Part shown: piece by piece, positions 1-64,000 of the stretch
Position numbering within the stretch: the stretch's first letter is position 1
How the letters are laid out: every line of letters starts with the position of its first letter
IMG/VR virus record: IMGVR_UViG_3300028392_000029
Coordinates: 159,177 to 223,176 of that record
Length of the DNA stretch: 64,000 nt
Direction: 5' to 3' (one strand)
Position numbers and translations under genes: made by a program
Notes under the pieces: generated by a model
Databases searched by the model: none
The model's input: the letters and a program-made list of their open reading frames with translations, nothing else
What the model was told of the DNA's origin: nothing

Positions 1-395
1 TTATTGCCAACCAGTCGACCTAGAAAGTCTTGAGGATCATATGATCCAGCATGCCACAGGCCATGTGTAACTACTGGAATATTCAATAGCTCACTCATGT
101 ACTTTAAGTTGATGATGCCAGGGTGCCAAGCGTCAGTAAACAAAAAATGATCCCCAGGCTTAACTGCTCCGGAGCAAAATAAACGACCCATCTGCTCAAC
201 TTGACTAGCTTTATATATGTTAGTTCCACCAAAATTGAGAAAAGCGCCAGGGGTGGTAGCAGTCGGAATATCTGTAGGTCCGGAAATAATTTGAACATTG
301 TGTCCTGCCTTTTTAAGTAACGCAGGTACATGAGTCTTCCATTGACCCGTGTACCTTGTCTCAACTGATTCTAAGTCGACTAAGAATACGTTCAT
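1..395 (-). CDS. Glycosyltransferase (GT-B fold, GT4-like), N-terminal part; runs off the window edge
   Basis: Not in the ORF track because it is truncated. ATG at 395 overlaps the upstream TAA. Translates MNVFLVDLESVETRYTGQW...GDHFLFTDAWHPG...GLWHAGSYDPQDFLGRL, which resembles phage glycosyltransferases found beside deazaguanine genes. Confidence 0.6.
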   Translation of the reverse strand, partial: MNVFLVDLESVETRYTGQWKTHVPALLKKAGHNVQIISGPTDIPTATTPGAFLNFGGTNIYKASQVEQMGRLFCSGAVKPGDHFLFTDAWHPGIINLKYMSELLNIPVVTHGLWHAGSYDPQDFLGRLVGN

Positions 396-646
396 TATTC
401 TACAGTAGCATACTTTGGATTTTTGCCCTGATATGGCTTGCGCTCACGAGAGCTGTCCAGACGTTTAGGTCTACGTGATTTTTCAAAGTTTCGCCATGCC
501 CAACTTTCTCTGTTATAAAGATGGGACTCATCAAACGGAAACATTTCCAACCGACAGAAATTGTGATATGCTTCTAGATCATCAAAGATCTTAACAACAT
601 CAGGACGGTTTTCGAAGTAAGCGTAGTCTTTGTAATTTTTAGCCAT
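395..646 (-). CDS. Hypothetical protein (83 aa, MAKNYKDY...)
   Basis: Start moved from 754 to ATG 646, which has AAGGAAAG upstream and avoids overlap with the 666..1055 gene. Confidence 0.7.
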   Translation of the reverse strand: MAKNYKDYAYFENRPDVVKIFDDLEAYHNFCRLEMFPFDESHLYNRESWAWRNFEKSRRPKRLDSSRERKPYQGKNPKYATVE

Positions 647-665
647 GATAGCTTTCCTTGTATTT

Positions 666-1055
666 TTAATACTTAATAAATGAACCATTTTCTCCGTCTT
701 CGGAGACCTCAATCCAAACCTCACGGCCTGGATACTTGCTGGAAATAGTATCAAACAAATCGCCTGACATCATCTCGCAACTCTTGTAGTCTAGTTGGAG
801 TGTACCCTCTGCGTACAATTTTTCCAACCAGCGTTTAAACTGAATAAACTCAATATCGCGATCATCGTGGGTGACACTAATCCACACTTTGAAGTGGAAT
901 GTGTGGCGATGCGGATAGCCTAGAAAACTTACATCATATTCATCACCTGTAGCAAGTGCTGTATCTGTAAGTGCGGCTGGATATTTGTGAATACCTTCTT
1001 TCTGAAAGGTAACCCAAATCATTTTGTTAGGACGAATGTCTTGTTTAATAATCAT
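666..1055 (-). CDS. QueD/PTPS-like T-fold protein
   Basis: GIHKYP...HRHTFHFKV...DIEFIQFK...SCEM...EVSEDGENG: three-His Zn pattern and T-fold glutamates; lies in the dpdA cluster. Confidence 0.65.
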   Translation of the reverse strand: MIIKQDIRPNKMIWVTFQKEGIHKYPAALTDTALATGDEYDVSFLGYPHRHTFHFKVWISVTHDDRDIEFIQFKRWLEKLYAEGTLQLDYKSCEMMSGDLFDTISSKYPGREVWIEVSEDGENGSFIKY

Positions 1056-1627
1056 ACAGTTTCTTCAAAGAGTGAGGTATAAGTTGATATAGCCATGTTT
1101 TCAAGTGTTTTCATATCTTCATCACTTAGTCTAAAAGAATAAGATTTAGACTTCGGTAAATGCACTTGTTCAAAATATCCGTAGAAACCTTCATAAGGTG
1201 TATACCCGATATTTTCATTCATTGTAATCAATGTTTTAGCATTGTTATATGCTTTTTCTATCAGTGCTTGAATGTGCGGAGCAGAAAAATCGTAAACTCT
1301 TGCTTCGATAATCACTCCGCCTTTAATTTTAATTCTTAACTGTTGTTGAAACTTTTTCCATACATGGGAATTCTTGTAGTCATTATTAATAATGTCTTCA
1401 GCATGCATATCTGCAATAGTTTGCGCACTAGTTGCATCAACATCTCGAGTTTTTACTTCAAGACCGTATACTAATATGTCTGCGCCATGACCTCGATTAA
1501 TAGGAACACCCATAGATTCAAGTAATGCTTCGACGGCTCTACCTGCATATCCGCCAGCACTTGCTGGTACTTTTTTGCCAATTAGTTGATCAGCAATTTT
1601 AAATACTTTTACTTTTGCCTTTATCAT
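1052..1627 (-). CDS. MutH/Sau3AI-like PD-(D/E)XK endonuclease
   Basis: GGYAGRAVEALLE...GADILVYGLEVKT matches the MutH/Sau3AI G-x2-G-x3-E...(P/A)D-x6-E-x-K core. Confidence 0.65.
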   Translation of the reverse strand: MIKAKVKVFKIADQLIGKKVPASAGGYAGRAVEALLESMGVPINRGHGADILVYGLEVKTRDVDATSAQTIADMHAEDIINNDYKNSHVWKKFQQQLRIKIKGGVIIEARVYDFSAPHIQALIEKAYNNAKTLITMNENIGYTPYEGFYGYFEQVHLPKSKSYSFRLSDEDMKTLENMAISTYTSLFEETV

Positions 1628-2148
1628 TTGATAACTTCATCGTTTTTATATTGAGACCAGTCTGTAAACTTACTTCTATCCATTAGCGTATGTAGACTGT
1701 GGGACCATACACCGGGATTAGTTGCCTTAAAATCTTTGTCATCTATTTTAAGCATTGTATTATAATTCCACAATTTAATGTAAGGAATTGGCACTCTTAT
1801 TTGCGGAATAAAGTTGTTGTAGTCATTCAATCCACCGTCATTAAACTCTTCTACAGCACTTAATGGAATATCTAGACTGCATATATAACCTTCTCCTAGG
1901 AAGTATTCAATCATTTCTTCCCATTTTTTCCAACCAGCATAGTCGTTGAATACTGGATTAAAACTGTGATTTGCACCAAAGAAAATATGCTCGCAATCAT
2001 TGTTCACTGCATGAAATGCAATTTGATCAATTTGTTGAATACCTGTAACAAACAAAGTTTTTAATCCGTATGCAGGAGTATGTTCAATTTCTGTGCCAAC
2101 AAAAAATGTCACTTGCTCGCTTACACCAGTTGTATAATCACGTTTCAT
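1624..2148 (-). CDS. Conserved phage hypothetical protein in the deazaguanine cluster
   Basis: 174-aa ORF overlapping both neighbours (FFVGTEIEHTPAYG...KIDDKDFKATNPGVW). Confidence 0.75.
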   Translation of the reverse strand: MKRDYTTGVSEQVTFFVGTEIEHTPAYGLKTLFVTGIQQIDQIAFHAVNNDCEHIFFGANHSFNPVFNDYAGWKKWEEMIEYFLGEGYICSLDIPLSAVEEFNDGGLNDYNNFIPQIRVPIPYIKLWNYNTMLKIDDKDFKATNPGVWSHSLHTLMDRSKFTDWSQYKNDEVIK

Positions 2149-2389
2149 TCTTTTCTGCCTTCGATCGTTCGTACACTTTAAACATTCTAGTTACATCTTC
2201 TATACGTTCAGCAAAATGCTCAGGAGCACCTCGAGCCGCCGCTTTCATATCATATTCTTCGGGATAGTGTCTTAAACAAGCTCGAGCACCGTCTTTGATT
2301 GCTTTTGGAACTCGAGGAGTAGTCAGGATCTCTAATAGAAATCTTTTAGTTTGTACTACTGCTCGATATCTTTCATCTGGTAACGTCAT
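2138..2389 (-). CDS. Hypothetical protein (83 aa), probably leaderless
   Basis: ATG lies 6 nt after a TATAAT -10 box. Confidence 0.7.
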   Translation of the reverse strand: MTLPDERYRAVVQTKRFLLEILTTPRVPKAIKDGARACLRHYPEEYDMKAAARGAPEHFAERIEDVTRMFKVYERSKAEKNET

Positions 2390-2395
2390 ATTTGT

Positions 2396-2423
2396 ATTAT
2401 ACAGTGATTGTAACTAAAATCAA
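2396..2423 (-). promoter_or_regulatory. sigma70-type promoter (TTGATT-N16-TATAAT), leaderless transcript
   Basis: Minus strand TTGATTttagttacaatcactgTATAATacaaatATG. Confidence 0.55.
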
Positions 2424-3640
2424 TCGTTTTGGCCAAGTTCGTCAAATATGAACGGCGAACCTTTAAAATAATTATATCCAAAAAACTCATCCATAATAGA
2501 TAAACTATGTGCTGAAAACAATATTGGGGGACCGTTTGCAGGTAATCCCATATCATATGCACGTTGGTTATAGGCCATTAGTTTTCTAAACTCGATATCT
2601 CCAGCTAGATTATCTTTTGAGTTTTGACTAGCTTGCCGCCAAAATTCTGTATCAAAATTACTACCACCGTGATAGATATAGTTAATAATACGTTCTAAAG
2701 TCTGTGCTAATCTAACTTGTTCAGCGTTGGCTTCTTCTTGATTCATTTGACCTGTAACATACTTAAAAATAATACCACATACGTTTGTATAGTGGTTAAT
2801 CGATGTTGCACTAATTGGTTCAAAGAATATAGCACGATTGCCGTTCTTGATAACTCTGTTATCAACTAATTTAGTAGTATAATAGGGTTTGAATTTATAC
2901 TCTTTAGTATCTAATTCGTCTATAGTTATTTTTAGCATTTCAGCCATGTCAGCTTTTGCATCTTCAACAGTAGTGATTGTGTCGTTAAACAAATAACCAT
3001 ATGTTTTTCTACTAGTTAACGGAATTCCAAACATCCATCCATTCTTGGTAGCAAAGTGTTCTGTGTACTGAATAGGATCAAATCTTTCAAAGCTATGTAC
3101 TAGACATCTGTTTAGAATACTGCAAGTACTCATATGATAGTCTTCAGAGTAGTCTGTAGGGAAACCTCTGCAATCTATAACATAATCAAATTCTTCATTG
3201 GTTCCATTTATTTCTACAATAGCTTTATCAGAATTATTAATAACATTAGTTACTGTGCCTTCAATTATGGAAAACTTTTGCGGCCAGCATAGAGCTAATC
3301 TTTCAAATACAAATTCTTTTAATTTAAAATTATTAAAATGTACAGCTACCCCGCCCTGTAGCAATGGGTTCAACCATTCCCACTTACGCCAGTTAATATA
3401 CTTTGTTCCAAATTTAAGTGTGCTATCTAATTTTGGAGTATCTTCAAGAGTTGTAAATCGTGTACCTTTTTCCAGTAAGCCAATAAATCCAGGATTAGTA
3501 CTTTCGCCAATTCCTAAAATAGGAATAGCTGGGTCATACAGTGAAACAATGTCCCATTCATTAGTAAGTGTTGAGCAAAGGTGCGACAATGTTAGCACCC
3601 CAGCACTACCTACTCCTAGTACACCAATACGTTTCTTCAT
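2420..3640 (-). CDS. Flavin-dependent tryptophan halogenase-family protein
   Basis: GVGSAG FAD motif, IGESTNP, DCRGF, GWMFGIPL, FFEPISATS. Confidence 0.8.
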   Translation of the reverse strand: MKKRIGVLGVGSAGVLTLSHLCSTLTNEWDIVSLYDPAIPILGIGESTNPGFIGLLEKGTRFTTLEDTPKLDSTLKFGTKYINWRKWEWLNPLLQGGVAVHFNNFKLKEFVFERLALCWPQKFSIIEGTVTNVINNSDKAIVEINGTNEEFDYVIDCRGFPTDYSEDYHMSTCSILNRCLVHSFERFDPIQYTEHFATKNGWMFGIPLTSRKTYGYLFNDTITTVEDAKADMAEMLKITIDELDTKEYKFKPYYTTKLVDNRVIKNGNRAIFFEPISATSINHYTNVCGIIFKYVTGQMNQEEANAEQVRLAQTLERIINYIYHGGSNFDTEFWRQASQNSKDNLAGDIEFRKLMAYNQRAYDMGLPANGPPILFSAHSLSIMDEFFGYNYFKGSPFIFDELGQND

Positions 3641-5262
3641 TTAACTTCTCCCTCTAGCTCGTCTAGTTTAGACATTTGATCTTCAGAAAACTCTCCATCT
3701 TCTACTTCAATCTCTGCTGTGCTTGTTCCTACTTCTTCAAACAAATTAGTAAACATTGATTGTGAGTTTAGTGTTTTCTTACCTGTAGCACCTCGAGTTC
3801 CAATAATACTCATCCAGAATCTGCTGTATTCTTCTACCACAGCATCTGCGGTGCCCCGGTCACTAGTTGCAAAGATAGCTTCGATTACATCTTTAAAATA
3901 TAATCTATCAAACTTTTCTTGTACTAGCATATTAGGACAACTGCCTAAATCATATTGTCGATTAGCTTCTTGTACTGCGTTCACATGCATCCAAACATTA
4001 TGACCCATCATAACAGCATAGGTAAAACTATCCCAACTTGTTCTATTACTGACTTTACCTAGTTTGTTAACGTCCGGCATTACTGTCCAGTGTGCGGGAT
4101 TATACGGATCTAGGATTGTTCCGGGTGGAACATTTGGATTTGGAGTACCAGCGTTGTAGATACAAATTTCATTCATAAGAACACCGTCCATAATTGGACT
4201 AGTTGTAAACTTAGGAAATATTTTATCCTGTATTACTGCGTCTTGGAAGAGTCTAGTATCTGTTGCGTATTTCTTGTCGTCAGCAGAAGCCTGCATACGG
4301 TAGACCCATTTTGTCCTATCGTCTGTTTCGACATTAGTATAGATTTGTCCGTTTGCTGTTGCAAGGAATGGACTTGCGCAGTCAAAAGAGATGGTAAAGT
4401 TTTCATTATGGTATTTCCTAACAGCACGTTGAATATCGGTTAAAAGAACTGCCCACTCTAACTTAGAGGTGCCTAGGAAGTGCATCCAATCATGTTGACC
4501 CTTTTCAAGGAGCCCATCGAATCGTAATGCCACTAATCTCTTTAGTACAAGGTGGATGTCACACATATTCTGCCCACCCATACCCCAACCGTTAAATGCA
4601 CGATCGCCGTATTGCGAGCGATCACAGTAACGTTTCATTCGTTGATACCAATCTTCGGCATCTGTATGCGTTTCACCTTGTAGTACGTTTAAGAACTTAC
4701 AGTTACCATTGCGATTATTAACAAAGTAATCGTTATTGATATATGTGCCTTGCACAGCCTCTGCATATGAACTAATGCCAGTTGCCGCAACACCTGCTGG
4801 ACTACGAGCAACCCAAGCTGGGATATCAAGACCCATGCCGTAGTCCATTAGTGTGTCCATCCAAGTAAGAACTTGCTGTCGCTTCTTCATAGCTTTAGGA
4901 CAGTTAGGATCTTTCCAGTCGGCTGGCCAAACACCTTTACCAATCTGGAATCCGCCTGAGTCACCTAATACCCAACTAGTACTACGATTACGATTTCGGA
5001 ACATGTCCTCGCTTTCATCTTGTTTATTCAAATCAAGATTAGCATGGCCTGCCGAATATAAACAGTGGTCATAATAAAATGCACCTTTATCTGGATCAAG
5101 ATAGTTAAGACTTTCAACACCGTTTTTAAAACTTTTAGGAATACGTGTAGGATCTACGTAATTGCTATAGCGTTGTTTTCCGATAAAGGTGCTATAAAAG
5201 CCGCTAGTTGCTGGCAAGAATACAGCATAGTCGTTTTGTGTTGCGGTAAGATTTCTATTCAT
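3637..5262 (-). CDS. dpdA: tRNA-guanine transglycosylase-like DNA 7-deazaguanine inserting enzyme (DpdA family)
   Basis: TGT motifs DSGGFQ, LDIP, FLNVLQG, GWGMGG, HFLGTS, SFDCASP; next to queD-like and replication genes. Confidence 0.8.
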   Translation of the reverse strand: MNRNLTATQNDYAVFLPATSGFYSTFIGKQRYSNYVDPTRIPKSFKNGVESLNYLDPDKGAFYYDHCLYSAGHANLDLNKQDESEDMFRNRNRSTSWVLGDSGGFQIGKGVWPADWKDPNCPKAMKKRQQVLTWMDTLMDYGMGLDIPAWVARSPAGVAATGISSYAEAVQGTYINNDYFVNNRNGNCKFLNVLQGETHTDAEDWYQRMKRYCDRSQYGDRAFNGWGMGGQNMCDIHLVLKRLVALRFDGLLEKGQHDWMHFLGTSKLEWAVLLTDIQRAVRKYHNENFTISFDCASPFLATANGQIYTNVETDDRTKWVYRMQASADDKKYATDTRLFQDAVIQDKIFPKFTTSPIMDGVLMNEICIYNAGTPNPNVPPGTILDPYNPAHWTVMPDVNKLGKVSNRTSWDSFTYAVMMGHNVWMHVNAVQEANRQYDLGSCPNMLVQEKFDRLYFKDVIEAIFATSDRGTADAVVEEYSRFWMSIIGTRGATGKKTLNSQSMFTNLFEEVGTSTAEIEVEDGEFSEDQMSKLDELEGEVK

Positions 5263-5613
5263 TTAGATCCAATGTTGTACTAGAACCATAAGACTTAACC
5301 AAGCCCACATGGTATTGAAACCGACTAGCGTTGGTAATGACTTTTTACGACTAGCCCAAATAAGTGTTACACTAGTTAACAAGGTTAGGTAGTATAATTG
5401 CCAGATTTGAATTCCAAAGATTAAACCTGGAATGATAATGATTGCCTTGGCCAGCCAACTGACAAATTCTACAGTATTGTAGCCAGTCCAATATTCTTTT
5501 GTAAACCACATCATATAGCAGTCACGCATATTTGCCCAACCGCTATGTGAGTAGCAAATTACCATTAACACTAGCCATACACCTACAGCTAATAAAATTT
5601 GATCAGTAGTCAT
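5263..5613 (-). CDS. Small multi-pass membrane protein
   Basis: 116 aa with about four hydrophobic segments; abuts both neighbours. Confidence 0.7.
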   Translation of the reverse strand: MTTDQILLAVGVWLVLMVICYSHSGWANMRDCYMMWFTKEYWTGYNTVEFVSWLAKAIIIIPGLIFGIQIWQLYYLTLLTSVTLIWASRKKSLPTLVGFNTMWAWLSLMVLVQHWI

Positions 5614-6344
5614 TATTTGCTTAGTGCAGGTAAAATATAATTGTATTCAGCAACACCGCTGTCTACAGTAATTTGCATGGCACCTGAGTCCGAAATCTTC
5701 ATAGTCAAATCTCCTGGCAATGCTAAAATACTTTGTACTTGTTGTACAGGCCATGACAATGTCTGACGCATTTTTCCAGTAATTCCAGATTGGAAAGTAA
5801 ATGATCCAGCATGTGTGCTTGCATCGCCGAAACTAAACACTAGATCGCTGCCGTCAGTTTTAACTTGGAAACTAGATTCTTCAGTATGAGCTGCCGCCTG
5901 GTATTTTAATTTTTGGATCGATGCGACTGTAGGTTGTACTTCGACATCCCAGCTAACACCTTTGAATTTGACGGTTTTAAGTTTTTCATTAATAACTTCG
6001 TTATTCATAAAACGATAATCGTTTTCAAAGTCACCGGTCGCATTTTGAAAATGCAAGCCTGTTGGAACTTCTTCACCGTTACGTTGTTGTTTAACAACTT
6101 TAATACCGGCGCCTTCTTTGTACTCCGGGCATTTCAAATGCAAATCTAATTTATTAAGTTGTGGCATTCCAAACACACCTTCGAAATTATCAACTGGGTT
6201 ATGTGTTTTTGCACTGAAAATAACTGAACGGTCTTCAGCCATTGATTCAATTGCGGTTTCTTTGTCGCTGGCACTTACTTTAACTAAAGGCAGGAAGCCC
6301 AGGTTGTGTGTATGTGCTACTAGGTCTTGTAAAAAGTCTTTCAT
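5613..6344 (-). CDS. Sliding clamp (gp45/PCNA-like)
   Basis: About 243 aa with a beta-rich two-domain pattern and C-terminal YNYILPA; close to polB; a clamp loader is also present. Start set at MKDFLQ, which has a GGAG SD. Confidence 0.6.
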   Translation of the reverse strand: MKDFLQDLVAHTHNLGFLPLVKVSASDKETAIESMAEDRSVIFSAKTHNPVDNFEGVFGMPQLNKLDLHLKCPEYKEGAGIKVVKQQRNGEEVPTGLHFQNATGDFENDYRFMNNEVINEKLKTVKFKGVSWDVEVQPTVASIQKLKYQAAAHTEESSFQVKTDGSDLVFSFGDASTHAGSFTFQSGITGKMRQTLSWPVQQVQSILALPGDLTMKISDSGAMQITVDSGVAEYNYILPALSK

Positions 6345-6364
6345 ATGATTCTCCATGTTTAATG

Positions 6365-6393
6365 ATTATACTTAGGTTTTTTGACTATGTCAA
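6365..6393 (-). promoter_or_regulatory. sigma70 consensus promoter for the clamp-dpdA operon
   Basis: TTGACA-tagtcaaaaaacctaag(17)-TATAAT. Confidence 0.85.
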
Positions 6394-6396
6394 TGT

Positions 6397-7170
6397 TTAT
6401 TTTCTTATTTTGTTGTTGTATTTCACCACTTCTTCTACAACGGTTACAGGGGTATTTAGGTTTTTTGCATAATGTATGAAAGCATTTGTGTCTTTAGGAA
6501 AACACGCTCCGCCAAACCCAAACAATCCATCGGATCCAGGCACGTTCATATGGCTTAATCCAATTCTAGTATCTGCAGAGACTAACTGTTTGACTAATTC
6601 ATAGTCTGCACCGTTGGCCTGACATACTTCATAAATTTGATTAAAAAACGCTACCTTTGTACTTAAAAAACTATTAATTGAATATTTGATCATACTAGCT
6701 TCCGTAATACTACACGGGAGAAAGAATTCGCATTTTTTAAGAACAGATGAAAATAAGTTTTCCCAGAAACTATTGAAATCTTCTCCGCCGATAATCATAT
6801 ATTCTTGATTTAAGAAATCTTCATCAGCAGTTGCCGCACGTAGAAATTCTGGACTATAACAAATATGATGATTAGGATAATCGACTAATATTTGAGATAG
6901 CTGATCCGGGGGTATAGTTGACTTAATTAAAACTGGTAAATTATCCGGCGTATTTTCTAATACTGATCGTATCTGTGTGTCGTCACAACTACCGTTGGGC
7001 AAACTTGGTGTACCTACACATATGATAACACCTTCTCCTGTTTTGTAATCAGATACACTACTAGTGTTGATCTTTGGATCAACAATGTGAATAGTATGCT
7101 CAGCCGCCAATGCTAGACCAACCGCCTTACCTACAAATCCATAACCTGCAATTATAATTTCTTTTTTCAT
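6397..7170 (-). CDS. ugd: UDP-glucose/GDP-mannose dehydrogenase family (short form, C-terminal domain absent)
   Basis: GYGFVG Rossmann motif, ICVGTP, KSTIPP, SPEFLR, GFGGACFPKD with catalytic Cys; start set at MKKEII (7170). Confidence 0.85.
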   Translation of the reverse strand: MKKEIIIAGYGFVGKAVGLALAAEHTIHIVDPKINTSSVSDYKTGEGVIICVGTPSLPNGSCDDTQIRSVLENTPDNLPVLIKSTIPPDQLSQILVDYPNHHICYSPEFLRAATADEDFLNQEYMIIGGEDFNSFWENLFSSVLKKCEFFLPCSITEASMIKYSINSFLSTKVAFFNQIYEVCQANGADYELVKQLVSADTRIGLSHMNVPGSDGLFGFGGACFPKDTNAFIHYAKNLNTPVTVVEEVVKYNNKIRK

Positions 7171-7171
7171 A

Positions 7172-9841
7172 TTAGAACTCAAATAAACTGTTAAATGTGT
7201 TTTTTTCTTCTGTACTACGGACATCCCATTTAAGTACACCGATAAGATTTTCTAGTTTTTTATCTATAATGGCTTGTTCCATTTCAGTATGGTTAAAAGG
7301 CAAATCCTTAAACCATTGCGGCAATCTGAGCTCATCTACTGGATAAGCTACGCTTGTGAATCCCAAAGGATTGTCTTTAAGTTTGCAGACGATAACTTTT
7401 GCACCATCTGTAATAGCCATGCTATATTTGTCATCAAACATACGTTTAAGTGTGTTCCAATTAATGCTTGCACGAACATGCCCGGGCATATTAGCCTTAC
7501 CAGCCTTTACTTCCTTAGCCTGATATTCTGTAATGTTATTGGCACGTTTAGGACTACCTTTCTCCCAACCGGGACGAACTTTAAAACGTGTTCGGAATTC
7601 AGTGATGTGGGCTAGTACAGTATTTTCGTCAGCACCGGTTAGCACCAACTCAAGAACATCACTTAAAAAGTTTTGAATAAACTCAGGTGTATCACTACGC
7701 TTGAGATCCAGCCCCATGGCTTTGATCTTGCCAGGCTTGCCATCTACGTCTGCACGTTTGCCTTCTTTGTCATAATACAACACTGCATAGCGTTTCTTAG
7801 TAATAAACAGACCTTTAATTGCAACAATCTCACGACCAGCTTTGATAACTTCACCGCGTGACTTTGGCACATGGAATGTATCTAACATGAACTGTGGAAA
7901 GGTAGTATTAACTTCTTCACCAATCTGGTCATATAGCTGAACAACACTTTCTTTAGTCCAGGGAATAACTTTTGAATTGATATCTTTTTGCAGAGTTTTA
8001 TAAGCACTAAAATAGCACGAGTCTGTATCACCGTAAATAATAGCCTTGCCCCTGTAGTCATACTCGCCGGCCACAATCTCATTGACCTTGCCAGCCATGT
8101 GCTTGACAATTTGTCTGCCTGTCAGTGTGGTTGACTGCCCGATACGCTTGTCAAAGAATCTACAGCCACTATTAAGAATAGCACCATACAAACTGTTCAA
8201 GTTAATCTTCTTGACCAACTGACGTTTGTCCCAATATTCTTCTTCAATCTTGTTGCCTGCCTTGATAGCATCTTTTAGTTTGGCCTGCATCTCCTTACGT
8301 TCGGCATACCAACGTTTGAGCAAGCCGGGGATAATGCCTTCTGTTTCGTGTGTAAAGATAGTACCATTAGCACTTAACATCCACGGCTGATTGCTTTCAA
8401 ATATAAGTCTATAGACTTCCGCGGCACTGAGCACATCACTATCACCGTTTTGCCAATCAATAGTAATGTCTGTGCCAATTTGTTGTTCCATTACGGCTGT
8501 ATATTCTAGTGATCCGAAGATACCTTCCCATGCCGCCGCAAATGATTTACCTTTTCCAATTTGCGCTTCAATATAATCGTCAGTTAATGTCTGACGTAAT
8601 TGTCCAACAATAGTTTCCGGACCCATATTCAATGCACGAATGGCTGATGGGTAAAGACTATTAATATCTAGGGAACCAATCCAATCATGAATACCTTCTT
8701 TAGGGACAGCGACATACGCACCTGCGGCTCCTTCATTATCTTCTCGATCATCCATCTTAGTTCGATTGGGTACTTGGAATCCTCTTCGATGGGCTTCGTT
8801 GATAATTGCTTGCTCAGTTACAGCTACCGCACCCATTGTGGTCTGTAGCAACACAGTACACTCATGTGCCAGTGTGTTGGCAAGATCCATAAACTTTAGT
8901 TTCTTGTCTAGATCGTCAAGCAGTTTACAGTCGTTACGGTTGTACTCAATGAACGTTTTAAAGTCATTGTTGTATAATTGGTCGAGCGTACCTTCATATT
9001 GTGTTTTACGTTGACCTAGTTCATATTCCGCGATGGCGTCAAGTCTATAACTGTGGCGTTCTTCATACGTATACTTACGGTACAGCTCAAGATAGTCTAA
9101 GTGAACGCGACCAATGTAGTCATAGGTTACACTATCACGACCAAACTTTTCATATTCTCTGCGTTTAGGAAATTGGTCAAATAAACAAAAACGTCGGGTA
9201 TCTTCTTTGCTTAGTGCTTTAGTAACACGATTAGTTGTGTAGGGAATATCAAAACCTTCACTATTCCACCCACTTAGTACATCAGCATCTTTAATCAAAT
9301 CAAGAAAAACATCTAGCATTTCTGCTTCTGTTTTATAAAGCATTGTGTTAGGGAAGTCTTTAACTTGCTCTAACGCTTCTTCCATGGTAATAGTCTTTGG
9401 AGGAACTGCTAGACATACCATGGTTTCCATCCACTGTAGGTAGACAGCAATCGCAGTAATTGGCATGAACGCATCGTCTGGACTTGCATAGCCACGCTCT
9501 GGATCAAAGTCTACCTCAATATCGAAAAACGCTACGTTTAGTTTAGGAGCATCTTGATTAATGTAGTTTTCGCTTAGGCAAACAAAGATGGGATTAATAT
9601 CTGCTTCAAATAATTGCTTACCTGAATTAATTGCTTGTTCTTTGCGTAGTTCTTTTGTATTTTTACAGATAACCCTGTTAAGTGGGTCGCCGTAGATTGA
9701 TTGATATTTGCCCTTGGGGTCTTTGTAGTAAAACGTGTGTTTGACAGGTATGTCACGGAACTCACGCTCACCTTTCTTATTGCGTTCGACAACTTTAATA
9801 ACATCGTTATTACGGTCAAACCATGCATCTACATAGCTCAT
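7172..9841 (-). CDS. polB: Family B DNA polymerase (T4 gp43-like)
   Basis: ExoI DIEV, ExoII WNSEGFD, ExoIII YNRND; DINSLYPS, KINLNSLYG, YGDTDS, KKRY. Confidence 0.97.
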   Translation of the reverse strand: MSYVDAWFDRNNDVIKVVERNKKGEREFRDIPVKHTFYYKDPKGKYQSIYGDPLNRVICKNTKELRKEQAINSGKQLFEADINPIFVCLSENYINQDAPKLNVAFFDIEVDFDPERGYASPDDAFMPITAIAVYLQWMETMVCLAVPPKTITMEEALEQVKDFPNTMLYKTEAEMLDVFLDLIKDADVLSGWNSEGFDIPYTTNRVTKALSKEDTRRFCLFDQFPKRREYEKFGRDSVTYDYIGRVHLDYLELYRKYTYEERHSYRLDAIAEYELGQRKTQYEGTLDQLYNNDFKTFIEYNRNDCKLLDDLDKKLKFMDLANTLAHECTVLLQTTMGAVAVTEQAIINEAHRRGFQVPNRTKMDDREDNEGAAGAYVAVPKEGIHDWIGSLDINSLYPSAIRALNMGPETIVGQLRQTLTDDYIEAQIGKGKSFAAAWEGIFGSLEYTAVMEQQIGTDITIDWQNGDSDVLSAAEVYRLIFESNQPWMLSANGTIFTHETEGIIPGLLKRWYAERKEMQAKLKDAIKAGNKIEEEYWDKRQLVKKINLNSLYGAILNSGCRFFDKRIGQSTTLTGRQIVKHMAGKVNEIVAGEYDYRGKAIIYGDTDSCYFSAYKTLQKDINSKVIPWTKESVVQLYDQIGEEVNTTFPQFMLDTFHVPKSRGEVIKAGREIVAIKGLFITKKRYAVLYYDKEGKRADVDGKPGKIKAMGLDLKRSDTPEFIQNFLSDVLELVLTGADENTVLAHITEFRTRFKVRPGWEKGSPKRANNITEYQAKEVKAGKANMPGHVRASINWNTLKRMFDDKYSMAITDGAKVIVCKLKDNPLGFTSVAYPVDELRLPQWFKDLPFNHTEMEQAIIDKKLENLIGVLKWDVRSTEEKNTFNSLFEF

Positions 9842-9853
9842 TAATTCTCCTTA

Positions 9854-9899
9854 TGTCATTTTAGGCTGACAAATACCTAGTGTGCGGTTTATGGCCCGC
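9854..9899 (-). promoter_or_regulatory. Tandem stem-loops in the polB leader (candidate translational operator)
   Basis: GCGG-GCCATAAA-CCGC and TGTCA-GCCTAAAA-TGACA, the second directly before the SD AAGGAGAA. Confidence 0.55.
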
Positions 9900-9915
9900 C
9901 GACCCTCTATAGCAA

Positions 9916-9921
9916 TATTTA
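9916..9921 (-). promoter_or_regulatory. TAAATA late-type promoter upstream of polB
   Basis: Intergenic TAAATA, a motif that recurs at many gene starts in this window. Confidence 0.45.
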
Positions 9922-10179
9922 TCAGATACGCTTAGTGATATCCAAAATTGCTTCAATCTCTTCCCAATCTTCATTGTAAGCCGCCCAATCGCCTTTGTGT
10001 GCAATCTTGATAGCTTTGTTAATGACACTTGGTTTGATCTGTAATTCTTCTGCTACTGCCTTAACTGTTTCTTTCAATCCTTCTTGCAAGTCTTCAACTT
10101 CGCGTAGTACTGTGCTACCTTCACTAATCAAACGCTCGAGTTTTGCCTTTTCTTCTGCACCGTATGAACGACCACCCAT
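9922..10179 (-). CDS. DsbA/GapR-like double-stranded DNA-binding protein
   Basis: 85-aa helical protein with EDLQEGLKETVKAVAEELQIKPSVINKAIKIAHK, resembling T4 DsbA. Confidence 0.6.
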   Translation of the reverse strand: MGGRSYGAEEKAKLERLISEGSTVLREVEDLQEGLKETVKAVAEELQIKPSVINKAIKIAHKGDWAAYNEDWEEIEAILDITKRI

Positions 10180-10204
10180 TGTAAATCTCCTAATGTATAA
10201 GCCT

Positions 10205-10233
10205 ATTATATACTAGTTATCCGGTAAATGCAA
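10205..10233 (-). promoter_or_regulatory. sigma70-type promoter (TTGCAT-N17-TATAAT)
   Basis: Upstream of the dsbA-like-polB operon, followed by an AGGAG SD. Confidence 0.7.
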
Positions 10234-10255
10234 CCACTAAGAAATTTTAGAGGTG

Positions 10256-10282
10256 AAAATGGCAGAACTAGTCTGCCATTTT
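10256..10282. terminator. Intrinsic terminator hairpin
   Basis: AAAATGGCAGA-actag-TCTGCCATTTT perfect inverted repeat after the internal-protein operon. Confidence 0.8.
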
Positions 10283-10295
10283 GTTGCATAACTAA

Positions 10296-12089
10296 TTACG
10301 GTGCTGGAGCCGGCGCCGCCTTTGGAAGTGAATCAATAGCAGTTTGTGCGGATTGTAATGCGGCGTTAATGCCGGCATCGTTGCCGTCATCTGGTAATTG
10401 AGCCATGATTTTTCTAATCTCGTCAACCATTGCTGTTTGTTCCGGTGTTGGTCCAACTGGCACTACAGGAGCTACTGGTTTGTTTGGATCTACTACTGGT
10501 TTATTTGGATCAACTGGTTTATTTGGATCAACTGGTTTATTTGGATCAACTGGTTTATTTGGATCAACTGATGGATCTGGACCTTGTCCTTTATTTGGAG
10601 TTAACGCAAGACCAGCGGCACCTCCTAATGCTGCCGCACCTAATGCAGTTTTAACTGGGTTCTTTGCAATTGCTGAACCTACGCCCATTCCTTTAAGTGC
10701 CGCATTTGAAGGAGCTCTTTCAGCGCCAGCTTTTGCCATTGCTTGCACCTGGGCAGGCGTATACTTTGCTACTTTGTTTGCTCCACGGCCAGTAGTTTGC
10801 GCCGCTAATTTGTCAGCTGACTTTTGAAAGGCAGCTTTGTCTACAGTATTAGCTAATCCTGGTTGGCCTTTCAACCCCTTCCAAGCCGCACTACCAAAGT
10901 CTGCTATATCACCAAAGATACCTTCATCTAGTGTTAATGGTTTGTTCTTTACACTTTCCCAGATGTGTTTTACTGTTGTAGTGTCTGTAACTAAGTCACC
11001 GTTGGTTCTATAAAAATTACCATCAGTGCCTAAGAAATATTCTTTGTCTAATGTTGACATAGCTTCTAACATTTCTAAACGATTGCGTAGACGAACAATA
11101 GACTCGGCAGCAGATTCTGCGGCAGGCATTGTGACTCCATATTGCTTCATAGCGGCTTGAGTCATCGGACCCATTTTGCCATCAGCTTTAATCTTAGCAC
11201 CTTTCTTGATTAGTTCATTTTGTACAGCAAATACTTTAGCATCTCCACCAGGTGGAACTGCAGGTTTACTATCAAACTCACCATGTTTGTAATCACGAGC
11301 TAAGTTGGCGGCATCTAATCCTAATGATGCGGCAGTGCCAATTCCTGGAACTAAACTAGCTAGACCACTGGCACCAGCCATACCGGCACCTAACCAATCA
11401 CCTTTCTTAGCGCGATTATACGCATCGGCAGCACCGAATGCTAAACCAACACCAGGGATAGCTTTGCCTAACATTTTACCAACACCTTTAGCGCCAGCGT
11501 ATGTTGCGCCACCGACGGCAGCTTGTTGTGCTAGGCTTGCTTCGCTTTCAGTTTGATAACCAAAACTCTCAATCAATCTACGCGAGTTAAAAGATTCCTT
11601 AACGGCTGCAGGAGTTTTTAATGATGCTTGTAATTTTTGTACTAGATCTGCCAACTTAGTCATGTTGGCTTGATTTTGCTCGTTACTGTTTAGTGTAGCA
11701 TTAGTTCTATCGCTTTGTGTTTGTACATCCTTGTCGTACTTACCACCACTTACGCCAAACAGTCTACCAAGGAATGAACTCTTGTTTGCATTCTTAGGAA
11801 CTAGACCTAAATTAGCTAATTTTTGGTCATCTTCTTTGCTAGCAGTAGTACTGATACGTGCTGTTGGCTGTCCGCCGTCGCTAGCCGGGTTTAATACAGC
11901 AGAAACATAGTTACCGCTTACTGGATCATACAATCCTGGCAAGCCGTTTTTCTCAGCCATCTGTTGTAGTGTAAGTGAACGAGCTTGTTCATTACTAGCA
12001 CCTTGTACGGCAGCTTCTACATCTCGCAATCTAATACCTTCGGATAGTTCGATTGCATCTAGTTTGTTCATTAATTCACGAATGTTCAT
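10296..12089 (-). CDS. Putative virion internal/ejection protein with a peptidoglycan-binding-like module
   Basis: Start MNIRELMNKL (12089); Gly/Ala-rich membrane-like segments; VQNELIKKGAKIKADGKMGPMTQAAM is PG_binding_1-like; VDPNKP repeats. Confidence 0.6.
   Translation of the reverse strand: MNIRELMNKLDAIELSEGIRLRDVEAAVQGASNEQARSLTLQQMAEKNGLPGLYDPVSGNYVSAVLNPASDGGQPTARISTTASKEDDQKLANLGLVPKNANKSSFLGRLFGVSGGKYDKDVQTQSDRTNATLNSNEQNQANMTKLADLVQKLQASLKTPAAVKESFNSRRLIESFGYQTESEASLAQQAAVGGATYAGAKGVGKMLGKAIPGVGLAFGAADAYNRAKKGDWLGAGMAGASGLASLVPGIGTAASLGLDAANLARDYKHGEFDSKPAVPPGGDAKVFAVQNELIKKGAKIKADGKMGPMTQAAMKQYGVTMPAAESAAESIVRLRNRLEMLEAMSTLDKEYFLGTDGNFYRTNGDLVTDTTTVKHIWESVKNKPLTLDEGIFGDIADFGSAAWKGLKGQPGLANTVDKAAFQKSADKLAAQTTGRGANKVAKYTPAQVQAMAKAGAERAPSNAALKGMGVGSAIAKNPVKTALGAAALGGAAGLALTPNKGQGPDPSVDPNKPVDPNKPVDPNKPVDPNKPVVDPNKPVAPVVPVGPTPEQTAMVDEIRKIMAQLPDDGNDAGINAALQSAQTAIDSLPKAAPAPAP
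10474..10566 (-). repeat. 18-bp tandem repeat encoding VDPNKP
   Basis: actggtttatttggatca in four perfect copies at 10495-10566, plus one degenerate 21-bp copy. Confidence 0.95.
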
Positions 12090-12090
12090 T

Positions 12091-13170
12091 TTATTTTCCT
12101 TTATTTGGTACACAGTTAGGTACTGACTTGCTGCCTTTTTTCTTTGTACCAACCATTTTATAACCTTTCCAGCACGGATCATTCATCATTTCATCTATGC
12201 CAGCAGGTATGTTTCTGCTGTTTGAGCCGCCGGCTCGACGTTTAGCACCCAATTCTCCTAGACCATGACTAATTTGTTCAATATTCATAGCAAGTTCGGG
12301 GAACAGCTTAGTAATATGTTGCCATATTCTAGGATCATCACTTTGAGCCTGTTCTGCTAGATCTTTTAATTGTCTACGAGCTCGCATAATGCGATACTCG
12401 ATACTACCTGGATTCGCACCTTTATGACTGTGAATAGTACTGGACATAGGGTTTTCACGATCAAAGTCTAATGGAGTTTCTGCCACATTACCTTGTAGAC
12501 CAGGGCCGCCTGGCCCAGGTTTAAATCCCATGTTGTCAGATAACCCTTCTTGCATGGTCTTTAACAGCTCTTGGGCTTTTTCAATGCTAATCATATAACG
12601 GCCGAGTCTGTTTGGATCAGCGGCTTTTTCTAACCACTCTTTACTATAACCAGTTGGTGCTGGAGTTGGAGCCGCCGACGGCACGACTGGTTGTTTACCT
12701 TGTTCTCTTGCTGTTAGTTCAGCCTGCGCATCAGCTACACTAACCATGTATCTTCCAAGTCTGTTTGGATCGGAGGCTTTGCGCAACCATTCTGTATCAA
12801 ACCCACTTAAATCGGCACCTTCTTTTATACGTTGCGTCGACTCTCTCATTAAGACACGTTCAGCAATAGTCTGAGCGTATTGTTTATACATTGTATTTTT
12901 TTGTGTCAATCTTTTGGTAGCATCTGTTTCAGCTTGATCAAAATACTTTCTGATACTCGATTCACGAGTAATATTTGAAACAGGAGTAGTAATAGGTTGG
13001 CCAACAACAGGTTGCTGATAGTGTTGCATTGCCATTTGTACTGGCAATGTTACTTTGTGTGGATTGCTGCCTTCGTTGATAATAGAAAGAAACTTGGACA
13101 TGCTATCAACGCCTTCCACAGGCTTCGAAGATGCCCCATCCATCGCCTGTAGAATACGTTTCATGTCCAT
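12091..13170 (-). CDS. Putative head-internal protein with a duplicated 30-aa module and a C-terminal CWKGY...PNCVP motif
   Basis: EWLxKAxDPNRLGRYMxS occurs twice; several [ILM]xE sites. Confidence 0.6.
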   Translation of the reverse strand: MDMKRILQAMDGASSKPVEGVDSMSKFLSIINEGSNPHKVTLPVQMAMQHYQQPVVGQPITTPVSNITRESSIRKYFDQAETDATKRLTQKNTMYKQYAQTIAERVLMRESTQRIKEGADLSGFDTEWLRKASDPNRLGRYMVSVADAQAELTAREQGKQPVVPSAAPTPAPTGYSKEWLEKAADPNRLGRYMISIEKAQELLKTMQEGLSDNMGFKPGPGGPGLQGNVAETPLDFDRENPMSSTIHSHKGANPGSIEYRIMRARRQLKDLAEQAQSDDPRIWQHITKLFPELAMNIEQISHGLGELGAKRRAGGSNSRNIPAGIDEMMNDPCWKGYKMVGTKKKGSKSVPNCVPNKGK

Positions 13171-13174
13171 TGTA

Positions 13175-14710
13175 TTAACCTAATAGACGCTTTGTTAATG
13201 CACGAATGCTAGCAACTTCACCTGATTCAGCAACCATAGTTCGCTCGTTTTGATTTAAACGACCTGTTAGTTCGCGCATACGTGATAAGTCAGAGGATTC
13301 GTTAGTGCCAATTGGATCTTTTTTGCCTGCTGGTGCTGGCATCATTGCTCCTAACTTCTTGGCTTCTTCAGCATCCTTAGCACCTGATGGATTTGGAACA
13401 ACGGTCAAATTCTCGTCTGTAATCTTTTCTTTCTTTTTCTTTTCAGCTAGATACGCTTGAGTTTCTTTGATGTTCTTCCACATAGCGGCAGCGGCAACCT
13501 TCTCACCTTTCTCACCGCCACCAGCAGCCTTGGCCACTTTGTCAAAACTCTTACCTGGCTTACCAATGTCGCCACCTGCTTTAGCTTTCTTAACTACAGC
13601 AGATTTTTTCTCTTTGCTTAGACCTGCGCTTGGTTTTGCGGCTTCCTTAACAGACTTTCCGCCTTTTTCATCTTTGCCAAGACGTCCGGCGATAACATCA
13701 CCACGTGTTACTTTGTCGTATGGTTTAGCGTTGTTGGCCAAGTTGCCATCGCCTTTCTTTTTAGCTTCGTCTAATTCAACTTCTTTTTCTTTCTTTGGCT
13801 TAGCAGGTGCACCGTCACGATTGTCAAACTTCTCGCTATCCTTCATACCCCATGTCTTAGCACTTTTAGGAGACATCTTTTGTGCAGGAGCTTTTTCTTT
13901 TTTCTCTGCGGCCGACTGCGATTTAGCATGGGTCTTAATACCCTTACCTGATTTAGCGTTCGAAGAGATTTCGTCGCCGTCGTCGTGATACGTAGTATTG
14001 GTATGCTTCATACCGGTATCAGTTTTAGTTGCTACACCTGTGCGTGTTTTAAATGTATCACCAGTCTTTGATTTGTCGGTAAATTCTTCATCTAAGTCTT
14101 CTTCACTGTCAGGAATACCATTGTGATTTTTATCTAAACGCTTGTGAGCGGCATGCATAGCTTTAGTTTTGCGATCGTAATCACCAGCCATTTTCTTAAC
14201 ATGATCTGGAATTGGCATCGCTTCGACATATACCATACCAGTACCACCACACTCTGTACATTGTTGCTCACCACCGCGCAACGGACCTTCCATTACTTTT
14301 TTATCTTTGGCTTTTTCAGCTTGAGTCTTTTTAAGATCTTTCATCTTAGATTTAGCTTCTGAAAGCAATTCTTTAATTTTCATACGTTGTCCTTCGCTTA
14401 ATGTATCGCTGTTATCTAAGTGTTTACCATATTCACTAAATTTCATCTCATATTCTAAGTAGTGGTATACTGATGCAATATAATCAGCGGCCTTAGTGAT
14501 CTTAGCTTGCACCCATGCTTCTAACTGATCATCGTCATGAACTTGTTTGAACAATTTCATGCTATAGTTAGCTAGTTTGTATAGATCAGCTTTGGCCATT
14601 GCGCCTTCGTGATCTAATTCATCACTGTGCAAGCCTACTACTGCTGACTGTTCAGTTGGGCTACTTTGTGGTTCCATTTCTGGGTTCATTTGGTCTAAAT
14701 CTGCTGGCAT
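13175..14710 (-). CDS. Lys-rich putative head-internal protein
   Basis: 511 aa; EGAMAKADLYK...LEAWVQAKIT domain, CTECGGTG, EF-hand-like DKNHNGIPD, many xxE cleavage-like sites; AGGAG-like SD and TAAATA upstream. Confidence 0.6.
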   Translation of the reverse strand: MPADLDQMNPEMEPQSSPTEQSAVVGLHSDELDHEGAMAKADLYKLANYSMKLFKQVHDDDQLEAWVQAKITKAADYIASVYHYLEYEMKFSEYGKHLDNSDTLSEGQRMKIKELLSEAKSKMKDLKKTQAEKAKDKKVMEGPLRGGEQQCTECGGTGMVYVEAMPIPDHVKKMAGDYDRKTKAMHAAHKRLDKNHNGIPDSEEDLDEEFTDKSKTGDTFKTRTGVATKTDTGMKHTNTTYHDDGDEISSNAKSGKGIKTHAKSQSAAEKKEKAPAQKMSPKSAKTWGMKDSEKFDNRDGAPAKPKKEKEVELDEAKKKGDGNLANNAKPYDKVTRGDVIAGRLGKDEKGGKSVKEAAKPSAGLSKEKKSAVVKKAKAGGDIGKPGKSFDKVAKAAGGGEKGEKVAAAAMWKNIKETQAYLAEKKKKEKITDENLTVVPNPSGAKDAEEAKKLGAMMPAPAGKKDPIGTNESSDLSRMRELTGRLNQNERTMVAESGEVASIRALTKRLLG

Positions 14711-14733
14711 GAGTATACTCCGTTATCTTTATA

Positions 14734-14739
14734 TATTTA
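14734..14739 (-). promoter_or_regulatory. TAAATA late-type promoter
   Basis: TAAATA overlaps the upstream stop codon, 24 nt before ATG 14710. Confidence 0.5.
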
Positions 14740-15213
14740 TCGTTTGATGCTTCCGCCAGTCATTAGATTCACATCTATATCTAGGGCGTTTTTAGCTGTG
14801 CCGTCTTTGTTTTTAGGCTGTTTTACTGGTTTATTCTTATATACCGGGCCTACTGATACATTAGCGGCACTGGTTGCTCCAGCGGTTGCTGATTCTGACA
14901 CATCTTCGGGTTTACCAAACGGATGTACTTCAATCCACTTGCCGCCTTCATTTTTAATCCATTTTTCCTGATGAAACTTACTTTTGACAATGCCGTGCAT
15001 TTTTAATGCCTGTTCAGGACTATCTCTAAATCCCTGTTGGCGAGCTTCATGTTCGCGATGGTTACTGATCATAGCTTGATGTAACCTACCATCTTTAAAA
15101 ATGTATAATAGATTTGATTCGTCTTCTGCAGGATTGCGGCGCTGACTACTAAATCCTGTGCGATTGTTATCGTAATTGTTATAGTGACCTTCGTCAAGTT
15201 CGTGCATTTTCAT
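14737..15213 (-). CDS. Putative head-internal protein (MKMHELDEG...ESATAGATSA)
   Basis: N-terminal tag shared with neighbouring genes. Confidence 0.6.
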   Translation of the reverse strand: MKMHELDEGHYNNYDNNRTGFSSQRRNPAEDESNLLYIFKDGRLHQAMISNHREHEARQQGFRDSPEQALKMHGIVKSKFHQEKWIKNEGGKWIEVHPFGKPEDVSESATAGATSAANVSVGPVYKNKPVKQPKNKDGTAKNALDIDVNLMTGGSIKR

Positions 15214-15214
15214 T

Positions 15215-15508
15215 TTATTTTCCTACAGGTTTTTCGCCAGTTAAGTACGGCTTACTAAACCACAGTTGAAACCATTCTGGGGTTCCGGGACGAATATGAT
15301 GCTTACGCTCTAGCTCTTGTTTGCTCATACCAGTAACACTGATATTACTGCCTTGATTAGCACGGTATTCGTGTAGTCTAGCTTCGCCACCTAACCCGCC
15401 TAGTCCTGCTAGTGCTTTCATTTCGTGTATAGGATCACTCGGATCTAAATAGCAGTCATCTGAACTATCTTGATTTAAATCCTGCGTAGTAATTCTATAC
15501 TGTTTCAT
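15215..15508 (-). CDS. Hypothetical protein (MKQYRIT...IRPGTPEWFQLWFSKPYLTGE)
   Basis: Start set at 15508, overlapping the dps stop. Confidence 0.65.
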   Translation of the reverse strand: MKQYRITTQDLNQDSSDDCYLDPSDPIHEMKALAGLGGLGGEARLHEYRANQGSNISVTGMSKQELERKHHIRPGTPEWFQLWFSKPYLTGEKPVGK

Positions 15509-15945
15509 TTTAAACTTGACCTCAGCATCCAACTGTGCTTCTTATGTGCATCCTGTCGATCAGCTAAGAAATTACTCAGCCCGTGGTCACCATGCGCTTC
15601 AGCCATATCAAACGTAATGCGAAATATCTCAGCCATTCTGTCACTATCTGTTAATAATTCTTTTAGCATACCGCTCCAATCTGGTACATGATTTTCATCT
15701 TCTACCACAGTCAGCATACTGAATTTTTGTAAACTAGCCGGTGTATAAATCTGTAGAGCACGTAGATGTTCCGCAAACGGATCAATTGCACCATATACTT
15801 CCTCGTATATGGTTTGAAACAGTTCGTGTAACTGACCAAACAACGGTCCTTCTACATTCCAGTGAAAGTTATGCGCTTTTAGATAAAAACTAAATTCACT
15901 AGCAAAAGCTGTTTTTAATGATAAGTGATATTTGTCGTGTTCCAT
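15505..15945 (-). CDS. dps: Dps family ferritin-like DNA-protection protein
   Basis: KAHNFHWNVEG, LHELF, D-x3-E ferroxidase residues, HKKHSWML. Confidence 0.92.
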   Translation of the reverse strand: MEHDKYHLSLKTAFASEFSFYLKAHNFHWNVEGPLFGQLHELFQTIYEEVYGAIDPFAEHLRALQIYTPASLQKFSMLTVVEDENHVPDWSGMLKELLTDSDRMAEIFRITFDMAEAHGDHGLSNFLADRQDAHKKHSWMLRSSLK

Positions 15946-17240
15946 TATATACCGTATTTGTTTCTTTTGGCTTTATTTACAGGGCTAGTTTTGTTAGTGT
16001 CAGCGGGCTCTTCGCTCTTGCTAAACTTGCTAATTGTTTTTCCATCAGTGGGGACAGTTTTCATAGCCGATCGAATCTTATTATCGTCTTCTTTGGTGTA
16101 AGGATGATGTGTATTATACTTTTCAGCCCAGGTATCTTGCGGACTGTCTACAGCTTTTATACTCTCGCCGTCGGCCATGGCCATGGCCATCATCATGCGA
16201 TTCATGTGATAGATACGATCGTACCCGCCGATATCGCGTGTTCGAATTACGCCCAGGCTGGCGGCATCGTGGTGGGGGTGTCGATGACTAGTTTTACCTT
16301 CGCGTACAAATTCGTTAGCTTTCATTTCTCTTAATACCCTGTTAGCTTCTTTAATCAAATTAAAGGCTTTTAAATTCTTTTTTGGTGTACTACTATTTAC
16401 ATCAACTGTACTATTCTGTTTTGTAATAGTGCCGACCCCGGCAGCTTCTTCGTCAGTTTTAGTATATACTTGTTGCGGTTTTTTATGCCCCTCACCTCGT
16501 TCCATTTTATCAGGATCTTTGGATTTTTCTTTTTCAAAGTACTTGCGCATTTCTTCTGCACTGGTCGTTGGCTTAGCTTTAACAGGTTTAGTCATGAATC
16601 CCATTAAGCCTTCATCAGTTACTGGTTCTGCTACAGGTTTTTCTTTTTTAGCTCGTTTTACTTTTTCAGGATGTTGGCCTACTGCGGCTACTACTGTATC
16701 AAAATAGTGTTGACCATTTACTTCTAGATTAGGATCTGTACCAGCGGCTCGATAAAATGCGTCCATGTTACCAGCACGAGCCGCATTGCGTAGATCAGTT
16801 GCTGAGCTTACTCTGGGACTTGGTATATGGATGATTTTAGCAAAGTTAAAATAACCATGTGTACTTTCCTTGCCATTGTATTGATTTAATAATTTTCCAG
16901 CCCATGCCCAGTCAGTTGCATCAGTTATATAAGCTACAGTTGCACCATCTCCAACTTCTGCATAAATCTTAGAGGCCAGTGTGATAACTGTAGATTCACC
17001 TAACACATGTCCTTCAATGCTGGGATCAATTGCAGACATCCATGCTGCCTTAACATCAAACGGCAACGGATCGTTGGTGCCGGTTGTACTAGGATTAGTA
17101 CCTATGTACCATTGATGACCTGCATGTTTAACAGCTTCCCAAACTTTGGCATGCCCTTGATGCGGTGGATTGAACCGACCAAAGCAGAATGCCGCAGTTA
17201 CCTTAGTATGAGTTGATTCAAAAAGTTCACGTAAATTCAT
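15945..17240 (-). CDS. HxGH cytidylyltransferase-like nucleotidyltransferase fused to a second capsid-tagged module
   Basis: FGRFNPPHQGH, DPLPF, VSSATDLRNAA; internal MKANEFVREG at 16325. Confidence 0.75.
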   Translation of the reverse strand: MNLRELFESTHTKVTAAFCFGRFNPPHQGHAKVWEAVKHAGHQWYIGTNPSTTGTNDPLPFDVKAAWMSAIDPSIEGHVLGESTVITLASKIYAEVGDGATVAYITDATDWAWAGKLLNQYNGKESTHGYFNFAKIIHIPSPRVSSATDLRNAARAGNMDAFYRAAGTDPNLEVNGQHYFDTVVAAVGQHPEKVKRAKKEKPVAEPVTDEGLMGFMTKPVKAKPTTSAEEMRKYFEKEKSKDPDKMERGEGHKKPQQVYTKTDEEAAGVGTITKQNSTVDVNSSTPKKNLKAFNLIKEANRVLREMKANEFVREGKTSHRHPHHDAASLGVIRTRDIGGYDRIYHMNRMMMAMAMADGESIKAVDSPQDTWAEKYNTHHPYTKEDDNKIRSAMKTVPTDGKTISKFSKSEEPADTNKTSPVNKAKRNKYGI

Positions 17241-18433
17241 TATGGTGTCCAGGCTGGTATAGTTCCAGACGGAGTTTCGATACTACTACGCGGAACTAGT
17301 TTAATATGATCATCACCTTTTTTATCGTAGTGTACCCAGCCCTCTGGGTTGGTTACTTTAATCTCACCGGGATCTTTATCTAATTGTGCAATTACACTGT
17401 TCTTCAATTGCATAATATCGTCAAACAAATTAAACATTGCAGGTAGTGCTCCTGGGAACATCTTTGCACGTTCTTGTACCTTAGCCAACTGTGTTGGACT
17501 TACAATTGTTGGATTAGATTCCATCCACATCATAAAATTATGACCGACATTGTGTAATTGTCCTTGCTTACTCATAGTATTAACATATCTGTAAACAATA
17601 TTTTTAAATCCACTTACTCCGGGTAGTGGTGATAAGAATTGATCAATTTCAGCTGAATGTTTTTTAATTTCTGCTTCAACAATAGATATAGCTTGAGAAT
17701 CAACTTCCGGCTGCATCTGGGTATAGTATGGACCTAGTACGATCAGTTGAGATGTTGAATTAAACTCTTCAAAACTGTCTTTGGGTTGTTGCGTATGGTC
17801 GGCGTCTCCGAATGTTTCAAATATGCCATGACCAACAACCATTGCATGCGCTGTAGAAATTTGTTGTCCTAGATCAGTATCCTGTGCAATATGATAAACT
17901 GTTCCGCTTTTTGGATTTGGATGTAAATTATATATTCCATCAGCATCTGGGGTTGGTTGCCCTAAGAATAACCCATCGGCGTAGACAAATCCTCTAAAAT
18001 CTTCAGGGGTAGCTTTTTCAAACACTGGATGTAAGAAACTAAATTCTCTAGCAAACTCTTTACGTTGCTCTTGTTCTTCGGGGGTCTTTGGATTACCACT
18101 CTTGTTAAGAATAAAATTATAAATTCCTTGCTGTGTGGTAAACTCGTCTAATGTACTTGTACCAGTGCCGCCACGCAACCAACCATTGTGGTTAGTCAAT
18201 ATAAATGTACCATTCTCATCTCTGCCCCAATACACTTGCGGAGCACCGTCCCACTTGTATCGAACACCCTTGGCATTTTTGCCTATGGCTTTGATATGTT
18301 CCAGCGCCTTAATTGCACCAGCACTGCCATTTAAAAATGTTAGATCCTCTGGATGATTGAATGCCCTACCTACTTTTTTCTTAACTTCTTCAGCGGCTGG
18401 GGCTTCTCTTAAAAATAATTCTCTTAGTAACAC
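17240..18433 (-). CDS. KxDG covalent nucleotidyltransferase (RNA-ligase-like; DUF6267-like)
   Basis: HPEDL, YKWDGAP (motif I), NPEGWV (motif IV), IKLVPR (motif V); GTG start, MLLRELF. Confidence 0.6.
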   Translation of the reverse strand: MLLRELFLREAPAAEEVKKKVGRAFNHPEDLTFLNGSAGAIKALEHIKAIGKNAKGVRYKWDGAPQVYWGRDENGTFILTNHNGWLRGGTGTSTLDEFTTQQGIYNFILNKSGNPKTPEEQEQRKEFAREFSFLHPVFEKATPEDFRGFVYADGLFLGQPTPDADGIYNLHPNPKSGTVYHIAQDTDLGQQISTAHAMVVGHGIFETFGDADHTQQPKDSFEEFNSTSQLIVLGPYYTQMQPEVDSQAISIVEAEIKKHSAEIDQFLSPLPGVSGFKNIVYRYVNTMSKQGQLHNVGHNFMMWMESNPTIVSPTQLAKVQERAKMFPGALPAMFNLFDDIMQLKNSVIAQLDKDPGEIKVTNPEGWVHYDKKGDDHIKLVPRSSIETPSGTIPAWTP

Positions 18434-18435
18434 GA

Positions 18436-18807
18436 TTAGTCCTTATACTTGCCATCGGCAACGTGCTTACAAGTTTCATCGTGTATTTTTTTACATACTT
18501 TACTGCAAAGTTCCTCATCTAATTCGTCTGGTAGTTCGCGAATCGGAAATTTTTTAATGTACAATTTATAGCTAGCCTGTACAGGCACCTTAAACATATT
18601 TGGATGTGTTGCACGATCAGCTTTCAAACGGTCTATGCACTTGGAAATAACTGGATGGACATGACGTCGATACGATCTGTCATCGTTATGCATAAAATGA
18701 ATTAAATCATCCGGAAGGTCGTAGTTAATCTCTCTGCCGTCATTCTTTGGCGAGACAAAGTCTAAATCTTTGAAGATGGTGCCTTCTAATAGCTCATTTA
18801 TGCGCAT
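18436..18807 (-). CDS. Putative head-internal protein (MRINELLEG)
   Basis: N-terminal tag; first gene after a TAAATA promoter. Confidence 0.65.
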   Translation of the reverse strand: MRINELLEGTIFKDLDFVSPKNDGREINYDLPDDLIHFMHNDDRSYRRHVHPVISKCIDRLKADRATHPNMFKVPVQASYKLYIKKFPIRELPDELDEELCSKVCKKIHDETCKHVADGKYKD

Positions 18808-18853
18808 TGTTAAATCCGTTTTTATAGACCAGCAGAATAAACTACGGTTAGAG

Positions 18854-18859
18854 TATTTA
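18854..18859 (-). promoter_or_regulatory. TAAATA late promoter of the internal-protein operon
   Basis: GATAAATACTC, similar to the copies at 54010 and 59751. Confidence 0.6.
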
Positions 18860-18879
18860 TCGATTTTGGAATCAACACC

Positions 18880-19509
18880 CTATGCTTTAACGATACGTTC
18901 AATCTTTGTTATTACGCCACCGAGATGCATTTTAGTCAACAGTAGTGTATTGTCGCCTGTTACATAGAAGTGTGTTCCGCCCCAACTTCTTGATTTTCCT
19001 AGCTCTTTTTTGCAACTTTTAGTCAGTTTTAGTTTGTCACGGCCAGCCGCCCATTCAACAAACGCTTGATAATCTTGGTTAGTTTTACCTAAAGTCACTC
19101 GATAATCGTAATTTGTTTTAGGCATTATTATAGTATTAGCCGCTAGAGGTGAATCTTTTGGTGGCTCAGATATATATTTCACATTGCTACTATCTAATTT
19201 AGACAGCAGAGTAACATAATCAAGGTTGTTAGTATATACGCTGACCCACGGAGATTCTACCCTAATTTCTATATCCTTCATTTTCTTCAAGGCAGTTGCA
19301 AGTCTAATAGCATAATCTAGCTGATCTTGAGTTTTGATATTATTAATACGCCACACATCGTCGGGCTTTTGAAGTAAAGAAGTTTTACTTAGTAGTTTTA
19401 ATGCAGTTTCCATATCACCGCTTCTAAACGAACTAGCGCCAGAACATATCAACACAATTTTGTATTGATATGTTCCTTTAAATAAACTTCTAGTTGTTTT
19501 GTACAACAT
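18880..19509 (-). CDS. Hypothetical protein
   Basis: 209-aa ORF overlapping the end of clpA. Confidence 0.75.
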   Translation of the reverse strand: MLYKTTRSLFKGTYQYKIVLICSGASSFRSGDMETALKLLSKTSLLQKPDDVWRINNIKTQDQLDYAIRLATALKKMKDIEIRVESPWVSVYTNNLDYVTLLSKLDSSNVKYISEPPKDSPLAANTIIMPKTNYDYRVTLGKTNQDYQAFVEWAAGRDKLKLTKSCKKELGKSRSWGGTHFYVTGDNTLLLTKMHLGGVITKIERIVKA

Positions 19510-21763
19510 CTTCTAAGTTGCTCTCAATAGCCAGTAATGCAATTTTAGATACTTTTGGTTTAGCAATTAACGAAATTGCATCGCCATCAACACTAATAGT
19601 GACCCAGCCGCCATTTTTAAGATCTCCAAACAACATCAATCGAGCAAGGTCGCGTTTAATTTCCTTGTCAATAACACGCTGTAACGGACGAGCACCCATC
19701 TTAGGATCAAAGCCTTTTTCGATGAGCCAATTAACTGCTTCCTTATCGATCTTAACTCGGATACCTTTATCTTTAACTTGGTCTTTAAGTTGATCTATAA
19801 ACTTATTAACAATTTTTATCATTGTTTCTTTTCCAAGTTTATTAAATGTAACAACACCATCTAAACGATTGCGGAACTCCGGAGTTAAGAATTTCTTCAA
19901 ATCAGCATCGCTATAGTCTTTATCTTGCTTACCAAATCCAATAGCATTTTTGTCTGCTGATTGTGCTCCGGCATTAGTAGTAAGGATAAGAACAATATTA
20001 CGGCAGTCAGCTTTTTTGCCATTTGATCCGGTAATAAATCCGTTATCCATAAGCTGTAGCAATACAGTTATTACATCTGGATGCGCTTTTTCAATCTCAT
20101 CTAGCAACAGTACAGCATTAGGTGCTTCTTGAATACTGGTAATTAGTTGACCCGCATTTTCTTCAAATCCAACATAACCGGGAGGGCTGCCGATCAACTT
20201 ACTGATACTGTGTTTTTCTTGATATTCACTCATATCAAAGCGCAGTAACTTAACACCCAAGTTTTTAGCAAGTGACTTAGCAGTTTCGGTTTTACCAGTA
20301 CCAGTCGGCCCCATGAATACAAACGATCCAACGGGTTTATTTTCTGTTTTAAGTCCAGCCTGTGCAACAACAATCTTATCAACGATTTCGGTGATAGCAA
20401 GTTCTTGCCCATACACTTCTGTTTCAAGTTTAGTTTGTAAACTAATTAAATTAACACTTTCAGTTTCTGAAACTTGCTCTTCCGGCATATTGACCATCTT
20501 AGCTAGTTCGAATTGAATTTCACGCTCGCCGATAATGCGCTCATCAGCTAGTTTGAGATTGAAGCGTGAGCAAGCTACATCAATTAAATCAATGGCCTTG
20601 TCCGGAAGTTTTTTATCTGTTTGATACTTAACTGACAATTTAATTGCCGCATCAATTGCATCGTCCTTGATCTTAACATTATGGAATCCTTCGTAGTATT
20701 TCTTAATACCTTTAAGGATCTGTTTAGTAACTTCTGTTGTAGGCTCGTCAACAGTAATGCGTTGGAAACGACGCATGAGCGCACGATCCTTTTCGAAGTG
20801 CTTACGATATTCTTCCCAGGTAGTCGATGCTACAACTTTAATATTGCCTTTGCTTAGTGCAGGCTTCATCATGTTGGCAAGATCGTTCGCTGAATTGCTT
20901 GCCGACCCAGCACCACTAATCATGTGTGCTTCGTCAATAAACAAGACAGTCTTACCTTTCTTTTGTAGGGCTTTAATAACATGCTTAAAGCGTTCTTCAA
21001 AGTCTCCGCGATATTTAGAGCCAGCTAACATAGCACTGATGTCTAGATTATAAACTGTATACTCTTTCAAGAAATCAGGAACAGCACCATTTACAATATT
21101 ATGAGCCATGCCCTCGGCGATCGCAGTCTTACCTACACCAGGGTCACCAACTAAGATCACGTTGTTTTTGCTACGACGACCTAGTGCTAACGCAATATTT
21201 TCTAATTCGTCAACTCTGCCAATAACTGGATCGATTTTGTTTTTCTTAACTTCTTGATTCAGATTAGTAGTAAATGCCTGAAGGGCTTTATCACTATGCG
21301 AATCAGCTGGGCTATCGTCCGGACCATTTTCCATATTATTATTTAAATATTCAGCAAATTTATCTTTATCGATATTAGCTTGTGCAACAAAAAAGTGCGC
21401 CCAACTACGTTTCTCGCCCATCATAGCCAAGAATACATCCGTTGGTTCAATACGCTGTCGCCCGTTGAATAGGACTTGAGTAAACGCCCTATTAAGTACA
21501 CGCTCTACACTTTGAGTTTTCTTAGGTTTAACCACTACATCTGGTACTGTAATTTCACTACATTTATTATGTAGATAATCTTGTAGGTTTGTTTTAAGGG
21601 AATTAGCATCAGCGCCGAATCCTTGAATACAGTTAGTAAACCCATCTTCTGCAAGCATAGCAAACAACAGATGTTCTATTGTTAGATATTCGTGATGAAG
21701 TTTTTTAGAAGTTTCTATAGCTCTTTCAAAGACTGCTTGAAGATTATCGCTAGGTTCGACCAT
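19490..21763 (-). CDS. clpA: ATP-dependent Clp protease ATP-binding subunit ClpA
   Basis: Clp N domain, GDPGVGKT, KYRGDFEER, GPTGTGKT, DMSEYQEKH, IGF ClpP-docking loop, GARPL. Confidence 0.95.
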   Translation of the reverse strand: MVEPSDNLQAVFERAIETSKKLHHEYLTIEHLLFAMLAEDGFTNCIQGFGADANSLKTNLQDYLHNKCSEITVPDVVVKPKKTQSVERVLNRAFTQVLFNGRQRIEPTDVFLAMMGEKRSWAHFFVAQANIDKDKFAEYLNNNMENGPDDSPADSHSDKALQAFTTNLNQEVKKNKIDPVIGRVDELENIALALGRRSKNNVILVGDPGVGKTAIAEGMAHNIVNGAVPDFLKEYTVYNLDISAMLAGSKYRGDFEERFKHVIKALQKKGKTVLFIDEAHMISGAGSASNSANDLANMMKPALSKGNIKVVASTTWEEYRKHFEKDRALMRRFQRITVDEPTTEVTKQILKGIKKYYEGFHNVKIKDDAIDAAIKLSVKYQTDKKLPDKAIDLIDVACSRFNLKLADERIIGEREIQFELAKMVNMPEEQVSETESVNLISLQTKLETEVYGQELAITEIVDKIVVAQAGLKTENKPVGSFVFMGPTGTGKTETAKSLAKNLGVKLLRFDMSEYQEKHSISKLIGSPPGYVGFEENAGQLITSIQEAPNAVLLLDEIEKAHPDVITVLLQLMDNGFITGSNGKKADCRNIVLILTTNAGAQSADKNAIGFGKQDKDYSDADLKKFLTPEFRNRLDGVVTFNKLGKETMIKIVNKFIDQLKDQVKDKGIRVKIDKEAVNWLIEKGFDPKMGARPLQRVIDKEIKRDLARLMLFGDLKNGGWVTISVDGDAISLIAKPKVSKIALLAIESNLEDVVQNN

Positions 21764-22248
21764 TATTTAAATTTCCTTTGTTTTTTCTGTGCCATTTTTA
21801 ATTTCAAATCACTTACATATTCTGTAAATGTTATTCCATCTAAGTGATCTAATTCGTGTTGAAAACAACGAGAGTCGATTCCTTCAAGTTCTATTATACA
21901 TTGTTTTCCTGCGCTGTCAAGATACATGGCAGTAATTTTGTCACTTCTTTTGACTTTAAGCCAGAGATTTGGAAAACTTAAACACCCTTCGTCAGCTTGT
22001 ACATCTGCGTTGTCGCCGACTAGAATAGTAGGATTGAAAACCCCAAGTTCTCTACCGTCTTGTAGTTTCATCACAAATACTCTACGCAACAACCCAACTT
22101 GATTGCCAGCAAGTCCGATACCGTTATGTGCTCGCATGAGTTCAAGCATTTCTCTTTCTATAACATCCGCATTAACATGGTTTTTAAAATCCCAACGTTC
22201 TGCTTTTTGTTTAAGAATTGGATCAGGATCTTGAATTAATTTCAACAT
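21763..22248 (-). CDS. def: Peptide deformylase
   Basis: GIGLAGNQVG, EGCLS, HELDH. Confidence 0.95.
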   Translation of the reverse strand: MLKLIQDPDPILKQKAERWDFKNHVNADVIEREMLELMRAHNGIGLAGNQVGLLRRVFVMKLQDGRELGVFNPTILVGDNADVQADEGCLSFPNLWLKVKRSDKITAMYLDSAGKQCIIELEGIDSRCFQHELDHLDGITFTEYVSDLKLKMAQKKQRKFK

Positions 22249-23080
22249 CTAGTGCTTTAAGTTTTTCTATTAATGATGGATCTGTAATTGCCGGTGTTTT
22301 AATATTTACAACAATTACTAGCCGACCTTTCTGACCAGTATTAATATTAGGGAATCCGTGCCCAGAGCTTGCAAATTCAGATCCAGCTTCAATACCTGGA
22401 CGAATATCAAGATCTATTTTTTGGCCGGTTATAGTTTTAACACCTTTACTACAACCGATCATAGCCTCGATCGGTGTTATGTACACTGTAGTATACATAT
22501 CGTCTCCGGCACGCCTAAAGTTGCTATCAGGAAGCACAATAATAGTTACATTTAAATTTCCTCTCGGAGCATTAGGAACACTATCGTCACCTAATCCATT
22601 ATATCGTATAGTTTCACCATGACTTATTCCAGCCGGAACATTAATAACTACAGTCTGCGTTTGCCCGCTCGGCATTTTATAATTTGCTTCTAGTTGTTTT
22701 CCTAGATAGCTGTCTAATATTGAAACTTGACATTGGATGTTTAGATCTCGATTTCTGCGCATCTGCGCATGTCCGCCGCCGAACATGCTAGTAAATGGGT
22801 GCCCTTGCGGGAATCCTTGTCCAAACATCGCGCCAAATGGATCAAATCCATCTGTAGTAAATCTTACTTGCGGGCCACCTCCGAACATACGTTGTTGGTC
22901 GTATTCAGCTTTCTTTTGTGGGTCGCTTAGGTTATCGTATGCAACGCTAATATCTTTGAATTTGGCTTGATCACCACCCTTGTCCGGGTGATGTTTATTA
23001 GCCAAGCTTCGGTATGCTTTTTTAATTTCATCTGGGCTAGCGTTTTCGCCAACACCTAGTGTTTGGTAATAATCTGTCAT
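22223..23080 (-). CDS. dnaJ: DnaJ class II co-chaperone (no zinc finger)
   Basis: J-domain with HPD, G/F-rich linker, C-terminal DnaJ domain. Confidence 0.9.
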   Translation of the reverse strand: MTDYYQTLGVGENASPDEIKKAYRSLANKHHPDKGGDQAKFKDISVAYDNLSDPQKKAEYDQQRMFGGGPQVRFTTDGFDPFGAMFGQGFPQGHPFTSMFGGGHAQMRRNRDLNIQCQVSILDSYLGKQLEANYKMPSGQTQTVVINVPAGISHGETIRYNGLGDDSVPNAPRGNLNVTIIVLPDSNFRRAGDDMYTTVYITPIEAMIGCSKGVKTITGQKIDLDIRPGIEAGSEFASSGHGFPNINTGQKGRLVIVVNIKTPAITDPSLIEKLKALDVEINSRS

Positions 23081-23111
23081 AGTCGTAAAAAAGGCTCCAG
23101 TAATAGCATTA

Positions 23112-23140
23112 ATTATACTATCTTAACTGAAGCCTGTCAA
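23112..23140 (-). promoter_or_regulatory. sigma70 consensus promoter for dnaJ-def-clpA
   Basis: TTGACA-ggcttcagttaagatag(17)-TATAAT. Confidence 0.85.
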
Positions 23141-23148
23141 GTTTTTGA

Positions 23149-23328
23149 TTACTTCTTCTTGCTGTCTGGAACTTTATCGCCCTCGACTTTTTTGTGAACT
23201 TTGATAGTTTTGCAAACTTCTTTCTTTGTTTTTGGATCAGTGTTGCAAACCTTCTTTGATTCACCGCCGGCAAATGCTGGGCTAGATAATGCTAAACATA
23301 GTCCTGCTACAAATATATAATTTTTCAT
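23149..23328 (-). CDS. Small exported basic protein with a Cys pair
   Basis: Start MKNYIF with AAGGAAG SD; signal peptide ending PAFA; KKVC...EVCK. Confidence 0.65.
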   Translation of the reverse strand: MKNYIFVAGLCLALSSPAFAGGESKKVCNTDPKTKKEVCKTIKVHKKVEGDKVPDSKKK

Positions 23329-23338
23329 TTTAACTTCC

Positions 23339-23917
23339 TTAAATTGCTGGTTGACCAAAATCTGGTACAATCTTTTTACCGCTTGCAGTTGTGCCTACTG
23401 TTGGGGTTGATCCCCAGCTTGCTGGCGGTGTGAAACTGCTTGAGCTGTTGCCGCCGAGTGGTACTGAACCAAAACCTGTGCTGGGGGCACCGAAGCTGCC
23501 TGTTTGAGGTACGCTAGGTGCTGTTGACCCACTCGCAAATCCTGTTGTTGGTGCTGTTGTTGTGCCATTTCCAAATCCTCCGCTGACCGGTGGTGTATAT
23601 GTTGTACCTGAGCCTAAGCTAAGACCTCCATTGTTTGCGCCGCCCAGCTTTTCTTGTGTACGCCCATATGCTGAAATACCAATAACAGCACCCATCGCAA
23701 TGTGGAATAATCCAGCACCTTGCAAGGTTAATGGTTGCCATTGTGTATTGACTGATCCATGACTTAGGGATTGTAATAAACTCCATAGGATTGGGAATCC
23801 TACAAAGTCCATAGTACACACCAGCATATACATCCAACCCATCATGGGACGCCATTTGCTGTTCATCCAATCTTCTTTCTTTAGTTCGCTTGCGCTCTTG
23901 ACTTCTTCGTCTGCCAT
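23339..23917 (-). CDS. Holin-like membrane protein (3TM/GTA-holin-like)
   Basis: KWRPMMGW, WQPLTLQGAGLFH, AYGRTQEK; lies in the lysis cassette. Confidence 0.6.
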   Translation of the reverse strand: MADEEVKSASELKKEDWMNSKWRPMMGWMYMLVCTMDFVGFPILWSLLQSLSHGSVNTQWQPLTLQGAGLFHIAMGAVIGISAYGRTQEKLGGANNGGLSLGSGTTYTPPVSGGFGNGTTTAPTTGFASGSTAPSVPQTGSFGAPSTGFGSVPLGGNSSSSFTPPASWGSTPTVGTTASGKKIVPDFGQPAI

Positions 23918-23944
23918 GGTTCGCTCCTGTTGGCTTAATAGTAG

Positions 23945-23950
23945 TATTTA
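23945..23950 (-). promoter_or_regulatory. TAAATA late promoter upstream of the holin-like gene
   Basis: TAAATA followed by an AGGAG SD. Confidence 0.5.
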
Positions 23951-24220
23951 TTTGATACTGTCAAATATTTTCTTTTGCTCAATATACCACTCTATCCATG
24001 CGTTATATCGCTCACGTAATTCGTAATATTTGCCAGCATTTTCGTTGGCATTTTCTATAATATCGCTTAATTCTATTTTTTTACTAGTATCCAACGGTGA
24101 TAATTTTCCAGCAGGTACTTTAAGTGCTTCTGGTACTTCTGGGAATTTTATTACTACCGGAGCAGTTGTACTACATGCAGTTAGTGCAGAAATGAAAATA
24201 ATTAGTAATAGTCTTTTCAT
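23948..24220 (-). CDS. o-spanin (Rz1-like lipoprotein)
   Basis: Lipobox LTAC, Pro-rich, directly after the i-spanin. Confidence 0.75.
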   Translation of the reverse strand: MKRLLLIIFISALTACSTTAPVVIKFPEVPEALKVPAGKLSPLDTSKKIELSDIIENANENAGKYYELRERYNAWIEWYIEQKKIFDSIK

Positions 24221-24675
24221 TTGTTAACCTCGGTTGGATCGCTTACTGCTTTATTATAAAGTTCTATGGCAATGTCATTTATTTTACATTCAGCATTAAT
24301 AACTTCTCGTTGAATTTCTATTTCTTTTTTAACAACTTCGACCTTCTTCTCTACAATTTTAACACGTTCTACAACCTTAGTTTGTATTACAGTATTAGCT
24401 TCTTGTGATTTAGTTTCGGCTGCTTTAACTTTAGCTTCTAATTCGGCTACACGTTCTAGCCAGGCTTTTTGAACACCATGCCCACCATAAAAATATGCAC
24501 CGACTACTAGTAATATAACTCCGATGATTTCTGAAGGAAATTTGTATTGCCCCATCATGGGGATCCATTTTACTAGTTTGCTAGCAATATACAATACGAT
24601 ACCTGCTGTCAGCATGATATAGTATATTAGTATAAAAATACTATCAGGTACAAGGCTTAAAACCCAACCAAACAT
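24217..24675 (-). CDS. i-spanin (Rz-like)
   Basis: N-terminal TM helices, coiled coil and a C-terminal Cys; follows the endolysin. Confidence 0.7.
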   Translation of the reverse strand: MFGWVLSLVPDSIFILIYYIMLTAGIVLYIASKLVKWIPMMGQYKFPSEIIGVILLVVGAYFYGGHGVQKAWLERVAELEAKVKAAETKSQEANTVIQTKVVERVKIVEKKVEVVKKEIEIQREVINAECKINDIAIELYNKAVSDPTEVNK

Positions 24676-24676
24676 A

Positions 24677-25303
24677 TCAGCCTCCTAGGACTTGTAGTGC
24701 GTGTTGATAATGCTTTTGACGATCTTCAAGGCCTAGTGTGCCACCGTTAATACGTTTGGTCATGGTTAGGATGTCACCTGAATCTGCATACTGATTTAGG
24801 TTATTAGCTTCCCAGAACCAAGCCGCTGATTGTACACAACCCTCAAAAGTTGACAGATGTTCGCTGGCTTCGTCTAAACTTTGTTCGGTTGCTTGTGCAT
24901 AACGGGTATAGTTATCTTTACCAGTTAACTGGATAAGTCCGCGTCCGCAAAACTTCCAACCGTCGCCTGATGCTTCGTTACCGTTGCCCATGCGGTTAGC
25001 ATAAGCTCGATTGGCAATTTTTTCTGGTTGATGAGCATAGTCATTGGCATTGCCTGCATTAAAATATTTAGGCCATACTTTGCATAGACTTTCTGCTTTG
25101 TAATTTAGATTTTCTTTGATTGCAGTATATCCGCCTGATTCGTGTGCTGTCTGTGCTAGAAAGGCTGCAACACGTTCCACAGTATCAATATCATAGTCTG
25201 GAAGTGTTTCACTCAATGCTTCGAACCAATGATCGGCATAAGGATTATTACCAATAATTGCTTTGAATTTCTCTAATGTAAAATCAAATTTAAAGTCGCT
25301 CAT
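24677..25303 (-). CDS. Glycoside hydrolase family 19 endolysin
   Basis: FLAQTAHESG, ENLNY, GRGLIQLTG, INGG. Confidence 0.9.
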   Translation of the reverse strand: MSDFKFDFTLEKFKAIIGNNPYADHWFEALSETLPDYDIDTVERVAAFLAQTAHESGGYTAIKENLNYKAESLCKVWPKYFNAGNANDYAHQPEKIANRAYANRMGNGNEASGDGWKFCGRGLIQLTGKDNYTRYAQATEQSLDEASEHLSTFEGCVQSAAWFWEANNLNQYADSGDILTMTKRINGGTLGLEDRQKHYQHALQVLGG

Positions 25304-25304
25304 C

Positions 25305-26039
25305 TTATTTCCTTTCTAGTGCAACGGCCCAGCCGTTGTTTTCAAATATAAATTTGTTACTAATCTTAGTAATATTATAGTTACCGATTATTTTAGTTAA
25401 GAATAATACTTCTGAAATATCTTTACCTTCTAGCATAATAGGACCACTGATACTATTATAAACTTCTGCCCTAGGTCCACTATTAACTATATTAAACTTA
25501 ATTTGTTCACCGTAGACTCTTTTAAATGTAATAGACTCGTCTATTAATTTTAATTCTTCTGCATAACTATTTTTAAAAAACTCACTAAAGTTATTTAATT
25601 TATGCTCTTCGGTTGCGATTGCATATGCATTTCTATCAGTGGGAACCACTGCTGATATATTTTCTTCGTTAGCAACTTCACTTTTAAAACTTTTAAAATA
25701 TCTAAATCGCATGTATTCTAAACCAGTTAGTAATATTATGCCATCTACGATTTCCATTATTTGTCTAGCCACATGCCGATTGCGTTCAAGTTCTACGTAT
25801 ACACGATAGTTGCCATCGTCAGTCTCACCTGGAGTAGCATCGGCATCTAGAACAAATTCATAGCCCATCTCGATAAAGTTTTCTAAATCTTTAGCGGCAT
25901 CTTCTTGATCTACAGTAAAACTCAACACAACAATATCTTCATCGTCGCCAGTTTTACTTTTAAATGAATCAATCTCAAACACTTTTTTAACTAAGTGTTC
26001 TAAATCACCTGCTCTAAGATTTTCTGTAATGTATGTCAT
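25305..26039 (-). CDS. Conserved phage hypothetical protein
   Basis: Start set at MTYITENL (26039); EIDSFKSKTGDDEDIVVLSF. Confidence 0.75.
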   Translation of the reverse strand: MTYITENLRAGDLEHLVKKVFEIDSFKSKTGDDEDIVVLSFTVDQEDAAKDLENFIEMGYEFVLDADATPGETDDGNYRVYVELERNRHVARQIMEIVDGIILLTGLEYMRFRYFKSFKSEVANEENISAVVPTDRNAYAIATEEHKLNNFSEFFKNSYAEELKLIDESITFKRVYGEQIKFNIVNSGPRAEVYNSISGPIMLEGKDISEVLFLTKIIGNYNITKISNKFIFENNGWAVALERK

Positions 26040-26040
26040 A

Positions 26041-26601
26041 TTATGCTGCCGGTGTAGGTGCCGCTCCTGCCGCCGGTGCGCCGGCTGCCGGTGCCGCCGC
26101 TGGTGCTCCTGCCGGTGCTCCACCCGGAGGCGGCGCCGCTGTACTTGGAGATTGTGATTCTTTATATTCGTTCTTCATCTTGTCCATGTAACCTTTGTAT
26201 ACATCAAATGCTAGTTTTTTTGGCATTTTAATTTCTACAATCCAAATAGGATGGCGATCTAATTTACCTTTTTTACTATTGGGTCTTAGATCTTCTTTCG
26301 TTCGTATTTTACGGGGCTCTACTAAGAAATTCTTTTGATAGGAAATTTTACATCCTAAATCAGTTAATCGCTTGCCACCGATGGGATCGGGCATCTTTTC
26401 TTCAGGCCACATGAATCCCACGGTAATCCAATGACGATCTACTTCAGGCCCATAGGCCAATTCGCCTTCTTCCCAGTTTTTGTAAACATACACATCTAGT
26501 TCGTCCAACACCCGTTCGAAATCTTTCAAAACAGCTAAACTACTGTTGTTTTCGTATAGATCCTGTATATTTTGTATAACGTCTAATATGTCGTGGTGCA
26601 T
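26041..26601 (-). CDS. Conserved phage hypothetical protein with an Ala/Pro tail
   Basis: LKDFERVLDELDVYVYKNWEEGEL...MPDPIGG; TAAATA at 26628-26633 upstream. Confidence 0.75.
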   Translation of the reverse strand: MHHDILDVIQNIQDLYENNSSLAVLKDFERVLDELDVYVYKNWEEGELAYGPEVDRHWITVGFMWPEEKMPDPIGGKRLTDLGCKISYQKNFLVEPRKIRTKEDLRPNSKKGKLDRHPIWIVEIKMPKKLAFDVYKGYMDKMKNEYKESQSPSTAAPPPGGAPAGAPAAAPAAGAPAAGAAPTPAA

Positions 26602-26680
26602 GAGTTGATCCTAGAGTCTTCTACACTTATTTAGCTGGTTTAAATCCATAACGTATCAGTTTATAATTCTGTAGATCCGT

Positions 26681-26760
26681 TAAATAATAGTGTAGGACCT
26701 CTGTAGTTATCAAGGCCGGTCACTACAAGTTCTACTTTTATTACAGTAAGAGTAGGAGCA
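26681..26760 (+). promoter_or_regulatory. TAAATA promoter plus a structured phoH leader with alternative anti-SD hairpins
   Basis: GTAGGAC/GTTCTAC plus TGTAGT/ACTACA stem competes with an SD-sequestering TTCTACTTTTA/TAAGAGTAGGA stem. Confidence 0.55.
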
Positions 26761-26767
26761 CAACTAG

Positions 26768-27487
26768 ATGAGTAAACAACGAGTGAAAAAGCGTTTTACA
26801 TCAGAAGTTAACATAATTGACTTTCAACCATATCTTCCTCAAAAGAAACAGCGTGTGAGTCTACATGCACGAAATCCAAATCAAAAAGTATACCTTGACA
26901 AGCTACAAGATGAAACTAAAAGTATCATTTTAGCTATCGGGCCAGCAGGCACGGGTAAAACTATGTTGGCAGTGCAAGTAGGAGTTAAGCTGTATCAAGA
27001 AGGTATTGTTGATAAGATAATTGTAACAAGACCCGCCGTCAGTGTAGATGAAGATTTAGGATTTTTACCAGGTACGCTAAATGAAAAAATGGCACCTTGG
27101 ACTCGTCCTATATTCGACGTTCTAGGAGAGTATTACCAGCAAAAAGACATAGCTAAAATGCTAGAGGATGGAACCATTGAAATAAGCCCACTCGCGTACA
27201 TGCGTGGACGCACATTTAAAAACGCATACATTGTTGCAGATGAATGCCAGAACACCACAGTCAATCAAATGAAAATGTTACTAACTCGTTTAGGCGATGG
27301 TAGTAAGATGGTTGTTACGGGTGACTTGGCTCAGGCTGATCGTGTTAGTGATAATGGTTTAATAGATTTTTGTAACTTACTCTCATCTAAACCTGCTCTA
27401 AAACATATCGACATAGTACAATTTGAAGCTAAAGACATTGAACGCCATAATGCCGTGAAGGAGGTGTTAGCGGTTTATGGAGACTAA
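26768..27487 (+). CDS. phoH: PhoH-family ATPase
   Basis: GPAGTGKT, TRPAV, GFLPG, MRGRTF, DECQN, TGDLAQAD. Confidence 0.95.
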   Translation: MSKQRVKKRFTSEVNIIDFQPYLPQKKQRVSLHARNPNQKVYLDKLQDETKSIILAIGPAGTGKTMLAVQVGVKLYQEGIVDKIIVTRPAVSVDEDLGFLPGTLNEKMAPWTRPIFDVLGEYYQQKDIAKMLEDGTIEISPLAYMRGRTFKNAYIVADECQNTTVNQMKMLLTRLGDGSKMVVTGDLAQADRVSDNGLIDFCNLLSSKPALKHIDIVQFEAKDIERHNAVKEVLAVYGD

Positions 27488-27488
27488 A

Positions 27489-27514
27489 AAATAGGAGCAT
27501 GGACGCTCCTATTT
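27489..27514. terminator. Bidirectional intrinsic terminator between convergent genes
   Basis: AAATAGGAGC-atggac-GCTCCTATTT with A/T tails. Confidence 0.8.
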
Positions 27515-27533
27515 AGAATGTTATAGCAATTTG

Positions 27534-28289
27534 TTACTTGATGGGAAGTTCTATATCGTGGACATCAACGGTATAGGACTTCTTCTCTCTTATGTGACGT
27601 ACCCAACTAGTAAAAGACATTTCTTTAAGATAAGACAGTGAGTTATGTCGTTTGATCATGGATTGTGTAAGCTCGCCTGAAAATGCAGTAATCTCTTCTC
27701 GTTTAAGAGGGATAACTTGTACTAACGGTTCGCCCATCTTGATGACAGTTGTTTTAGGTTGCTTCAACATAATATTAATAGGTTGAATCAATGGTACCTT
27801 ATCATGATCAATGATCCCGGGAATAGCTTCCCAGTTACGTGAGTCGTCATAATAATACATAGGTTGCCAAAACAAACTGTAACCCTTTGCCGCCCACACA
27901 GTCCATGGATTATCAAGTTTAACTGGAGTGCCAAACTTAAATTTATTACCCATGAATCCCTGTAGGGCATCTTTAGGTTGAGCACCTTCTTTATATTTAG
28001 GATGGCTATAGCGGGTAACTACTCTGCCATTCGGACCCGGTTCAATTTCAATATCACACCATGCAGGAATAACAAATCCAGTACTACAGTAATCAATAAT
28101 TCCAGGGCACGATTTAACAGTTTTATCACTGTCAATGGGCTTTGCAGATTTCTTGTAGTACAGCGCCATGTCCTTAAATGCAGGCGGTAAAAACTCGCTT
28201 GCTGGACGGATTGGTGCATGGTGTCTAATAGCCCACTCGTCGCAGGCAAAGTAAATCTGATGCTCAAGTTTTTTCTTAAATGGCCACAT
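27534..28289 (-). CDS. Phage hypothetical protein (possible dUTPase-like beta fold)
   Basis: KSCPGIIDY...GFVIPAW...NPW...PGIIDHD...GEPLVQVIP. Confidence 0.55.
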   Translation of the reverse strand: MWPFKKKLEHQIYFACDEWAIRHHAPIRPASEFLPPAFKDMALYYKKSAKPIDSDKTVKSCPGIIDYCSTGFVIPAWCDIEIEPGPNGRVVTRYSHPKYKEGAQPKDALQGFMGNKFKFGTPVKLDNPWTVWAAKGYSLFWQPMYYYDDSRNWEAIPGIIDHDKVPLIQPINIMLKQPKTTVIKMGEPLVQVIPLKREEITAFSGELTQSMIKRHNSLSYLKEMSFTSWVRHIREKKSYTVDVHDIELPIK

Positions 28290-28291
28290 GA

Positions 28292-29206
28292 TTACAGATG
28301 TCCGAGTCTAATTAGTGTTGCGGCTAGGTTAATCTCTGGATCCATGACTAGTGTATGATCCACAAGACCTTGCTTGATAATGAGAATAGCTTTATCTTGC
28401 TTATCTTCTGCACCAAAGATTTCTACATTGTCATACAGCCAGCGATAAATTTCTTCCATTTCTTCTGGACGAGCTTGACTGCATACAAGTTTACGTGCTT
28501 CAGCAATTTTTCCTGCGGTAAACAATGCTACCATTTCGACCCGATAATCAGTACTGTCAGCCGCTGTTTCTACAATCTTTAGTCTACCGTCCATACTGTT
28601 CATCTGAGCATTATTGATTGTTTTACGCAGGTCTGGATAAGTTGCTTTAACATAGATGTCTAATGTATCTAGATCAAATTCTACATTCTCTTCTACAAGG
28701 ATTGTAGCAACACGAGCTGTAAACTCAGTCAAGTCAGTTTTTTCAATATGCATCTTCTGGCACCTGCTGTGCAACGCCGGAAGTATCTTATTAGGATAGT
28801 TGCAAGTTAGGATAAATCTAACAGAGTTACTGTAGTCTTCCATTAGATTACGTAGTGCAGGTTGTACTGAATTTGGATTCATGAAATCTGCTTCGTCAAT
28901 TAGTACAACTTTAAAATCGCCAAATGGCATAGTTTGACAAAATCCAATCAGTTTGTCGACCCACTCAACCTTACGTGCTTCTTTACTGCCGTTAGCATAT
29001 AGCACATCACAATCTTGCACACCTAACTTGTTAAGCAAAATTTTAGCCAGTGTAGTTTTACCTACACCTGCATTACCACTGAACAATAAGTGAGGAATAC
29101 TTCCTTCCTTGAGCCAACTTTCAATTTGATCACGTTGATGGTCATCTTTGAATACATAACCGTCTAAGGTATCTGGTCGATATTTTTCAACCCATAATTC
29201 TTTCAT
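28292..29206 (-). CDS. Clamp loader AAA+ subunit (RFC small/gp44-like)
   Basis: LWVEKYRP, GNAGVGKT, IDEAD, FILTCNY, SRC; start set at MKELWV. Confidence 0.93.
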   Translation of the reverse strand: MKELWVEKYRPDTLDGYVFKDDHQRDQIESWLKEGSIPHLLFSGNAGVGKTTLAKILLNKLGVQDCDVLYANGSKEARKVEWVDKLIGFCQTMPFGDFKVVLIDEADFMNPNSVQPALRNLMEDYSNSVRFILTCNYPNKILPALHSRCQKMHIEKTDLTEFTARVATILVEENVEFDLDTLDIYVKATYPDLRKTINNAQMNSMDGRLKIVETAADSTDYRVEMVALFTAGKIAEARKLVCSQARPEEMEEIYRWLYDNVEIFGAEDKQDKAILIIKQGLVDHTLVMDPEINLAATLIRLGHL

Positions 29207-29466
29207 ACTAGTTCCTCGGCAATGCCTAATACTTCTGCTACTACTAACAACCACCCGGCCGCTTGTAGATAAGGATTCATTTCTAACCAGCCACCGCCAG
29301 CAAGTGCTAGCCCAGCGGCGATTCTAACGCCACTTTTAATTAGGCTAATATATAAATGTTTTTTTGGATCTGGGTGTGATGATTTAGGACTTTCTGTTGT
29401 ATCAACAGAATCCAAAGCTTCTACTGCTTTTTTAATATCTTCAACTGCTTCAGCATGTGTACTCAT
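29203..29466 (-). CDS. Small membrane protein
   Basis: Start MSTHAE with AAGGAG SD; two hydrophobic helices; ends AEVLGIAEELV. Confidence 0.7.
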   Translation of the reverse strand: MSTHAEAVEDIKKAVEALDSVDTTESPKSSHPDPKKHLYISLIKSGVRIAAGLALAGGGWLEMNPYLQAAGWLLVVAEVLGIAEELV

Positions 29467-29485
29467 TTGACATCTCCTTTTGTGT

Positions 29486-29514
29486 AGTATAAAGGAAAAA
29501 TCAGGATCTGTCAA
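29486..29514 (-). promoter_or_regulatory. sigma70 promoter (TTGACA-N17-TATACT) for the clamp-loader operon
   Basis: Near-consensus hexamers with 17-nt spacing. Confidence 0.8.
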
Positions 29515-29524
29515 GGATCCTGAT
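29495..29524 (-). terminator. Intrinsic terminator after groES
   Basis: ATCAGGATC-cttgaca-GATCCTGAT followed by a T-run on the minus strand. Confidence 0.7.
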
Positions 29525-29534
29525 AGTCAAATAG

Positions 29535-29927
29535 TTACAAACCGGCGGATGGCGGACGGAAGTCGAATTCCGGCGGACTTAGGTCGATAGCAGTCAACCC
29601 AGATGTTATATCGTTTGGCTTTTCATCAGCTGACATTAACATACACTTAATATCAACCCTGTGTATCTTACGCTTGGTTCCATCGGGCTCGACTATTTCA
29701 ATAGCTCTAGTCCAACGACCGTGTTCAAGCAAGATCCATTCACCAACTTTCACATCTTTTTGATCTTTTCCAATAGCGTAGACACGACCCCAACGAGGTT
29801 TGATCCCGCTATCTTTACCATCATCGCTAGGTATGTAAATACCACCGGCGCTGACTTGTTCATCGAAACTCATATCACTGACAAATACATTGTCGCGAAT
29901 AGGAACAATTTTGCCGTAAACAGCCAT
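29535..29927 (-). CDS. groES: GroES-like co-chaperonin
   Basis: PIRDNVFV, SAGGIYIP, GRVYAIG, VKVGEWIL. Confidence 0.85.
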   Translation of the reverse strand: MAVYGKIVPIRDNVFVSDMSFDEQVSAGGIYIPSDDGKDSGIKPRWGRVYAIGKDQKDVKVGEWILLEHGRWTRAIEIVEPDGTKRKIHRVDIKCMLMSADEKPNDITSGLTAIDLSPPEFDFRPPSAGL

Positions 29928-30253
29928 TATTCTTTCCCTTCAGGGTCCATGTCTGCAATATTTTTTACAGTAGTAGCTGTTACAGGTGCAGTTACTTTTG
30001 ACGTAGTTGCTATTTCAGGTGCGGGAGCTGTTCGAACATTAATTTGATCAGGAACACCTACACTAGACTCACGCAACACATCTTCGCGTTTTTTAATGAT
30101 CTGTCCGCCCGGCCCGATCTTGTCGCCACGGGCATTAACACCCATGTTGCCAACAGCTATAGTCATTTCATTTTGGTTGATAAGTTTGTTCATATCAACG
30201 ATTTTACCTTGCATACTGCGATGCACTGTTTTTGGGGCTTCTTTCATTGCCAT
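29927..30253 (-). CDS. Conserved phage hypothetical protein
   Basis: RSMQGKIVDM...AVGNMGVNARGDKIGPGG; GAGGAG SD and a TAAGTA variant upstream. Confidence 0.75.
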   Translation of the reverse strand: MAMKEAPKTVHRSMQGKIVDMNKLINQNEMTIAVGNMGVNARGDKIGPGGQIIKKREDVLRESSVGVPDQINVRTAPAPEIATTSKVTAPVTATTVKNIADMDPEGKE

Positions 30254-30279
30254 ATTAATCTCCTCGATTATACTAGTAC

Positions 30280-30786
30280 TTATCTCAGGAATTCCTGCCA
30301 GTCCAAATTATATTTGACAGAATCCACTTGGTGTACACCTAACACATATAATACATAACTAGCTACGCTAGACCCACGTCCTACACCTCGAACAATATTA
30401 TTAGCTTCGCAAGTGTCAACAAAATACTTTAACCAGCGTAATAAATCTAGCATGTTTCTAGATTTGTATTCTGCCATTTCTTGCATGGCCCTAACAGTGG
30501 ATATTTGAGTCAAACACTTTGAATATACAAATTGTTCAATATCTAGGGTTTTATATTCTTCGGGCATAAACCAGTTTGACTGGCAAGCCTTGTCATAGTC
30601 AGCAACTTCAAAATGGGTTTCATACGGTTCTAAGAATTTAAAACCCAATTGTACTTCTAGTTGTTTAACAGCGTCTGTACGTTCAACGAGTAATGTGTCG
30701 TCGACATTAAATCCGTAATCTTTATATAAAGAATCAAACAGATCTTGTTCTGTAAAAATGGGATTATTATATTTGTCTAAGTGCAT
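30280..30786 (-). CDS. Mini DnaE (DNA Pol III alpha) fragment-like protein
   Basis: YFVD...NIVRGVGRGSSVASYVLYVLGVHQVDSVKYNLDWQEFL matches the DnaE palm GRGS region; start set at MHLDKY. Confidence 0.7.
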   Translation of the reverse strand: MHLDKYNNPIFTEQDLFDSLYKDYGFNVDDTLLVERTDAVKQLEVQLGFKFLEPYETHFEVADYDKACQSNWFMPEEYKTLDIEQFVYSKCLTQISTVRAMQEMAEYKSRNMLDLLRWLKYFVDTCEANNIVRGVGRGSSVASYVLYVLGVHQVDSVKYNLDWQEFLR

Positions 30787-30793
30787 ATACAAC

Positions 30794-30822
30794 AGTTTAA
30801 CTGATATTAATTAGTTTGTCAA
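30794..30822 (-). promoter_or_regulatory. sigma70-type promoter (TTGACA-N17-TAAACT), leaderless
   Basis: ATG 30786 lies 7 nt after the -10 box. Confidence 0.6.
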
Positions 30823-31027
30823 GACCTTTATCTCGACTGTTCATCATTTTGTCGTATTCTGCCGCTTTGCGTTTGCTCAATTCTTCTCGATAAGAATCAA
30901 GTATACTGGACATTTGAGCTTTGACTCCCGGATTAGGAGTCATAAAATACTTACGAGTTAGTTCATTAATTTTGTTTTCTAACTCGGAATCTTTTATACC
31001 GCTCAAATCGTTAACTAACGGATGCAT
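30797..31027 (-). CDS. Hypothetical protein
   Basis: 76-aa helical ORF abutting the structural operon. Confidence 0.7.
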   Translation of the reverse strand: MHPLVNDLSGIKDSELENKINELTRKYFMTPNPGVKAQMSSILDSYREELSKRKAAEYDKMMNSRDKGLDKLINIS

Positions 31028-31028
31028 C

Positions 31029-31613
31029 TTAGTATTCGCCGCTCAGTTTGATATATACGTTAGCTCCGGCATCAACAGACCATGCTTCAATGACTTCAAG
31101 TTTAGTTGAACCAATTGCACCAACTGTGAATGGGCTAAATCCAGTTGCAAAACGCACAACTCCGCCGTTGGCAGTGGCAAATACTGGTGTTCTAACAGCA
31201 ATAGTGTCGCCTTTCAAAATAACTCTAATAATTCCGTATGCAGGTACCGCAGGCCAGCCGGTAAAAGTTAATGTAGCATTTCCTGCGAGTGTAAATTGTT
31301 GTATAGATCCGTTGGCCAAGTTAATATTTGCAGTAGTAGATACAGTTCCACCGGGGTAGAATATACCGTAAAATTGATTATGTGTACCGTTTGTGATAGA
31401 ACTTTGTAACAGATTATTTACTACAGGAGTGGTACCAGTTGCTAGATCTGCTTTTAATAGTGTATTAGTTTGTAGTGCAGTAATTTCAGACTTGGCTACT
31501 CCTAATCCCGCTGAAATAGCAGTAAAGTTGTTACGAAATCCCTGACTATCGTTGTCCTGCCCTGCTACAGGGTAAGTTGTGTTAATTGAGATATAGTTTA
31601 TTTGACTTGTCAT
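31029..31613 (-). CDS. Virion structural protein (tail/baseplate)
   Basis: YPVAGQDNDSQGFRNNF N-terminus, coiled coil, beta-rich C-terminus. Confidence 0.65.
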   Translation of the reverse strand: MTSQINYISINTTYPVAGQDNDSQGFRNNFTAISAGLGVAKSEITALQTNTLLKADLATGTTPVVNNLLQSSITNGTHNQFYGIFYPGGTVSTTANINLANGSIQQFTLAGNATLTFTGWPAVPAYGIIRVILKGDTIAVRTPVFATANGGVVRFATGFSPFTVGAIGSTKLEVIEAWSVDAGANVYIKLSGEY

Positions 31614-34600
31614 ACGGTTATCCTATCATTTCTAAATATAAGGTATTTATCGCCTAGATAACCACTGACAGAATCTATTGTATATCTGTCTACAGTATAA
31701 TCTAATACTTGAAAATCAAATTTACTAAATTTGATGTTTAGCAAAATATCGTTAGCAGTTCCTACTTTACAGAAGCAGATAGGAATAGCTAGGGTATACC
31801 CTTGTTCTTGTTTTTGCCCAGTTTGTATAGTTCTCATCCAAAGCGGCAAATAATTGCGCTCACTTAGTCCTACACCGGATAATCTTGATTGCCAGTTTGC
31901 TATACTATTGGGGAATATCGTATTTGGATTAGGATTAGAGACTTCGTATCCTGTACTGTCGGCTGTTATTATAGGCTCTGGTCGAACAGAATTTGGAGCA
32001 TCTAGATTTAAGACTGCGGCAGAGTTATTCCAGAAATTATTGCTACTATCAACTGTTATAGCATCTGAACTTATTCCAAATTTATTAATTATCTTATTTG
32101 GAAGTTTTCCACTCGCTGGACTTAGCGGGTCTATCATGTTTATATAAATTACTTCGTATAGATCCAACCCTGTAGCAGGATCTACAGCCCTTGACGATGA
32201 CACAGAGCCAAACTGGAATCTTTTACGTTTGTGATTCAATCCCATAGCCCCAATATATGCCGCTGCCTCTTTAGTTTCAATCCCGCCATATACTAGCATT
32301 GATAATGATGATTGAATACCAAAGTTTTGATCATTTATTCTATAAATGCTACTGGGTGTAAAGATGGTTGAGTCATTAATAAATCCCTTCCATATGGCTC
32401 TTTGGTCTTGTTTTAAGAATGGTCGAACTACTATGTTACTATAAGAAGTAGTATTAGGTGTATCAATGGTCAACGTAAATGTTCTAGTACGGGAGCTGTA
32501 ACCAAATTGATCTCGAGCTTCAACAGTAAACTTATACGTATAGTCAAACGTTGCGATACCTTTATCAAACGTAGTGGCACTGGTATCAAATCTAATCAAA
32601 CCCAATGAACCGTTTAACGGATTATAATACTGATTAACTTTACCAATAATTTCTCCGTCAAGATTTAATGTTAGTCCAGGCGGTAGTGCTCCGTCTACGA
32701 TAGAATAGATTACAATAGAATTAGGAACAGATGATACTGCGCTGATGTTTAATGTTGAATAGTAATCTGCATGCAATGTTTCTAAAATACTATTAGTTTT
32801 CCACGTAACAGTACTGTCAATCTCACCGATGATGGTTACTGTAAATGTTTTATATGCAACTGTAGTTTCGCCTTTCTCTCCAATTCTTGTAGCAGTCAGT
32901 GTAAAAGTATAGAGCTTGCTGATAGCAGGTTGATATGGAACTATGCCATATACCTCGCCAGTGCCTGCATCAAATGTAGTACCTGGCGGAAGTTTGCTTA
33001 ATGATCCCATATAAAACGGAACCATATCGGGAAGTGTCATTACTAGCCCAGTTGTTAGAGTTAATCGATATGCGCCACCGCCTAAATCAGCTACTACGGA
33101 AATTCTATATAGTTCACCAGTTGCATTTGGAATATAGTTTGCAAAACTAATGTATTGACCAAATAGCGGCGGACTTGATGCGTTAGTAATAGTTAGACTA
33201 TGACTGCCGATAGTGTTATCTAGATTAGTTAGTTGCTTTGTAATTGCTCGTATTTCTTGATTTGTTGGAGAAAGATTAAAAATAACATTACTATTGTCGT
33301 ATAAGACAATTGGCAGGGTGATATAGTTGTTTGCTCTAAGAACACCTAAGTTTGAATCATTAATCCATACTGGTTCGCGTAAGTATGTTGCATCAGCAGT
33401 AAAATTCCCAGCGCCACCGTCTAACGTTGTTGAGTCTGCACGGAATTGATCTGTACCTACAACAAATATTTTAAAAATTCGTTGAGCATAATTGACACCA
33501 TCAGTTAGTGTTACACGAAATTGATAATTAGAATTGATACTGTTTGGCGGATGTAACGGACTATTGTAGTCATAAAACACTCCATCATACTGATAACTGT
33601 CAAAACCGTCATTGGAAGTAGTACCAAAATCAAATGCCACGCCATCGTAATAGCCATCGTCGTATGTGCCTGAGCCGTCGATCGCTGTGATTTTATAAGT
33701 AGGTAGTATAAATCCCGATAGTCGTCCTGAACTTGACAGCGTAAGTCCTTTAGGTAGTACTCCGTCATCACTGGCTATAAAGTATGTTAGTTTACTACCG
33801 ACTACAGTGTTCAAATCAAATGCTTCAATTTGATAATCAACATGTGTATCGTCAAGTACATATAATTGCTGGTGGACTCCGATCGGCAATGGTCCAGCGG
33901 CAGTTACAAAAACTGGTATATTAGAACCTGTAATAGTTATAGTAAAAGTTCTATCGGCTATATCTGTTCCGTTTGTAGCTCTGATACAAAATTTATAAGT
34001 TGTATCGTTACTAACAATGTATGGACTTCCAGTAATTGTGCTACTTTGTAGTATCAATCCAGGCGGTAATGATCCACTAATCACTGTAAATGTTATTCCA
34101 GCAGTATCGGACAATGGAGGAGGACTAGTGCTAGGTGATCGAGCAACTATGCTTGGAACAGCGCCTGAAATAAGGTCTGCACGTTCTACTGCTACAAATG
34201 CATCAGCCTGCATGTGTACTGTATCAGTATTGCGTAAAATTATATCAGATAAGGTAGCACTATTAATCCAAGTTAAATCTGTTGGATTCCATGGTTGATT
34301 TTGATACCAAGATTGATCACCATCTCGTAATCGAATCATTTGATCTGCTATGATAGCACGGAATGTCGGGCCTACCATTGCTCCTGGATAGCGATCCTCT
34401 GCAAGACCACCAACCCATAGATCTATGTCATTGATATTAACATAAGCTGACTGTAATGCATTGGCTACAGTTACATCGCTAGTAATTTGACTAAAGCTAG
34501 TATATGCTGAAAATCCTAATGCTATACGCATTTGATTTAAACTTGGAAGACCTAAGTCACGCCCACGCTGTATATTTGTTGCGGCAAGATCTAATGCTGC

Positions 34601-35803
34601 CGGAGGATCGTTAAGCAAGTTACGTAAGTCTTCAATAATATATACATCTAATTTGTTAGATATATCGCTGGCTAATTTTCTTAAGAATCCGTTTGCGCCA
34701 CCGTTGCGTTCATACTGTGCAGGTGTTAAGAAAAACGCTTGTCCTAAAGTTAAAGATTCTGTAATGTTGCCTGCTTCATCTACACGATCTTGTGCGCCAG
34801 ACACTATGCTATGGCCAAAGCGTAGTGCCGCGGCAGCAAATTCTATTTTTATACTTGCATCGACTTCAGGTTTAAATCCAGTGTAAGCAGATATCGCATC
34901 ATTACCGATAATCTTTGGTAACCATTCTTTGTAAGTAATGACTTGTTCTTCTGCAATAACAATATTGCGGGCACGTTGATATAACTGTTCACCCGTCCAA
35001 GATGGATTAGCCGCACGTAGTCGATCTACATGCCAGTTATGTTCTCGTATAAACAGTGTCTGAATTGAAGTTAAATCTGGATTTTCAGTTCCACGGGGAT
35101 CGCCGAACAAAAATGATCCATTAACGATGGGACCATATTGTCCGTTACTAGATGTTAACAATTTGCCAGTAGTGGCGATCGAACCGCCTTCTCGTAATAA
35201 TACTGGATTAGTAAATCCACTAACAGGCGCAACACCGGGAGGGTATGCAATACCATAAACTACACTACCATCGATCCACCCTGTTACGTCATTGATCGGC
35301 AGTGCGGCAATCCCATTGATACCTGTACCGGGTGCAACTTGCGCACGAGTTACCGGTATGTGACTACCCGGTGTTAAATTAGTGTCGCCTGCTGGAACTA
35401 TAACATCAATATTAGCACCGCCAGTTCTTTCACTAGCCAGCTCATGAGTTATAAATTGACCCCATGCGTACATAAATCCACTATAGCCAGTTGGATCAGC
35501 AGTTTCACCTTCATTTACTTGATCCCATACTACTAAATTACTAACTGTGCGAGCATTGGCTAGATCAGTACGCATGGCATGTAAGCCATCTGTATAGCTG
35601 TTTACTGGGTATCGGGCAAATGCACTACCAGCAGAATTTCTTAATGGTACTGTTGGGTGATGACCTGTGCCGTCATATGACGGTGGAGGAACACCGTTAA
35701 ACGCCGCCGGAGGTATTAACGGTAATGGTAAGTTAACCGATACTTGTTCAGGGAATGATCCAAGACTGTAACCAGAACGTTGAGTCCAGATGTTTAGTGA
35801 CAT
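31610..35803 (-). CDS. Baseplate wedge-like protein with Ig-like (He_PIG) repeats and an inserted animal heme peroxidase domain
   Basis: Repeated GxLPPGL units; C-terminal YLPLWMR...CFCK...DYTVDRY; peroxidase at about residues 38-535. Confidence 0.8.
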   Translation of the reverse strand: MSLNIWTQRSGYSLGSFPEQVSVNLPLPLIPPAAFNGVPPPSYDGTGHHPTVPLRNSAGSAFARYPVNSYTDGLHAMRTDLANARTVSNLVVWDQVNEGETADPTGYSGFMYAWGQFITHELASERTGGANIDVIVPAGDTNLTPGSHIPVTRAQVAPGTGINGIAALPINDVTGWIDGSVVYGIAYPPGVAPVSGFTNPVLLREGGSIATTGKLLTSSNGQYGPIVNGSFLFGDPRGTENPDLTSIQTLFIREHNWHVDRLRAANPSWTGEQLYQRARNIVIAEEQVITYKEWLPKIIGNDAISAYTGFKPEVDASIKIEFAAAALRFGHSIVSGAQDRVDEAGNITESLTLGQAFFLTPAQYERNGGANGFLRKLASDISNKLDVYIIEDLRNLLNDPPAALDLAATNIQRGRDLGLPSLNQMRIALGFSAYTSFSQITSDVTVANALQSAYVNINDIDLWVGGLAEDRYPGAMVGPTFRAIIADQMIRLRDGDQSWYQNQPWNPTDLTWINSATLSDIILRNTDTVHMQADAFVAVERADLISGAVPSIVARSPSTSPPPLSDTAGITFTVISGSLPPGLILQSSTITGSPYIVSNDTTYKFCIRATNGTDIADRTFTITITGSNIPVFVTAAGPLPIGVHQQLYVLDDTHVDYQIEAFDLNTVVGSKLTYFIASDDGVLPKGLTLSSSGRLSGFILPTYKITAIDGSGTYDDGYYDGVAFDFGTTSNDGFDSYQYDGVFYDYNSPLHPPNSINSNYQFRVTLTDGVNYAQRIFKIFVVGTDQFRADSTTLDGGAGNFTADATYLREPVWINDSNLGVLRANNYITLPIVLYDNSNVIFNLSPTNQEIRAITKQLTNLDNTIGSHSLTITNASSPPLFGQYISFANYIPNATGELYRISVVADLGGGAYRLTLTTGLVMTLPDMVPFYMGSLSKLPPGTTFDAGTGEVYGIVPYQPAISKLYTFTLTATRIGEKGETTVAYKTFTVTIIGEIDSTVTWKTNSILETLHADYYSTLNISAVSSVPNSIVIYSIVDGALPPGLTLNLDGEIIGKVNQYYNPLNGSLGLIRFDTSATTFDKGIATFDYTYKFTVEARDQFGYSSRTRTFTLTIDTPNTTSYSNIVVRPFLKQDQRAIWKGFINDSTIFTPSSIYRINDQNFGIQSSLSMLVYGGIETKEAAAYIGAMGLNHKRKRFQFGSVSSSRAVDPATGLDLYEVIYINMIDPLSPASGKLPNKIINKFGISSDAITVDSSNNFWNNSAAVLNLDAPNSVRPEPIITADSTGYEVSNPNPNTIFPNSIANWQSRLSGVGLSERNYLPLWMRTIQTGQKQEQGYTLAIPICFCKVGTANDILLNIKFSKFDFQVLDYTVDRYTIDSVSGYLGDKYLIFRNDRITV
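34196..35690 (-). other. Peroxidase-cyclooxygenase superfamily (An_peroxidase) domain
   Basis: SYDGTG, WGQFITHE (distal Q/H), IDGSVVYG, GDPRGTEN (distal R/E), FIREHN, RFGHS (proximal H), NIQRGRDLG, DIDLWVGGLAE, RLRDGD. Confidence 0.92.
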
Positions 35804-35806
35804 TGT

Positions 35807-35884
35807 TTAATATCCAAATCTTGTTTTGTAAGTTGCGTACAATGACTGAACGTCGGCTAGCGTTACTGCTACTGCACCTGTCAT
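35807..35884 (-). pseudogene. 25-aa mini-ORF, probably an internally deleted remnant of a LamG-type tail protein gene
   Basis: MTGAVAVTLADVQSLYATYKTRFGY* fills the intergenic gap exactly. Confidence 0.5.
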
Positions 35885-35885
35885 A

Positions 35886-38600
35886 TTATGTTAGTCCTGT
35901 TCCGTTGATGTACCACGTTGTGGCTGCCACTTTAACTGCGGTGGCCATACCATGTGCGGCCAATGTGCGTGTACCAGTTGTACCTGTACCTGCTAGATAC
36001 ATAGTGTCTGTGGTAATAGCAATACTGACTGTGGTAGCACTTGGACCAGCTATGAATGTAAGTGTAGTTCCTATTGGATAGGCCACTGTTCCATTTGCTG
36101 GAATAGTCATAGTCTGACTTGCTGTATTCACATAAATGTGTTTGCCAGAATCACCTATGGCCAATGTAGCACTAGTGTTGGTAGCACTTTGTGGAAGTCC
36201 TAGATACCCTAGGCTAGAAGCTGTACTTGATGTAGTAGCAGTTGCCGCAAAGCCAGTGATAGGTGCACCGCTTGCACCTATGTTCAATGCTGTGGTAGCA
36301 CTACCAGCAATGGTAACTGAAGTTTGACTTGCATCGTTTAGCACACTAGTGGCCGTTAATACATCAACGTTGTTGATTTTATATTTCTTGCCTGAAGCAA
36401 TGTTCCAATGTTCACTTGCAGTCCAGTTGGTATTGGCATTGTCCCAGACTATGGTTTTATCAGTGGTACCTTTGAGAGTAATACCGCCGCCGTTGGCAGT
36501 TACATCAGTTGCACCTGTTGTTGTAATATTGGTAACTGAGCCAGCAACTGGTGTTGTACCGCCAGTTGCCGTATAAGTTAAACTTGTACCATCAATAATG
36601 CTAGCAACAATATAAGCTCCAGACCCACCTAAACTTCCCGGAGCACCATTAGTAGCAGAAATTGCACTGCCGACAATTAGATCAGTAGTGGTCGTCATGC
36701 CGGTAATAGTTGCGGCCCATGGACTTCCTAGTGCTGTAGCCACAGTTAGTGTTAAACTATTTGAGCCTAATAGGCCGCCTAATACCGCACCTGAAATAAG
36801 AATGGTGTCGCCGATCGCATACCCACTTCCCGGAGTAGCTACAGTGATAGTCGTGAATCCAGCGTAACTGGTTCCGGATCCAGTTTTTGTAATATTAAAT
36901 GTTGCACCTATGCCTGTACCACTGGTAGATAGCTGACTTACACCTGAATAAGTTCCGGCTGCGGAAACACTAGTACCGCTAGCTGTAAAAGTAGTTGAGC
37001 CTTGTAGTAGTGCGCCCTTGATAGAGCCAACAGTTCCTGTAGCACTAACTGTTTGAGATGCCACACTGCCTAGTTCAATATTTTTGTCATCAACGGTAAC
37101 AGTAGTTGAATTAATGTTTGTACTTGTTCCTTGTACAGTTAAGTTGCCACTGATAACTACGTTGCCGGTATGCGATAATGTAGAGTCATTGCCAATTTTT
37201 GTAGCCAGTGTTAGTACACCGAGGCTGTTTGTTACATAGAATGTTAAACTTCCCGGAGTCTTTCCGGCTGCTACTGTACCGTCAACAGATGATTCAATTT
37301 TTGCAGTGTACTGCAAATTAGTTCCATCATATGATCTAAATGCTATCTGTCCAGTCATGTCTCCAAAAATTAAAGTTGTTGGAGTAGCAATAGTTCCCCT
37401 GTATTTTCTTAATGATAGTATTGCTGGATTGTTATCACTAAAGTAATTGCTTACCCTTAAGATCGAACTGTTGCCGCCGGCAGTTGCGGTAACATCTAAA
37501 CTACCGCTACCTCCGTCGTTAGTAAAAAACGGACCAATAGTCACCCTGCCTACACCTGTCGCTCGTAATACTGAATTTATATTACCGTTGATATCTTGAA
37601 CATTCATGGTCAAGCTACCGGGCATGTTACCTTCGATATATCCTGCGACTGTCTGAGGGCCTAGGGTGCCAACTAGTGCATACTGCACTTGGGTAGTAGT
37701 CGGAGTTCCTGTAATGACGAAAGTTCCATTGAATGCAGTTGGGGTAACTCCAGCAACTAGAATAGTTTGACCTGTAACAAAACAAACACTAGGTTGCGCG
37801 GCAAAAGTTAAAGTAGCAGTTCCGCCAGATGCAAATGCCGCGGTGATAGCTATTCTAGGATTAACTACAGGTCTAACAGTTGTTGCTCGACCAGCAACAA
37901 CACTAACGTTATTATCTATAACTTCTGCTCTTATATTTGCGACAAGCTGAAATTGATTACCGGTGTGTCCTGAAAACGCTAGGTATCCTATATCATCAAA
38001 ATAAGATAGTGACGTCGGTACAATACTTGTTCCTCGTCCTCGTCTAATAGAAATAGAATTGCCAAGACTGTCATTATTATATGTGTCAGATAACAGTACA
38101 CTTCTACCACTAGATGATGCAACAATTCGGAATGTACCGTCAGTATTGGTTAGAATATTATCGACTTCGCCCCAGACAAGATTTTGTGATGCCGCTATAG
38201 TATTTCCAGCCGCTGGCCAATAAGCCAGCGAGCCTGCTATGCCGGTAGGTATGACATTCAGTGTTAGCGTACGAGTAACACTATTATATGAGATTGTAAT
38301 GCCTTTTGTTGTTGCAGTTGTTAATAAGGCAGCAGCCGCATCTTTTGTTCGATTTGTTGTAAAGTAAGTATTATAGGTACCTTCGTTGACGTTGTCAGTA
38401 GTTAGGGCAACATTGCCTATTTGGCCGTTAACAGTTTGTACAGGTGCTAGAGAAATGCCCCCGGCAACTAAACTGCCAGTGCCCCCAGTCTTACCTCCAA
38501 CATACAATAAATTAGTATCAGTTGTATAGAGTAATTCACCTTCTGCAGGAGTAATCCCAGTTCGTTGACTGTTGGTGCCTCTTCTTATTTGTAATGTCAT
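35886..38600 (-). CDS. Tail fibre protein
   Basis: Mtd-like N-terminus LQIRRGT...EGELLYTTDT; Gly/Thr-rich modules; AGGAG SD. Confidence 0.8.
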   Translation of the reverse strand: MTLQIRRGTNSQRTGITPAEGELLYTTDTNLLYVGGKTGGTGSLVAGGISLAPVQTVNGQIGNVALTTDNVNEGTYNTYFTTNRTKDAAAALLTTATTKGITISYNSVTRTLTLNVIPTGIAGSLAYWPAAGNTIAASQNLVWGEVDNILTNTDGTFRIVASSSGRSVLLSDTYNNDSLGNSISIRRGRGTSIVPTSLSYFDDIGYLAFSGHTGNQFQLVANIRAEVIDNNVSVVAGRATTVRPVVNPRIAITAAFASGGTATLTFAAQPSVCFVTGQTILVAGVTPTAFNGTFVITGTPTTTQVQYALVGTLGPQTVAGYIEGNMPGSLTMNVQDINGNINSVLRATGVGRVTIGPFFTNDGGSGSLDVTATAGGNSSILRVSNYFSDNNPAILSLRKYRGTIATPTTLIFGDMTGQIAFRSYDGTNLQYTAKIESSVDGTVAAGKTPGSLTFYVTNSLGVLTLATKIGNDSTLSHTGNVVISGNLTVQGTSTNINSTTVTVDDKNIELGSVASQTVSATGTVGSIKGALLQGSTTFTASGTSVSAAGTYSGVSQLSTSGTGIGATFNITKTGSGTSYAGFTTITVATPGSGYAIGDTILISGAVLGGLLGSNSLTLTVATALGSPWAATITGMTTTTDLIVGSAISATNGAPGSLGGSGAYIVASIIDGTSLTYTATGGTTPVAGSVTNITTTGATDVTANGGGITLKGTTDKTIVWDNANTNWTASEHWNIASGKKYKINNVDVLTATSVLNDASQTSVTIAGSATTALNIGASGAPITGFAATATTSSTASSLGYLGLPQSATNTSATLAIGDSGKHIYVNTASQTMTIPANGTVAYPIGTTLTFIAGPSATTVSIAITTDTMYLAGTGTTGTRTLAAHGMATAVKVAATTWYINGTGLT

Positions 38601-38614
38601 TCTATTCTCCTACC

Positions 38615-39085
38615 TTAAAAGGTTCCTAAATCGTATGTACCTATTGGGTTGGCAAATGTGCCTTGATCGCCAATAGTGCCGCTTAATAATGTTTGTACTT
38701 GGGTATTTAATGTTCGTATATCAAAACCCCAAACTGTGGTTTGTATGTCACCCGTGCCCGTTATGTTGTGATTATTTAAATTTAAATTACCACCTAATCT
38801 TGGAACCGGGTCGCTTTGTACAGCACCTAACGCATTGATATTAACTGTGGTCGGGGTACTTGTAACAGTAACTCCGCTACTGCCTGTTATGGTTTTAAAC
38901 TGTAGTACGCCGTTGGTATCTACTGAAAATAACCCAGCTCCTGATCCAATGTTCTGTCCGTTTATACCGGCAATTTGTGCTGATAAAAATACAAAATTAT
39001 CATTAGCTTTGGTAAAAGCCGTGCGTAAATCATCGCCTGTACCGTCATTCGCGTATGAACCTAATTTAATCTGTTGAATTGCCAT
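38615..39085 (-). CDS. Short tail/baseplate protein
   Basis: gp9/gp10-like N-terminus ANDGTGDDLRTAFTKANDNF; DPVPRLGGNL; TAAATA at 39104-39109. Confidence 0.75.
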   Translation of the reverse strand: MAIQQIKLGSYANDGTGDDLRTAFTKANDNFVFLSAQIAGINGQNIGSGAGLFSVDTNGVLQFKTITGSSGVTVTSTPTTVNINALGAVQSDPVPRLGGNLNLNNHNITGTGDIQTTVWGFDIRTLNTQVQTLLSGTIGDQGTFANPIGTYDLGTF

Positions 39086-39115
39086 GGTCTATTCCGTTTA
39101 GTATATTTACCGTAA

Positions 39116-41863
39116 TTAGCTAATGCTTACTCTGTGTATAGTCAGTCTACAGCCGCTGGCAAGATCGATATTTGCTCCGCTAGCATTCCTTAAAACAAAA
39201 CAATGAATGGTGTCCCCGGCGGTGGCTTGAACCACAGTTGAATAGTGTAGATATCGCCCCGACCATGCATCCTGCATGATTGTGACTGTTTTAGCACCGT
39301 CACTGCTGTCTATGAGGAAAAAGCTACCTGAGTTTAATGTCACTGATGTTGAGAAATATATTGACACATTGAATTGATAGTATCCTGTATATGGTGCTGT
39401 GAATACACCATTGGCGTATGCATTAGCAGTGTCCACTGTTTCAGTAAACAGAATGTAGGCGGCACTTGCTTGATCTATGATTGTTCTTGTAGTTGATGTT
39501 TGGGCAATCACTGTGACAGGTTTGTAACTGGCAATAACACTGGCATCTGGTAATGTTATCTGGCCACTACTTCCAAAAATATAATTGTTACCGCCCACTT
39601 GTAGTGTAATGGCATTTGATAAAGTATTTGACAGCGTGTCTCCACTGAACGCAAAATTACCCAAACTTGGTGCGGATCCGTAGGTAACTTCTTTAGTTGT
39701 GGTGTTGTAATATAACACATTGGATGTTGCTGTGGCAGTTCTAATTGGTGCCACATAGAAACTGTTGGGTTGTTCGGCAACACTATTGACTATAACACCG
39801 CTGGCATTTAATATGATGGTGTTGGCCGCTTGGTTGTTGTCTCCCGCCCTATAACCGATTGCTATGGCATTGGCACCTTGGCCGCCTAGGCCGGCTTGCT
39901 TACCAATGGCCACGCTGTTTACACCTTGTAAGTTATACCCAGCACCAAAGCCCACAGCCACTGCACCTTGACCTTGCACGGATATTCCAGCCAAGGCACC
40001 AATGGCCACTGTTTCAGTTCCTTGGTCACTATTACCCGCTTGTGTGCCAATGGCCACTGCATTGGCACCTTGTGAGGTTGTTCCGGCATCTTCACCAAAT
40101 ACCACACTATTACCCGCAGTGTCTTTTATCACTGCACCGTTGGGCAATGTCAATGCACCATCCGTGCCAAATGTAAAATTATGTGGAACTGTGCTTGAGG
40201 TTGAAAAAGATACACTACGGATACCCGTATTGTTAGGCAGTGTGCCGTCTACTCTACCACTCACACGCTGCCAGGTTGGATGTGCTGGATCGTATTGTCC
40301 TTGAGTTGTGAACGCCTGTGTTATGGTGCCAGTAAACAAATTAGGCTGGCCACCGGATGTTTCATACACCACACCCATACCCGTGCCCAGAGCCAGTCCA
40401 GTCACATAGGTCACAAACGCAGGGGTTCCGAACAGGGCAAACTCAATCTGTGACGGATTGCGTTGATACCATCCCTGTATAAATGTGCCGTTTACTGTTA
40501 TGTCTCTTGAGAAGGCTTGCGCATTGTTATAGGTCGGACTGGTGGTAACCACTGTTTCCTGAGTGGTAACTGCAAGCGCAGTGTCTACCGCAGATTTAAT
40601 GGTGTTGCTGGGAAATGTCAATACACCAGTTGAAGCAAGACTCAATGTGCTGCCACCGTTGACCAAACTACTCACACTGCCAGTCCAGGCTGTGGTCTGT
40701 ACAGAAGCGTCTGGGAATGTTAAGCTACCATCTGTGCCAAGACTCCACTGTTTAACACCACCAGAAGTTTGTGTTTCAATTTGCAACACTTTGTTAAGAT
40801 CAGCGGTTATAGTAGAGTAAGGCGTGCCATTTTTCCGAAAGGTGAGTCCTGACGGCAATGTTAAGACGCCACTAGAACTAAGGCTCACAGTTTGTGTGCT
40901 GTTGACTAATGTGCTTACACTGCCAAGCCAGGCTGTGGTTTGTACCGTGGCATTGGGGAATGTTAAATTACCATTCTTGCCAAAGGTCCAGATACTGTTT
41001 GTTGCCCCAGGCTTATAAAAACTCCAAGATGAAACGCCAAAAGTATCGCTAGCACCTGTGAAGTCGTCAGTACTTAAAGTTATACGCCATTCCCCAATAT
41101 TAGCGTCAGGAGCAGCCACAGCAGTTATTTGCATTACACATGTTCTACTAATCACATAGTCACCAACAGCGACTACGGTTGCCCAATTGGGTGCTGAAGA
41201 AATTGAGAACACTAGGGTAAAAAAATCACTGTAAAGAGCACTAAGGTTAGATAGGTAATAAGCGCCAGTTTGTATTTTTATATCCAATGCTGATTTTATT
41301 TTTGACCCAACTCCAGCCATGATATCAAAATTTGGCAATGTTACTGTGCCATCCGAGCCAAGGCTCACTGTGCGAGCACCGTTGACTAATGTGCTTACAC
41401 TGCCACTGCTGGCAGTAACAACGCCACTGCCATCTATACTTAGGCCAGTGCCAATTTTGATACCACCCAATATGGATGCGGATGCTGTGGGCAATGTGTA
41501 AGCACTGGGTATGGTGGGCTTGTTGGTCAAGTCTGTATATGAACCACTGAACAATGTGGGTTTGTTCAGTATAACTCCTAATCCACTAGATGCAGTCCAG
41601 TTGCTTTGTACCTGTGCCGCCGCCCCAGTTAGTAATATTTTGTTATTGGCATCATCATAGGTCACCGTGATGTTGGTGTGACTGGCATGTGTGAACAAGG
41701 GTGCCGCATAGTCCTGTGCCAGTTCAATCAAAGCCGCACTTGAACCGCCAGTTAAGGCATACAGTTCTGTGAAGTTTGCATTTACTTTTATAAACGCATT
41801 ACGAAGTGTATCACCGCTTTTGTCGTTGGCACTAGCACCAACTAGGATATTTTGTTTAGACAT
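39116..41863 (-). CDS. Tail fibre/receptor-binding protein with YadA-like head repeats and a C-terminal C1q-like domain
   Basis: ANDKSGDTLRNAF N-terminus; repeated AVAIG; GVFTAPYTGYYQF. Confidence 0.8.
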   Translation of the reverse strand: MSKQNILVGASANDKSGDTLRNAFIKVNANFTELYALTGGSSAALIELAQDYAAPLFTHASHTNITVTYDDANNKILLTGAAAQVQSNWTASSGLGVILNKPTLFSGSYTDLTNKPTIPSAYTLPTASASILGGIKIGTGLSIDGSGVVTASSGSVSTLVNGARTVSLGSDGTVTLPNFDIMAGVGSKIKSALDIKIQTGAYYLSNLSALYSDFFTLVFSISSAPNWATVVAVGDYVISRTCVMQITAVAAPDANIGEWRITLSTDDFTGASDTFGVSSWSFYKPGATNSIWTFGKNGNLTFPNATVQTTAWLGSVSTLVNSTQTVSLSSSGVLTLPSGLTFRKNGTPYSTITADLNKVLQIETQTSGGVKQWSLGTDGSLTFPDASVQTTAWTGSVSSLVNGGSTLSLASTGVLTFPSNTIKSAVDTALAVTTQETVVTTSPTYNNAQAFSRDITVNGTFIQGWYQRNPSQIEFALFGTPAFVTYVTGLALGTGMGVVYETSGGQPNLFTGTITQAFTTQGQYDPAHPTWQRVSGRVDGTLPNNTGIRSVSFSTSSTVPHNFTFGTDGALTLPNGAVIKDTAGNSVVFGEDAGTTSQGANAVAIGTQAGNSDQGTETVAIGALAGISVQGQGAVAVGFGAGYNLQGVNSVAIGKQAGLGGQGANAIAIGYRAGDNNQAANTIILNASGVIVNSVAEQPNSFYVAPIRTATATSNVLYYNTTTKEVTYGSAPSLGNFAFSGDTLSNTLSNAITLQVGGNNYIFGSSGQITLPDASVIASYKPVTVIAQTSTTRTIIDQASAAYILFTETVDTANAYANGVFTAPYTGYYQFNVSIYFSTSVTLNSGSFFLIDSSDGAKTVTIMQDAWSGRYLHYSTVVQATAGDTIHCFVLRNASGANIDLASGCRLTIHRVSIS
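40901..41405. repeat. 25-bp identical direct repeat, 480 bp apart, inside the tail fibre gene
   Basis: gttgactaatgtgcttacactgcca at 40901-40925 and 41381-41405; a third diverged copy near 40660. Confidence 0.9.
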
Positions 41864-44800
41864 TATGATCTCCCTACTGCAACTTCGATTACGCCCACAC
41901 TATCGTAGTCTTTGTCCTGGATAGCCTTACCAATAATACTGCCAATCTGTGGATTAGTTGACTTGACTGCGCAACCCTCTACAGCTGATGTTGTTAGTAA
42001 ATCACCCTTCTTAACTCGACCAACTACTCGGCACGGAATACGACCTGCTAGTGCTAGACAGACCTTGATGCCCTGTTGTCCTTCGTTCATTACATAAGCC
42101 GGGTTAGTTGTTACTACACCTGCTAATCTAGTGTCGTTAAATGTAGTAGTTGAAGTAACTTCTTTGTCACCACCAAACACTAACACCCAACCTTCTGGAT
42201 ATTCTTGATCACCTTCATAGAACTCAGCCAAGTCAGCATATGTACTGCGTAGTTGACTACCAGTTGTTAAACTCCAGTTACCATCAATAGTACCAGCGGC
42301 TGTACTTGATCCAGCTGTTAAGTTATTTGATTTTAATATACCTAGGCTAAAATCAAACTGGCTACTAGCCGTCAAGTACCACTGACCCTCCATTGATCCA
42401 CCAGTAGCAGGTGCACCAGCAGTAAATGTTGTAGCAACTAATGTTCCGTTGCTGGTATTTAAAGTACCCTGTGTAGTAATAGTAGTGTTACTGCCAGTAG
42501 TACCAACAGCAGTCATGTAGTAGAATGGAGTTGCTTGAACTATACCACCTGGGGTACTATGTTGTACAGTAGTTCCGCTAGTTGATAGTACTGTGAAGCC
42601 TCCAACTTTTAAGTTAGCAACGTCGGCACTTCCATCAACCCCAGTTTTAAGTATTTGATTAGCACCACGAGTTGAAGTAATACCAACTACAGTATATGAA
42701 TTATTTGCACTGTTAGATCCGTCATAGCCTACGACCATAGCACCACTTGCGCCAAACGATCCATTACTAATACCACCGGCAGCATTTAAAATCTGTGTTG
42801 GTGTTACTTCTGACGGACTAGCGGCGCTGGCAGTTAAATTACCAAGCACAGTTCCAACACTCATCTGTTGTATTTTACTATAGGTAATACCGGTTATAGC
42901 ACTAGTACTGGTTAATAAATCAATCCAACCGTTGGTACTGCTAAATGACGAGCTGTTAAAACTAGCTATACCTAAATCAGCTTGCGCAATTCCAGTGTAG
43001 TTAGCTCGAGTCGTAGCCGCAGTCATTGCCAGCTTGCTTTGCGCGATTGCCGCGCTAGCATTAACATCGGCGTTGACAATTGCTCCGGCATTGAGGTTGG
43101 TAACTATAGTGCCGGTGCCCGAGTTGTAGGTGATCGATAAATCACCTGTAGGAGCCGCAACGTTTTTCCACTTACCCAACCCGACATCGTACACTAAGAA
43201 CGATCCCGATGACACAGCATTTAAGAAGAATATAGTTCCACTTGGGTTGCTGTTCGGATATGTTCCTAGAGTAATTGTGGCAACACCTGCGCCGCTGATA
43301 CTCACACTTTGAACGATCTGAGTACCGTCAAATCCAGTACCATACACTGCTAACCCGCTAGTAATACTTCCACTGATGTTGTTAACTGTTAACACATAGC
43401 TAATACTACTGCCGCTTAGATACAGGCCCCTGCCAGCGGCAATGCCCACATCTAGCAATTTGAATATCGAGTTTAATGCAATCAAACTTTGGTCAACATA
43501 ATCTCTGTTAGCCCCGTCATACTTGCTAGTACTGGTACTTGGCATTGTTAAATTACCAATACTAAAGTTACCTAAATTTAAATTACCCTTCATGGCTAGT
43601 GTGCCGTTAAGTGCTAGATATCCTGGGCCGATCAAACTAGTTGTAGCTACTGGACTACCGCCATAGTCTAAACCTAATCTGTTGTCAATGAAACTACGAG
43701 TAGCACTTTGTACCGGAACAATGTCCGGTGCGTTATCAGTCATTGTAGGATCAGTTGAGAATTGAGTAACAACAACACCGCGTTTAAATCCTAAACCGTC
43801 CAAGTTACTAAGGGCAATACTTGCTGAGAATGTAACAGTACCAGTGCCCTGGTCAACGCTGAAGAATCGACCTACACGGAATATACCGTTTTCGTCTGTG
43901 GTCACATAGAACACACGACCTACTGTTTCTTCTTTAACTTGATTACTACCGTTTGACTGTATTGCCGGATTACCGTAAATTTGTACAGGATAGTTAGTAG
44001 TAACATACCCGCCAGTACCGATATCTAAGAAGTCATGTCCCGTAGCTCGGCAAGTACTAATACGTGTGGTAATTTGAGCCGCTGATCCAGCTGGTCTACC
44101 TAGACGCAGGGTAGCACTGGTAAGAGTACTAAATGGTCTTCCAATACCTAGCGTATTGCTAGAGCCACTAGTTACTTCTAAAGTCACAGTAGTATTAAAC
44201 GCTGTACTCCATGTACCCGGATCTTGAGGATATGTTAGTGTAATAGTTGTGGCGCTACTTGCACTGCACAAATAGAATCCGTTGTACAATGGATTGTTGT
44301 TACCCGAAACAAGATAATAGCTTCCTGTAACGGGCGCAGTTGTTGTGGCAAAATTCAATACCACACTGTAAGTCGGGCCAGTACCGATGATAGTCTTACT
44401 TGTAAATCCAGTACTAGCATCAACTGCAAGACTTGTACCATATCCGTAGTTTGGAGAATACAATGACAACAGAGTTCCTACACTAACACTACCAGACGAT
44501 ACGGTTATATCGCTTCCACCTAATGAAGTAGCAATACCGATAGATGTTCCTGCTACTTTGTTAATGTAGTACAATGTATTTGGAGAAACTCCGTTAACTG
44601 GCGTTAAGATGGTCCCAGTTCCAAATGCCGAGCCACTGAATGTAATCTGTTGTCCAGCATTTAATCCGGTAGCCGATGCAACTGTTAATAGATTTGCCAG
44701 CCCTGAAATACTAGTACTGGAAACAGTTTGACTTGCACTAACTGTGTAACTGGTACCGACAATACCAATATTAATTCCGTTAGTAGCCGCACCACTGAGT

Positions 44801-47800
44801 GTGAACGGGCCGGTGCCACTGGCAATATATGTTCCGGTAGGTATACCGGTCCCCACCAACACCATACCAATACTTGGAGCAGTACCTGATACAATAGTTA
44901 ATGTAGTTGTACTTGTAATAGTTCCAACAAACGTTGCACTATTAACAGCAGTAATATAAGTTCCAGTAGTTACTCCAGATCCGGATAATACCATACCGAG
45001 GACAGGAGTGCCAGATGCTACAGTAGTTAAACTTAATGTAGTACCTGTAATCCGTCCAGTAGAACTTAATGTGCTATTAGTAGTTGCAGTAACATTTGAA
45101 TTTGCTCCCGGGTCGGTTGGATACAACAATGACATGGTCACAGTATTTGTACCAGCACTGGCTGTTGTAGCAACGGTAGCTGTTGATGTTAGCACTGGTG
45201 TAAGCAATACGCTACCCAATGCAGGTGTTACTGTAATAATAGGTTGAGAAGTGTATCCGTATCCTGGACTCACTAACACATAGGCTACGATACTACCGTT
45301 GGCAATAGTTACTGTTGCAATGGCTTGACTTGTCGCACCACCGCCTGAGAACACAACGGTTGGAGGATTTGCTGGATCAAATCCACTACCACCATTGGTA
45401 ATTGTAATACTTTGTACGGTAGCTACTAAACTAGAACTTACTATACTGCCCGATGGAATCCAAACAGCAGGAGCCACTGTAAATTTAGTTGTACTATCAA
45501 TACTTTGGATAATAGTTCCACTAGGAACATATGCGCCAGTGCTGGTAGATGATACTACCATGCCTACAGATAAACTAGAAGTAGATGATACTGTTAGTTG
45601 ACTGCTGTTAACAATGCCAGCAATCTGCTTGCTTCCGTTATAACTAGTATTACTGTTATTTGCTATGGTAATATAACTGTCGACCGCAGGTAACTGTGCC
45701 GTCGGACTGTATGGAATATTAAATGTTACAATCTTAGCAGTTGTACTACCTGTTTGCAGTACACTACTAGCATAGGTCATGGAATTGATAACAGTTCCAT
45801 CGGCCGCTAAGTTGCTTATTGGGTTAGGGTCAACACTTAAATATCCGTTGGCTGTAACACCAAATGTAACAGTGCCAGTTGGAGGGTTAACTGTAGCCGC
45901 GCTACTCAAGGTGATTGTTGCTGTATTTACACCACCAGAATTAGATATAACAACAGTTGATACAGTTTGTGTTCCGTTGAATCCTGTACTACTGCCAGTA
46001 CTTGTTAAGATTTGACCTTGACTAATTGTACCTGCAAGACCGTTAACTACTAGTGTATAAGTTGGCCCAGCTGTTACAGTATAGCTTACAAACAACCCTG
46101 TTGAAATAGTCAGTGGCGCAGTATAACTAATAACTCTATGTGTACGACCACCCCAGCCAACTACATAAGTTCCTTTGTTAATTTGATTAATGGTTGATGC
46201 CGAACTAACGGCTAACACAGCAATTTTGTTATCTCCAACCTTACTACCTTGAGTTTTAGTAGCGTCAGTTGGATCCAATTGCGTTATATTATTACCATCG
46301 GTTGTAAATTTATAATAGCTAAAGCTAGCATCAGTTTGTAACACTGATATGTTTGCACCTAAAGTTTCTCCAGTTGCCTCAGTTAACCCATATGCAATTA
46401 CTCGATAAATTTCAGATAAATTGTCAACATACTGTAACGCAGTACTTGGACGTACAGGTTTAACGTTATCAATATTATTGAATTTTATAGCTTGTAATAC
46501 TCTAAAGGTCACAGTTTGACCGTCATATAATGCGTATTGTAGTCCAGTGCTTGAAGTACTGTCAGTGCCTGCGGTACTAAGAGTTACAGATAATATGTTT
46601 TTACCATTGATAGTAACAGTGGTGTGTGCAATTGTTGATATTAGATATCGAACAATGCCGCCACTCTGTACACCGTGATCAATTTCCAGTTCGCTGGCAG
46701 TGTATGGAGCATATGAGTATCCGGTAATGTATAGAGTGACAGACTGTTTAGTTGAAGTTGGAGTCATCTCATTAACAAACAAACCTTGCTTGTATATACG
46801 AGCTACCTGAACCATATCATAGGATAAGTTTACACTATCGGGCAATTCTGTTACGTCGTATCCTGTAGCACGTAAACCATAAACACCGTGTGAGTTAGAA
46901 CCAGCAATACTTCGAACTTGACCGCCATTGTTGGCCCAGTAGCCTGTGTAACAGTAATATGAGAATGTAGATACTTGTTCAGTCAATCCACCGTTGGTTG
47001 CAAATACACCATAACCTAAATCGTTAATTTGTGTAAAGTCGTTAGCCAACATGGACTTATTACCGCCCATTTCAATATTGATACCTAGACCGGCACCACT
47101 GTTTAAGTAGGCAACTGATCCAGATAACAATGTAGATTTCAATCCCTGTAATGTAGTGTAATCACTAGATCTAGTTTGACTTGAATACCATGATTGACTT
47201 GCAGGGGTAGTACGTGTAGTTGGCGTATCAAAATCACCATCTGCAACATAGTCAGTTAGAATTGCAATCTCGGTGTTTACTAATCCTGCTTCAGTTGCGG
47301 TTGCCACAGGCAAACTTATATTTTGAGTATATGGATTACCAGCAGATTTACTTACAGTTTGATTTTGAACAACCTGTTGCATAACAGTATTCAATCGACC
47401 GTATGCCGCAACGCAGTAAGATTCTTCTCCTAAGATTTGACTCACACCGCTGCCGTAATAACTTAGCGATACATCATAGATGGCGCTATTACCACCATAC
47501 ATAATATCGTAACAGATAGCATCAATAATAAATCCTGTATCTCTTTGAGATTTAAGGGCGTTATAATTAGGAATAGTGTTTACGTTATATGTACTAGCAA
47601 TCCAAGCAGACACTTCCTGTTGTAAGAATATTCTGTTAGCTTGTAAAATATTTTTTGCCTTAACAGCATTAGGATTGTTATAAGTACCACCCGGTGTTGG
47701 GAAGGTAGTCGCTGGCACGGTAGTAACACCGTTATTGATCATGTTAGTAATTGTAAGCAAACTTGCCGCAATTGAATTCTTGCCAGTAGTTGATACACTA

Positions 47801-50800
47801 CCTAAATTAGAATTAACATATGCTAGACCTTGAGTTGTAAACAATGTAGCTAAAACAGTTAAACTATTCTGTGGGAACAAATATGTATAACCTGAGAACA
47901 AACTCTTATAGTTAGAACCAGTTACCATGTCTAGACCAATATTGTCTATAACACCACCCAACGCAGTTGTAAATTTAGTTGTGTTGTAAAAATTAGGCGG
48001 ATAGAAAGGTGTACCAGTATCAATTGTTAGCACCACTGTATAGGTTGCCGCATTAAAACTTACAACATCGTTAACTTGGAAGCGATTACCTTGTATATAG
48101 AAAGCGCAAGGAGTTTGTGGAGCACGAATATCAAGTCCGCTGTTAACACTTCCAACAACGGTAATTTGTGTACCATTAACACCTGCAATATTTTGTTCTA
48201 CCCTAGTAATTTTACCAAACAAACGTCCAGTGAATCCATCAATGAATTGACCGCCAGCAAATCGTTTGTAATTGATACTTTGACTAAAGCTACCGCTCTC
48301 TTGAGCATAAGGTGATTTAGTTTTAATTTGTCCTTCTGGATCAAGTACCATGGCAAATCCGCCGTGTCCTTGCATGCTGATCATTCTAACACGAGTAGCA
48401 TCATTACATAAGAACACATCCATTAATCTATTGTTTAGCGGAGTACTATTAATATCTAACGGATCAGTTAAGTAGTGTCTTCCGTAATTAATTGTACTGT
48501 ACAAATGCCAAGCGCCAACAGCATATGTTGTTGCGGCAGCAAAAGGATAAATCACTGTTAAGTTTAACACATTACCACTGATAGTGCTAACAACAGCTTT
48601 ACCCGGAGTTCCGGTACCGCTAGTGCTGTCAGTGAATACTAATCCTAGCCAACTTGCCGGTGCTTGACCAGTACCTAGTGTAGCTGTGATTGATCCTGTT
48701 ATACCGCTGAGTGTAATAGTTGATCCAGTAGTGGCAGCATAATCGGTACCACTATAATCAATAATACCAGTCTGTATGCCGTCAATGACACTGTCTCTAT
48801 AAAAGAACACACTGCGCCATGGGCTTTGACTTACACGATCTAATGGACGTACAATAACACGTCGGAAGTCATCACCAGAAATTGTTACGTTTGCAGATAA
48901 TTTGATTGGGTAATCTTCATAGTAGGTACCGCTTTCAACACAGATAGCAATGTTTTGTTCCGGAACAGTTTCACCGTAGTCTATTTCTTCCCCTACTCTA
49001 AAGAATCCTGGACGAACCATCCTTACTGTGATAGTGTCATATGAAGTAGTTACACCTGGAGTGTATGTTACAATTTGGCCGTATGCATTGCTAGTTCCAC
49101 CGACTAGTATTTTGGCAGGAATAATGTGTACCGCACCTGGTATACCTTGGTCTACAAATCCGTTACCGCCGTTGTCAAATGTAATAGTATACAAGCCCGA
49201 GCCAAATGTAGGGGTTGGAGCCGCACCATATCCATTTGTAATAATACTAATTAAAGTATTCATGTTTGTGGTAAATGTAGTTTTTGCAGGAGTACTTGGC
49301 GACTTTGCAACACCATTCACCGTTGTTTGTTGTCTTACTAGATCTTGGAATCGTGTTTGCTGGGTTTTATTAAGTACCTGAATACCGAGATTTTTAGCAA
49401 ACACAATACCGTCTAATGTTTCACGTAACTGAGATCCAATGGCAATAGCTTTTGCTGATGCATTTTTATAATAGCTTTTACCAGCATTGACGCTTTGATA
49501 AGTTCCGCCTGTTAGTATATCAATAATCATTGCATCAATGATGTATCCAATATCTCGATAACAAGTTGCTTCATTATAATTAAACCCGCCTGGATATGTA
49601 ACAGCGAGGTATGCAGTAGTTGCGTTTCCTATAGTATCTTTACTGTTATTTAAAATTACTTGTGCAGCCTGGGGAATACTTGCATAAATTGTTAAGTCTG
49701 GAAGAGATTGGGTATAGGTTGTATCGTTAGCAACAATATCTGTAACATAATTGAACAATGCATTAATGTCTCCGGCTGCCGCGGCACCGTCAACCCATAC
49801 TGCGTTTCTTACCTGTACAGCACTGTTACCAGTTGCAGGAGTCACTACTGAATTTGACGACACAAGAATAGCAACCGCCTGTGCATGAGTAATTGCTGCC
49901 ACTGTTGCAGTTACTTCATTGCTGGCGATTTGTCTAGTGCCACCGGCCCAATATTGATATGCGGCTCTCAGTGTTGCTGAATTACCACCATATGTTAGAT
50001 CGTAACAGACTGCTTCTAATATAGATTTCACATCTCTACTGCAAGTGGTGTTACTATATACTAAAGATGGGTAATTGGTATTAATCCAAGCAATAGTATC
50101 TGCGGCAATAAAATCAATATTGGCCAATATGGCCGAACGTGCGTGAGCAGTTGTAACTGTTATCGATGGCGGGTCAATAAATGTTGGAACAGACCTACTG
50201 GCAATACCAGCTGTTAATAAGTTAGTAATAATCCCAAACAAACTTGTAATTGTAGAACTGACGGTCACATTATTGATTACTGAGAATGTTGAATTGATAT
50301 AGCTAATCTCAGCTGACTGGATTGCAGATTTCTTCGCAATAATTGCAGTTCTAGCAGTATTCAAAGTAGCACTGGCATTGGCTGTCGTTGGCCCGTACAC
50401 TACTGGATTAGGTGTACTTACACTATTAACGATCCCGGCAATCGTTGCTATGTTGTTTGATATTGATGTGCTGACAATTGTTGAGCCGCCCAATGTTTGA
50501 TTGATATACTGATATACACTCAATTGATACACAGTAGTAGTCGAAACATTATTAATGATCGCTTGACACAATGTATTAATATAATTAATTGCGGCGACGG
50601 TGGCAGTTTTTTCATACTGAGCAATTTGTAAAGTATTGCCTATCCAATATTGAAGTCCAGAGTAAACACTGTTACTGTTACCACCGTACATAAAGTCGTA
50701 GATCAAACTCCATATAATATATTTTACATCTCGCTTACATGTGGCAGAACTGTAGCTTAGTGTTGGATAGTTTGCTAATAAGAAAGCAATAATCTCTGCT

Positions 50801-53667
50801 TGGATAAATGATAGGTTGTTCAGCAACAAATCTCTAGCACTTAGTACACCAGTGTTCGACTGATATGTTTCTATCAAGAATAAAATTACATTTGACTGTA
50901 TAGTTGATAGGCCATTTAAGATAGTTGTTCTTGATGTACCGTTGCTTGCGTAAGTTGTACCAGTGCTGTATATTGGGTTGATAGCAGTAGGCCCTGAAGC
51001 AACACCACCGTTGATAACAGTAATTACAATATTAACTAATGTACTAGCAGCCGCATTAGCAGTTCCGGTTCCTGCGCTTACTGATTGTGTGGTAGTATTG
51101 CCTGTAGTTCTAGTGTATAAATTGCCTTGAATGACTGAAGTCATTACGGCATTTAAGTGCGTATATGCGGCTGTAACTGGAACAAGTTCTGTAGCAATAG
51201 TGTTTACGTTAGTTCCTGTAAAGTATGCATCAGCTGCCGCAATGGTAGCAGTATTACCTCCATAGATCAAGTCAAAGGTTATAGCATCGATAATATATCC
51301 GGTGTCACGTCGACAATTTCCTTCGTTGTATAATGAAATAGTTCCTGGATTCAAGTTAGCATTAATGTATGCAATAGTTTCATCAATTAAAAATTGACGA
51401 TTATTTTGTAATTGTCGGGCGCTGATGTTTACACCAGAAGATGAATTGTTATAAGTCCATGTTACGCTAGGTGCACCGTTAGTACTAACATTGTTAATAA
51501 TAGTTGTGATTACATTCATGCTGGCAGTAATGGCAGCAATGGCAGCGGTATTAGTTGGAATTAATCCAATTACTTCATCTCTAGCTAGATTAATACCAGC
51601 AATGGTTTGAGCCTTTTGGCTTGATGTTACTACAGAACTGTAACTTCTAATGTAGGCAAATGCGGCAGTTATAGAACGATAATTAGTTCCAAAGATCAAA
51701 TCATCTAGTACAGCATTAACAATGATTCCCACGTCTCGACTGCATTTTGCTTGATTAAATGTAAATGTTGAACTAGCATTGGTTGTCGGTAAAGCACCAA
51801 ATACTACGCTAGGCAGACTTCCACCTGAAATAATTTTTTCTATCAATGCAGTATTAGCTTTGATATTGGCAACAGCTGATGGTAAATTTGCAAATGCCGC
51901 ATCTGACACTATGGTATTTGCAAGATCGTTTAGTGTTGCCGCTGCCTGACTTATTCCAGTTGTTTTCACAGACATAATACCAGCATGAGTTGTAACCGCA
52001 AATGGATCGCCCCCGGCTACTAGACTAATTTTAATAGTTGTGCTGTCTACTACACTGTGGATAAAATAAATGGTTCCGATAGTAATATTTCCAAAACCAG
52101 TACCGGAAAATGTAATCGGACTTCCTACCAGCATGCCAACGCTTGAATCTACAGTGATGGTGTTTACAATTGAAGTAGTACCCACAGTAGTAGTATTAAC
52201 AACCGTAGGGGTTGTTTCTAGCCCAGTAGATGCTGTGCTAAATGATAAAGCAACCTGTATACTTCTTAAATTTGAACCAAATATCAAATCATATAACAAT
52301 GCATCAATTACTTGACCTAGATATGTTTGAGTATTAGCGGTACTATACGAGAAATTTAAAACTTGATCTCTAGCATAGTTAACTGCATCGATTATTTGAG
52401 TTAAATTATTTTCAACAATATCTGAGTTATAAGCATTGAATAATATAGATGCTTGAGTTGTGGAATTAAAAGTTGTACCTAATACCGTATCATATCCTAC
52501 AGCATCTACGATATCTGAAATTATACTGCCCCATCTAGCTTTATCAAATGTAAATGTGTTTACATATTTTTTGTTAATGTATGCAATAGTTTCAGCTTGG
52601 ATGAACGATTTGTTTGCTGTTAACAAATCAGCGGCATCAGTATAGCCTATAACTCCGCTATTGCCGCCGCCGAGCGTGACACTTTGAATTGTACTAAAGG
52701 TCTGAGTAGGGCCAACTGTGTAGGCAATTCTTTGACGATATGGGCCAGGTTCTACAGTTGATAGCGCAATAAGATTTTGGGCCTGGAGCGCGGCAGCTCC
52801 AATAGTCTTATAAGCATACGCCCACGAACGACCTTCTCGACCGGGGGGAGTGTTTGTTTGTAAATCGTCACCATTAGTCTTAACATATAGATTTGTCGCG
52901 CTATAGCTAGTATTATTGTCAACATAAAATTTTGTTGCGGCTTGTAGATCATCAGCACCATTAGGTGTACCAAATCCTGCCATTGGTGACGGATGGTCGT
53001 TGAGAGCAAGCGGCCCAGTCATAGTATCGCCGCCACGGTAAACAGTATACTTGCGTTGCATTGCTTCTGTGCTTACATAGTTGCTAGACAATGTTGCGTC
53101 ATAGTCTTTATCACTAGTTTGCGGATTAGCTGGCTCGTCACGGACTCTTAATGCTTTTGAAACTGTGCCGTTATAAGTGGCCACGTAGGTATTATCGGCA
53201 TAATTTTTACTAATTGCCAGCTGTCCTAGAGTGGTAGTAATATTTTGAGAAGCGTACAGAGTATTAAACTGATCAACTAGGGCTTGGCTTGGATCTCCTA
53301 AATTACCAATACTAAATTGATTAGCGTTGATACTGGCACTTAACGATGGTTGCGGGTCGTTGTTTAGTCGAGCACTTAAGGCTGCAATTGTGAGTTTAGT
53401 AGGATCAGAGGTAGTAATACCAATACCTGTTCCAGCTACAATAGTTCTAGCAGATAATGCCCCGCCTGTAGTGTTTGCCATGATAACTTGGTTAGCACTA
53501 TACGTAGATGGTGCATCGGACAAGTTGGTAAATCTGATAGTTCCTCCAGCTCCAAAAATAGCGTATAACTCATTAAAGTTGCTGTTTACTTTTTGGAAAC
53601 TTGTACGGATACTATCGCCAGTTCCGTCATTACCTTGTACGCCAATGTCAATTACTTGTTGTGTCAT
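41863..53667 (-). CDS. Giant (3934 aa) virion structural/tail protein
   Basis: GNDGTGDSIRTSF N-terminus; ATKFYVD; helical CxRD repeats; GHDFLDIGTG; C-terminal YADLAEFY...ALAGRIPC...IEVAVGR. Confidence 0.85.
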   Translation of the reverse strand: MTQQVIDIGVQGNDGTGDSIRTSFQKVNSNFNELYAIFGAGGTIRFTNLSDAPSTYSANQVIMANTTGGALSARTIVAGTGIGITTSDPTKLTIAALSARLNNDPQPSLSASINANQFSIGNLGDPSQALVDQFNTLYASQNITTTLGQLAISKNYADNTYVATYNGTVSKALRVRDEPANPQTSDKDYDATLSSNYVSTEAMQRKYTVYRGGDTMTGPLALNDHPSPMAGFGTPNGADDLQAATKFYVDNNTSYSATNLYVKTNGDDLQTNTPPGREGRSWAYAYKTIGAAALQAQNLIALSTVEPGPYRQRIAYTVGPTQTFSTIQSVTLGGGNSGVIGYTDAADLLTANKSFIQAETIAYINKKYVNTFTFDKARWGSIISDIVDAVGYDTVLGTTFNSTTQASILFNAYNSDIVENNLTQIIDAVNYARDQVLNFSYSTANTQTYLGQVIDALLYDLIFGSNLRSIQVALSFSTASTGLETTPTVVNTTTVGTTSIVNTITVDSSVGMLVGSPITFSGTGFGNITIGTIYFIHSVVDSTTIKISLVAGGDPFAVTTHAGIMSVKTTGISQAAATLNDLANTIVSDAAFANLPSAVANIKANTALIEKIISGGSLPSVVFGALPTTNASSTFTFNQAKCSRDVGIIVNAVLDDLIFGTNYRSITAAFAYIRSYSSVVTSSQKAQTIAGINLARDEVIGLIPTNTAAIAAITASMNVITTIINNVSTNGAPSVTWTYNNSSSGVNISARQLQNNRQFLIDETIAYINANLNPGTISLYNEGNCRRDTGYIIDAITFDLIYGGNTATIAAADAYFTGTNVNTIATELVPVTAAYTHLNAVMTSVIQGNLYTRTTGNTTTQSVSAGTGTANAAASTLVNIVITVINGGVASGPTAINPIYSTGTTYASNGTSRTTILNGLSTIQSNVILFLIETYQSNTGVLSARDLLLNNLSFIQAEIIAFLLANYPTLSYSSATCKRDVKYIIWSLIYDFMYGGNSNSVYSGLQYWIGNTLQIAQYEKTATVAAINYINTLCQAIINNVSTTTVYQLSVYQYINQTLGGSTIVSTSISNNIATIAGIVNSVSTPNPVVYGPTTANASATLNTARTAIIAKKSAIQSAEISYINSTFSVINNVTVSSTITSLFGIITNLLTAGIASRSVPTFIDPPSITVTTAHARSAILANIDFIAADTIAWINTNYPSLVYSNTTCSRDVKSILEAVCYDLTYGGNSATLRAAYQYWAGGTRQIASNEVTATVAAITHAQAVAILVSSNSVVTPATGNSAVQVRNAVWVDGAAAAGDINALFNYVTDIVANDTTYTQSLPDLTIYASIPQAAQVILNNSKDTIGNATTAYLAVTYPGGFNYNEATCYRDIGYIIDAMIIDILTGGTYQSVNAGKSYYKNASAKAIAIGSQLRETLDGIVFAKNLGIQVLNKTQQTRFQDLVRQQTTVNGVAKSPSTPAKTTFTTNMNTLISIITNGYGAAPTPTFGSGLYTITFDNGGNGFVDQGIPGAVHIIPAKILVGGTSNAYGQIVTYTPGVTTSYDTITVRMVRPGFFRVGEEIDYGETVPEQNIAICVESGTYYEDYPIKLSANVTISGDDFRRVIVRPLDRVSQSPWRSVFFYRDSVIDGIQTGIIDYSGTDYAATTGSTITLSGITGSITATLGTGQAPASWLGLVFTDSTSGTGTPGKAVVSTISGNVLNLTVIYPFAAATTYAVGAWHLYSTINYGRHYLTDPLDINSTPLNNRLMDVFLCNDATRVRMISMQGHGGFAMVLDPEGQIKTKSPYAQESGSFSQSINYKRFAGGQFIDGFTGRLFGKITRVEQNIAGVNGTQITVVGSVNSGLDIRAPQTPCAFYIQGNRFQVNDVVSFNAATYTVVLTIDTGTPFYPPNFYNTTKFTTALGGVIDNIGLDMVTGSNYKSLFSGYTYLFPQNSLTVLATLFTTQGLAYVNSNLGSVSTTGKNSIAASLLTITNMINNGVTTVPATTFPTPGGTYNNPNAVKAKNILQANRIFLQQEVSAWIASTYNVNTIPNYNALKSQRDTGFIIDAICYDIMYGGNSAIYDVSLSYYGSGVSQILGEESYCVAAYGRLNTVMQQVVQNQTVSKSAGNPYTQNISLPVATATEAGLVNTEIAILTDYVADGDFDTPTTRTTPASQSWYSSQTRSSDYTTLQGLKSTLLSGSVAYLNSGAGLGINIEMGGNKSMLANDFTQINDLGYGVFATNGGLTEQVSTFSYYCYTGYWANNGGQVRSIAGSNSHGVYGLRATGYDVTELPDSVNLSYDMVQVARIYKQGLFVNEMTPTSTKQSVTLYITGYSYAPYTASELEIDHGVQSGGIVRYLISTIAHTTVTINGKNILSVTLSTAGTDSTSSTGLQYALYDGQTVTFRVLQAIKFNNIDNVKPVRPSTALQYVDNLSEIYRVIAYGLTEATGETLGANISVLQTDASFSYYKFTTDGNNITQLDPTDATKTQGSKVGDNKIAVLAVSSASTINQINKGTYVVGWGGRTHRVISYTAPLTISTGLFVSYTVTAGPTYTLVVNGLAGTISQGQILTSTGSSTGFNGTQTVSTVVISNSGGVNTATITLSSAATVNPPTGTVTFGVTANGYLSVDPNPISNLAADGTVINSMTYASSVLQTGSTTAKIVTFNIPYSPTAQLPAVDSYITIANNSNTSYNGSKQIAGIVNSSQLTVSSTSSLSVGMVVSSTSTGAYVPSGTIIQSIDSTTKFTVAPAVWIPSGSIVSSSLVATVQSITITNGGSGFDPANPPTVVFSGGGATSQAIATVTIANGSIVAYVLVSPGYGYTSQPIITVTPALGSVLLTPVLTSTATVATTASAGTNTVTMSLLYPTDPGANSNVTATTNSTLSSTGRITGTTLSLTTVASGTPVLGMVLSGSGVTTGTYITAVNSATFVGTITSTTTLTIVSGTAPSIGMVLVGTGIPTGTYIASGTGPFTLSGAATNGINIGIVGTSYTVSASQTVSSTSISGLANLLTVASATGLNAGQQITFSGSAFGTGTILTPVNGVSPNTLYYINKVAGTSIGIATSLGGSDITVSSGSVSVGTLLSLYSPNYGYGTSLAVDASTGFTSKTIIGTGPTYSVVLNFATTTAPVTGSYYLVSGNNNPLYNGFYLCSASSATTITLTYPQDPGTWSTAFNTTVTLEVTSGSSNTLGIGRPFSTLTSATLRLGRPAGSAAQITTRISTCRATGHDFLDIGTGGYVTTNYPVQIYGNPAIQSNGSNQVKEETVGRVFYVTTDENGIFRVGRFFSVDQGTGTVTFSASIALSNLDGLGFKRGVVVTQFSTDPTMTDNAPDIVPVQSATRSFIDNRLGLDYGGSPVATTSLIGPGYLALNGTLAMKGNLNLGNFSIGNLTMPSTSTSKYDGANRDYVDQSLIALNSIFKLLDVGIAAGRGLYLSGSSISYVLTVNNISGSITSGLAVYGTGFDGTQIVQSVSISGAGVATITLGTYPNSNPSGTIFFLNAVSSGSFLVYDVGLGKWKNVAAPTGDLSITYNSGTGTIVTNLNAGAIVNADVNASAAIAQSKLAMTAATTRANYTGIAQADLGIASFNSSSFSSTNGWIDLLTSTSAITGITYSKIQQMSVGTVLGNLTASAASPSEVTPTQILNAAGGISNGSFGASGAMVVGYDGSNSANNSYTVVGITSTRGANQILKTGVDGSADVANLKVGGFTVLSTSGTTVQHSTPGGIVQATPFYYMTAVGTTGSNTTITTQGTLNTSNGTLVATTFTAGAPATGGSMEGQWYLTASSQFDFSLGILKSNNLTAGSSTAAGTIDGNWSLTTGSQLRSTYADLAEFYEGDQEYPEGWVLVFGGDKEVTSTTTFNDTRLAGVVTTNPAYVMNEGQQGIKVCLALAGRIPCRVVGRVKKGDLLTTSAVEGCAVKSTNPQIGSIIGKAIQDKDYDSVGVIEVAVGRS

Positions 53668-53673
53668 ATTATT

Positions 53674-53997
53674 TTAAACTCCAAAGCTAGAACCGCAACC
53701 GCATGTTGTCTGTGCGTTGGGATTCTTTATGCTGAATGTACTGCCCATTAATTCTTCTTTATAATCTATTTCAGCACCTGTGAGATACTGCATACTCATT
53801 GCGTCTACAAGCACTCGAAATTCGTCTAGGGGGATCTCAAAATCATCTTCGTTGATTATTTCATCAAAGGTAAAACCATAGCTAAAGCCGCTACAGCCGC
53901 CACCTTGAACAAAGGTACGTAATGATAAGTTAGGGTTACCTTCTTCGTATAGAAGATCTTTGATTTTTGTCTTTGCTGATTCGGAAATAGTGATCAT
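53674..53997 (-). CDS. erpA: Iron-sulfur cluster insertion protein (ErpA/IscA/HesB family)
   Basis: GGGCSGFSY and [14 protein letters not shown]. Confidence 0.93.
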
Positions 53998-54009
53998 GAT
54001 AGCCCTCGA

Positions 54010-54051
54010 TTGAGTATTTATCCAATATATTTTATAACCTTAATGTAAATA
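54010..54051. promoter_or_regulatory. Back-to-back TAAATA late promoters (erpA and the 54057 ORF)
   Basis: Minus strand TGGATAAATACTCAA (54010-54024); plus strand TAAATA at 54046-54051, 5 nt before ATG. Confidence 0.6.
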
Positions 54052-54056
54052 CAGTT

Positions 54057-54344
54057 ATGTATATTGGAACTGAATTTCGAGAAAACCACTATGTGCGCAC
54101 CAGCAATCGTGGTAAGACACACACCTATAGTCGTAAAAAAACCGTACTGGTATTACGGTGTGATTGCTGTGGAGAAGTATTTAATCGAGACAAGGGCAAT
54201 ATGGACCCTAATCGATTAAGCAACAACTATTATCATGTGTGTGGTAATTGTGATGCTAAAAAGTTTGCTCAAAGCAAAGGGATTGAAAGTAAGCATGTTT
54301 GGGACATGCCTGTAAGCAGTCTTAAGACGCTAGGCCAACTCTAG
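54057..54344 (+). CDS. Small Zn-ribbon protein
   Basis: CDCC...HVCGNC; leaderless after TAAATA. Confidence 0.7.
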   Translation: MYIGTEFRENHYVRTSNRGKTHTYSRKKTVLVLRCDCCGEVFNRDKGNMDPNRLSNNYYHVCGNCDAKKFAQSKGIESKHVWDMPVSSLKTLGQL

Positions 54345-54882
54345 CACTGATTACATTCCAGTTGATAATTTTCCACTGATTAGATAGATAGCTTTTTTTA
54401 TCGGCTTGGTAGTCTAGAGCCCAGGCATGCTCCCACCAATCTACCAGCAATACAATATCCTGTCTGATTTCGTGATTTTTGATAGTCTTAATTTTTCCGT
54501 CACGAGCCAAATACACCCATCCTGAACCTTGGATTTTCATAGCTTCTTTTTCAAAGGCATCAATAAACTTATCAAAATTTTTAAAGTGTTTATCGATAAA
54601 TTCACCGGACGACCCGCTAGGCTCGTTTGATCTTGTAGGTTTCTGAAATTGCGTAAAGTATATATTATGCAAAAAAGCCCCAGCTTCGTTGAAGTCAGGA
54701 TCCCCTTCTCCTTTATTAAAACGCTTAACATATCCGCCGTACAGTTCACTATAGTGATAGTCTATGGTTTCTTCACTCATGCTGGGTTCTAAATCATCTC
54801 TTGCATAGGGCAACTTGGTATGAACCAACGTCTTGGGGGTTTTACCCTCGTTCAGCGTGATGTGTTTAATAAAGTTGTACAT
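54322..54882 (-). CDS. sod: Fe/Mn superoxide dismutase
   Basis: LPY...LEP, YHY, LHNIYF, GSGW, DWWEHAW (His, His, Asp, His metal ligands). Confidence 0.9.
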   Translation of the reverse strand: MYNFIKHITLNEGKTPKTLVHTKLPYARDDLEPSMSEETIDYHYSELYGGYVKRFNKGEGDPDFNEAGAFLHNIYFTQFQKPTRSNEPSGSSGEFIDKHFKNFDKFIDAFEKEAMKIQGSGWVYLARDGKIKTIKNHEIRQDIVLLVDWWEHAWALDYQADKKSYLSNQWKIINWNVISARVGLAS

Positions 54883-54887
54883 AATGG

Positions 54888-54905
54888 TATTTATCAGTAT
54901 AAATA
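54888..54905. promoter_or_regulatory. Back-to-back late promoters (sod and the 54925 ORF)
   Basis: Minus strand TAAATA at 54888-54893, 5 nt before the sod ATG; plus strand TATAAATA at 54898-54905 (T4 late consensus). Confidence 0.65.
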
Positions 54906-54924
54906 CTCTGGAGGATAATATACC

Positions 54925-55188
54925 ATGTTAAAATTTATCAAAAGTTTTTTTAAGAAATCAGATCCAGTAGTGGCAGAGCCAGTTCCATATAAAGTCGAAG
55001 TTGCTCCGGTAGCAGAACTAGCACCAGTTGCTGTTCAAGCTGTAGAAGCAATGGTAGAGTCTATTATGCCAGCTGGGACAGAAGCATCAATGGCCGCACC
55101 TGTTACTAAATCTAAGAAAGCACCTGCGGCTAAGAAAGCACCAGCCGCAAAAAAGCCACGTGCTCCTAAAAAGCCTAAAGCAGAGTAA
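54925..55188 (+). CDS. Small protein with an amphipathic N-terminus and a histone-like KKAPAA tail
   Basis: GGAGG SD; MLKFIKSFF...KKAPAAKKAPAAKKPR. Confidence 0.75.
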   Translation: MLKFIKSFFKKSDPVVAEPVPYKVEVAPVAELAPVAVQAVEAMVESIMPAGTEASMAAPVTKSKKAPAAKKAPAAKKPRAPKKPKAE

Positions 55189-56200
55189 GTCGTTTAGCTT
55201 GCTCGTATAAGGCAAAACTTGCAAGATTTTTGCCTTTGCTTTCACACATAATATCGTGTGTGCTTAGAAAGCTCAGTGCCCATTCATTAACTTTTGTATT
55301 CCAATAAAAGTCTGAATGTGCTCTGAGCTTTTGCTTTTTGTATCCTGTTTCAAGTAACGCCGAGTGATTTGGGATTATATCAGTGTCATGATCCACAAGA
55401 TAGTCTTCACGAGATACTGAATAATGCATAGTAGGGCGCAGACCGCGCCAACTGTCCACGACACGCATAACACGGCTATCTGTGTTGCTGATGTATTGCC
55501 CTTCACGTATCCAGTGATGGTGTACGTCAAGCACAATAGGAATGATATCGCTAATAGTAAGACAGTCATCTAGCCCCCATGAGTTTTCTTCGTTTTCGAT
55601 TGTAATTGTATTTCGAGCTTCAGGTGATAGTCGCTGGTAAGCCCTGCGTATGCCTTCGGGGCCTTGGCGGCCTGATATGTGTACATTAATTTTAATGTCT
55701 TGGAAAGATTTACCATAGCCCATATATCGTGCCATGTCTGCGTGATATTCAAATTCTTCTATACTGCGCTGAACAATACCTTCATTATCACTAGCCAACA
55801 CAGTAAACTGGCCAGGATGAAAACTAAGGCGGACGTTGCGATCCTTAGCAATTCGACCAACGGTTCCAAACTGTTTTTCGCAATATTCAACCACATCGCT
55901 ACGTTGCCAAAAATAAGACCAGTCAGCGTGAGTATACACAGGCAGGATATCACTACTAATACGTACCATACGAAGGTTATCATCTAAATCTCCTACTCTC
56001 TCTACAAGTTTGCGGGTGGATTCGATGTTCTGAACCATTAGGTCCCATAGTTTTTGTTCTGCCACTTCTTTAGTTTGGCGTCGAAGCCAGCTGACAGTTG
56101 TACTACCGGTGTTATACTGTTTAGCATCATCTTTTGTATTAATGCCATTAACTTGATCTGCATGATCGATCCATTTACATGCGAAGCCTATACGTTTCAT
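55175..56200 (-). CDS. uvsE: UV damage endonuclease UvsE/UVDE
   Basis: RIGFACK, RISSDILP, HPGQF, NVHISG, IENEE, LDVHHH, HSD, MCESKGK; start set at MKRIGF. Confidence 0.92.
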   Translation of the reverse strand: MKRIGFACKWIDHADQVNGINTKDDAKQYNTGSTTVSWLRRQTKEVAEQKLWDLMVQNIESTRKLVERVGDLDDNLRMVRISSDILPVYTHADWSYFWQRSDVVEYCEKQFGTVGRIAKDRNVRLSFHPGQFTVLASDNEGIVQRSIEEFEYHADMARYMGYGKSFQDIKINVHISGRQGPEGIRRAYQRLSPEARNTITIENEENSWGLDDCLTISDIIPIVLDVHHHWIREGQYISNTDSRVMRVVDSWRGLRPTMHYSVSREDYLVDHDTDIIPNHSALLETGYKKQKLRAHSDFYWNTKVNEWALSFLSTHDIMCESKGKNLASFALYEQAKRLTLL

Positions 56201-56370
56201 TACCAATGCCTTATGACGCTTGCGATTATAAAAATGTTTGTAAGTACATATGATAACACAATTACAGCACGAATGCAAGCAATTCGATCCGATTCCTCGT
56301 CCGTACTGCCTGATTTTTCACCTAATGATTTTGCCCAAAGTCGCCAAAAATTACGGAAGTAAGTTCCCAT
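56200..56370 (-). CDS. Small membrane protein (56 aa; missed by the ORF track)
   Basis: MGTYFRNFWRLWAKSLGEKSG...IRAVIVLSYVLTNIFIIASVIRHW*; TAATG coupling to uvsE. Confidence 0.7.
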   Translation of the reverse strand: MGTYFRNFWRLWAKSLGEKSGSTDEESDRIACIRAVIVLSYVLTNIFIIASVIRHW

Positions 56371-57148
56371 TAGTCTTCTGCCAAATTCCTGTATGGATTA
56401 AGAGATCTTTGTGCCAACCTGGTATATTTTCCCAATAATGATGTTCATACCCATTATGCCCCTTTGTTACAAAATGGTCTTTATAAGACATTCTGATAAT
56501 AGTCTTAAATTTGGAATTCAGTAATTCTAAAGGATTATCGATGTCGATAATCGGGTGAAGAAATAATAATCCGTTATTGGCTAGCATATCATTAACTTTG
56601 TCAACGTACTTACTTAATGGATAATGCCACCCCCACGAAGCGCATGATATGACCAAGTTGACCGGAATTTGACTCCACACGGGTTGTTTATAATCTACAT
56701 TTATAAAATGAGATTGTGTACACCCATTAAGATTGATACATCTATATACCTGATCCCAATTGTTGTAAGGTGCATGATCTAACGAGTACATAGTGTTCGA
56801 ATTATCATTTACCTCGTTACCATCAACTAGCATAAATCTAGCATTGTTTATATTTTTTGATTGAAAAAATTTGTAAAGAATGATGTCGAAAATACTATTT
56901 CCGCATCCAACATCAAGAACAACGATTTGCTTATTTTGATCTGCAAAATTTTTAAAATATTCTAATACCTTCGGAGTTAACAAATCTTTTAATTTAGATG
57001 AATACCTATCTGATAACTCTTTTAGATATATATCGGGACTTAATCCGACCATTCCGTTTTGAATTAAAAGCATATCAATAAAATCCCCATCCGGTAGGAA
57101 TATGTCTATAGTTCCGTTGTTGGGTGTTTCAATTGCCAGTCTATTCAT
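56351..57148 (-). CDS. Class I SAM-dependent methyltransferase
   Basis: VLDVGCGNS, LVDG, LVISCASWGWHYP; start set at MNRLAI. Confidence 0.75.
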   Translation of the reverse strand: MNRLAIETPNNGTIDIFLPDGDFIDMLLIQNGMVGLSPDIYLKELSDRYSSKLKDLLTPKVLEYFKNFADQNKQIVVLDVGCGNSIFDIILYKFFQSKNINNARFMLVDGNEVNDNSNTMYSLDHAPYNNWDQVYRCINLNGCTQSHFINVDYKQPVWSQIPVNLVISCASWGWHYPLSKYVDKVNDMLANNGLLFLHPIIDIDNPLELLNSKFKTIIRMSYKDHFVTKGHNGYEHHYWENIPGWHKDLLIHTGIWQKTNGNLLP

Positions 57149-57158
57149 AATTTTATTT

Positions 57159-57608
57159 TTAGCCTTCGTATGTAGCCGAGTTAGCACCATGTTCTGCACA
57201 TTCTACCCTTACACAATAGCAACGATTATTAGTCTTTTCTCTTATTAATTGATCAGCAAAATTAAAAGCATGTTCAGCAAACTTCTCTGCACCTACGCCA
57301 TCAAAGATGCGAATCTCTGCTAGACCTAACATTTCCAATTCTAAAAACTTTGACAAATATGGATCACTTTTATCCAATGCTAGTTTGTGATCAAAGTGAT
57401 CTTCCAGCCATGCCTTGAGCAACTTAAGACCGCCAAAGTCTACTGCCCAGTTTTTATTGTCTAATGTTTCACAACCAAAGGTAAACGTAAATGCTAGACT
57501 ATAACCATGTAGCAAATGACAGTGACTGTGATCTGCGTTTGGTTGACGGAATACAGCACTTAGTCCAATGTTGTGTCCATAGTGTTTTGTTGAGTAAAAT
57601 TTTGCCAT
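57159..57608 (-). CDS. queD: 6-carboxy-5,6,7,8-tetrahydropterin synthase
   Basis: HCHLLHGYS, WAVDFGGLK, FDHKL, GAEKFAE, VECAEHGANSA. Confidence 0.88.
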   Translation of the reverse strand: MAKFYSTKHYGHNIGLSAVFRQPNADHSHCHLLHGYSLAFTFTFGCETLDNKNWAVDFGGLKLLKAWLEDHFDHKLALDKSDPYLSKFLELEMLGLAEIRIFDGVGAEKFAEHAFNFADQLIREKTNNRCYCVRVECAEHGANSATYEG

Positions 57609-57675
57609 TGTTATCTCCTAAGATTAAGCAATGGCATGCAGAGTTTATATTGCGGGATGAATGCCTAAGTCCGCA
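57603..57675 (-). ncRNA. Candidate riboswitch-like pseudoknot leader of queD
   Basis: P1 UGCGG/CCGCA; loop GGCAU pairs with downstream AUGCC across an A-rich linker; competing SD/start-sequestering hairpin. Confidence 0.5.
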
Positions 57676-57682
57676 TAGTATA

Positions 57683-57710
57683 ATTATACACTTTTATGCG
57701 TCTAGGTCAA
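57683..57710 (-). promoter_or_regulatory. sigma70-type promoter of queD (TTGACC-N16-TATAAT)
   Basis: Places the transcription start just before the P1 stem. Confidence 0.7.
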
Positions 57711-57712
57711 GT

Positions 57713-59734
57713 TTATTGATTAGCAATCATGCCAAACCCTAACCATTGACCAGGATTGCCAGACACTGTGCATACCCAGCCAACATAGCTGTTTGCTCTT
57801 GGCTCAGTATTCCAGCAGACATCACCTGCATTGTAAGTTCCTACTGTTGGAAAACTTGTATTATTTGTGAATCGTTTATTGCCAATACTAACATCACCGT
57901 TGACAGCAAAACTTAAACTTGGATCTGGATTATTAACCCCTACAGTCAGTGCTCCGAAAACCTTAACAGTTTTACGTGTGTTAGATTTATCACCTAGTAC
58001 AATCTGTGTTGAATCACTACTAAGTACATTTGACTGCTGATTAGTGATTGATACTACTCCACCGAAGTTAATGTTAGCTGTAGTAATATCTATACTGTTT
58101 GTGCCGTCATTTAGTAGTAGTGACTTAACTTTAACATTACCCTGGCTTGCATCGATGTCATCTAAAAATGTACTATGTCCCGATACTGATAATGAATTTA
58201 ATGTTCCAAGAGCAGTTAAGTTACTATTAACAATACTAGATCCTAACCCTGTGGCAGTGACAGCAACTCTGCTGCCAATGTAATAGCTTTGATCAGCATG
58301 CAGATCTATACTTTCACTGCTGTATAACCTGTCAGGGCCAGCCATCATAATCAACTGTCTTGGCGCACCCGTACCAGACCATACCAAACCTAGACCGTAT
58401 ATGCTAGTATCTGTAGTTGCTTGGAATTGCATTGGACTTGTTCGGTCTATTCTAGTGTCAGCCACTAGATTGCTAACATGCAATGTACCATAAATATTCA
58501 CCACAGCATTTTGACCAGCGGCGTTACCAAAGTTTACTTCTCCGCTATTCTTTACAGTGATACGTGCAATATTGTCTGTAGTAATTTCGAGATCGTGATT
58601 ACTGTGTGTTCCAATAGAGGCTACATTAGTTCTCTGACTCCCGATACCGATTTCAACATTGTTATCAACAATACTGAAACTAGCATTAGGCTCGTCAGTG
58701 CCAATACCAATTCTGTTGTATGTACTATTAATAAAGACAAACTCTCCAAGGGCAGTATCGCCTGATACTGACAAACTTTCCAAAGTTCCAACAGTTTTTA
58801 AATTACTATTAACAATAGTGGATCCTAAAGTACCATTGGATAGTACTGGTACATTGTCGATCCTAAAACTAGAGTTTACATCTAAGTCTAAATGGCTGTT
58901 AGTCCACAATCTAGAACCGTTTCGATATACTAGCATGTTGTCGCTAGTACCAGTTACCCAATGTATGCCCTGTCCGTTTAATTGTTGTTCAGTGTTGGCA
59001 GTAAAGTTTCCTAACTCAAAAGCCGCACCCGATTCAGTAATTACTTGACTAGCTTTAATTGTTTGAGCAGTTAGAGTGCCGGTAATTGTAACAGGGCCGT
59101 CAATCTCAACCGAGTTATTGAATTTAGTAAGTCCGTTAATTTCAGTAAGTCCGTCTACTGTTAACGACTGTAATCGACCTAGGGTTTTTAAATTACTACT
59201 AGTAACTCCTGTACCTAGTGCCGTATGCGATAGTACAGGTGAGCCACTGATGTGATAGCTTTGGTCTACACCCAAATCTATTTCTAGAGTAGATGCTAGT
59301 CGACCATTTCTGTAAAGTAATGAACTAACGACAGTTGGTCCAACTTTCCAAACAAGCCCCTTTCCATTTAAATCAGCATTTTGCATGCCTGTGAATGTTA
59401 ACGGCTCTCTAGTTTCTTGTGTTACATCTGCGATTAAGTTAGCAACGGTAATTGTATTTGCACTAATATTACCAGATATGATTAAATCTTTAAGAAATCT
59501 TGTATCTTCCGAAACACTAATAGTGCCGTCAACTGTTAAGTTTCCAGCAACTTGTACGTTTCCGTCTAGCTTCTTTGTTCTAATGGTGTCAACAGTAGCC
59601 ATACCGTTAGAAACAATAAGACTAGTTTGACCAGCTAGATCTTGTATGCCGGTACTTTGGAATTGCGTGATTACGCCGCCGGAAACCTTGTTTCCACTTA
59701 TAGAACCGTCTGGTATAATTGTATTGTCAGCCAT
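57713..59734 (-). CDS. Virion structural protein with three internal repeats
   Basis: Three copies of G-x-x-W...LD(L/H)...(VLS/AVT)xxxLG-x3-x(S/N)SNL-x3-G-x-L; late promoter upstream. Confidence 0.65.
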   Translation of the reverse strand: MADNTIIPDGSISGNKVSGGVITQFQSTGIQDLAGQTSLIVSNGMATVDTIRTKKLDGNVQVAGNLTVDGTISVSEDTRFLKDLIISGNISANTITVANLIADVTQETREPLTFTGMQNADLNGKGLVWKVGPTVVSSLLYRNGRLASTLEIDLGVDQSYHISGSPVLSHTALGTGVTSSNLKTLGRLQSLTVDGLTEINGLTKFNNSVEIDGPVTITGTLTAQTIKASQVITESGAAFELGNFTANTEQQLNGQGIHWVTGTSDNMLVYRNGSRLWTNSHLDLDVNSSFRIDNVPVLSNGTLGSTIVNSNLKTVGTLESLSVSGDTALGEFVFINSTYNRIGIGTDEPNASFSIVDNNVEIGIGSQRTNVASIGTHSNHDLEITTDNIARITVKNSGEVNFGNAAGQNAVVNIYGTLHVSNLVADTRIDRTSPMQFQATTDTSIYGLGLVWSGTGAPRQLIMMAGPDRLYSSESIDLHADQSYYIGSRVAVTATGLGSSIVNSNLTALGTLNSLSVSGHSTFLDDIDASQGNVKVKSLLLNDGTNSIDITTANINFGGVVSITNQQSNVLSSDSTQIVLGDKSNTRKTVKVFGALTVGVNNPDPSLSFAVNGDVSIGNKRFTNNTSFPTVGTYNAGDVCWNTEPRANSYVGWVCTVSGNPGQWLGFGMIANQ

Positions 59735-59750
59735 GGATAAACACTCTCTT

Positions 59751-59765
59751 TTGAGTATTTATCCA
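59751..59765 (-). promoter_or_regulatory. Late promoter TGGATAAATACTCAA
   Basis: 15-nt identity with 54010-54024. Confidence 0.65.
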
Positions 59766-59776
59766 CGGACTGGTGC

Positions 59777-60979
59777 TTAACTAGATGCTTTAAGAATAAT
59801 GATTTCTTCGTTTAAACGACCATTTAGGCGTGTATCAGTAGCATTGATATCGTCTAAGAACTTACGTAACTGCACCTTACCTGCCGCTTTGAACTCTTTA
59901 AGTTTCTCTTCGGGCTTGCGTAGTGTTTTCTGGACACTAGTAGACTCGTTGAAGTTAACAATACTTGCACCCTTAACACCTAGTTCTTTGTACTCTTCTG
60001 CAATATAGCGTCCGAGCTTTCGGCTCTTAGTGTTGTAAGTCCATACTTCCTTAGCACCGATGATGTCTGTAGGATTAATACTAACAAGTTTTAAAGGTTC
60101 GCAAGATTTCATGTACTTGAGTTTAGCAACAATCTTTTCTTTAGGCTGTGCCTTTTTAGCACGTGGAGCGCGATTAACCTTAGCCTCTTGTGCTAACATA
60201 TCACATGCACTTGCAATTTCTTGATAGAACGCAATTAGACTGCGAATTTGCTTTTTAGTACGATGGCTGTATGCTTCTTTCAATTGCTCGTCACCGTTAC
60301 CACTAGCAAGTTCTTCTAGCTCGGCTAGATCTCTAGCATATAGGTTTTTAATAATACGAGCATGTGCGGCTTTGACTTCTTTGCCTTTGAGCAAGTTCAA
60401 AACCTTAAATGCTTTTGGATCAAACGACTCTGGATCGTTTTGAAAACCTTCGATAGCATCCTCTAATTCTTCAGTCATGCGGAACGAAGCTTCACGAACC
60501 CGATCCTGTATACTAGGTTGCGGAATTACAGGCTTGGCTGCTTCAGCGGCCTTTGCTTCATCTTCGTCAACATCATTTTTACCATCAGCGATAACCTTGA
60601 CAATCTCTGCTCGCAACCAAGCACTAGTATCTCGCCCGTCATTAAAATCTGCGCGAACTGCTGGCATCCCACGAAGTAAACAGCTGGCAATAGCACCCAT
60701 GGTTGAGTTACAACGATTGTCTTTAGTTTTCTTAAAGGCGGCAATGTCTTCCTTAGTGCAACCCACAGTAGCCATCCATTTAAGCACAGCAGGCTTCAAA
60801 TCTTTGCCGTTGAATTCTAAGCGATAGTATTCCATAGCATGATGCCAGTGACGCAAAAATTGCGAAGCGTCCATAGACTCTACATTATCCCAAACTGGGC
60901 TATGATCTTTAGCCGCTTTGGTGCGATGAGCAGTTACCTGCTTTTTGGTAACTCTAGTTTTGGTTGCCACTTTAGCCAT
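59777..60979 (-). CDS. Conserved phage hypothetical protein (400 aa, early promoter)
   Basis: AGGAG SD; C-terminal KTLRKPEE...NGRLNEEIIILK. Confidence 0.8.
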   Translation of the reverse strand: MAKVATKTRVTKKQVTAHRTKAAKDHSPVWDNVESMDASQFLRHWHHAMEYYRLEFNGKDLKPAVLKWMATVGCTKEDIAAFKKTKDNRCNSTMGAIASCLLRGMPAVRADFNDGRDTSAWLRAEIVKVIADGKNDVDEDEAKAAEAAKPVIPQPSIQDRVREASFRMTEELEDAIEGFQNDPESFDPKAFKVLNLLKGKEVKAAHARIIKNLYARDLAELEELASGNGDEQLKEAYSHRTKKQIRSLIAFYQEIASACDMLAQEAKVNRAPRAKKAQPKEKIVAKLKYMKSCEPLKLVSINPTDIIGAKEVWTYNTKSRKLGRYIAEEYKELGVKGASIVNFNESTSVQKTLRKPEEKLKEFKAAGKVQLRKFLDDINATDTRLNGRLNEEIIILKASS

Positions 60980-61010
60980 TTTTCACTCCTGTGTGTTAAA
61001 CAATATACAT

Positions 61011-61039
61011 ATTATAGCACCGTTGGAGGTAGTTGTCAA
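61011..61039 (-). promoter_or_regulatory. sigma70 consensus promoter with extended -10
   Basis: TTGACA-actacctccaacggTGc(17)-TATAAT. Confidence 0.85.
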
Positions 61040-61923
61040 CCTGTAGATCTATTTAAGATTTTGATTTCTATACTTTTGGCTAGTCTATCTGCAACTCTAC
61101 GATTCCAGGTTTCCCCAAAATGCAGACCATCTCGTGCCATATTTTCGGGTAGCATCTCGCCGGCAGATAGATTTGCCCAAATTATATCATCAAATTTGAT
61201 ATTTAATTGTTCTTCCCACATGGTATCATAAGTCCATTGGTATACCGGAATACCGGCCAGTCGCCATAATAGTATAGTCGAGTGATACATCATAAGAGCA
61301 TTATAAGAGTCTGATTTATGCTTGATCATACAGCTATAAAATTCTGTTAGATTTGGACTACCTTTGGGAAAGTTTGCGTAACTTTCATCTAACTGCCAAG
61401 GGCCGAGCATACCATATGCTTCTAAATTTTTATACATCATCCTACAGGTTTGAGGCCATTGTATTACTACAAATTTTGGTCTGATGCTAGATGTGTTTTT
61501 TAAAAATAACAAAGAGTTAAGATAAACTAATTCTGCACTTCCGCCGCCCTTGGCATGATTAATTACAGGTATATTTAATTTGTCGCTAAGGATATTCGCC
61601 CACATTTCGTCTTCAGCTAATCCTTCGCCCTCCGTGAAACTGCAACCAAACACCATAAAGAAATTGTTATCAGTAACATCGGATAGGTCTTTGCTACGGT
61701 ATCCTAATGAGTTTTTTGCATATGAAATTTGCTTAGTAGCATATCGCCATGATGGTCCCATAATCTTTAGATTTTTAAAATAAAGTTTTTCAGTATCAGT
61801 ACCATTAGGACTAAAAGTAGTTGGGGCGGTGCGGTCTGAGAAATTAACAGCAATGCTATTGTATGAGTCAACTCTATCAATAATTCGTCCCAAGTTATGT
61901 TTATTAACAGTAAGATTATTCAT
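61036..61923 (-). CDS. SGNH/GDSL-hydrolase-like protein
   Basis: NSLGYRS, FGCSFTEG, NHAKGGGS, RDGLHFG. Confidence 0.65.
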   Translation of the reverse strand: MNNLTVNKHNLGRIIDRVDSYNSIAVNFSDRTAPTTFSPNGTDTEKLYFKNLKIMGPSWRYATKQISYAKNSLGYRSKDLSDVTDNNFFMVFGCSFTEGEGLAEDEMWANILSDKLNIPVINHAKGGGSAELVYLNSLLFLKNTSSIRPKFVVIQWPQTCRMMYKNLEAYGMLGPWQLDESYANFPKGSPNLTEFYSCMIKHKSDSYNALMMYHSTILLWRLAGIPVYQWTYDTMWEEQLNIKFDDIIWANLSAGEMLPENMARDGLHFGETWNRRVADRLAKSIEIKILNRSTG

Positions 61924-63277
61924 TTTCTTTTTCGCATATTTGATAAAATCCAGTCATTTCTGGAAATGTTTTTTTAAAATCTGTATTTCGCCTATGATCA
62001 TGTTCAGCGAACCATGCATGGAAGTCTTTGCGGCCTTCTCTTAATTTATTATCGGAGTAAAAAGTAGTCTCCATATAGTTGACTACTCTACGAAATTTTT
62101 CATATTCCAACTCTGAAAATGTACCAGCAGTGAGTCCGATATTGTCTTTTATAAAATTTAAACTAGCATGCATATATGGCATAAATTCTTCTTTAGGTAA
62201 GATATTTATATCGTACTGTAAAGGTTCTTTAAGATACGGAGTATCAAATCTAATTCTGTGCTGATTAATATGTGCGTACCACCCATATAGTCTACGCCAT
62301 TCTAACAGTTTTTGCAAGAGTGTCTTAAATCCGGTCACTGACAATATATTGAATGTTATCATAAATGTAATTGGATTTTTAGTCTTTAACATATATGTAT
62401 GGAAATTGTATTCCCAAGATTTCAAATCTAGTCCAGTGCGTATGTATTCTGCCGGAGCGCCCCAAGTATCTAAACTAGTGAACAGTTTAAATCCTTTTAT
62501 CTTTTTCTCAGCTCTGAGTTTTTCAACCTTTTCTGCTAGGCGTTCAACTAAAATGGGTTTAACACCTAGGTTACTGTTAATGTTTAGTTCTAAGTTTGGC
62601 AACGGGTTTTTATCTAAATCTTCTAGCAGTCGCCATGTCGATTTTTGCAATAAAGGCTCGCCGCCGGTGATGCGTAAAATATTTAGAGTTCTACTTACAG
62701 TTGGCCACCACTTCCACCATGCATCCACATACGGATTCGATTCTTCTTCGTAGATAACAAGTTTGTCTATACCAAAGTGGTGATTCTTGACTGGGTATGG
62801 GCCGTGTTGTTTTATTTCTTTGTAGTAGGCACTAGACGCTTTTGGATGACAGTACCCGCATTTAAAATTGCACTCATTTCCAAAACTTACTTCAATGTAT
62901 TCTGGATTAACATTAAAGTCAGGGCCTTGCGTAAGTATCTCATTAAATCGATGGTCTGTGTATATACTGGCATTGCGTTCGTGGCGATCGCTGATGTAAT
63001 CATCGCCCATTGCTTCAATGTTCCAACAGTACTGGCATCCACTGGGTTTTTCACCGTTTAACATTTCTAAACGCTGTGTCTTTTTTTCGTTGGTATTATG
63101 TATCGCACTAGGATTACTTTTAATCTCTTCCAGCGGGATAGTATGTGGGGCAGGGTGATAACAACTGTGTGTTTCACCTGACTGCAAGTAGATAGTAGTA
63201 TGATGCCATTTAGCAAGACAAAATGTTTTACTAGCTGTATCTGTTATATCTTTTATTTCAAATATCCGTTGTTTCAT
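61916..63277 (-). CDS. Radical SAM protein with an N-terminal twitch/SPASM-like domain
   Basis: CNFKCGYC, ITGGEPL, extra Cys in FCLAKW...SCYH...CQYCW. Confidence 0.88.
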   Translation of the reverse strand: MKQRIFEIKDITDTASKTFCLAKWHHTTIYLQSGETHSCYHPAPHTIPLEEIKSNPSAIHNTNEKKTQRLEMLNGEKPSGCQYCWNIEAMGDDYISDRHERNASIYTDHRFNEILTQGPDFNVNPEYIEVSFGNECNFKCGYCHPKASSAYYKEIKQHGPYPVKNHHFGIDKLVIYEEESNPYVDAWWKWWPTVSRTLNILRITGGEPLLQKSTWRLLEDLDKNPLPNLELNINSNLGVKPILVERLAEKVEKLRAEKKIKGFKLFTSLDTWGAPAEYIRTGLDLKSWEYNFHTYMLKTKNPITFMITFNILSVTGFKTLLQKLLEWRRLYGWYAHINQHRIRFDTPYLKEPLQYDINILPKEEFMPYMHASLNFIKDNIGLTAGTFSELEYEKFRRVVNYMETTFYSDNKLREGRKDFHAWFAEHDHRRNTDFKKTFPEMTGFYQICEKENE

Positions 63278-63849
63278 TTATCTTTCATAATGTAGTGTAC
63301 ACCAATGCTTATCCTTAATGGACTGTTTTTAGGTGCTTCTGCTTTATGATGGATATTGGCTGGAAACAAAACTGCTCGACCTTTTTTATACTGACATCTA
63401 AATATTTCAGTAGTATGATCAGTGTCGTAAAACACAGTATCGCCGTCACTGTCGTTTACATAATAAACTAATACCCAGGCAATTGGGTCTGGATAATCAA
63501 TATGAGGATTAAGATCAAACCCACGCAATGTTCCATTGAACCGCACCCGTGCAAGTCTAACCACTTCTAAGTCTGGCAGTGCTTTGGGTATTACATCAAT
63601 AGTTAGTGCATCATTCAGCAACTTGGTAATACTGTGGAACTCATTAACTTCTCTGTTGGTAATATCGAACACCATGTAGCTCAATGCCCATTCTTTCCCA
63701 GCATTGTGCATGGCATCAATTTCAATCCAACTCCACGGTATGCCTCTGCTGATTTTATCTATGTAAGTTTCAAACCATGCGGGAAACGCATTATCGAGTA
63801 CGATAATTTTACTAGTATCCACCTCGTCTTTTAATTTTCTCAAGTCCAT
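63274..63849 (-). CDS. 2OG-Fe(II) oxygenase
   Basis: PHIDY, YYVNDSDGDT, H-x9-RIS. Confidence 0.85.
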   Translation of the reverse strand: MDLRKLKDEVDTSKIIVLDNAFPAWFETYIDKISRGIPWSWIEIDAMHNAGKEWALSYMVFDITNREVNEFHSITKLLNDALTIDVIPKALPDLEVVRLARVRFNGTLRGFDLNPHIDYPDPIAWVLVYYVNDSDGDTVFYDTDHTTEIFRCQYKKGRAVLFPANIHHKAEAPKNSPLRISIGVHYIMKDK

Positions 63850-64000
63850 AAACTATCACGGGCCTTGATCAATCGGATCATCATGGCTTCATCTTCTGCT
63901 TCGTAGGCCGCTTCAATTTCTTGTAGTAGCTTGTGTGACTTATTGCTCATTTCTTCAAGTTCAGGACTCCTGTCATTTCTAAAACTTAGCTTGCCACCGT
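63840..64000 (-). CDS. C-terminal end of a hypothetical protein (partial)
   Basis: ...EIEAAYEAEDEAMMIRLIKARDSLWT*; overlaps the oxygenase start. Confidence 0.6.
   Translation of the reverse strand, partial: GGKLSFRNDRSPELEEMSNKSHKLLQEIEAAYEAEDEAMMIRLIKARDSLWT

Follow-up and report, generated by a model that had tools for sequence, protein, structure and literature searches.

The analyzed window of 64,000 nucleotides corresponds to positions 159,177 to 223,176 of the IMG/VR record IMGVR_UViG_3300028392_000029, a 223-kb contig of an uncultured jumbo phage. Its first 7170 nucleotides form the right end of a co-oriented block of minus-strand genes, in which a divergent DpdA-like transglycosylase, a paralog of QueD, a GT-B glycosyltransferase (GT) and a UGDH-like gene lie between DNA polymerase B, the sliding clamp and FEN. 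The left flank of the window holds FolE, QueE, a purine phosphoribosyltransferase (PRTase) and a HIT protein, while a genuine QueD is encoded far from the cluster. An earlier note, made from the sequence alone, had described a dpdA-like, a queD-like, a glycosyltransferase and a ugd-family gene among replication genes, and this observation is confirmed. Two open reading frames which might have been taken for dpdA or queD are neither: one is the sliding clamp, and the other encodes a small membrane protein.

Features of the modification cluster and its context. Counts of related loci refer to 80 close relatives from IMG/VR.
Position	Strand	Length	Assignment	Supporting observations
1..395	-	131 of 365 aa	N-terminal part of a GT4-type GT-B glycosyltransferase; the ORF continues 702 bases left of the window (G000:C1:158474-159571 of the full contig = L002:13298-14395)	79-97% identity in the 80 loci
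395..754	-		Small conserved ORF of unknown function; about 85 aa in relatives, so the likely start is the ATG at about 646	73 of 80 loci, ORF lengths mostly 80-90 aa; no family hit
666..1055	-	129 aa	DpdL-type QueD paralog (T-fold), predicted 7-carboxy-7-deazaguanine decarboxylase	phrog_17812 at 7e-32
1052..1627	-	191 aa	Accessory protein with weak MutH/Sau3AI-like nuclease similarity	Pfam MutH E 0.006, below cut-off; only 8 of 80 loci
1624..2148	-	174 aa	Conserved protein of unknown function (p174) that travels with the GT in some lineages	74 of 80 loci; no Pfam, PHROG or PDB profile hit
2138..2389	-	83 aa	ORF of unknown function	48 of 80 loci; no family hit
2420..3640	-	406 aa	Accessory short flavin-dependent halogenase-like protein	Pfam Trp_halogenase 4e-30; phrog_2928 2e-71; only 4 of 80 loci
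3637..5262	-	541 aa	Divergent DpdA/TGT-superfamily transglycosylase, predicted to swap guanine in DNA for the deazaguanine base	No Pfam or NCBIfam hit; 954 clusters at 50% identity in the family
5263..5613	-	116 aa	Hydrophobic (membrane) protein, variable among relatives	Largely hydrophobic translation; 18 of 80 loci; no family hit
5613..6356	-		Sliding clamp (replication), not part of the modification pathway	phrog_12062; homologs next to polB annotated PCNA or sliding clamp in PAC2 and Phosso
6397..7170	-	257 aa	Short UGDH-like NAD-dependent dehydrogenase; ATG one base after the polB stop	Pfam PF00984 2.6e-23 and PF03721 1e-10
7172..9841	-		Family B DNA polymerase	Pfam DNA_pol_B 1e-37; 49% identity to Phosso, 45% to Atu_ph07
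57159..57608	-		QueD/PTPS (6-carboxytetrahydropterin synthase type)	PF01242 52 bits, over cut-off; TIGR03367 3e-8; Cys-x3-His-Gly motif

Although the DpdA-like protein escapes the family models, its assignment rests on several lines of evidence. The sequence carries the motif DSGGFQ; its AlphaFold2 model (pLDDT 90) finds its best Foldseek matches in the tRNA-guanine transglycosylase (TGT) of Z. mobilis (E 6e-7, prob 1.0); and the residues D101, S102, G104, H261, G264 and D294 are invariant in 81 diverse relatives. In a profile alignment D101 and D146 correspond to Asp102 and Asp156 of TGT, and D294 sits in an FDC motif like Asp280-Cys281 of TGT. A profile HMM (A1) hits DpdA of phage ACP17 at 3e-10 and DpdA3 of Cellulophaga phage phiST at 2.5e-4. 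The stop codon of this gene overlaps the ATG of the halogenase-like gene (ATGA), as read directly from the sequence. Aligned to PrnA, the halogenase-like protein keeps GxGxxG and Lys79, but WxWxIP reads WMFGIP and Glu346 is Ser.

The queD-like gene of the cluster is a paralog and not QueD itself: its motif L-GYP-HRH-T-F equals the published DpdL signature LxxxHRHxF. Sequence identity is 70% to Phosso, 56% to the PA5oct-like phages and ACP17, and 30% to CGPG_00067 of phiST, and an HMM hits the phiST DpdL at 3.6e-15.

For the GT, the predicted structure (AlphaFold2, pLDDT 89) matches retaining GT-B enzymes of family GT4 in Foldseek, i.e. glycogen synthase, BshA, MshA and PimA, at 1e-10 to 1e-8; the best match in BFVD is the GT of ACP17 with a TM score of 0.83-0.88. 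Both glutamates of the EX7E motif (E273 and E281) are invariant.

The UGDH-like protein shares with UDP-glucose 6-dehydrogenase the NAD-binding Rossmann domain, the central helical domain and the catalytic-Cys motif GGxCxxKD (here GGACFPKD). However, it aligns only to residues 77-303 of a 446-aa UGDH, its score of 146 bits for TIGR03026 lies below the cut-off of 190, and the C-terminal UDP-binding domain (PF03720) is missing here and from the whole contig. The ORFs of 59 relatives are all 256-307 aa long, apart from one fragment of 134 aa. The protein is therefore unlikely to make UDP-glucuronate in the canonical way, and the suggestion of the note that the attached sugar could be a uronic acid is weak.

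The note had named the left flank as a place to look for folE, queE, queC and queF. FolE and QueE were found, whereas QueC, QueF and canonical TGT are absent from the contig, which is, however, only about 60% complete. DpdL is present, and this is the gene set of the dDG (2'-deoxy-7-deazaguanine) pathway of phiST, which comprises FolE, QueD, QueE, DpdL and DpdA3 (Hutinet et al. 2023, PMC10516641), and not that of the preQ0/preQ1 pathway. The note had named preQ0/preQ1-type bases, but the base is not of this type. Both systems lack QueC and QueF, both lie next to the DNA polymerase, and both possess a transglycosylase of the TGT superfamily too divergent for the Pfam TGT model. In contrast, phiST has no GT, no p174, no UGDH-like gene and no PRTase, and its DpdA3, with 259 aa, is only distantly related. 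The DNA of phiST is fully dDG. The decarboxylase activity of DpdL has never been shown; the heterologous test failed. The final base in the phage studied here is not known.

That the GT might prove unlinked to dpdA in relatives had been put forward as grounds for discarding the idea of a glycosylated base; the comparison of gene neighborhoods does not bear this out. The GT family lies beside DpdA and/or DpdL in at least nine separate phage lineages. It does so in the PA5oct-like phages, Phosso, ACP17, BUDD/X1, BCSR5, the metagenomic lineages that we label L091-L094, L099, L101 and L103, and the 80 close relatives. The gene order is QueD-FolE-p174-DpdA-GT-DpdL-QueE in ACP17, GT-TGT-DpdL-QueE in BUDD, DpdA-like-GT-DpdL...PRTase-QueE in PAC2/PA5oct, and DpdL-p174-GT-DpdA-like in L103, and in several of these lineages the GT and DpdA genes overlap at stop and start. 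In L099, a distant relative, genes for GDP-mannose synthesis, a phosphomannomutase and a mannose-1-phosphate guanylyltransferase-like (ManC-like) gene, are interleaved with DpdL, DpdA-like and GT, and L101 has a second GT. On the other hand, two lineages of the same DpdA-like family, L105 and L106, lack the GT in the sequence available, and, as the cluster lies inside the replication block, some of the proximity could be inherited order rather than function. The interpretation of the note is thus partly supported: glycosylation is well supported by gene context, while the type of base and the role of Ugd are not supported as written.

Among cultured phages, the Pseudomonas jumbo phage PA5oct (Wroclawvirus) possesses homologs of the DpdA-like protein (36%), GT (44%), DpdL (56%), PRTase, QueE, clamp and polB in the same order, but no UGDH-like, halogenase-like or p174 homolog was found in its cluster. 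Its DNA resists five G-containing restriction enzymes and is attacked by nucleases that sense hypermodified DNA; the structure of its modified G has not been determined, and the published analysis named only QueE and PTPS, not the DpdA-like, DpdL or GT genes. The glucosylation of 5-hydroxymethylcytosine of the T4 type and glycosylated 5-hydroxycytosine (PMC13326640) offer a precedent for phage GT-B enzymes that add a sugar to an already non-canonical base, with the gene in a replication-linked block. The GT-B glycosyltransferase of phage HY126 (9ir0) is among the structural matches, though similarity to those enzymes is no better than to generic GT4 enzymes; moreover, the acceptor here would be a purine analogue with no known hydroxyl handle, and no dCMP/dUMP hydroxymethylase-type gene, i.e. 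no competing acceptor, was found in the contig. A chemical precedent is HuiG of huimycin biosynthesis, a GT4-type enzyme encoded beside FolE, QueD and QueE, which uses a nucleotide sugar to glycosylate a free 7-deazaguanine-type base. HuiG, whose sequence was not compared with the GT, belongs to an actinomycete secondary-metabolite cluster that lacks DpdA, and its substrate is an O-methylated preQ0 derivative.

We favor, with moderate confidence, the model of a 7-deazaguanine DNA-modification module of the phiST type which is extended by a dedicated glycosyltransferase. According to this model, FolE, QueD and QueE turn GTP into 7-carboxy-7-deazaguanine (CDG); DpdL removes or alters the carboxyl group to give 7-deazaguanine or a close derivative; the DpdA-like transglycosylase exchanges guanine in replicated phage DNA for that base; and the xanthine/guanine-type PRTase probably salvages the released guanine. 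The GT would then add a sugar from a host nucleotide sugar to the deazaguanine-derived base, most likely after insertion into DNA, or alternatively on the free base before insertion. The UGDH-like dehydrogenase may oxidize that sugar once it is attached, which would explain why it needs no UDP-binding domain. What our analysis establishes are the identities of the genes, their folds and catalytic motifs, and the conservation of their neighborhood; each chemical step, the acceptor atom, the nature of the sugar and the action of the GT on DNA are inferred, since no chemistry was measured and no mass-spectrometric data exist for any GT-bearing phage. As 7-deazaguanine has no hydroxyl group, candidate acceptors are the exocyclic N2, a ring carbon, or a different 7-substituent.

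For the last step of this model, it is about equally likely that the UGDH-like gene is a general auxiliary metabolic gene of T4-like aquatic phages, unrelated to the DNA modification. Homologs occur in cyanophages, a pelagiphage and Microbacterium phages; the gene is absent from the clusters of PA5oct, Phosso, ACP17 and L099; and in most relatives it sits between polB and the clamp (39 loci) and not next to the GT. Short UGDH-like and halogenase-like genes of cyanophages and pelagiphages were not seen next to deazaguanine genes, although only one such context (C48C1) was inspected. Yet in 14 related loci the gene lies directly between GT and FolE, and in 6 between HIT and FolE; the same short form follows the QueE-like radical-SAM gene in Campylobacter phage CP220, whose DNA is dADG; and the loss of the UDP-binding domain is stable across the 59 relatives.

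A less likely alternative is that the DNA carries plain 7-deazaguanine, and that the GT acts on the host envelope, a phage protein or another metabolite and merely shares an early-gene block with the pathway. In favor of this view, phiST reaches 100% dDG without a GT, which is hence not needed for base synthesis or insertion; GT4 enzymes usually act on sugars, lipids, thiols or proteins; dDG offers no obvious acceptor; and the more distant GT relatives in the PhiXhv and Ep phages sit in a GlmS/BshB-like sugar context with no deazaguanine genes. However, the GT sits between, or overlaps, DpdA and DpdL genes in lineages whose polymerases are only 26-28% identical to the one studied here, 17 of 22 phage records with a GT hit also have DpdL, and across the clade the GT is more conserved than the polymerase (58-90%).

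Two further readings are improbable. The base could enter DNA at the nucleotide level, with the PRTase making 7-deaza-GMP, as TubE or ToyH do in deazapurine antibiotic pathways, the polymerase incorporating the deoxynucleotide, and the DpdA-like protein playing a minor or different role: a purine PRTase is conserved in 50 of 80 relatives, in PAC2, next to a DpdA-like gene in a further contig, and in L091, and a HIT-family nucleotide hydrolase/transferase lies beside it, but the catalytic residues of the DpdA-like protein are invariant, the PRTase is missing from ACP17, BUDD, L099 and L103 in the regions seen, and salvage of guanine explains it equally well. That the GT makes a soluble glycoside of a pterin or free deazapurine that never enters DNA, resembling tetrahydrobiopterin glucoside or huimycin, is suggested by pterin synthesis through FolE and a PTPS-type QueD, by tetrahydrobiopterin glucosyltransferases among the structural matches (5zer, 9v0l) and by HuiG, but those matches rank no better than generic GT4 enzymes, the cluster always contains a DNA-type transglycosylase and lies among replication genes, and PA5oct DNA itself is modified at G.

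The replacement of guanine by 7-deazaguanine is already known from phiST; what differs here is the glycosyltransferase embedded in this gene set in many unrelated phages. The modified base therefore probably also carries a sugar, although this is chemically unproven, and such a modification has not been reported for a purine in DNA. The expected product would be phage DNA resistant to restriction and other nucleases.

The window forms the last 64 kb of a 223,176-bp IMG/VR virus contig, which CheckV estimates to be about 60% complete. Its family B DNA polymerase is 49% identical to that of the Sinorhizobium jumbo phage Phosso, and 44-45% identical to those of Atu_ph07 and the Rak2-like coliphages. 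At the nucleotide level, however, a megablast of positions 1-8000 against the deposited phage records gave no match. Hundreds of close relatives occur in IMG/VR and in metagenomes, including the uncultured freshwater phage record UFOVP181. All genes in the first 12 kb lie on the minus strand, and no alternative genetic code was needed. The polB gene is intact in this window, whereas in relatives it is split by a homing-endonuclease gene (phage PAC2 and the metagenomic lineage L101) or carries an intein (the lineage L105).

Coordinates of the features discussed in the text (window numbering unless a contig or locus is given; G000:C1, the 223-kb contig; L002, the extract of its left flank; the other L numbers, loci of relatives)
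Feature	Position	Strand	Description
GT	1-395	-	start of a 365-aa ORF that runs into the left flank
DpdL	666-1055	-	queD-like gene of the earlier note
MutH/Sau3AI-like	1052-1627	-	191 aa
Halogenase-like	2420-3640	-	short flavin-dependent halogenase-like gene
DpdA-like	3637-5262	-	541 aa
Membrane protein	5263-5613	-	hydrophobic
Sliding clamp	5613-6356	-	
UGDH-like	6397-7170	-	starts one base after the polB stop
Long ORF	41863-53667	-	single open reading frame of 3,934 codons in the structural region
Fe/Mn superoxide dismutase	54322-54882	-	next to the isolated queD gene
UvdE UV-endonuclease	55175-56278	-	next to the isolated queD gene
Methyltransferase-like ORF (weak)	56351-57199	-	next to the isolated queD gene
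QueD	57159-57608		
HIT-family protein	G000:C1:155838-156215 (L002:10662-11039)		between the GT and FolE
PRTase	G000:C1:156587-157078 (L002:11411-11902)		xanthine/guanine type, between the GT and FolE
Fe-S-assembly-like protein	G000:C1:157075-157368 (L002:11899-12192)		small, between the GT and FolE
Cupin	G000:C1:157698-158168 (L002:12522-12992)		156 aa, just downstream of the GT
polB of PAC2	L005:1-5215		split by a homing-endonuclease gene
DpdA-like of PAC2	L005:6379-8001 (PA5oct 222988-224283)		annotated 'hypothetical protein'
QueE-like, membrane protein and UGDH-like of Campylobacter phage CP220	L088:6931-8765		CPT_0017 to CPT_0019
Sugar-nucleotide genes with DpdL, DpdA-like and GT	L099:7843-12326		distant relative
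polB of L101	L101:3750-7942		split by a homing-endonuclease gene
polB of L105	L105:2934-6384		carries an intein

The earlier note had described a dpdA-like gene, a queD-like gene, a glycosyltransferase (GT) and a ugd-family gene at this end of the window, and all four proved to be real. Pfam, PHROGs and NCBIfam left both the DpdA-like protein and the GT without assignment, and single-sequence phmmer searches against PDB gave nothing useful for the 247-aa, 365-aa and 541-aa proteins. For this reason the DpdA-like protein was taken into a word-index search and an exhaustive search of representative sequences. Two neighboring ORFs were considered and rejected as the source of these names: the candidate for dpdA at 5613-6356 is the sliding clamp, and the candidate for queD at 5263-5613 is a hydrophobic membrane protein.

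The DpdA-like protein contains the motif DSGGFQ. No match to Pfam PF01702 was obtained in the contig at E<=1, and only 2 of 81 relatives reach E 0.04. We aligned the protein with 80 diverse representatives (25-55% identity) taken from the 954 clusters found by the exhaustive search. In this alignment D101, S102, G104, H261, G264 and D294 are invariant, and D146 is at least 90% conserved. The profile places D101 and D146 onto the region of Asp102 and Asp156 of Zymomonas mobilis tRNA-guanine transglycosylase (TGT), while D294 lies in an FDC motif like TGT Asp280-Cys281; Asp102, Asp156 and Asp280 are the catalytic and substrate aspartates of TGT, and this numbering is supported by the mutant names among the matched structures. 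The AlphaFold2 model (pLDDT 90) has the TGT-type TIM-barrel fold: Foldseek returned at least 178 PDB matches at E<=0.001, the top 50 listed are all TGT, and the best reaches 6e-7 with probability 1.0 and a TM-score (target) of 0.55. The zinc-binding CxCxxC...H subdomain of canonical TGT was not found, as the 81-sequence alignment has no invariant or nearly invariant cysteine. Pairwise BLASTP against the DpdA proteins of ACP17 and BUDD was not significant; only the profile search connected them, and among reference ORFs the family HMM picks out solely the ACP17 DpdA, the phiST DpdA3, the BUDD transglycosylase and their kin. Exchange of guanine in DNA for a 7-deazaguanine base was not assayed. 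In the PA5oct group (PAC2) the homolog of this protein and likewise the DpdL homolog are annotated as hypothetical proteins.

The queD-like gene is not QueD, but a DpdL-type paralog, which carries the published signature LxxxHRHxF (here L-GYP-H-R-H-T-F) in place of the QueD motif CxxxHGH. It is homologous to phiST CGPG_00067 and to ACP17 DpdL, with 30% and 56% identity in tblastn and E-values of 3.6e-15 and 1.6e-47 with the HMM. It co-occurs with FolE, QueD, QueE and a DpdA in the absence of QueC; the real QueD is 50 kb away. Decarboxylation of CDG, the activity predicted for DpdL, has not been demonstrated for any member, and a literature search on the bare name DpdL returned mostly unrelated acronyms.

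The model of the GT (pLDDT 89) has a GT-B fold, with two Rossmann-like domains, that is closest to retaining GT4 enzymes. There are 476 PDB matches at E<=0.001, the top ones being glycogen synthase, BshA, MshA and PimA. E273 and E281 of the EX7E motif in the C-terminal domain are invariant in 30 sequences down to 25% identity. The match to Pfam PF00534 stays below the gathering score (10.8 bits against a cut-off of 26.4), and the direct scan gave no hit, although PF00534 is carried by 29% of the members of one related Atlas cluster. The sugar donor and acceptor were not determined biochemically, nor was the family placed in a rooted tree with cellular GT4 enzymes. A complex prediction for the DpdA-like protein and the GT scored 0.00 and returned no verdict, which is not evidence either way.

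The ugd-family gene possesses the NAD-binding and central domains of UDP-glucose 6-dehydrogenase (PF03721 and PF00984), including GYGFVG and the catalytic-Cys motif GGACFPKD (GGxCxxKD), but it ends exactly where the UDP-binding domain should begin: its alignment stops at residue 303 of a 446-aa UGDH, and the C-terminal UDP-sugar-binding domain (PF03720) is absent from the contig. It scores 146 bits with TIGR03026 against a cut-off of 189.8, and about 100 with the equivalog models against 670-757. The ORFs of the 59 relatives are all 256-307 aa apart from one 134-aa fragment, so that this is a stable short form and not a broken gene.

The left flank had been named in the earlier note as a place to look for folE, queE, queC and queF, and inspection of this region revealed the first two. 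In order beyond the GT lie two ORFs of unknown function and a cupin, a small Fe-S-assembly-like protein, a xanthine/guanine-type phosphoribosyltransferase (PRTase), a HIT protein, FolE, QueE, an accessory 2OG-Fe(II) oxygenase and FEN/RNase H. The cupin matches the PHROG 'cysteine dioxygenase' (6e-34) and is conserved in 65 of 80 relatives, but it was not found in the PA5oct, ACP17 or L099 clusters. The PRTase recurs in PAC2, in the metagenomic lineage L091 and in a 2.9-kb contig, next to a DpdA-like gene; it could serve guanine salvage or a nucleotide-level deazapurine route. QueC (PF06508), QueF (PF14489) and canonical TGT have no match in the 223 kb, with the reservation that the contig is incomplete. 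[quoted passage not shown]

A GT unlinked to dpdA in relatives would, by the earlier note's own criterion, have spoken against its reading; we examined this point, and as far as gene context can show, the GT is part of the pathway. Among cultured phages, ACP17 has the order QueD-FolE-p174-DpdA-GT-DpdL-QueE (p174 being a 174-aa protein), with overlapping DpdA and GT genes. In BUDD and BCSR5 the GT directly precedes the transglycosylase, with DpdL and QueE after it, and in PA5oct-like phages the DpdA-like gene and the GT share a base at stop and start and are followed by DpdL, a PRTase and QueE. Phosso has DpdL-GT-x-FolE...QueE. For p174 itself, a feature search of the Atlas gave only sub-threshold leads (0.82, DUF4434/glycosyl-hydrolase-like), and its profile found nothing in PDB. 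Metagenomic lineages of the same DpdA-like family, at 33-40% identity, show DpdL-p174-GT-DpdA-like (L103), or DpdA-like-DpdL-GT followed by FolE and a second GT of 476 aa with PF00534 (L101). In L099 a nucleotidyltransferase, a phosphomannomutase and a ManC-like mannose-1-phosphate guanylyltransferase/isomerase are interleaved with DpdL, DpdA-like and GT. Among 80 close relatives, the GT (79-97% identity) is more conserved than the polymerase (58-90%). Searches for related loci seeded with the ACP17 GT and the BUDD GT gave 1 and 4 loci, respectively. Of the 22 deposited phage records with a GT hit, 17 also have DpdL, and the other five are weaker hits in a GlmS/BshB-type sugar context. The GT is not universal, since phiST and some other DpdL phages lack it, and two DpdA-like lineages show in its place a methyltransferase (L105, a Methyltransf_24 gene directly after the DpdA-like gene) or nothing (L106); a census of all of the approximately 950 DpdA-like clusters for neighboring GT, DpdL, methyltransferase and sugar-nucleotide genes was not made. 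This pattern is what one expects of an optional tailoring step, and the tailoring genes differ from lineage to lineage.

For PA5oct, a modified G in GA/GG contexts has been inferred experimentally, and nucleases sensing hypermodified DNA were shown to restrict the phage. The authors noted only QueE and a PTPS gene, without naming a transglycosylase, and the chemical identity of the base was not determined. We found no paper reporting a glycosylated 7-deazaguanine in phage DNA in the literature searched. GT4-type glycosylation of a free 7-deazapurine base is known from huimycin biosynthesis (HuiG), and phage GT-B enzymes that glycosylate DNA bases are known for pyrimidines.

According to the mechanism we consider most likely, FolE, QueD and QueE would convert GTP to CDG, DpdL would convert CDG to 7-deazaguanine or a near derivative, the DpdA-like enzyme would exchange this base into DNA after replication, the PRTase would recycle the released guanine, and the GT would add a sugar from a host nucleotide sugar. 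The contig was found to encode no nucleotide-sugar synthesis of its own, that is, no NTP_transferase, Epimerase or UGDH C-terminal domain. While gene context supports the place of the GT in the pathway strongly, its action on the base is inferred, and we regard glycosylation of the deazaguanine-derived base as somewhat more likely than not. The acceptor atom is unknown, because 7-deazaguanine has no hydroxyl; possibilities are the exocyclic N2, as in huimycin, a ring carbon, or a 7-substituent different from H, if DpdL is not a plain decarboxylase. An oxygenase such as the cupin could create a hydroxyl acceptor for the GT. A T4-like hmC route was rejected because no dCMP/dUMP hydroxymethylase of the thymidylate-synthase fold (PF00303) is present at E<=1 in the 223 kb available.

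For the UGDH-like gene, there is evidence both for and against a link to the pathway. It keeps to the cluster while changing position, lying between polB and the clamp in 39 loci, between GT and FolE in 14, and between HIT and FolE in 6. Furthermore, the same short form, of 256 aa, follows a QueE-like radical-SAM gene and a small membrane protein in Campylobacter phage CP220, whose DNA is fully dADG; the window shows the same trio of gene types (short UGDH-like, small membrane protein, deazaguanine genes). On the other hand, it is missing from the PA5oct, Phosso, ACP17 and L099 clusters, and homologs occur in cyanophages, a pelagiphage and Microbacterium phages. Because the UDP-binding domain is lacking, canonical synthesis of UDP-glucuronate, as presumed in the earlier note, is unlikely. 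If the gene belongs to the pathway, the most economical idea is an oxidation of the sugar after transfer, but this is inference only. The evidence does not rule out that in this clade the attached hexose is oxidized in place to a uronic acid by a UGDH-like enzyme that has shed its UDP-binding domain because its substrate is the sugar already on the base. In this view, which we consider improbable, the same chemistry without the oxidation step would be the unidentified modified G of PA5oct, and it might also explain why DpdL plus DpdA alone failed to give dDG in E. coli.

Two accessory genes lie within the cluster. The halogenase-like gene is translationally coupled (ATGA overlap) to the DpdA-like gene; it keeps the PrnA Lys79 equivalent and the FAD motifs, but WxWxIP reads WMFGIP and Glu346 is Ser. 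Only 4 of 80 relatives have it, and two of those carry a different 513-aa flavoprotein at nearly the same spot; its relatives are mostly in T4-like cyanophages, a pelagiphage and Campylobacter phages. The pyrrole ring of 7-deazaguanine is electron-rich, so a base-directed halogenation or oxidation is conceivable, which is pure speculation. The MutH/Sau3AI-like protein, whose similarity is weak (E 0.006), is present in only 8 of 80 relatives, and could be a mobile nuclease or a nuclease that spares G-modified phage DNA.

Taken together, the observation made in the earlier note holds. Its interpretation is supported in part: the link of the GT to the deazaguanine genes is strong, the base has to be corrected from the preQ0/preQ1 type to the dDG type, and the uronic-acid part is weak. 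The gene set as such is already known from phiST; what is added is the GT, together with a large, unannotated DpdA subfamily, comprising 954 clusters at 50% identity and more than 7,700 at 90%, which is common in environmental jumbo phages. The analysis also names the missing transglycosylase, DpdL and GT of PA5oct, and its prediction is concrete and testable, since PA5oct, ACP17 and Phosso are cultured. To our knowledge, every glycosylated DNA base is a pyrimidine (glucosyl-hmC, base J, arabinosyl-hmC, glycosylated 5-hydroxycytosine), and a glycosylated 7-deazaguanine in virion DNA would be the first sugar-bearing purine analogue in any natural DNA. It would extend hypermodification chemistry to purines, and would give studies of defence and counter-defence (restriction, END nucleases, CRISPR) a new type of substrate.

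Follow-up and report, generated by a model that had tools for sequence, protein, structure and literature searches.

In a giant phage, the DNA polymerase, a divergent enzyme of the type that swaps guanine for 7-deazaguanine in DNA, and an optional nuclease carry the same short peptide at or near their C-termini, of the kind that docks T4 polymerase onto its sliding clamp, which suggests that DNA modification is physically coupled to replication. The peptides lie on the minus strand of the window, i.e. the whole 64-kb stretch of viral DNA that was analysed: the family B polymerase PolB (7172-9841, 889 aa) ends in NTFNSLFEF (7175-7201), the 541-aa DpdA-like protein (3637-5262) carries SMFTNLFEE (3733-3759) 32 residues before its acidic C-terminus, and the 191-aa nuclease (1052-1627) ends in STYTSLFEETV (motif at 1061-1087). 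The pattern [FY][TN][SN]LFE occurs exactly three times in all six-frame ORFs of 40 aa or more in the window, and only in these proteins, whereas from amino-acid composition 0.008 occurrences are expected in ORFs of 60 aa or more and 0.0007 within the last 45 residues of the roughly 64 real genes. Although the pattern was defined after the peptides had been seen, the excess is far too large for this to explain it. A looser pattern, [FYWLIM]xx[LIMF]F in the last 45 residues, adds only two further long minus-strand ORFs, neither of which looks like a C-terminal hydrophobic-acidic tail: a halogenase-like protein with MDEFF 19 residues from its end and ORF 15505-15972 with MAEIF 38 residues from its end.

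The original prediction, made from the sequence alone, was thus correct in its observation of the three peptides and in placing the putative clamp gene between polB and the DpdA-like gene. Its interpretation, that the base-inserting enzyme and a restriction-like nuclease both ride the phage clamp, thereby coupling deazaguanine installation to the fork and allowing the nuclease to tell modified from unmodified strands, is only partly supported. The assigned identities of the proteins hold, and the tail is conserved in orthologues of all three, a condition on which the prediction had been staked; clamp binding, however, is inferred by analogy, the picture of a fixed modification-plus-restriction system is weakened, and MutH-like strand discrimination remains speculation.

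Gene content of the replication and modification block

PolB is a T4/RB69-type polymerase, recovered with the Pfam DNA_pol_B (1e-37) and exonuclease domain (2e-19) models and with phrog_262 (1.5e-198). It aligns to RB69 gp43 up to residue 888 of 903, leaving 18 and 15 unaligned residues as equivalent C-terminal tails, and the tail is kept in 78 related loci as TFN[SKNQ]LF[DE]F. Between polB and the clamp gene lies an accessory gene (6397-7170, minus strand, with a likely start MKKEIII at 7170) for a short UDP-glucose/nucleotide-sugar dehydrogenase-like protein (Pfam UDPG_MGDP_dh 2.6e-23; NCBIfam TIGR03026 1e-42, below cut-off), a homologue of which was found in 48 of 83 loci, in some of them elsewhere in the locus at about 38-41% identity. 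The 247-aa product of 5613-6356 (minus strand; many relatives start at the MKD at 6344) is predicted to fold as a two-domain PCNA/gp45-like sliding clamp: the AF2 model has a pLDDT of 91.9 and pTM of 0.89, its top 50 Foldseek hits against PDB are all PCNA or viral clamps (E 1.9e-11, TM 0.6-0.7, with 484 hits at E<=1e-3), and its ESM Atlas feature hits are gp45/PCNA clusters at 0.93-0.98. Searches with its sequence returned no Pfam, NCBIfam or PDB hits. The clamp gene is next to polB in 121Q-like phages, Phosso, Atu_ph07, PA5oct and Vibrio 2.275.O. It is followed by an accessory gene (5263-5613, minus strand) for a 116-aa hydrophobic, membrane-like protein, which is present in 27 of 83 loci and gave no Pfam, PHROG or NCBIfam hits.

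Multiple lines of evidence indicate that the 541-aa protein is a very divergent DNA guanine transglycosylase of the TGT/DpdA family (DpdA3-like). It has the DSGGFQ motif, with D101-S-G-G-x-Q106 and D294 invariant in 94 diverse relatives, and its AF2 model (pLDDT 90.4) displays a TIM-barrel core (about residues 1-490), followed by a low-confidence, probably disordered linker (residues 490-526, with a short helix at 503-507) in which the motif lies, and then an acidic helical tail. The top 15 Foldseek hits are all tRNA-guanine transglycosylases (E 2.5e-6, probability 1.0), and profile-profile comparison with hhalign gives 96.5% (E 8e-10) with ACP17 DpdA and 86.6% (E 4e-6) with phiST DpdA3. The gene neighbours 7-deazaguanine synthesis genes here and in PA5oct, Vibrio 2.275.O and four of the related loci (labelled with the prefix L in this study; L086, L090, L099 and L100), and the same contig holds DpdL, FolE and a QueE-like radical-SAM gene. 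DpdL (666-1055, minus strand, 129 aa) is a QueD-like predicted 7-carboxy-7-deazaguanine decarboxylase; it carries LGYPHRHTF, matching the LxxxHRHxF signature given for DpdL (PMC10516641), hits phrog_17812 (7e-32), and in tblastn searches recovers the DpdL genes of phiST, ACP17, PA5oct and Phosso.

Three further minus-strand genes separate dpdA from the nuclease gene. The first (2420-3640) codes for a 406-aa FAD-dependent tryptophan-halogenase-like protein (Pfam Trp_halogenase 4.2e-30; phrog_2928 1.8e-71) and is an accessory insert found in only 7 of 83 loci. The second (2138-2389) codes for an 83-aa BPSL0761-family protein (NCBIfam NF041728 4e-18), a conserved member of the module present in 65 of 83 loci. 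The third (1624-2148), whose stop overlaps the nuclease start, codes for a 174-aa conserved protein that travels with DpdA in 75 of 83 loci but has no Pfam or PHROG hit and only an equivocal ESM Atlas result at 0.82. Proteins with a similar C-terminal end, as judged by eye only, are ACP17 ASD50402, encoded just upstream of DpdA, and a 174-aa protein encoded just downstream of DpdA in L091; same-sized genes precede the nuclease in L099 and L100.

The nuclease is a MutH/Sau3AI/BcnI-like PD-(D/E)XK protein in which D50-x6-E57-x-K59 is invariant across 26 aligned relatives. Its own match to Pfam MutH is below the cut-off (E 0.0063; 16.8 against 23 bits), but 6 of the 26 relatives hit MutH (best 3.6e-5), and its ESM Atlas structural neighbours are a MutH-domain cluster (TM 0.65) and MvaI/BcnI (TM 0.58). 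The gene lies between the 174-aa gene and dpdL with overlapping stop and start codons, an arrangement also seen in L099 and L100.

Conservation and lineage-specific agreement of the tail

We then examined whether the peptide is maintained in evolution. Among close DpdA orthologues 113 of 120 keep a tail motif, mostly F[ANT]NLF[DE], and some relatives with a non-homologous basic linker nevertheless again end in NPSLFE, FANLFDE or FDDLFEV. At longer range, 52 of 104 diverse family representatives have the motif in the last 60 residues, against 18.8 +/- 3.8 in shuffled tails, and 32 of 104 have [LIMF]F within the last 6 residues, against 6.0 +/- 2.3. About half of the diverse DpdA-like representatives therefore lack the motif; the DpdA-like tails of KVP40 and pf16 show no clear LF motif, and phiST DpdA3, which achieves complete replacement, has no such tail, indicating that clamp docking is not a general requirement of DpdA enzymes. 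As a negative control for the proposed clamp link, two motif-less family members lie in integrase islands with no polB or clamp nearby.

The tail recurs on DpdA in distant lineages, including cultured phages, and resembles each phage's own polymerase tail more than the tails of other phages. Thus, the polymerase and DpdA tails are PSLDDLFE and TTLDELFE in ACP17, NNTDLFDW and NNNDLFGW in Vibrio 2.275.O, LDDLFDF and VNNLFDFS in L086, and HFDSLFGW and SFNSLFDV in PA5oct. A permutation test over 9 lineages gives P=0.004, although it rests on nine hand-anchored pairs, two of which, Phosso and L099, score negatively. In the first 150 kb of the 156-kb ACP17 genome the only annotated genes that end this way are PolB, DpdA and one other protein.

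In the nuclease family an ST[FY]-type tail is visible by eye in nearly all complete members, down to 39% identity, the exceptions being the truncated family member P0127 and weakened variants such as P0169. As this tail follows a conserved helix (LExMAxST), it could be partly structural. The nuclease gene itself is an accessory cassette, present in 8 of the 67 loci where its slot can be read, and in about 38 loci the stop of the 174-aa gene overlaps the dpdL start with no insert. The slot is an insertion hot spot that also holds an HNH gene in L030, an HNH_3 gene in L082 and a GIY-YIG gene in L077. In a 97%-identical phage one cassette is exactly swapped for another, with the MutH-like gene replaced by that of an unrelated HNH nuclease ending in the same tail (LDPNLFEEIL).

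Interpretation of the shared tail and its potential partner

Given this variable occupancy of the slot, it is possible, though we regard it as the less likely view, that the nuclease is a selfish, homing-type endonuclease that happens to lie in the modification operon and is not a restriction or repair partner of DpdA; any clamp tail would then serve its own spread, for example by cutting at replicating DNA, and this could be true even if the tail does bind the clamp. Against this, the family keeps the same position in the deeply diverged phages of L056, L099 and L100, at 39-60% identity, and the L082 HNH_3 and L077 GIY-YIG genes, which look like ordinary homing endonucleases, lack the tail that the MutH-like and L030 HNH proteins have. 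Further, a distant homologue sits beside an array of DNA methyltransferases, which again links the family to DNA modification, and the MutH/BcnI family is known for restriction and repair enzymes, not homing. A less probable alternative is that the tail is a real interaction peptide with a different partner, such as the host beta clamp, the phage single-strand-binding protein, the clamp loader or another replisome hub: the xSLF core resembles the bacterial beta-clamp motif QL[SD]LF, and ACP17 gp32 also ends in SALFED, so that such partners are not excluded. However, the polymerase is of the T4/RB69 gp43 type, whose equivalent tail binds gp45, the clamp gene is adjacent to polB and dpdA across lineages, and the tails differ between phages but match within a phage, as expected for co-evolution with a phage-encoded partner. 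Coincidence, local composition or recent duplication of a DNA segment is contradicted by the excess over chance, the conservation of the motif in hundreds of orthologues of each protein and in unrelated linker contexts, and its recurrence in cultured phages of other hosts.

The closest precedent is the set of T4/RB69 clamp ligands gp43, gp55 and gp33, which share interchangeable hydrophobic-acidic C-terminal epitopes on variable, unstructured linkers, the epitope still working when placed internally (PMC2988020); as here, the polymerase is among several proteins of one phage that share the peptide, and the clamp is a trimeric-type two-domain protein. What is new relative to this clamp "tool-belt" principle is that the additional proposed clients are a DNA base-exchange enzyme and nucleases rather than transcription factors, that the clamp is so diverged that the Pfam gp45 and PCNA models miss it, and that in this phage the DpdA motif is internal. 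DpdA3 and the ACP17-type phage DpdA are likewise divergent TGT-like enzymes encoded with FolE, QueE and DpdL (Cui et al. 2023, PMC10516641), but the present protein is much longer (541 aa against 259 aa in phiST), bears a linker-plus-tail extension and matches phiST DpdA3 only partially. The main text of that study does not contain the word "clamp" and hence describes no clamp motif there, and we found no paper linking DpdA to a sliding clamp. An interaction of T4 alpha-glucosyltransferase with gp45, proposed from earlier in vitro work (reference 20 of a 2025 preprint), would similarly couple a phage DNA-modifying enzyme to the clamp, but was not reproduced in vitro or in vivo in that preprint (10.64898/2025.12.06.692756), and no shared polymerase-like tail is known for it. 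In eukaryotes, DNMT1 and UNG2 are tethered to PCNA by a PIP box so that a base-modifying or base-removing enzyme acts on newly replicated DNA, with a different clamp-binding consensus and with chemistry other than base exchange by transglycosylation. The nuclease shares with MutH, Sau3AI and BcnI-MvaI the D-x6-E-x-K motif and a MutH-like predicted fold, but no MutS or MutL gene was seen in the window or the retrieved flanks; a C-terminal clamp-type peptide on a nuclease has a precedent in the PIP motif of the clamp-bound archaeal NucS/EndoMS.

In light of these observations we propose, with moderate confidence, that the window carries the replication-and-modification block of a freshwater jumbo phage, in the order polB, sliding clamp, DpdA-type guanine transglycosylase, two small conserved proteins and DpdL, and that DpdA is most likely a second client of the PCNA-like clamp. 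While the motif, its conservation, its agreement with the polymerase tail, the gene context and, at the level of models and structural comparisons, the folds are established by the present analysis, clamp binding, replication coupling, the identity of the inserted base and the substrate of the nuclease are inferences. The polymerase peptide (xxFxxLF[D/E]x) follows the thumb domain, in the same position and with the same chemistry as the gp45-binding tails of T4/RB69 gp43, gp55 and gp33, and DpdA carries the same peptide on its predicted disordered linker. We infer that the MutH/BcnI-like protein, as an optional third client inserted in a variable slot of the same operon, is a modification-sensitive nicking or cutting enzyme that uses the clamp to reach replicating or nicked DNA. 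In this view, the clamp, left on newly made duplex, would hold DpdA on the DNA so that guanines are exchanged directly behind the fork for a 7-deazaguanine base, probably 7-deazaguanine itself, made from CDG by DpdL.

Identity of the proteins in the replication and modification block

The observation that three neighboring proteins share a C-terminal peptide was confirmed, with all three peptides lying at the stated coordinates on the minus strand: PolB (7172-9841) ends in NTFNSLFEF, the 541-aa DpdA-like protein (3637-5262) contains SMFTNLFEE 32 residues before its acidic end, and the 191-aa predicted nuclease (1052-1627) ends in STYTSLFEETV. The pattern [FY][TN][SN]LFE occurs three times in the six-frame translation of the whole 64 kb, and only in these three proteins, against 0.008 occurrences expected from composition, indicating that the observation is not a product of chance. 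The window is identical to IMG/VR contigs from freshwater-type metagenomes and belongs to the jumbo phages whose T4-like PolB is closest to those of Phosso, Atu_ph07 and the 121Q group; however, a Megablast search with its first 10 kb against GenBank phages returned no match. PolB is a gp43-type polymerase which aligns to RB69 gp43 up to residue 888 of 903, making its last 18 residues the positional equivalent of the RB69 clamp-binding tail (PMC2988020).

The 247-aa protein (5613-6356, minus strand) was recovered by neither Pfam, NCBIfam nor PDB sequence searches, but its AF2 model, generated for the monomer (pLDDT 91.9), displays the two topologically similar beta-alpha-beta domains of the PCNA/gp45 clamps, with Foldseek matching PCNA and viral clamps at E 1.9e-11, TM 0.6-0.7 and 484 hits. 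No clamp-loader gene was identified in the window, the 757-aa AAA+ protein at 19490-21763 (minus strand) being a Lon-like ATP-dependent protease (phrog_4871, 6e-248). The PA5oct homolog of the clamp is annotated as a "structural protein" on the basis of mass spectrometry. The replication block also contains two accessory inserts, namely a short UDP-glucose-dehydrogenase-like gene between polB and the clamp gene (6397-7170, minus strand) and a gene for a 116-aa hydrophobic protein between the clamp gene and dpdA (5263-5613, minus strand). In some relatives polB itself is interrupted, by a Hef-like homing endonuclease in PA5oct (locus L001:1-4834) and by inteins or extra ORFs in the related loci L087 (4955-9154) and L100 (34-4121). 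Elsewhere the window codes, on the minus strand, for a 3934-aa giant ORF (41863-53667) and a 628-aa protein with PNKPVD repeats and an endolysin/peptidase-like segment (10296-12182), and it contains no tRNA genes.

The DpdA-like protein belongs to a large family of 954 clusters at 50% identity that is likewise missed by Pfam (including the TGT profile PF01702), NCBIfam and PHROG searches, and neither phmmer nor a 94-sequence profile recovered any TGT from the PDB. Hence, its identity was derived from fold comparison, invariant motifs and hhalign comparisons with phage DpdA. Its AF2 model (pLDDT 90.4) has a TGT-type TIM-barrel fold, with the top 15 Foldseek PDB matches all being tRNA-guanine transglycosylases (E 2.5e-6, probability 1.0, TM by target about 0.5). 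Across 94 diverse relatives D101-S-G-G-x-Q106 (DSGGFQ in this protein) and D294 (in SFDCASPF) are invariant, matching the catalytic aspartates of the TGT DSGG[FY]Q motif and of the xFDxxxP-like motif bearing the nucleophile, although this equivalence is by motif. The TGT zinc-binding CxCxxC...H signature is absent, as there is no CxCxxC in the sequence, the cysteines being at positions 67, 121, 188, 213, 234, 295, 367 and 442. hhalign links the family to the DpdA of ACP17 (96.5%, E 8e-10), aligning the DSGG and S-x-D motifs of the two. Comparison with the DpdA3 subfamily, which includes phiST CGPG_00065 and the Campylobacter phage DpdA3, yielded a partial match to phiST gp042 (86.6%, E 4e-6) over 83 columns only. 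Thus, the original assignment of this protein as DpdA is right, although it is a very divergent, DpdA3-like member.

Contextual information is consistent with this assignment. The 129-aa QueD-like protein encoded at 666-1055 (minus strand) carries LGYPHRHTF, corresponding to the LxxxHRHxF signature which in DpdL, the predicted CDG decarboxylase, replaces the CxxxHGH motif of QueD (PMC10516641); by tblastn it shows 56% identity to ACP17 DpdL and 30% to phiST DpdL. This suggests that the phage DNA contains 7-deazaguanine or another CDG-derived base, as in phiST. FolE (2.6e-39) and a QueE-like radical-SAM gene lie 5-7 kb beyond the window edge on the identical contig L005 (19121-19858 and 20579-21424). 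Homologs of the DpdA-like gene are adjacent to QueE in PA5oct and to QueF, YhhQ, QueC and FolE in Vibrio phage 2.275.O, and 7-deazaguanine synthesis genes likewise neighbor the homologs in the related loci L086, L090, L099 and L100. PA5oct DNA resists enzymes with G in their recognition sites (PMC12191111), which is only indirect evidence for guanine exchange.

Two further genes, coding for a 174-aa protein (1624-2148, minus strand) and an 83-aa BPSL0761-family protein (2138-2389, minus strand), are conserved partners of DpdA, occurring in 75 and 65 of 83 loci respectively, and may be undescribed components of the modification pathway. An ESM Atlas search with the 174-aa protein gave no firm match, at 0.82, but ACP17 ASD50402, encoded just upstream of DpdA, and a 174-aa protein encoded just downstream of DpdA in the related locus L091 have C-terminal ends that look similar to it by eye. 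Between dpdA and the 83-aa gene, the closest relatives carry an FAD tryptophan-halogenase-like gene (2420-3640, minus strand; 7 of 83 loci), whereas other relatives carry, further downstream between the 83-aa and 174-aa genes, a pair of oxidoreductases (GFO_IDH_MocA-like plus ADH_N; L060:7425-9181). These are candidate enzymes for further decoration of the modified base.

The 191-aa protein possesses a D50-x6-E57-x-K59 motif in the MutH arrangement, which is invariant in 26 relatives and was found by pattern in 72 of 74 family members. Its matches to Pfam MutH are weak, with the window protein scoring E 0.0063 and 16.8 bits against a cut-off of 23, and 6 of 26 relatives matching, at best with 3.6e-5; a profile search of the PDB returned nothing. 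The structural neighbors of its ESM Atlas model, which is of moderate confidence (pLDDT 0.66), are a MutH-domain cluster (TM 0.65) and MvaI/BcnI (TM 0.58).

Conservation of the C-terminal peptide

We then examined whether the tail is retained across orthologs. In PolB, 78 related loci end in TFN[SKNQ]LF[DE]F. Among close DpdA orthologs, 113 of 120 retain a tail motif, mostly F[ANT]NLF[DE], and a subgroup has replaced the acidic tail with an unrelated basic linker, yet again ends in NPSLFE, FANLFDE or FDDLFEV. This is the behavior of a short linear motif rather than of a folded element, and in the model of the window DpdA the motif lies in a disordered stretch (residues 490-526). Searches of IMG/VR for loci related to the PA5oct and Vibrio DpdA proteins found nothing, and that with Phosso gave only two loci; accordingly, contigs encoding diverse family representatives were examined instead. 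Among 104 diverse full-length representatives, 52 carry [FYWLIMV]xx[LIMF]F in the last 60 residues, against 18.8 +/- 3.8 in shuffled tails, and 32 have [LIMF]F within the last six residues, against 6.0 +/- 2.3. In the nuclease, an ST[FY]-type tail is visible by eye in nearly all complete members of the 74-member family, down to 39% identity, the exceptions being the truncated member P0127 and weakened variants such as P0169.

Where both genes could be read in one genome, the PolB and DpdA tails resemble each other: they end respectively in PSLDDLFE and TTLDELFE in ACP17, NNTDLFDW and NNNDLFGW in Vibrio 2.275.O, LDDLFDF and VNNLFDFS in L086, AMKLFNY and AKSLFEF in L087, and LSTFFEF and NLSLFEF in the related locus L089, while in PA5oct PolB ends in HFDSLFGW and DpdA carries SFNSLFDV. 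Scoring the residues flanking the LF anchor and permuting the pairing over nine lineages gave a within-genome score of 71 against a permuted mean of 14 (P=0.004), albeit with a small sample, anchors set by hand and two pairs (Phosso and L099) that score negatively. The gene order polB-clamp-dpdA holds in the window, in 80 IMG/VR loci, and in PA5oct, Vibrio 2.275.O, L086, L087, L089, L099 and L100. As a negative control, two motif-less family members were found in integrase-bearing islands with no polB or clamp nearby. A subgroup of motif-less representatives (P0258, P0270, P0271, P0283 and P0296) shares a different, W-x-T-D-L-E-E-F-like C-terminal pattern, and one of these, P0270, lies in an integrase-bearing bacterial island (L104); this may be a different docking peptide for a different partner.

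The tail is also of restricted occurrence in the ACP17 genome, although metagenomic contigs limit whole-genome searches for further clients. In the first 150 kb of the 156-kb ACP17 genome the only annotated genes ending this way are PolB, DpdA and one protein annotated as gp26-like (ASD50409, L097:38633-39394), which ends in GLDDFFV. Polymerase-like tails were further noted in ACP17 gp32 (L097:47935-48906), which ends in SALFED, and in the 135-aa Phosso gp228 (L095:9051-9458), which is encoded inside the FolE-QueE cluster and ends in NLNDLFDFG. The tail is not universal among DpdA proteins, as phiST DpdA3 has none; the DpdA-like tails of KVP40 and pf16 show no clear LF motif, which in the absence of a comparison with their polymerase tails neither supports nor refutes generality.

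A variable slot between the 174-aa gene and dpdL

In the 67 loci where the slot between the 174-aa gene and dpdL can be read, 8 contain the MutH-like gene, and these represent about four distinct phages. In about 38 loci the two flanking genes overlap directly with no insert, and the rest contain small ORFs or other endonucleases. In L030, a phage 97% identical to the window, the MutH-like gene is replaced exactly by that for a 136-aa HNH endonuclease (PF01844, 9e-7; L030:13636-14046), which ends in TLDPNLFEEIL, the same tail on an unrelated fold. Two further accessory families in this region also end in LF tails, namely one of about 174 aa and a 195-aa protein (L013:12112-12636, L047:11855-12379, L077:9300-9815 and L015:12318-12905 in related loci; the ends include GGLFDGA, GSLFDES and DNIFE, and NEIFS in the 195-aa protein). 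These have no Pfam or PHROG hit and are unrelated to the MutH-like family by hhalign. In contrast, an HNH_3 gene in the related locus L082 and a GIY-YIG gene in L077 lack the tail.

Despite this sporadic presence, the MutH-like gene retains the same position, with overlapping stop and start codons, in the deeply diverged phages L056, L099 and L100. Its most distant homolog (P0194; L101:9455-10690) follows an array of five Eco57I-type N6-adenine methyltransferase genes, and both it and the adjacent 180-aa methyltransferase-like protein end in a lysine-rich linker followed by TGLFSIEE or NSTLFS.

A proposed clamp tool-belt and its alternatives

In light of the above, the interpretation originally offered, in which the base-inserting enzyme and a restriction-like nuclease both ride the phage clamp, is partly supported, and we propose a clamp tool-belt as the best-supported reading. 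In this view, the PCNA-like clamp would bind the polymerase tail, as in T4 and RB69, DpdA would use the same peptide to stay on freshly replicated duplex and exchange guanines there, and optional nucleases would use it too. The peptides have the characteristics of the T4 epitopes, being short, hydrophobic and acidic, at or near the C-terminus, on a variable or unstructured linker and shared with the polymerase tail. Work on T4 shows that such epitopes are interchangeable between proteins, sit on unstructured linkers and still function when internal (PMC2988020), which fits the internal position of the motif in this DpdA. Whereas the three peptides and their excess over chance are established by the sequence analysis, the binding of the peptides to the clamp, the formation of a closed, loaded trimeric ring by the latter, the guanine exchange activity on DNA, the coupling of modification to replication, the identity of the inserted base as 7-deazaguanine and the substrate of the nuclease are all inferred.

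Of the alternatives, it remains possible that the nuclease is a selfish homing-type cassette, as its sporadic presence between conserved genes would suggest, with cleavage of the endonuclease-free allele being only a supposition. The partner of the tail could be another hub, such as the host beta clamp, whose QL[SD]LF motif is similar. Chance and recent DNA duplication were rejected, given the low expected number of occurrences and the recurrence of the motif on unrelated linkers. The further suggestion of MutH-like strand discrimination has no support beyond family resemblance: no MutS or MutL gene was seen in the window or the flanks examined, and an accessory gene is unlikely to carry out a core repair function.

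Shared clamp tails on gp43, gp55 and gp33 are textbook T4 biology, and clamp-tethered modification has eukaryotic precedents in DNMT1 and UNG2; what differs here is that a DpdA-type protein and predicted nucleases carry the polymerase-like tail. Full-text literature searches found no paper linking DpdA or deazaguanine insertion to a sliding clamp, and the principal study of DpdA3 never mentions a clamp in its main text (PMC10516641), while Iyer et al. had already noted a deazaguanine synthesis and incorporation system in PA5oct. A more speculative, and on present evidence doubtful, extension is that clamp-tethered, replication-coupled base exchange is how this long DpdA3-like clade replaces guanines efficiently after synthesis, with the same tool-belt recruiting interchangeable modification-sensing nucleases (MutH-like, HNH and at least two unknown families with the same tail). 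Together these would form a phage-encoded, replisome-coupled modify-and-cut system that removes unmodified host, competitor or unrepaired DNA. This could also explain why ACP17 dpdA plus dpdL gave no detectable 7-deazaguanine in E. coli when expressed without the phage clamp (PMC10516641).

Phage 7-deazaguanine DNA is thought to be made after replication by DpdA enzymes, but how some phages reach near-complete replacement and why DpdA3-type enzymes have resisted reconstitution are open questions (PMC10516641). The tail, which is conserved in hundreds of metagenomic relatives, can serve as a search handle for further clamp clients, including nucleases whose specificity for modified or unmodified DNA could be useful as reagents. 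Its presence on DpdA gives a concrete and cheap hypothesis, testable in the cultured phages ACP17, PA5oct and Vibrio 2.275.O, that modification is coupled to the replisome through the sliding clamp. The only earlier phage claim of this kind, the binding of T4 alpha-glucosyltransferase to gp45, was proposed from earlier in vitro work but was not reproduced in 2025; the coupling posited here would be a viral counterpart of that between DNMT1 and PCNA.

What the first reader, a model, noticed from the sequence alone, without database searches (positions are those of the whole stretch)
15505..56200. Possible virion-associated antioxidant kit: Dps, SOD, ErpA, baseplate peroxidase and UvsE
Seen: dps sits inside the internal-protein operon. 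sod and erpA have late TAAATA promoters rather than sigma70 promoters. SOD has an N-terminal extension MYNFIKHITLNE/G ending in an LxE cleavage-like site, and the baseplate protein carries a peroxidase. Known chemistry: SOD converts superoxide to H2O2, peroxidase consumes H2O2, Dps removes Fe2+, and UvsE incises UV lesions. Inference: the particle or the freshly injected genome is protected against photo-oxidative damage.
Basis: inference. Interest (0 to 1): 0.6.

Follow-up and report, generated by a model that had tools for sequence, protein, structure and literature searches.

The report
Capsid-targeted superoxide dismutase in jumbo phage
A freshwater giant phage really does encode Dps, superoxide dismutase, ErpA, a haem peroxidase and UvdE, but only the superoxide dismutase (through a T4-style capsid-targeting leader) and perhaps the peroxidase look built to travel with the virus particle, so it is not one coordinated antioxidant kit.

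Summary
All five genes are real and look catalytically intact. The window is the end of a 223-kb lake phage record of the T4-distant jumbo clade (RaK2, GAP32, PA5oct).

- **SOD:** this is the strongest result. Its 12-residue leader ends in L-N-E|G, is absent from cellular SODs, and is under purifying selection in 80 of 80 relatives. Dozens of divergent phage SODs carry a leader of the same class. It resembles the T4 IPII/IPIII capsid-targeting sequence and the leaders of four or five proteins around dps. The phage encodes a gp21-type prohead protease. The PA5oct orthologue was found by mass spectrometry of virions.
- **Peroxidase:** it is a 540-residue module inserted in the first Ig-like domain of a multi-Ig protein at the end of the tail-fibre block. 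A near-identical phage and most relatives lack it.
- **Dps:** it sits, translationally coupled, inside a late operon of leader-bearing proteins but has no leader itself.
- **ErpA:** it heads the late fibre operon and has no leader.
- **UvdE:** it has no late motif or leader; sigma-70-like hexamers lie upstream.

The finding is partly supported: SOD is probably packaged, the peroxidase is optional and possibly on the particle surface, and the other three probably act inside the infected cell.

The parts
54322..54882 (-). Fe/Mn superoxide dismutase, 186 aa, short phage-type subfamily. Codons 1-12 (54847-54882) form the leader ending L-N-E|G.
   Evidence: Pfam Sod_Fe_C and Sod_Fe_N. The best solved match is the P. 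gingivalis cambialistic SOD, 4e-28. The four metal ligands H43, H72, D148 and H152 are invariant. The leader is conserved in 80 of 80 relatives with variation biased to the third codon position.
54888..54894 (-). Late-type promoter motif ATAAATA for sod, five bases before the ATG. The inferred transcript starts on the A of the ATG (leaderless).
   Evidence: The spacing is fixed in 33 of 45 unique upstream regions of relatives. There is no room for a Shine-Dalgarno site.
53674..53997 (-). ErpA/IscA-type A-type Fe-S carrier, 107 aa, first gene of the late fibre operon.
   Evidence: PF01521. Match to H. influenzae HI1723 at 4e-35, with all three cluster cysteines present. No N-terminal leader.
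54015..54021 (-). Late-type promoter motif ATAAATA for erpA, followed by a GAGGG ribosome-binding site.
   Evidence: The motif is present at -22 to -27 in 40 of 41 unique upstreams of relatives.
31610..35803 (-). 1397-aa protein made of an Ig-like (He_PIG/cadherin-like) chain with an inserted haem peroxidase.
   Evidence: Synteny with the fibre-like genes is conserved in about 30 related contigs.
34097..35719 (-). Animal-type haem peroxidase module (about residues 29-569), inserted after the first strand of the first He_PIG domain.
   Evidence: A pairwise alignment with the 860-aa orthologue of the near-identical phage L038, which lacks the module, gives 800 of 828 identical residues elsewhere. 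Distal Gln/His, Arg, Glu, proximal His and Asn are kept; the Asp ester site is Thr.
15505..15945 (-). Dps mini-ferritin, 146 aa, acidic, with no Lys-rich DNA-binding tail and no leader.
   Evidence: PF00210. Match to 8FF9 at 6.5e-26, with the ferroxidase pattern H-W...H...D-x-x-x-E kept. pI 5.6. The N-terminus carries no leader in any of 80 relatives.
10296..18807 (-). Late cluster of nine genes, four or five of which carry short N-terminal leaders ending in Glu (putative head-internal or ejection proteins). dps lies in the middle.
   Evidence: Leaders: M-R-I-N-E-L-L-E|G (18436-18807), M-L-L-R-E-L-F-L-R-E|A (17240-18433), M-N-L-R-E-L-F-E|S (15945-17240, cytidylyltransferase-like), M-K-M-H-E-L-D-E|G (14737-15213), and one at the internal Met32 of 10296-12182. 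The leaders are conserved in relatives while the protein bodies vary. Stops and starts overlap.
18854..18860 (-). Late-type promoter motif at the head of the operon that contains dps.
   Evidence: Kept at -51 to -53 in about 48 of 53 unique upstreams.
55175..56200 (-). UvdE UV-damage endonuclease. The likely start is Met27 of the longest ORF, which begins at 56278.
   Evidence: PF03851 at 2e-43 and phrog_8420 at 3e-84. No late motif. A TATAAT lies 29 nt upstream.
57683..57710 (-). Sigma-70-like promoter (TTGACC, 16 nt, TATAAT) ahead of the PTPS, methyltransferase and uvdE genes.
   Evidence: 11 of 12 matches. The region as a whole holds no more sigma-70-like sites than shuffled sequence, so this is a lead only.
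35886..53667 (-). Tail-fibre-like block of four genes (3934, 915, 156 and 904 aa) between erpA and the peroxidase gene.
   Evidence: The 3934-, 915- and 156-aa proteins share an N-terminus of the kind that matches baseplate-wedge and fibre-connector PHROGs. The 904-aa protein has Mtd_N and a virion structural PHROG.

Best explanation
The five genes are three different things.

1. **SOD, probably packaged.** The SOD belongs to a large phage-specific subfamily that carries an N-terminal capsid-targeting-type propeptide. It is made late, apparently from a leaderless mRNA that starts at its AUG. The leader docks it into the prohead core, and the gp21-type prohead protease trims it after Glu12. It then stays in the filled head like the T4 internal proteins. 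After that it is either ejected with the DNA or works inside the head.

2. **Peroxidase, optional and possibly exposed.** The haem peroxidase is an optional enzymatic module spliced into the first Ig-like domain of a long multi-Ig protein. That protein is encoded at the end of the late tail-fibre operon, so the module is most likely displayed on the particle surface. There it would use ambient H2O2 to oxidise a substrate. It would not act as a scavenger.

3. **Dps, ErpA and UvdE, intracellular.** These are helper enzymes of the infected cell. Dps and ErpA ride on late operons. UvdE sits in a sigma-70-type operon. None has a targeting leader.

What is shown: gene identities, intact catalytic residues, motif positions and their conservation, the leader and its conservation, the presence of the protease, and the modular gain and loss of the peroxidase. 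What is inferred: packaging, cleavage, the leaderless transcript start, surface display, and all physiological roles.
For: **SOD leader**
- It is absent from canonical SODs and conserved in 80 of 80 relatives. Per-site variation is 0.31 at third codon positions against 0.11 and 0.07 at the first two.
- PA5oct gp223 is only 41% identical but keeps the same I-K..I..(L/I)-x-E|(G/A) leader.
- Among representatives of 50%-identity clusters that have an N-terminal extension of 8 or more residues, 49 of 65 short-type SODs have a hydrophobic-x-E inside it. Only 2 of 10 canonical SODs do.
- One SOD representative starts M-K-I-R-Q-L-F-E|A. That is the same leader as M-K-L-R-Q-L-F-E|A on relatives of the 431-aa enzyme in the dps operon.

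**T4 parallel**
- T4 ipII and ipIII start M-K-T-Y-Q-E-F-I-A-E|A.
- In T4 the first 10 residues suffice for packaging, and residues 8 and 10 govern processing (PMC9026906).
- T4-family internal proteins are diverse and share only the targeting sequence (PMC3012670).
- A Peptidase_S77 prohead protease is encoded in this genome.
- PA5oct proteins with similar leaders (gp333, gp247, gp246) were all detected by virion mass spectrometry.

**Late motif**
- It is enriched and tied to structural genes.

**Peroxidase**
- Catalytic residues are intact.
- The module is an insertion or deletion between near-identical phages.
- The carrier folds as a chain of Ig/cadherin-like domains and matches phage 'Ig' proteins.

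**Dps, ErpA and UvdE**
- None has a leader in any relative.
Against: - No proteome, N-terminal sequence or transcript start exists for this phage.
- The PA5oct virion mass spectrometry also picked up plainly non-structural enzymes (GTP cyclohydrolase, QueD, FtsH, ligase). Detection there is therefore weak evidence.
- A hydrophobic-x-E-small pattern near the N-terminus occurs in about 10% of this phage's proteins by a loose pattern search (20 of 209).
- The Vibrio phage 2.275.O SOD and one branch of the family (P0126-P0129) lack the leader.
- In PA5oct and the Vibrio phage, sod sits among chaperone and translation genes, as an ordinary metabolic gene would.
- A metallo-enzyme pushed through a tail tube would probably lose its metal.
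- The Ig-like carrier has no demonstrated virion homologue. Its model is only moderate (pLDDT 62).
Confidence: 0.5

Rival explanations
1. Plain virocell stress management. All five are cytoplasmic auxiliary genes that protect the infected cell and the replicating DNA from oxidative and UV damage in sunlit lake water. None is a virion component. The SOD leader then has some other role, such as oligomerisation, stability or regulated turnover.
For: - The window also encodes ClpA/B, DnaJ, peptide deformylase, Cpn10 and PhoH.
- Dps, ErpA and UvdE have canonical N-termini.
- In PA5oct and Vibrio phage 2.275.O, sod lies among ClpS, Hsp20, S21 and IF3 genes.
- The PA5oct virion mass spectrometry includes obvious non-structural enzymes (the paper counts 7 'virion-unrelated enzymes').
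- A radical-SAM enzyme and a 2OG-Fe(II) oxygenase lie nearby and could be clients of ErpA.
- Lake metatranscriptome contigs identical to erpA, sod and uvdE exist. They show presence only.
Against: - This reading does not explain why a leader ending in hydrophobic-x-E is kept across SODs down to about 35% identity, or why it is interchangeable with the leaders of the proteins around dps.
- It does not explain why the peroxidase is embedded in an Ig-like protein within the fibre operon.
Confidence: 0.28
2. The full kit as proposed by the first reader. Dps, SOD, ErpA, peroxidase and UvdE are all carried in or on the particle and together protect it, or the freshly injected genome, from photo-oxidative damage.
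For: - dps is translationally coupled on both sides to genes of the operon that encodes the leader-bearing proteins, behind a conserved late motif.
- erpA and sod have late motifs.
- The order uvdE, sod, erpA, fibre block is kept in 72-78 of 80 relatives.
- Packaged SOD is known from giant viruses of eukaryotes (PMC9405923).
Against: - Dps, ErpA and UvdE have no leader in any relative.
- UvdE lacks a late motif.
- ErpA is an Fe-S carrier with no antioxidant chemistry of its own.
- The peroxidase is absent from 4 of 5 large relatives that keep SOD, three of which also hold Dps, including a 94%-complete genome. It is also absent from a near-identical phage.
- No peroxiredoxin or glutaredoxin is present in the 223-kb record.
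- An SOD inside the head and a peroxidase outside cannot pass H2O2 between them in any useful way.
Confidence: 0.07
3. The peroxidase module is an offensive or adhesive tool on a fibre or whisker. It would oxidise or cross-link a host surface or matrix component, or act as a peroxinectin-like adhesin. It has nothing to do with protecting the phage.
For: - Its closest solved relatives are a bacterial lactoperoxidase-like enzyme (8S6C, 1e-82) and Dictyostelium peroxinectin A (1e-63), which are oxidant-forming or adhesive enzymes.
- It sits where phages place receptor-binding or depolymerase modules.
- The same insertion site holds a different 195-aa insert in another relative, L232.
- It comes and goes between close relatives, as host-range modules do.
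Against: No substrate or host is known. Display on the particle is not shown. The He_PIG carrier could equally be a decoration protein.
Confidence: 0.4

Closest known systems
T4 internal proteins IPI, IPII, IPIII and Alt with their capsid targeting sequence, processed by prohead protease gp21
   Same: Both have a short N-terminal leader ending in hydrophobic-x-E followed by a small residue. In both cases diverse, unrelated proteins share only the leader and are clustered in late operons. A Peptidase_S77 protease is encoded in the genome.
   Different: The cargo here is a metallo-enzyme of oxidative-stress defence, and apparently also a cytidylyltransferase-like enzyme. The leader sequences differ from the T4 one. 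No packaging or cleavage has been measured.
Virion-packaged Cu,Zn-SODs of giant viruses of eukaryotes (Megavirus chilensis; cited in PMC9405923)
   Same: A virus-encoded SOD is proposed or shown to travel in the particle and to act at the start of infection.
   Different: Those are Cu,Zn enzymes in nucleocytoplasmic large DNA viruses with a different packaging route. This one is an Fe/Mn-type SOD with a tailed-phage propeptide.
Pseudomonas phage PA5oct gp223 (annotated as a hypothetical protein; sodB in the sister phages MIJ3 and Callisto)
   Same: It is the orthologue: 41% identical, with the same metal ligands and a leader of the same class ending I-A-E|A. It was detected by ESI-MS/MS of virions.
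   Different: It sits in a different genomic neighbourhood, among chaperone and translation genes. The held main text of the PA5oct paper never mentions superoxide or gp223; its supplements are not held.
Bacterial and protist animal-type haem peroxidases (solved structures 8S6C 'lactoperoxidase' and 6ERC peroxinectin A)
   Same: The fold family is the same, and the catalytic Gln/His, Arg, Glu, proximal His and Asn are kept.
   Different: Here the enzyme is an insert inside an Ig-like domain of a phage protein. The Asp that makes the second haem ester link is Thr, as in the one-link Dictyostelium enzyme. No PHROG family covers it, and among cultured phage records tblastn matched only a C-terminal piece of the carrier (in Agrobacterium phage Atu_ph07), never the peroxidase domain.
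T4 late promoters (TATAAATA)
   Same: There is an AT-rich motif of -10 type without a -35 element. It is enriched before structural genes at about -23 to -37 from the start codon.
   Different: The first base is mostly G or C, not T. The canonical octamer occurs only seven times in the genome. I did not look for the late sigma factor or its co-activator.

Membership tests
Fe/Mn superoxide dismutase | Four metal ligands (His, His, Asp, His) | tested here: met
   H43, H72, D148 and H152 are invariant in the alignment with the PA5oct and Vibrio phage homologues and align with the ligands of solved SODs.
Fe/Mn superoxide dismutase | Complete two-domain architecture (N-terminal helical hairpin plus C-terminal alpha/beta domain) | tested here: inconclusive
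   The C-domain matches in full. The N-domain matches only profile positions 6-40 of 82, and the usual HHxxHH stretch is reduced to a single His. No fold was computed.
T4-type capsid-targeted, protease-trimmed head protein | N-terminal leader that is absent from cellular homologues | tested here: met
   There are 18-23 residues before the conserved LPY core. Canonical SODs start 3-6 residues before it.
T4-type capsid-targeted, protease-trimmed head protein | Leader ends in the gp21-type cleavage pattern (L/I)-x-E | tested here: met
   L-N-E|G here and I-A-E|A in PA5oct. The pattern occurs in 49 of 65 extended family representatives.
T4-type capsid-targeted, protease-trimmed head protein | A gp21-family prohead protease is encoded | tested here: met
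   Peptidase_S77 at 7e-26, genome coordinates 94110-94745, beside the scaffold and major capsid genes.
T4-type capsid-targeted, protease-trimmed head protein | The protein is present in purified virions with a trimmed N-terminus | not testable with these tools
   The only evidence is indirect: the PA5oct orthologue carries the ESI-MS/MS note. The supplementary peptide table is not held.
Dps mini-ferritin | Ferroxidase-centre residues (two His, Asp, Glu) | tested here: met
   The pattern H-W-N-V-x-G...L-H, then D-P-F-A-E, aligns with solved Dps proteins.
Dps mini-ferritin | Lys-rich terminal tail for DNA binding (E. coli type) | tested here: not met
   The protein starts at helix A and has pI 5.6. 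This fits an iron and H2O2 detoxifier better than a DNA coat.
A-type Fe-S carrier (ErpA/IscA/SufA) | Three cluster-binding cysteines (C-x-G-F ... C-G-C) | tested here: met
   All three align with HI1723 at 4e-35.
Animal-type haem peroxidase | Distal Gln and His, catalytic Arg, proximal His with Asn partner | tested here: met
   The motifs W-G-Q-F-I-T-H-E, R-G-T-E, R-F-G-H-S and N-I-Q-R-G-R-D align with 8S6C and 6ERC.
Animal-type haem peroxidase | Two ester links to haem (Asp and Glu) | tested here: not met
   The Glu is present, but the Asp position is Thr. At most one link is possible, as in peroxinectin A, which has Ile there.
Baseplate protein | Homology to a known baseplate component, or a baseplate-type N-terminal anchor | tested here: not met
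   There is no PHROG hit. The N-terminus is the first strand of a He_PIG domain and is unlike the shared anchor of the neighbouring 3934-, 915- and 156-aa proteins. Fold matches are cadherin/Ig chains and phage 'Ig' proteins.
UvdE UV-damage endonuclease | Full-length match to the family profile | tested here: met
   PF03851 at 2e-43 over profile positions 16-257 of 275, and phrog_8420 at 2.7e-84. I did not check the metal ligands one by one.
T4-like late promoter | TATAAATA-type element enriched before late (structural) genes | tested here: met
   ATAAATA occurs 24 times against 1.3 expected. Seven of ten carriers tested outside the window hit structural PHROGs.
T4-like late promoter | Late sigma factor (gp55 type) and co-activator encoded | not tested
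   I saw only a weak DsbA-like hit at 9922-10179. The record is about 60% complete.

The most novel reading that the evidence does not exclude
A very large, mostly freshwater family of T4-related jumbo phages uses a T4-style capsid-targeting propeptide to load an active Fe/Mn superoxide dismutase into the head, next to other leader-tagged enzymes such as a cytidylyltransferase-like protein. The SOD is made from a leaderless late mRNA and is either delivered with the DNA or kept inside the head. A subset of these phages also displays a working haem peroxidase on an Ig-like surface protein. Together that would be the first redox enzymes shown as structural cargo of a tailed phage.
Probability: 0.35. 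Interest if true: 0.78.

Novelty: new variant of a known kind. Interest (0 to 1): 0.62.

Why it matters
- **New kind of cargo.** Known phage internal or ejected proteins are anti-restriction factors, polymerases or host-takeover enzymes. An antioxidant enzyme delivered with the genome would be a new class of cargo. It would suggest that oxidative stress at the moment of entry, or during the free-living phase in sunlit water, is a real selective force on phages.
- **A usable search tag.** The leader gives a simple sequence tag for finding further packaged enzymes in uncultured jumbo phages.
- **A testable model.** The SOD family is very abundant: 3545 clusters at 90% identity. It has a cultured member, PA5oct, so the idea can be tested directly.
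- **First of its kind here.** I found no other haem peroxidase in any phage protein, either in the phage collections or in the paper library.

Tried and rejected
**Rival readings I tested and rejected**
- Wrong start codon for sod. An in-frame TTG at codon 19 would give a canonical N-terminus. I rejected this because the 18 codons upstream are conserved as protein, with synonymous-type variation, in all relatives.

**Searches that came back empty or uninformative**
- megablast of 15 kb against cultured phages found no match. Distant blastn hit only ClpA/B.
- tblastn of the whole peroxidase protein found only a C-terminal piece in Agrobacterium phage Atu_ph07.
- The DUF6267 protein has no homologue in PA5oct or Vibrio phage 2.275.O. 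Its only hit among cultured phages is a weak one in Prochlorococcus phage P-HM1.
- Searching SOD in five peroxidase-less contigs gave nothing, because those fragments end before the sod region. I replaced this with a search of five larger relatives.
- The PA5oct supplementary peptide table is not held.
- The library returned no papers on phage haem peroxidase, packaged Dps or phage Fe/Mn SOD.
- No peroxiredoxin or glutaredoxin is present in the record.

**Results with limited value**
- Overall counts of sigma-70-like and terminator-like sites do not exceed shuffled sequence. Only the single 11-of-12 site is mentioned.
- Laid reads were contigs only. They gave no transcript ends and no timing.
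- The fold model of the Ig-like carrier is of moderate quality (pLDDT 62, pTM 0.32). It supports only 'chain of Ig/cadherin-like domains'.

- No alternative genetic code was used.
- The single read-laying run used 2,701 letters.

Full report
**What the window is.** The 64-kb window is the last part of a 223,176-base IMG/VR virus record that CheckV rates about 60% complete. Its major capsid protein is of the T4 gp23 family. That protein is 68-73% identical to those of the T4-distant jumbo phages Phosso, Vibrio phage 2.275.O, CBB, GAP32 and PA5oct. Near-identical DNA occurs in several freshwater lake metagenomes. Almost all genes in the window run on the - strand.

**Are the five genes there?** Yes, all five, with intact catalytic residues.
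- **Dps (15505-15945).** It matches the ferritin-like family and solved Dps proteins, and the ferroxidase residues are present. It is acidic and has no Lys-rich tail.
- **ErpA (53674-53997).** It matches H. influenzae HI1723 at 4e-35 and keeps all three cysteines.
- **SOD (54322-54882).** It has both SOD domains and all four metal ligands. Its N-terminal hairpin is shortened.
- **UvdE.** It is a strong family match.
- **Peroxidase.** The 1397-aa ORF 31610-35803 holds an animal-type haem peroxidase domain (3e-114). The distal Gln/His, Arg, the ester-forming Glu, the proximal His and Asn are all kept. The Asp that forms the second ester link is Thr.

**The late promoter claim.**
- The canonical T4 octamer is rare, seven copies in the genome.
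- ATAAATA, usually written [G/C]ATAAATA[C/T], occurs 24 times in the 80 nt upstream of genes against 1.3 expected.
- Seven of ten motif-bearing genes outside the window hit structural PHROGs: baseplate hub, a gp6-like wedge protein, tail spike and virion proteins.
- Inside the window the motif also precedes a holin-like gene and fibre-like genes.
- erpA has the motif at -23, followed by a GAGGG ribosome-binding site. This is kept in 40 of 41 distinct upstream regions of relatives.
- sod has the motif five bases before its ATG, with no room for a ribosome-binding site. This spacing is kept in 33 of 45 distinct upstreams.
- From my own knowledge of T4 (not a tool result), late transcripts start about six bases after the motif. 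If that rule applies here, the sod mRNA begins with its AUG. That is an inference.
- dps has only a weak variant nearby. However, the operon it sits in is headed by a conserved motif before the 123-aa gene.
- uvdE has no late motif. It lies behind a sigma-70-like site with 11 of 12 matches, and a TATAAT lies close to its own start.

**The SOD leader: the main result.** The ORF starts 23 residues before the LPY that begins the SOD core. The first twelve residues end in L-N-E, followed by Gly.
- **Not a mis-called start.** All 80 fetched relatives keep the leader. Its variation is concentrated at third codon positions: 0.31 per site against 0.11 and 0.07.
- **Kept in a distant orthologue.** PA5oct gp223 is only 41% identical but has a leader of the same class ending I-A-E followed by Ala.
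- **Widespread in the family.** A search of 1.8 billion cluster representatives shows that many divergent members of this short SOD subfamily (35-65% identity) start with an amphipathic leader ending hydrophobic-x-E. Among representatives with an extension of at least eight residues, 49 of 65 short-type SODs have it, against 2 of 10 canonical SODs.
- **Interchangeable with other leaders.** Some SOD leaders are practically the same as those on unrelated proteins. One representative starts M-K-I-R-Q-L-F-E|A. Relatives of the 431-aa cytidylyltransferase-like protein next to dps start M-K-L-R-Q-L-F-E|A.
- **Exceptions.** A branch without the leader carries C-terminal extensions instead.

**Why this looks like capsid targeting.**
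- T4 ipII and ipIII both start M-K-T-Y-Q-E-F-I-A-E, followed by Ala.
- In T4 the first ten residues are sufficient for packaging, residues 8 and 10 govern cleavage by gp21, and the Alt propeptide is 7 residues long (PMC9026906).
- Internal proteins of T-even phages are a diverse set that share only this targeting sequence (PMC3012670).
- This phage encodes a Peptidase_S77 (gp21-type) prohead protease next to its scaffold and capsid genes.
- In PA5oct, three proteins with similar leaders (gp333, gp247, gp246) carry the ESI-MS/MS note, and so does the SOD orthologue gp223. The paper states that this mass spectrometry was done on virion particles and found 93 products, seven of them 'virion-unrelated enzymes'.
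- That last point, together with notes on GTP cyclohydrolase, QueD, FtsH and ligase, means the detection alone is weak. Its value lies in agreeing with the leader.

**The 'internal-protein operon' and Dps.**
- Genes from 18807 down to about 10296 form a tight late cluster.
- The 123-, 397-, 431- and 158-aa products, and the 628-aa ORF read from its Met32, begin with short leaders of the form M-x-x-x-E-L-x-E followed by Gly, Ser or Ala.
- In the whole 223-kb record the strict E-L-x-E form near the N-terminus occurs only in this cluster.
- Relatives keep the leaders while the protein bodies behind them change. That is the T4 internal-protein pattern.
- dps sits in the middle. Its ATG overlaps the stop of the 431-aa gene (TAATG), and its stop overlaps the next ATG (ATGA).
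But Dps starts directly at helix A in all 80 relatives, with no leader.
- None of the cultured relatives with virion proteomes carries a Dps. Packaging of Dps is therefore unsupported. Late co-expression is all that is shown.

**The peroxidase carrier.**
- The gene is the fifth in a late operon: erpA, then a 3934-aa protein, then 915-, 156- and 904-aa fibre-like proteins, then the 1397-aa protein. A 194-aa fibre-like gene with its own late motif follows.
- This order is kept in about 30 related contigs.
- A near-identical phage (L038) has an 860-aa orthologue that is 800 of 828 identical outside the module. It lacks residues 29-569 and has four residues in their place.
- The module sits just after the first strand of the first He_PIG domain.
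- Of 21 further loci found with the carrier alone, about 16 lack the module. One has a different 195-residue insert at the same site.
- The carrier folds, at moderate confidence, as a chain of Ig/cadherin-like domains. It matches phage proteins named 'Ig' and uncharacterised proteins of Atu_ph07 and K64-1.
- It has no PHROG hit and no baseplate-type N-terminal anchor.
- I therefore call it a probable exposed virion protein (fibre, whisker or decoration) with an optional enzymatic head, not a baseplate protein.

**Is it one kit?** No.
- SOD is in all five large relatives I checked, and Dps is in at least three of them.
- The peroxidase is in only one of the five. It is absent from a 345-kb, 94%-complete genome.
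- Pattern scans found at least 598 SOD stretches and 441 Dps stretches in viral contigs, but only 39 peroxidase stretches. These counts are sensitive to sequence identity, so they are only a rough guide.
- uvdE, sod and erpA are syntenic in 72-78 of 80 loci. They are driven by different promoter types, though.
- ErpA is an Fe-S carrier. A radical-SAM protein and a 2OG-Fe(II) oxygenase nearby are plausible clients.
- An SOD inside the head and a peroxidase outside the particle cannot form the proposed relay.

**Expression in nature.** Contigs of lake metatranscriptomes are identical to erpA, part of sod and parts of uvdE. These are contigs, DNA carry-over cannot be excluded, and they say nothing about timing.

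**Verdict.** My estimates:
- about 0.6 that the SOD is a packaged, protease-trimmed head protein;
- about 0.5 that the peroxidase carrier is on the particle;
- below 0.15 each that Dps, ErpA or UvdE are packaged.

I found no paper in the library describing a leader-tagged phage SOD or a phage haem peroxidase. Packaged SOD is known only from giant viruses of eukaryotes.

Noticed in passing
window 54878-54905, - strand: The sod late motif ends five bases before the ATG and there is no ribosome-binding site. This is conserved across relatives and implies a leaderless late mRNA. Related phages encode IF3 and ribosomal protein S21, which could bear on how leaderless mRNAs are translated.
   Followed up: partly
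window 54925-55188, + strand: An 87-aa basic protein (pI 9.9) has a Lys/Ala/Pro-rich tail like histone H1. It is transcribed divergently from sod, from one of the few perfect TATAAATA sites, with a GGAGG ribosome-binding site. Its N-terminus M-L-K-F-I-K resembles the start of the SOD leader. tblastn found it in only 22 of 80 relatives.
   Followed up: partly
window 54057-54344, + strand: A 95-aa ORF with two CxxC pairs (zinc-ribbon-like) converges on sod and overlaps its 3' end by 23 bases. It is conserved in 78 of 80 relatives and has a GTAAATA 11 bases before its ATG.
   Followed up: no
window 15945-17240, - strand: A 431-aa protein has a cytidylyltransferase-like N-domain and a capsid-targeting-like leader. 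It is a candidate packaged or injected nucleotidyltransferase. Relatives keep the leader but swap the body.
   Followed up: partly
L232:1385-3910 and upstream (IMGVR_UViG_3300020205_001273): In this relative the Ig-like carrier has a different 195-residue insert at the same site where the window's protein holds the peroxidase. That suggests a hot spot for swapping modules.
   Followed up: no
window 19490-23080 and 29535-29927, - strand: A set of protein-folding genes is present: ClpA/B-type unfoldase (757 aa), peptide deformylase, DnaJ, and further on a Cpn10-like co-chaperonin.
   Followed up: no
window 30280-30792, - strand: A free-standing 170-aa ORF matches only a piece of the DNA polymerase III alpha NTPase domain. 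It is conserved in all relatives and in PA5oct.
   Followed up: no
window 56351-63849, - strand: Upstream of uvdE lie a PTPS/QueD-like gene, a methyltransferase-like gene, a weak radical-SAM match and a 2OG-Fe(II) oxygenase. These may form a base- or nucleotide-modification set that would need iron and Fe-S supply.
   Followed up: no
L221 (T4 NC_000866, 64939-66415): In T4 the UV-repair gene denV lies directly beside the internal-protein genes ipII and ipIII. This echoes the closeness of repair and internal-protein genes seen here.
   Followed up: no
genome 65929-78057 and 117119-131863; window 41863-53667: The record holds three giant ORFs of 4042, 4914 and 3934 aa. The one in the window has a fibre-type N-terminal anchor but no Pfam family at all.
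   Followed up: no
window 12091-13170, - strand: The 359-aa protein starts M-D-M-K-R-I-L-Q-A-M-D|G, which is a leader-like N-terminus ending in Asp rather than Glu. In T4, an Asp at that position allows targeting but blocks cleavage (PMC9026906).
   Followed up: no
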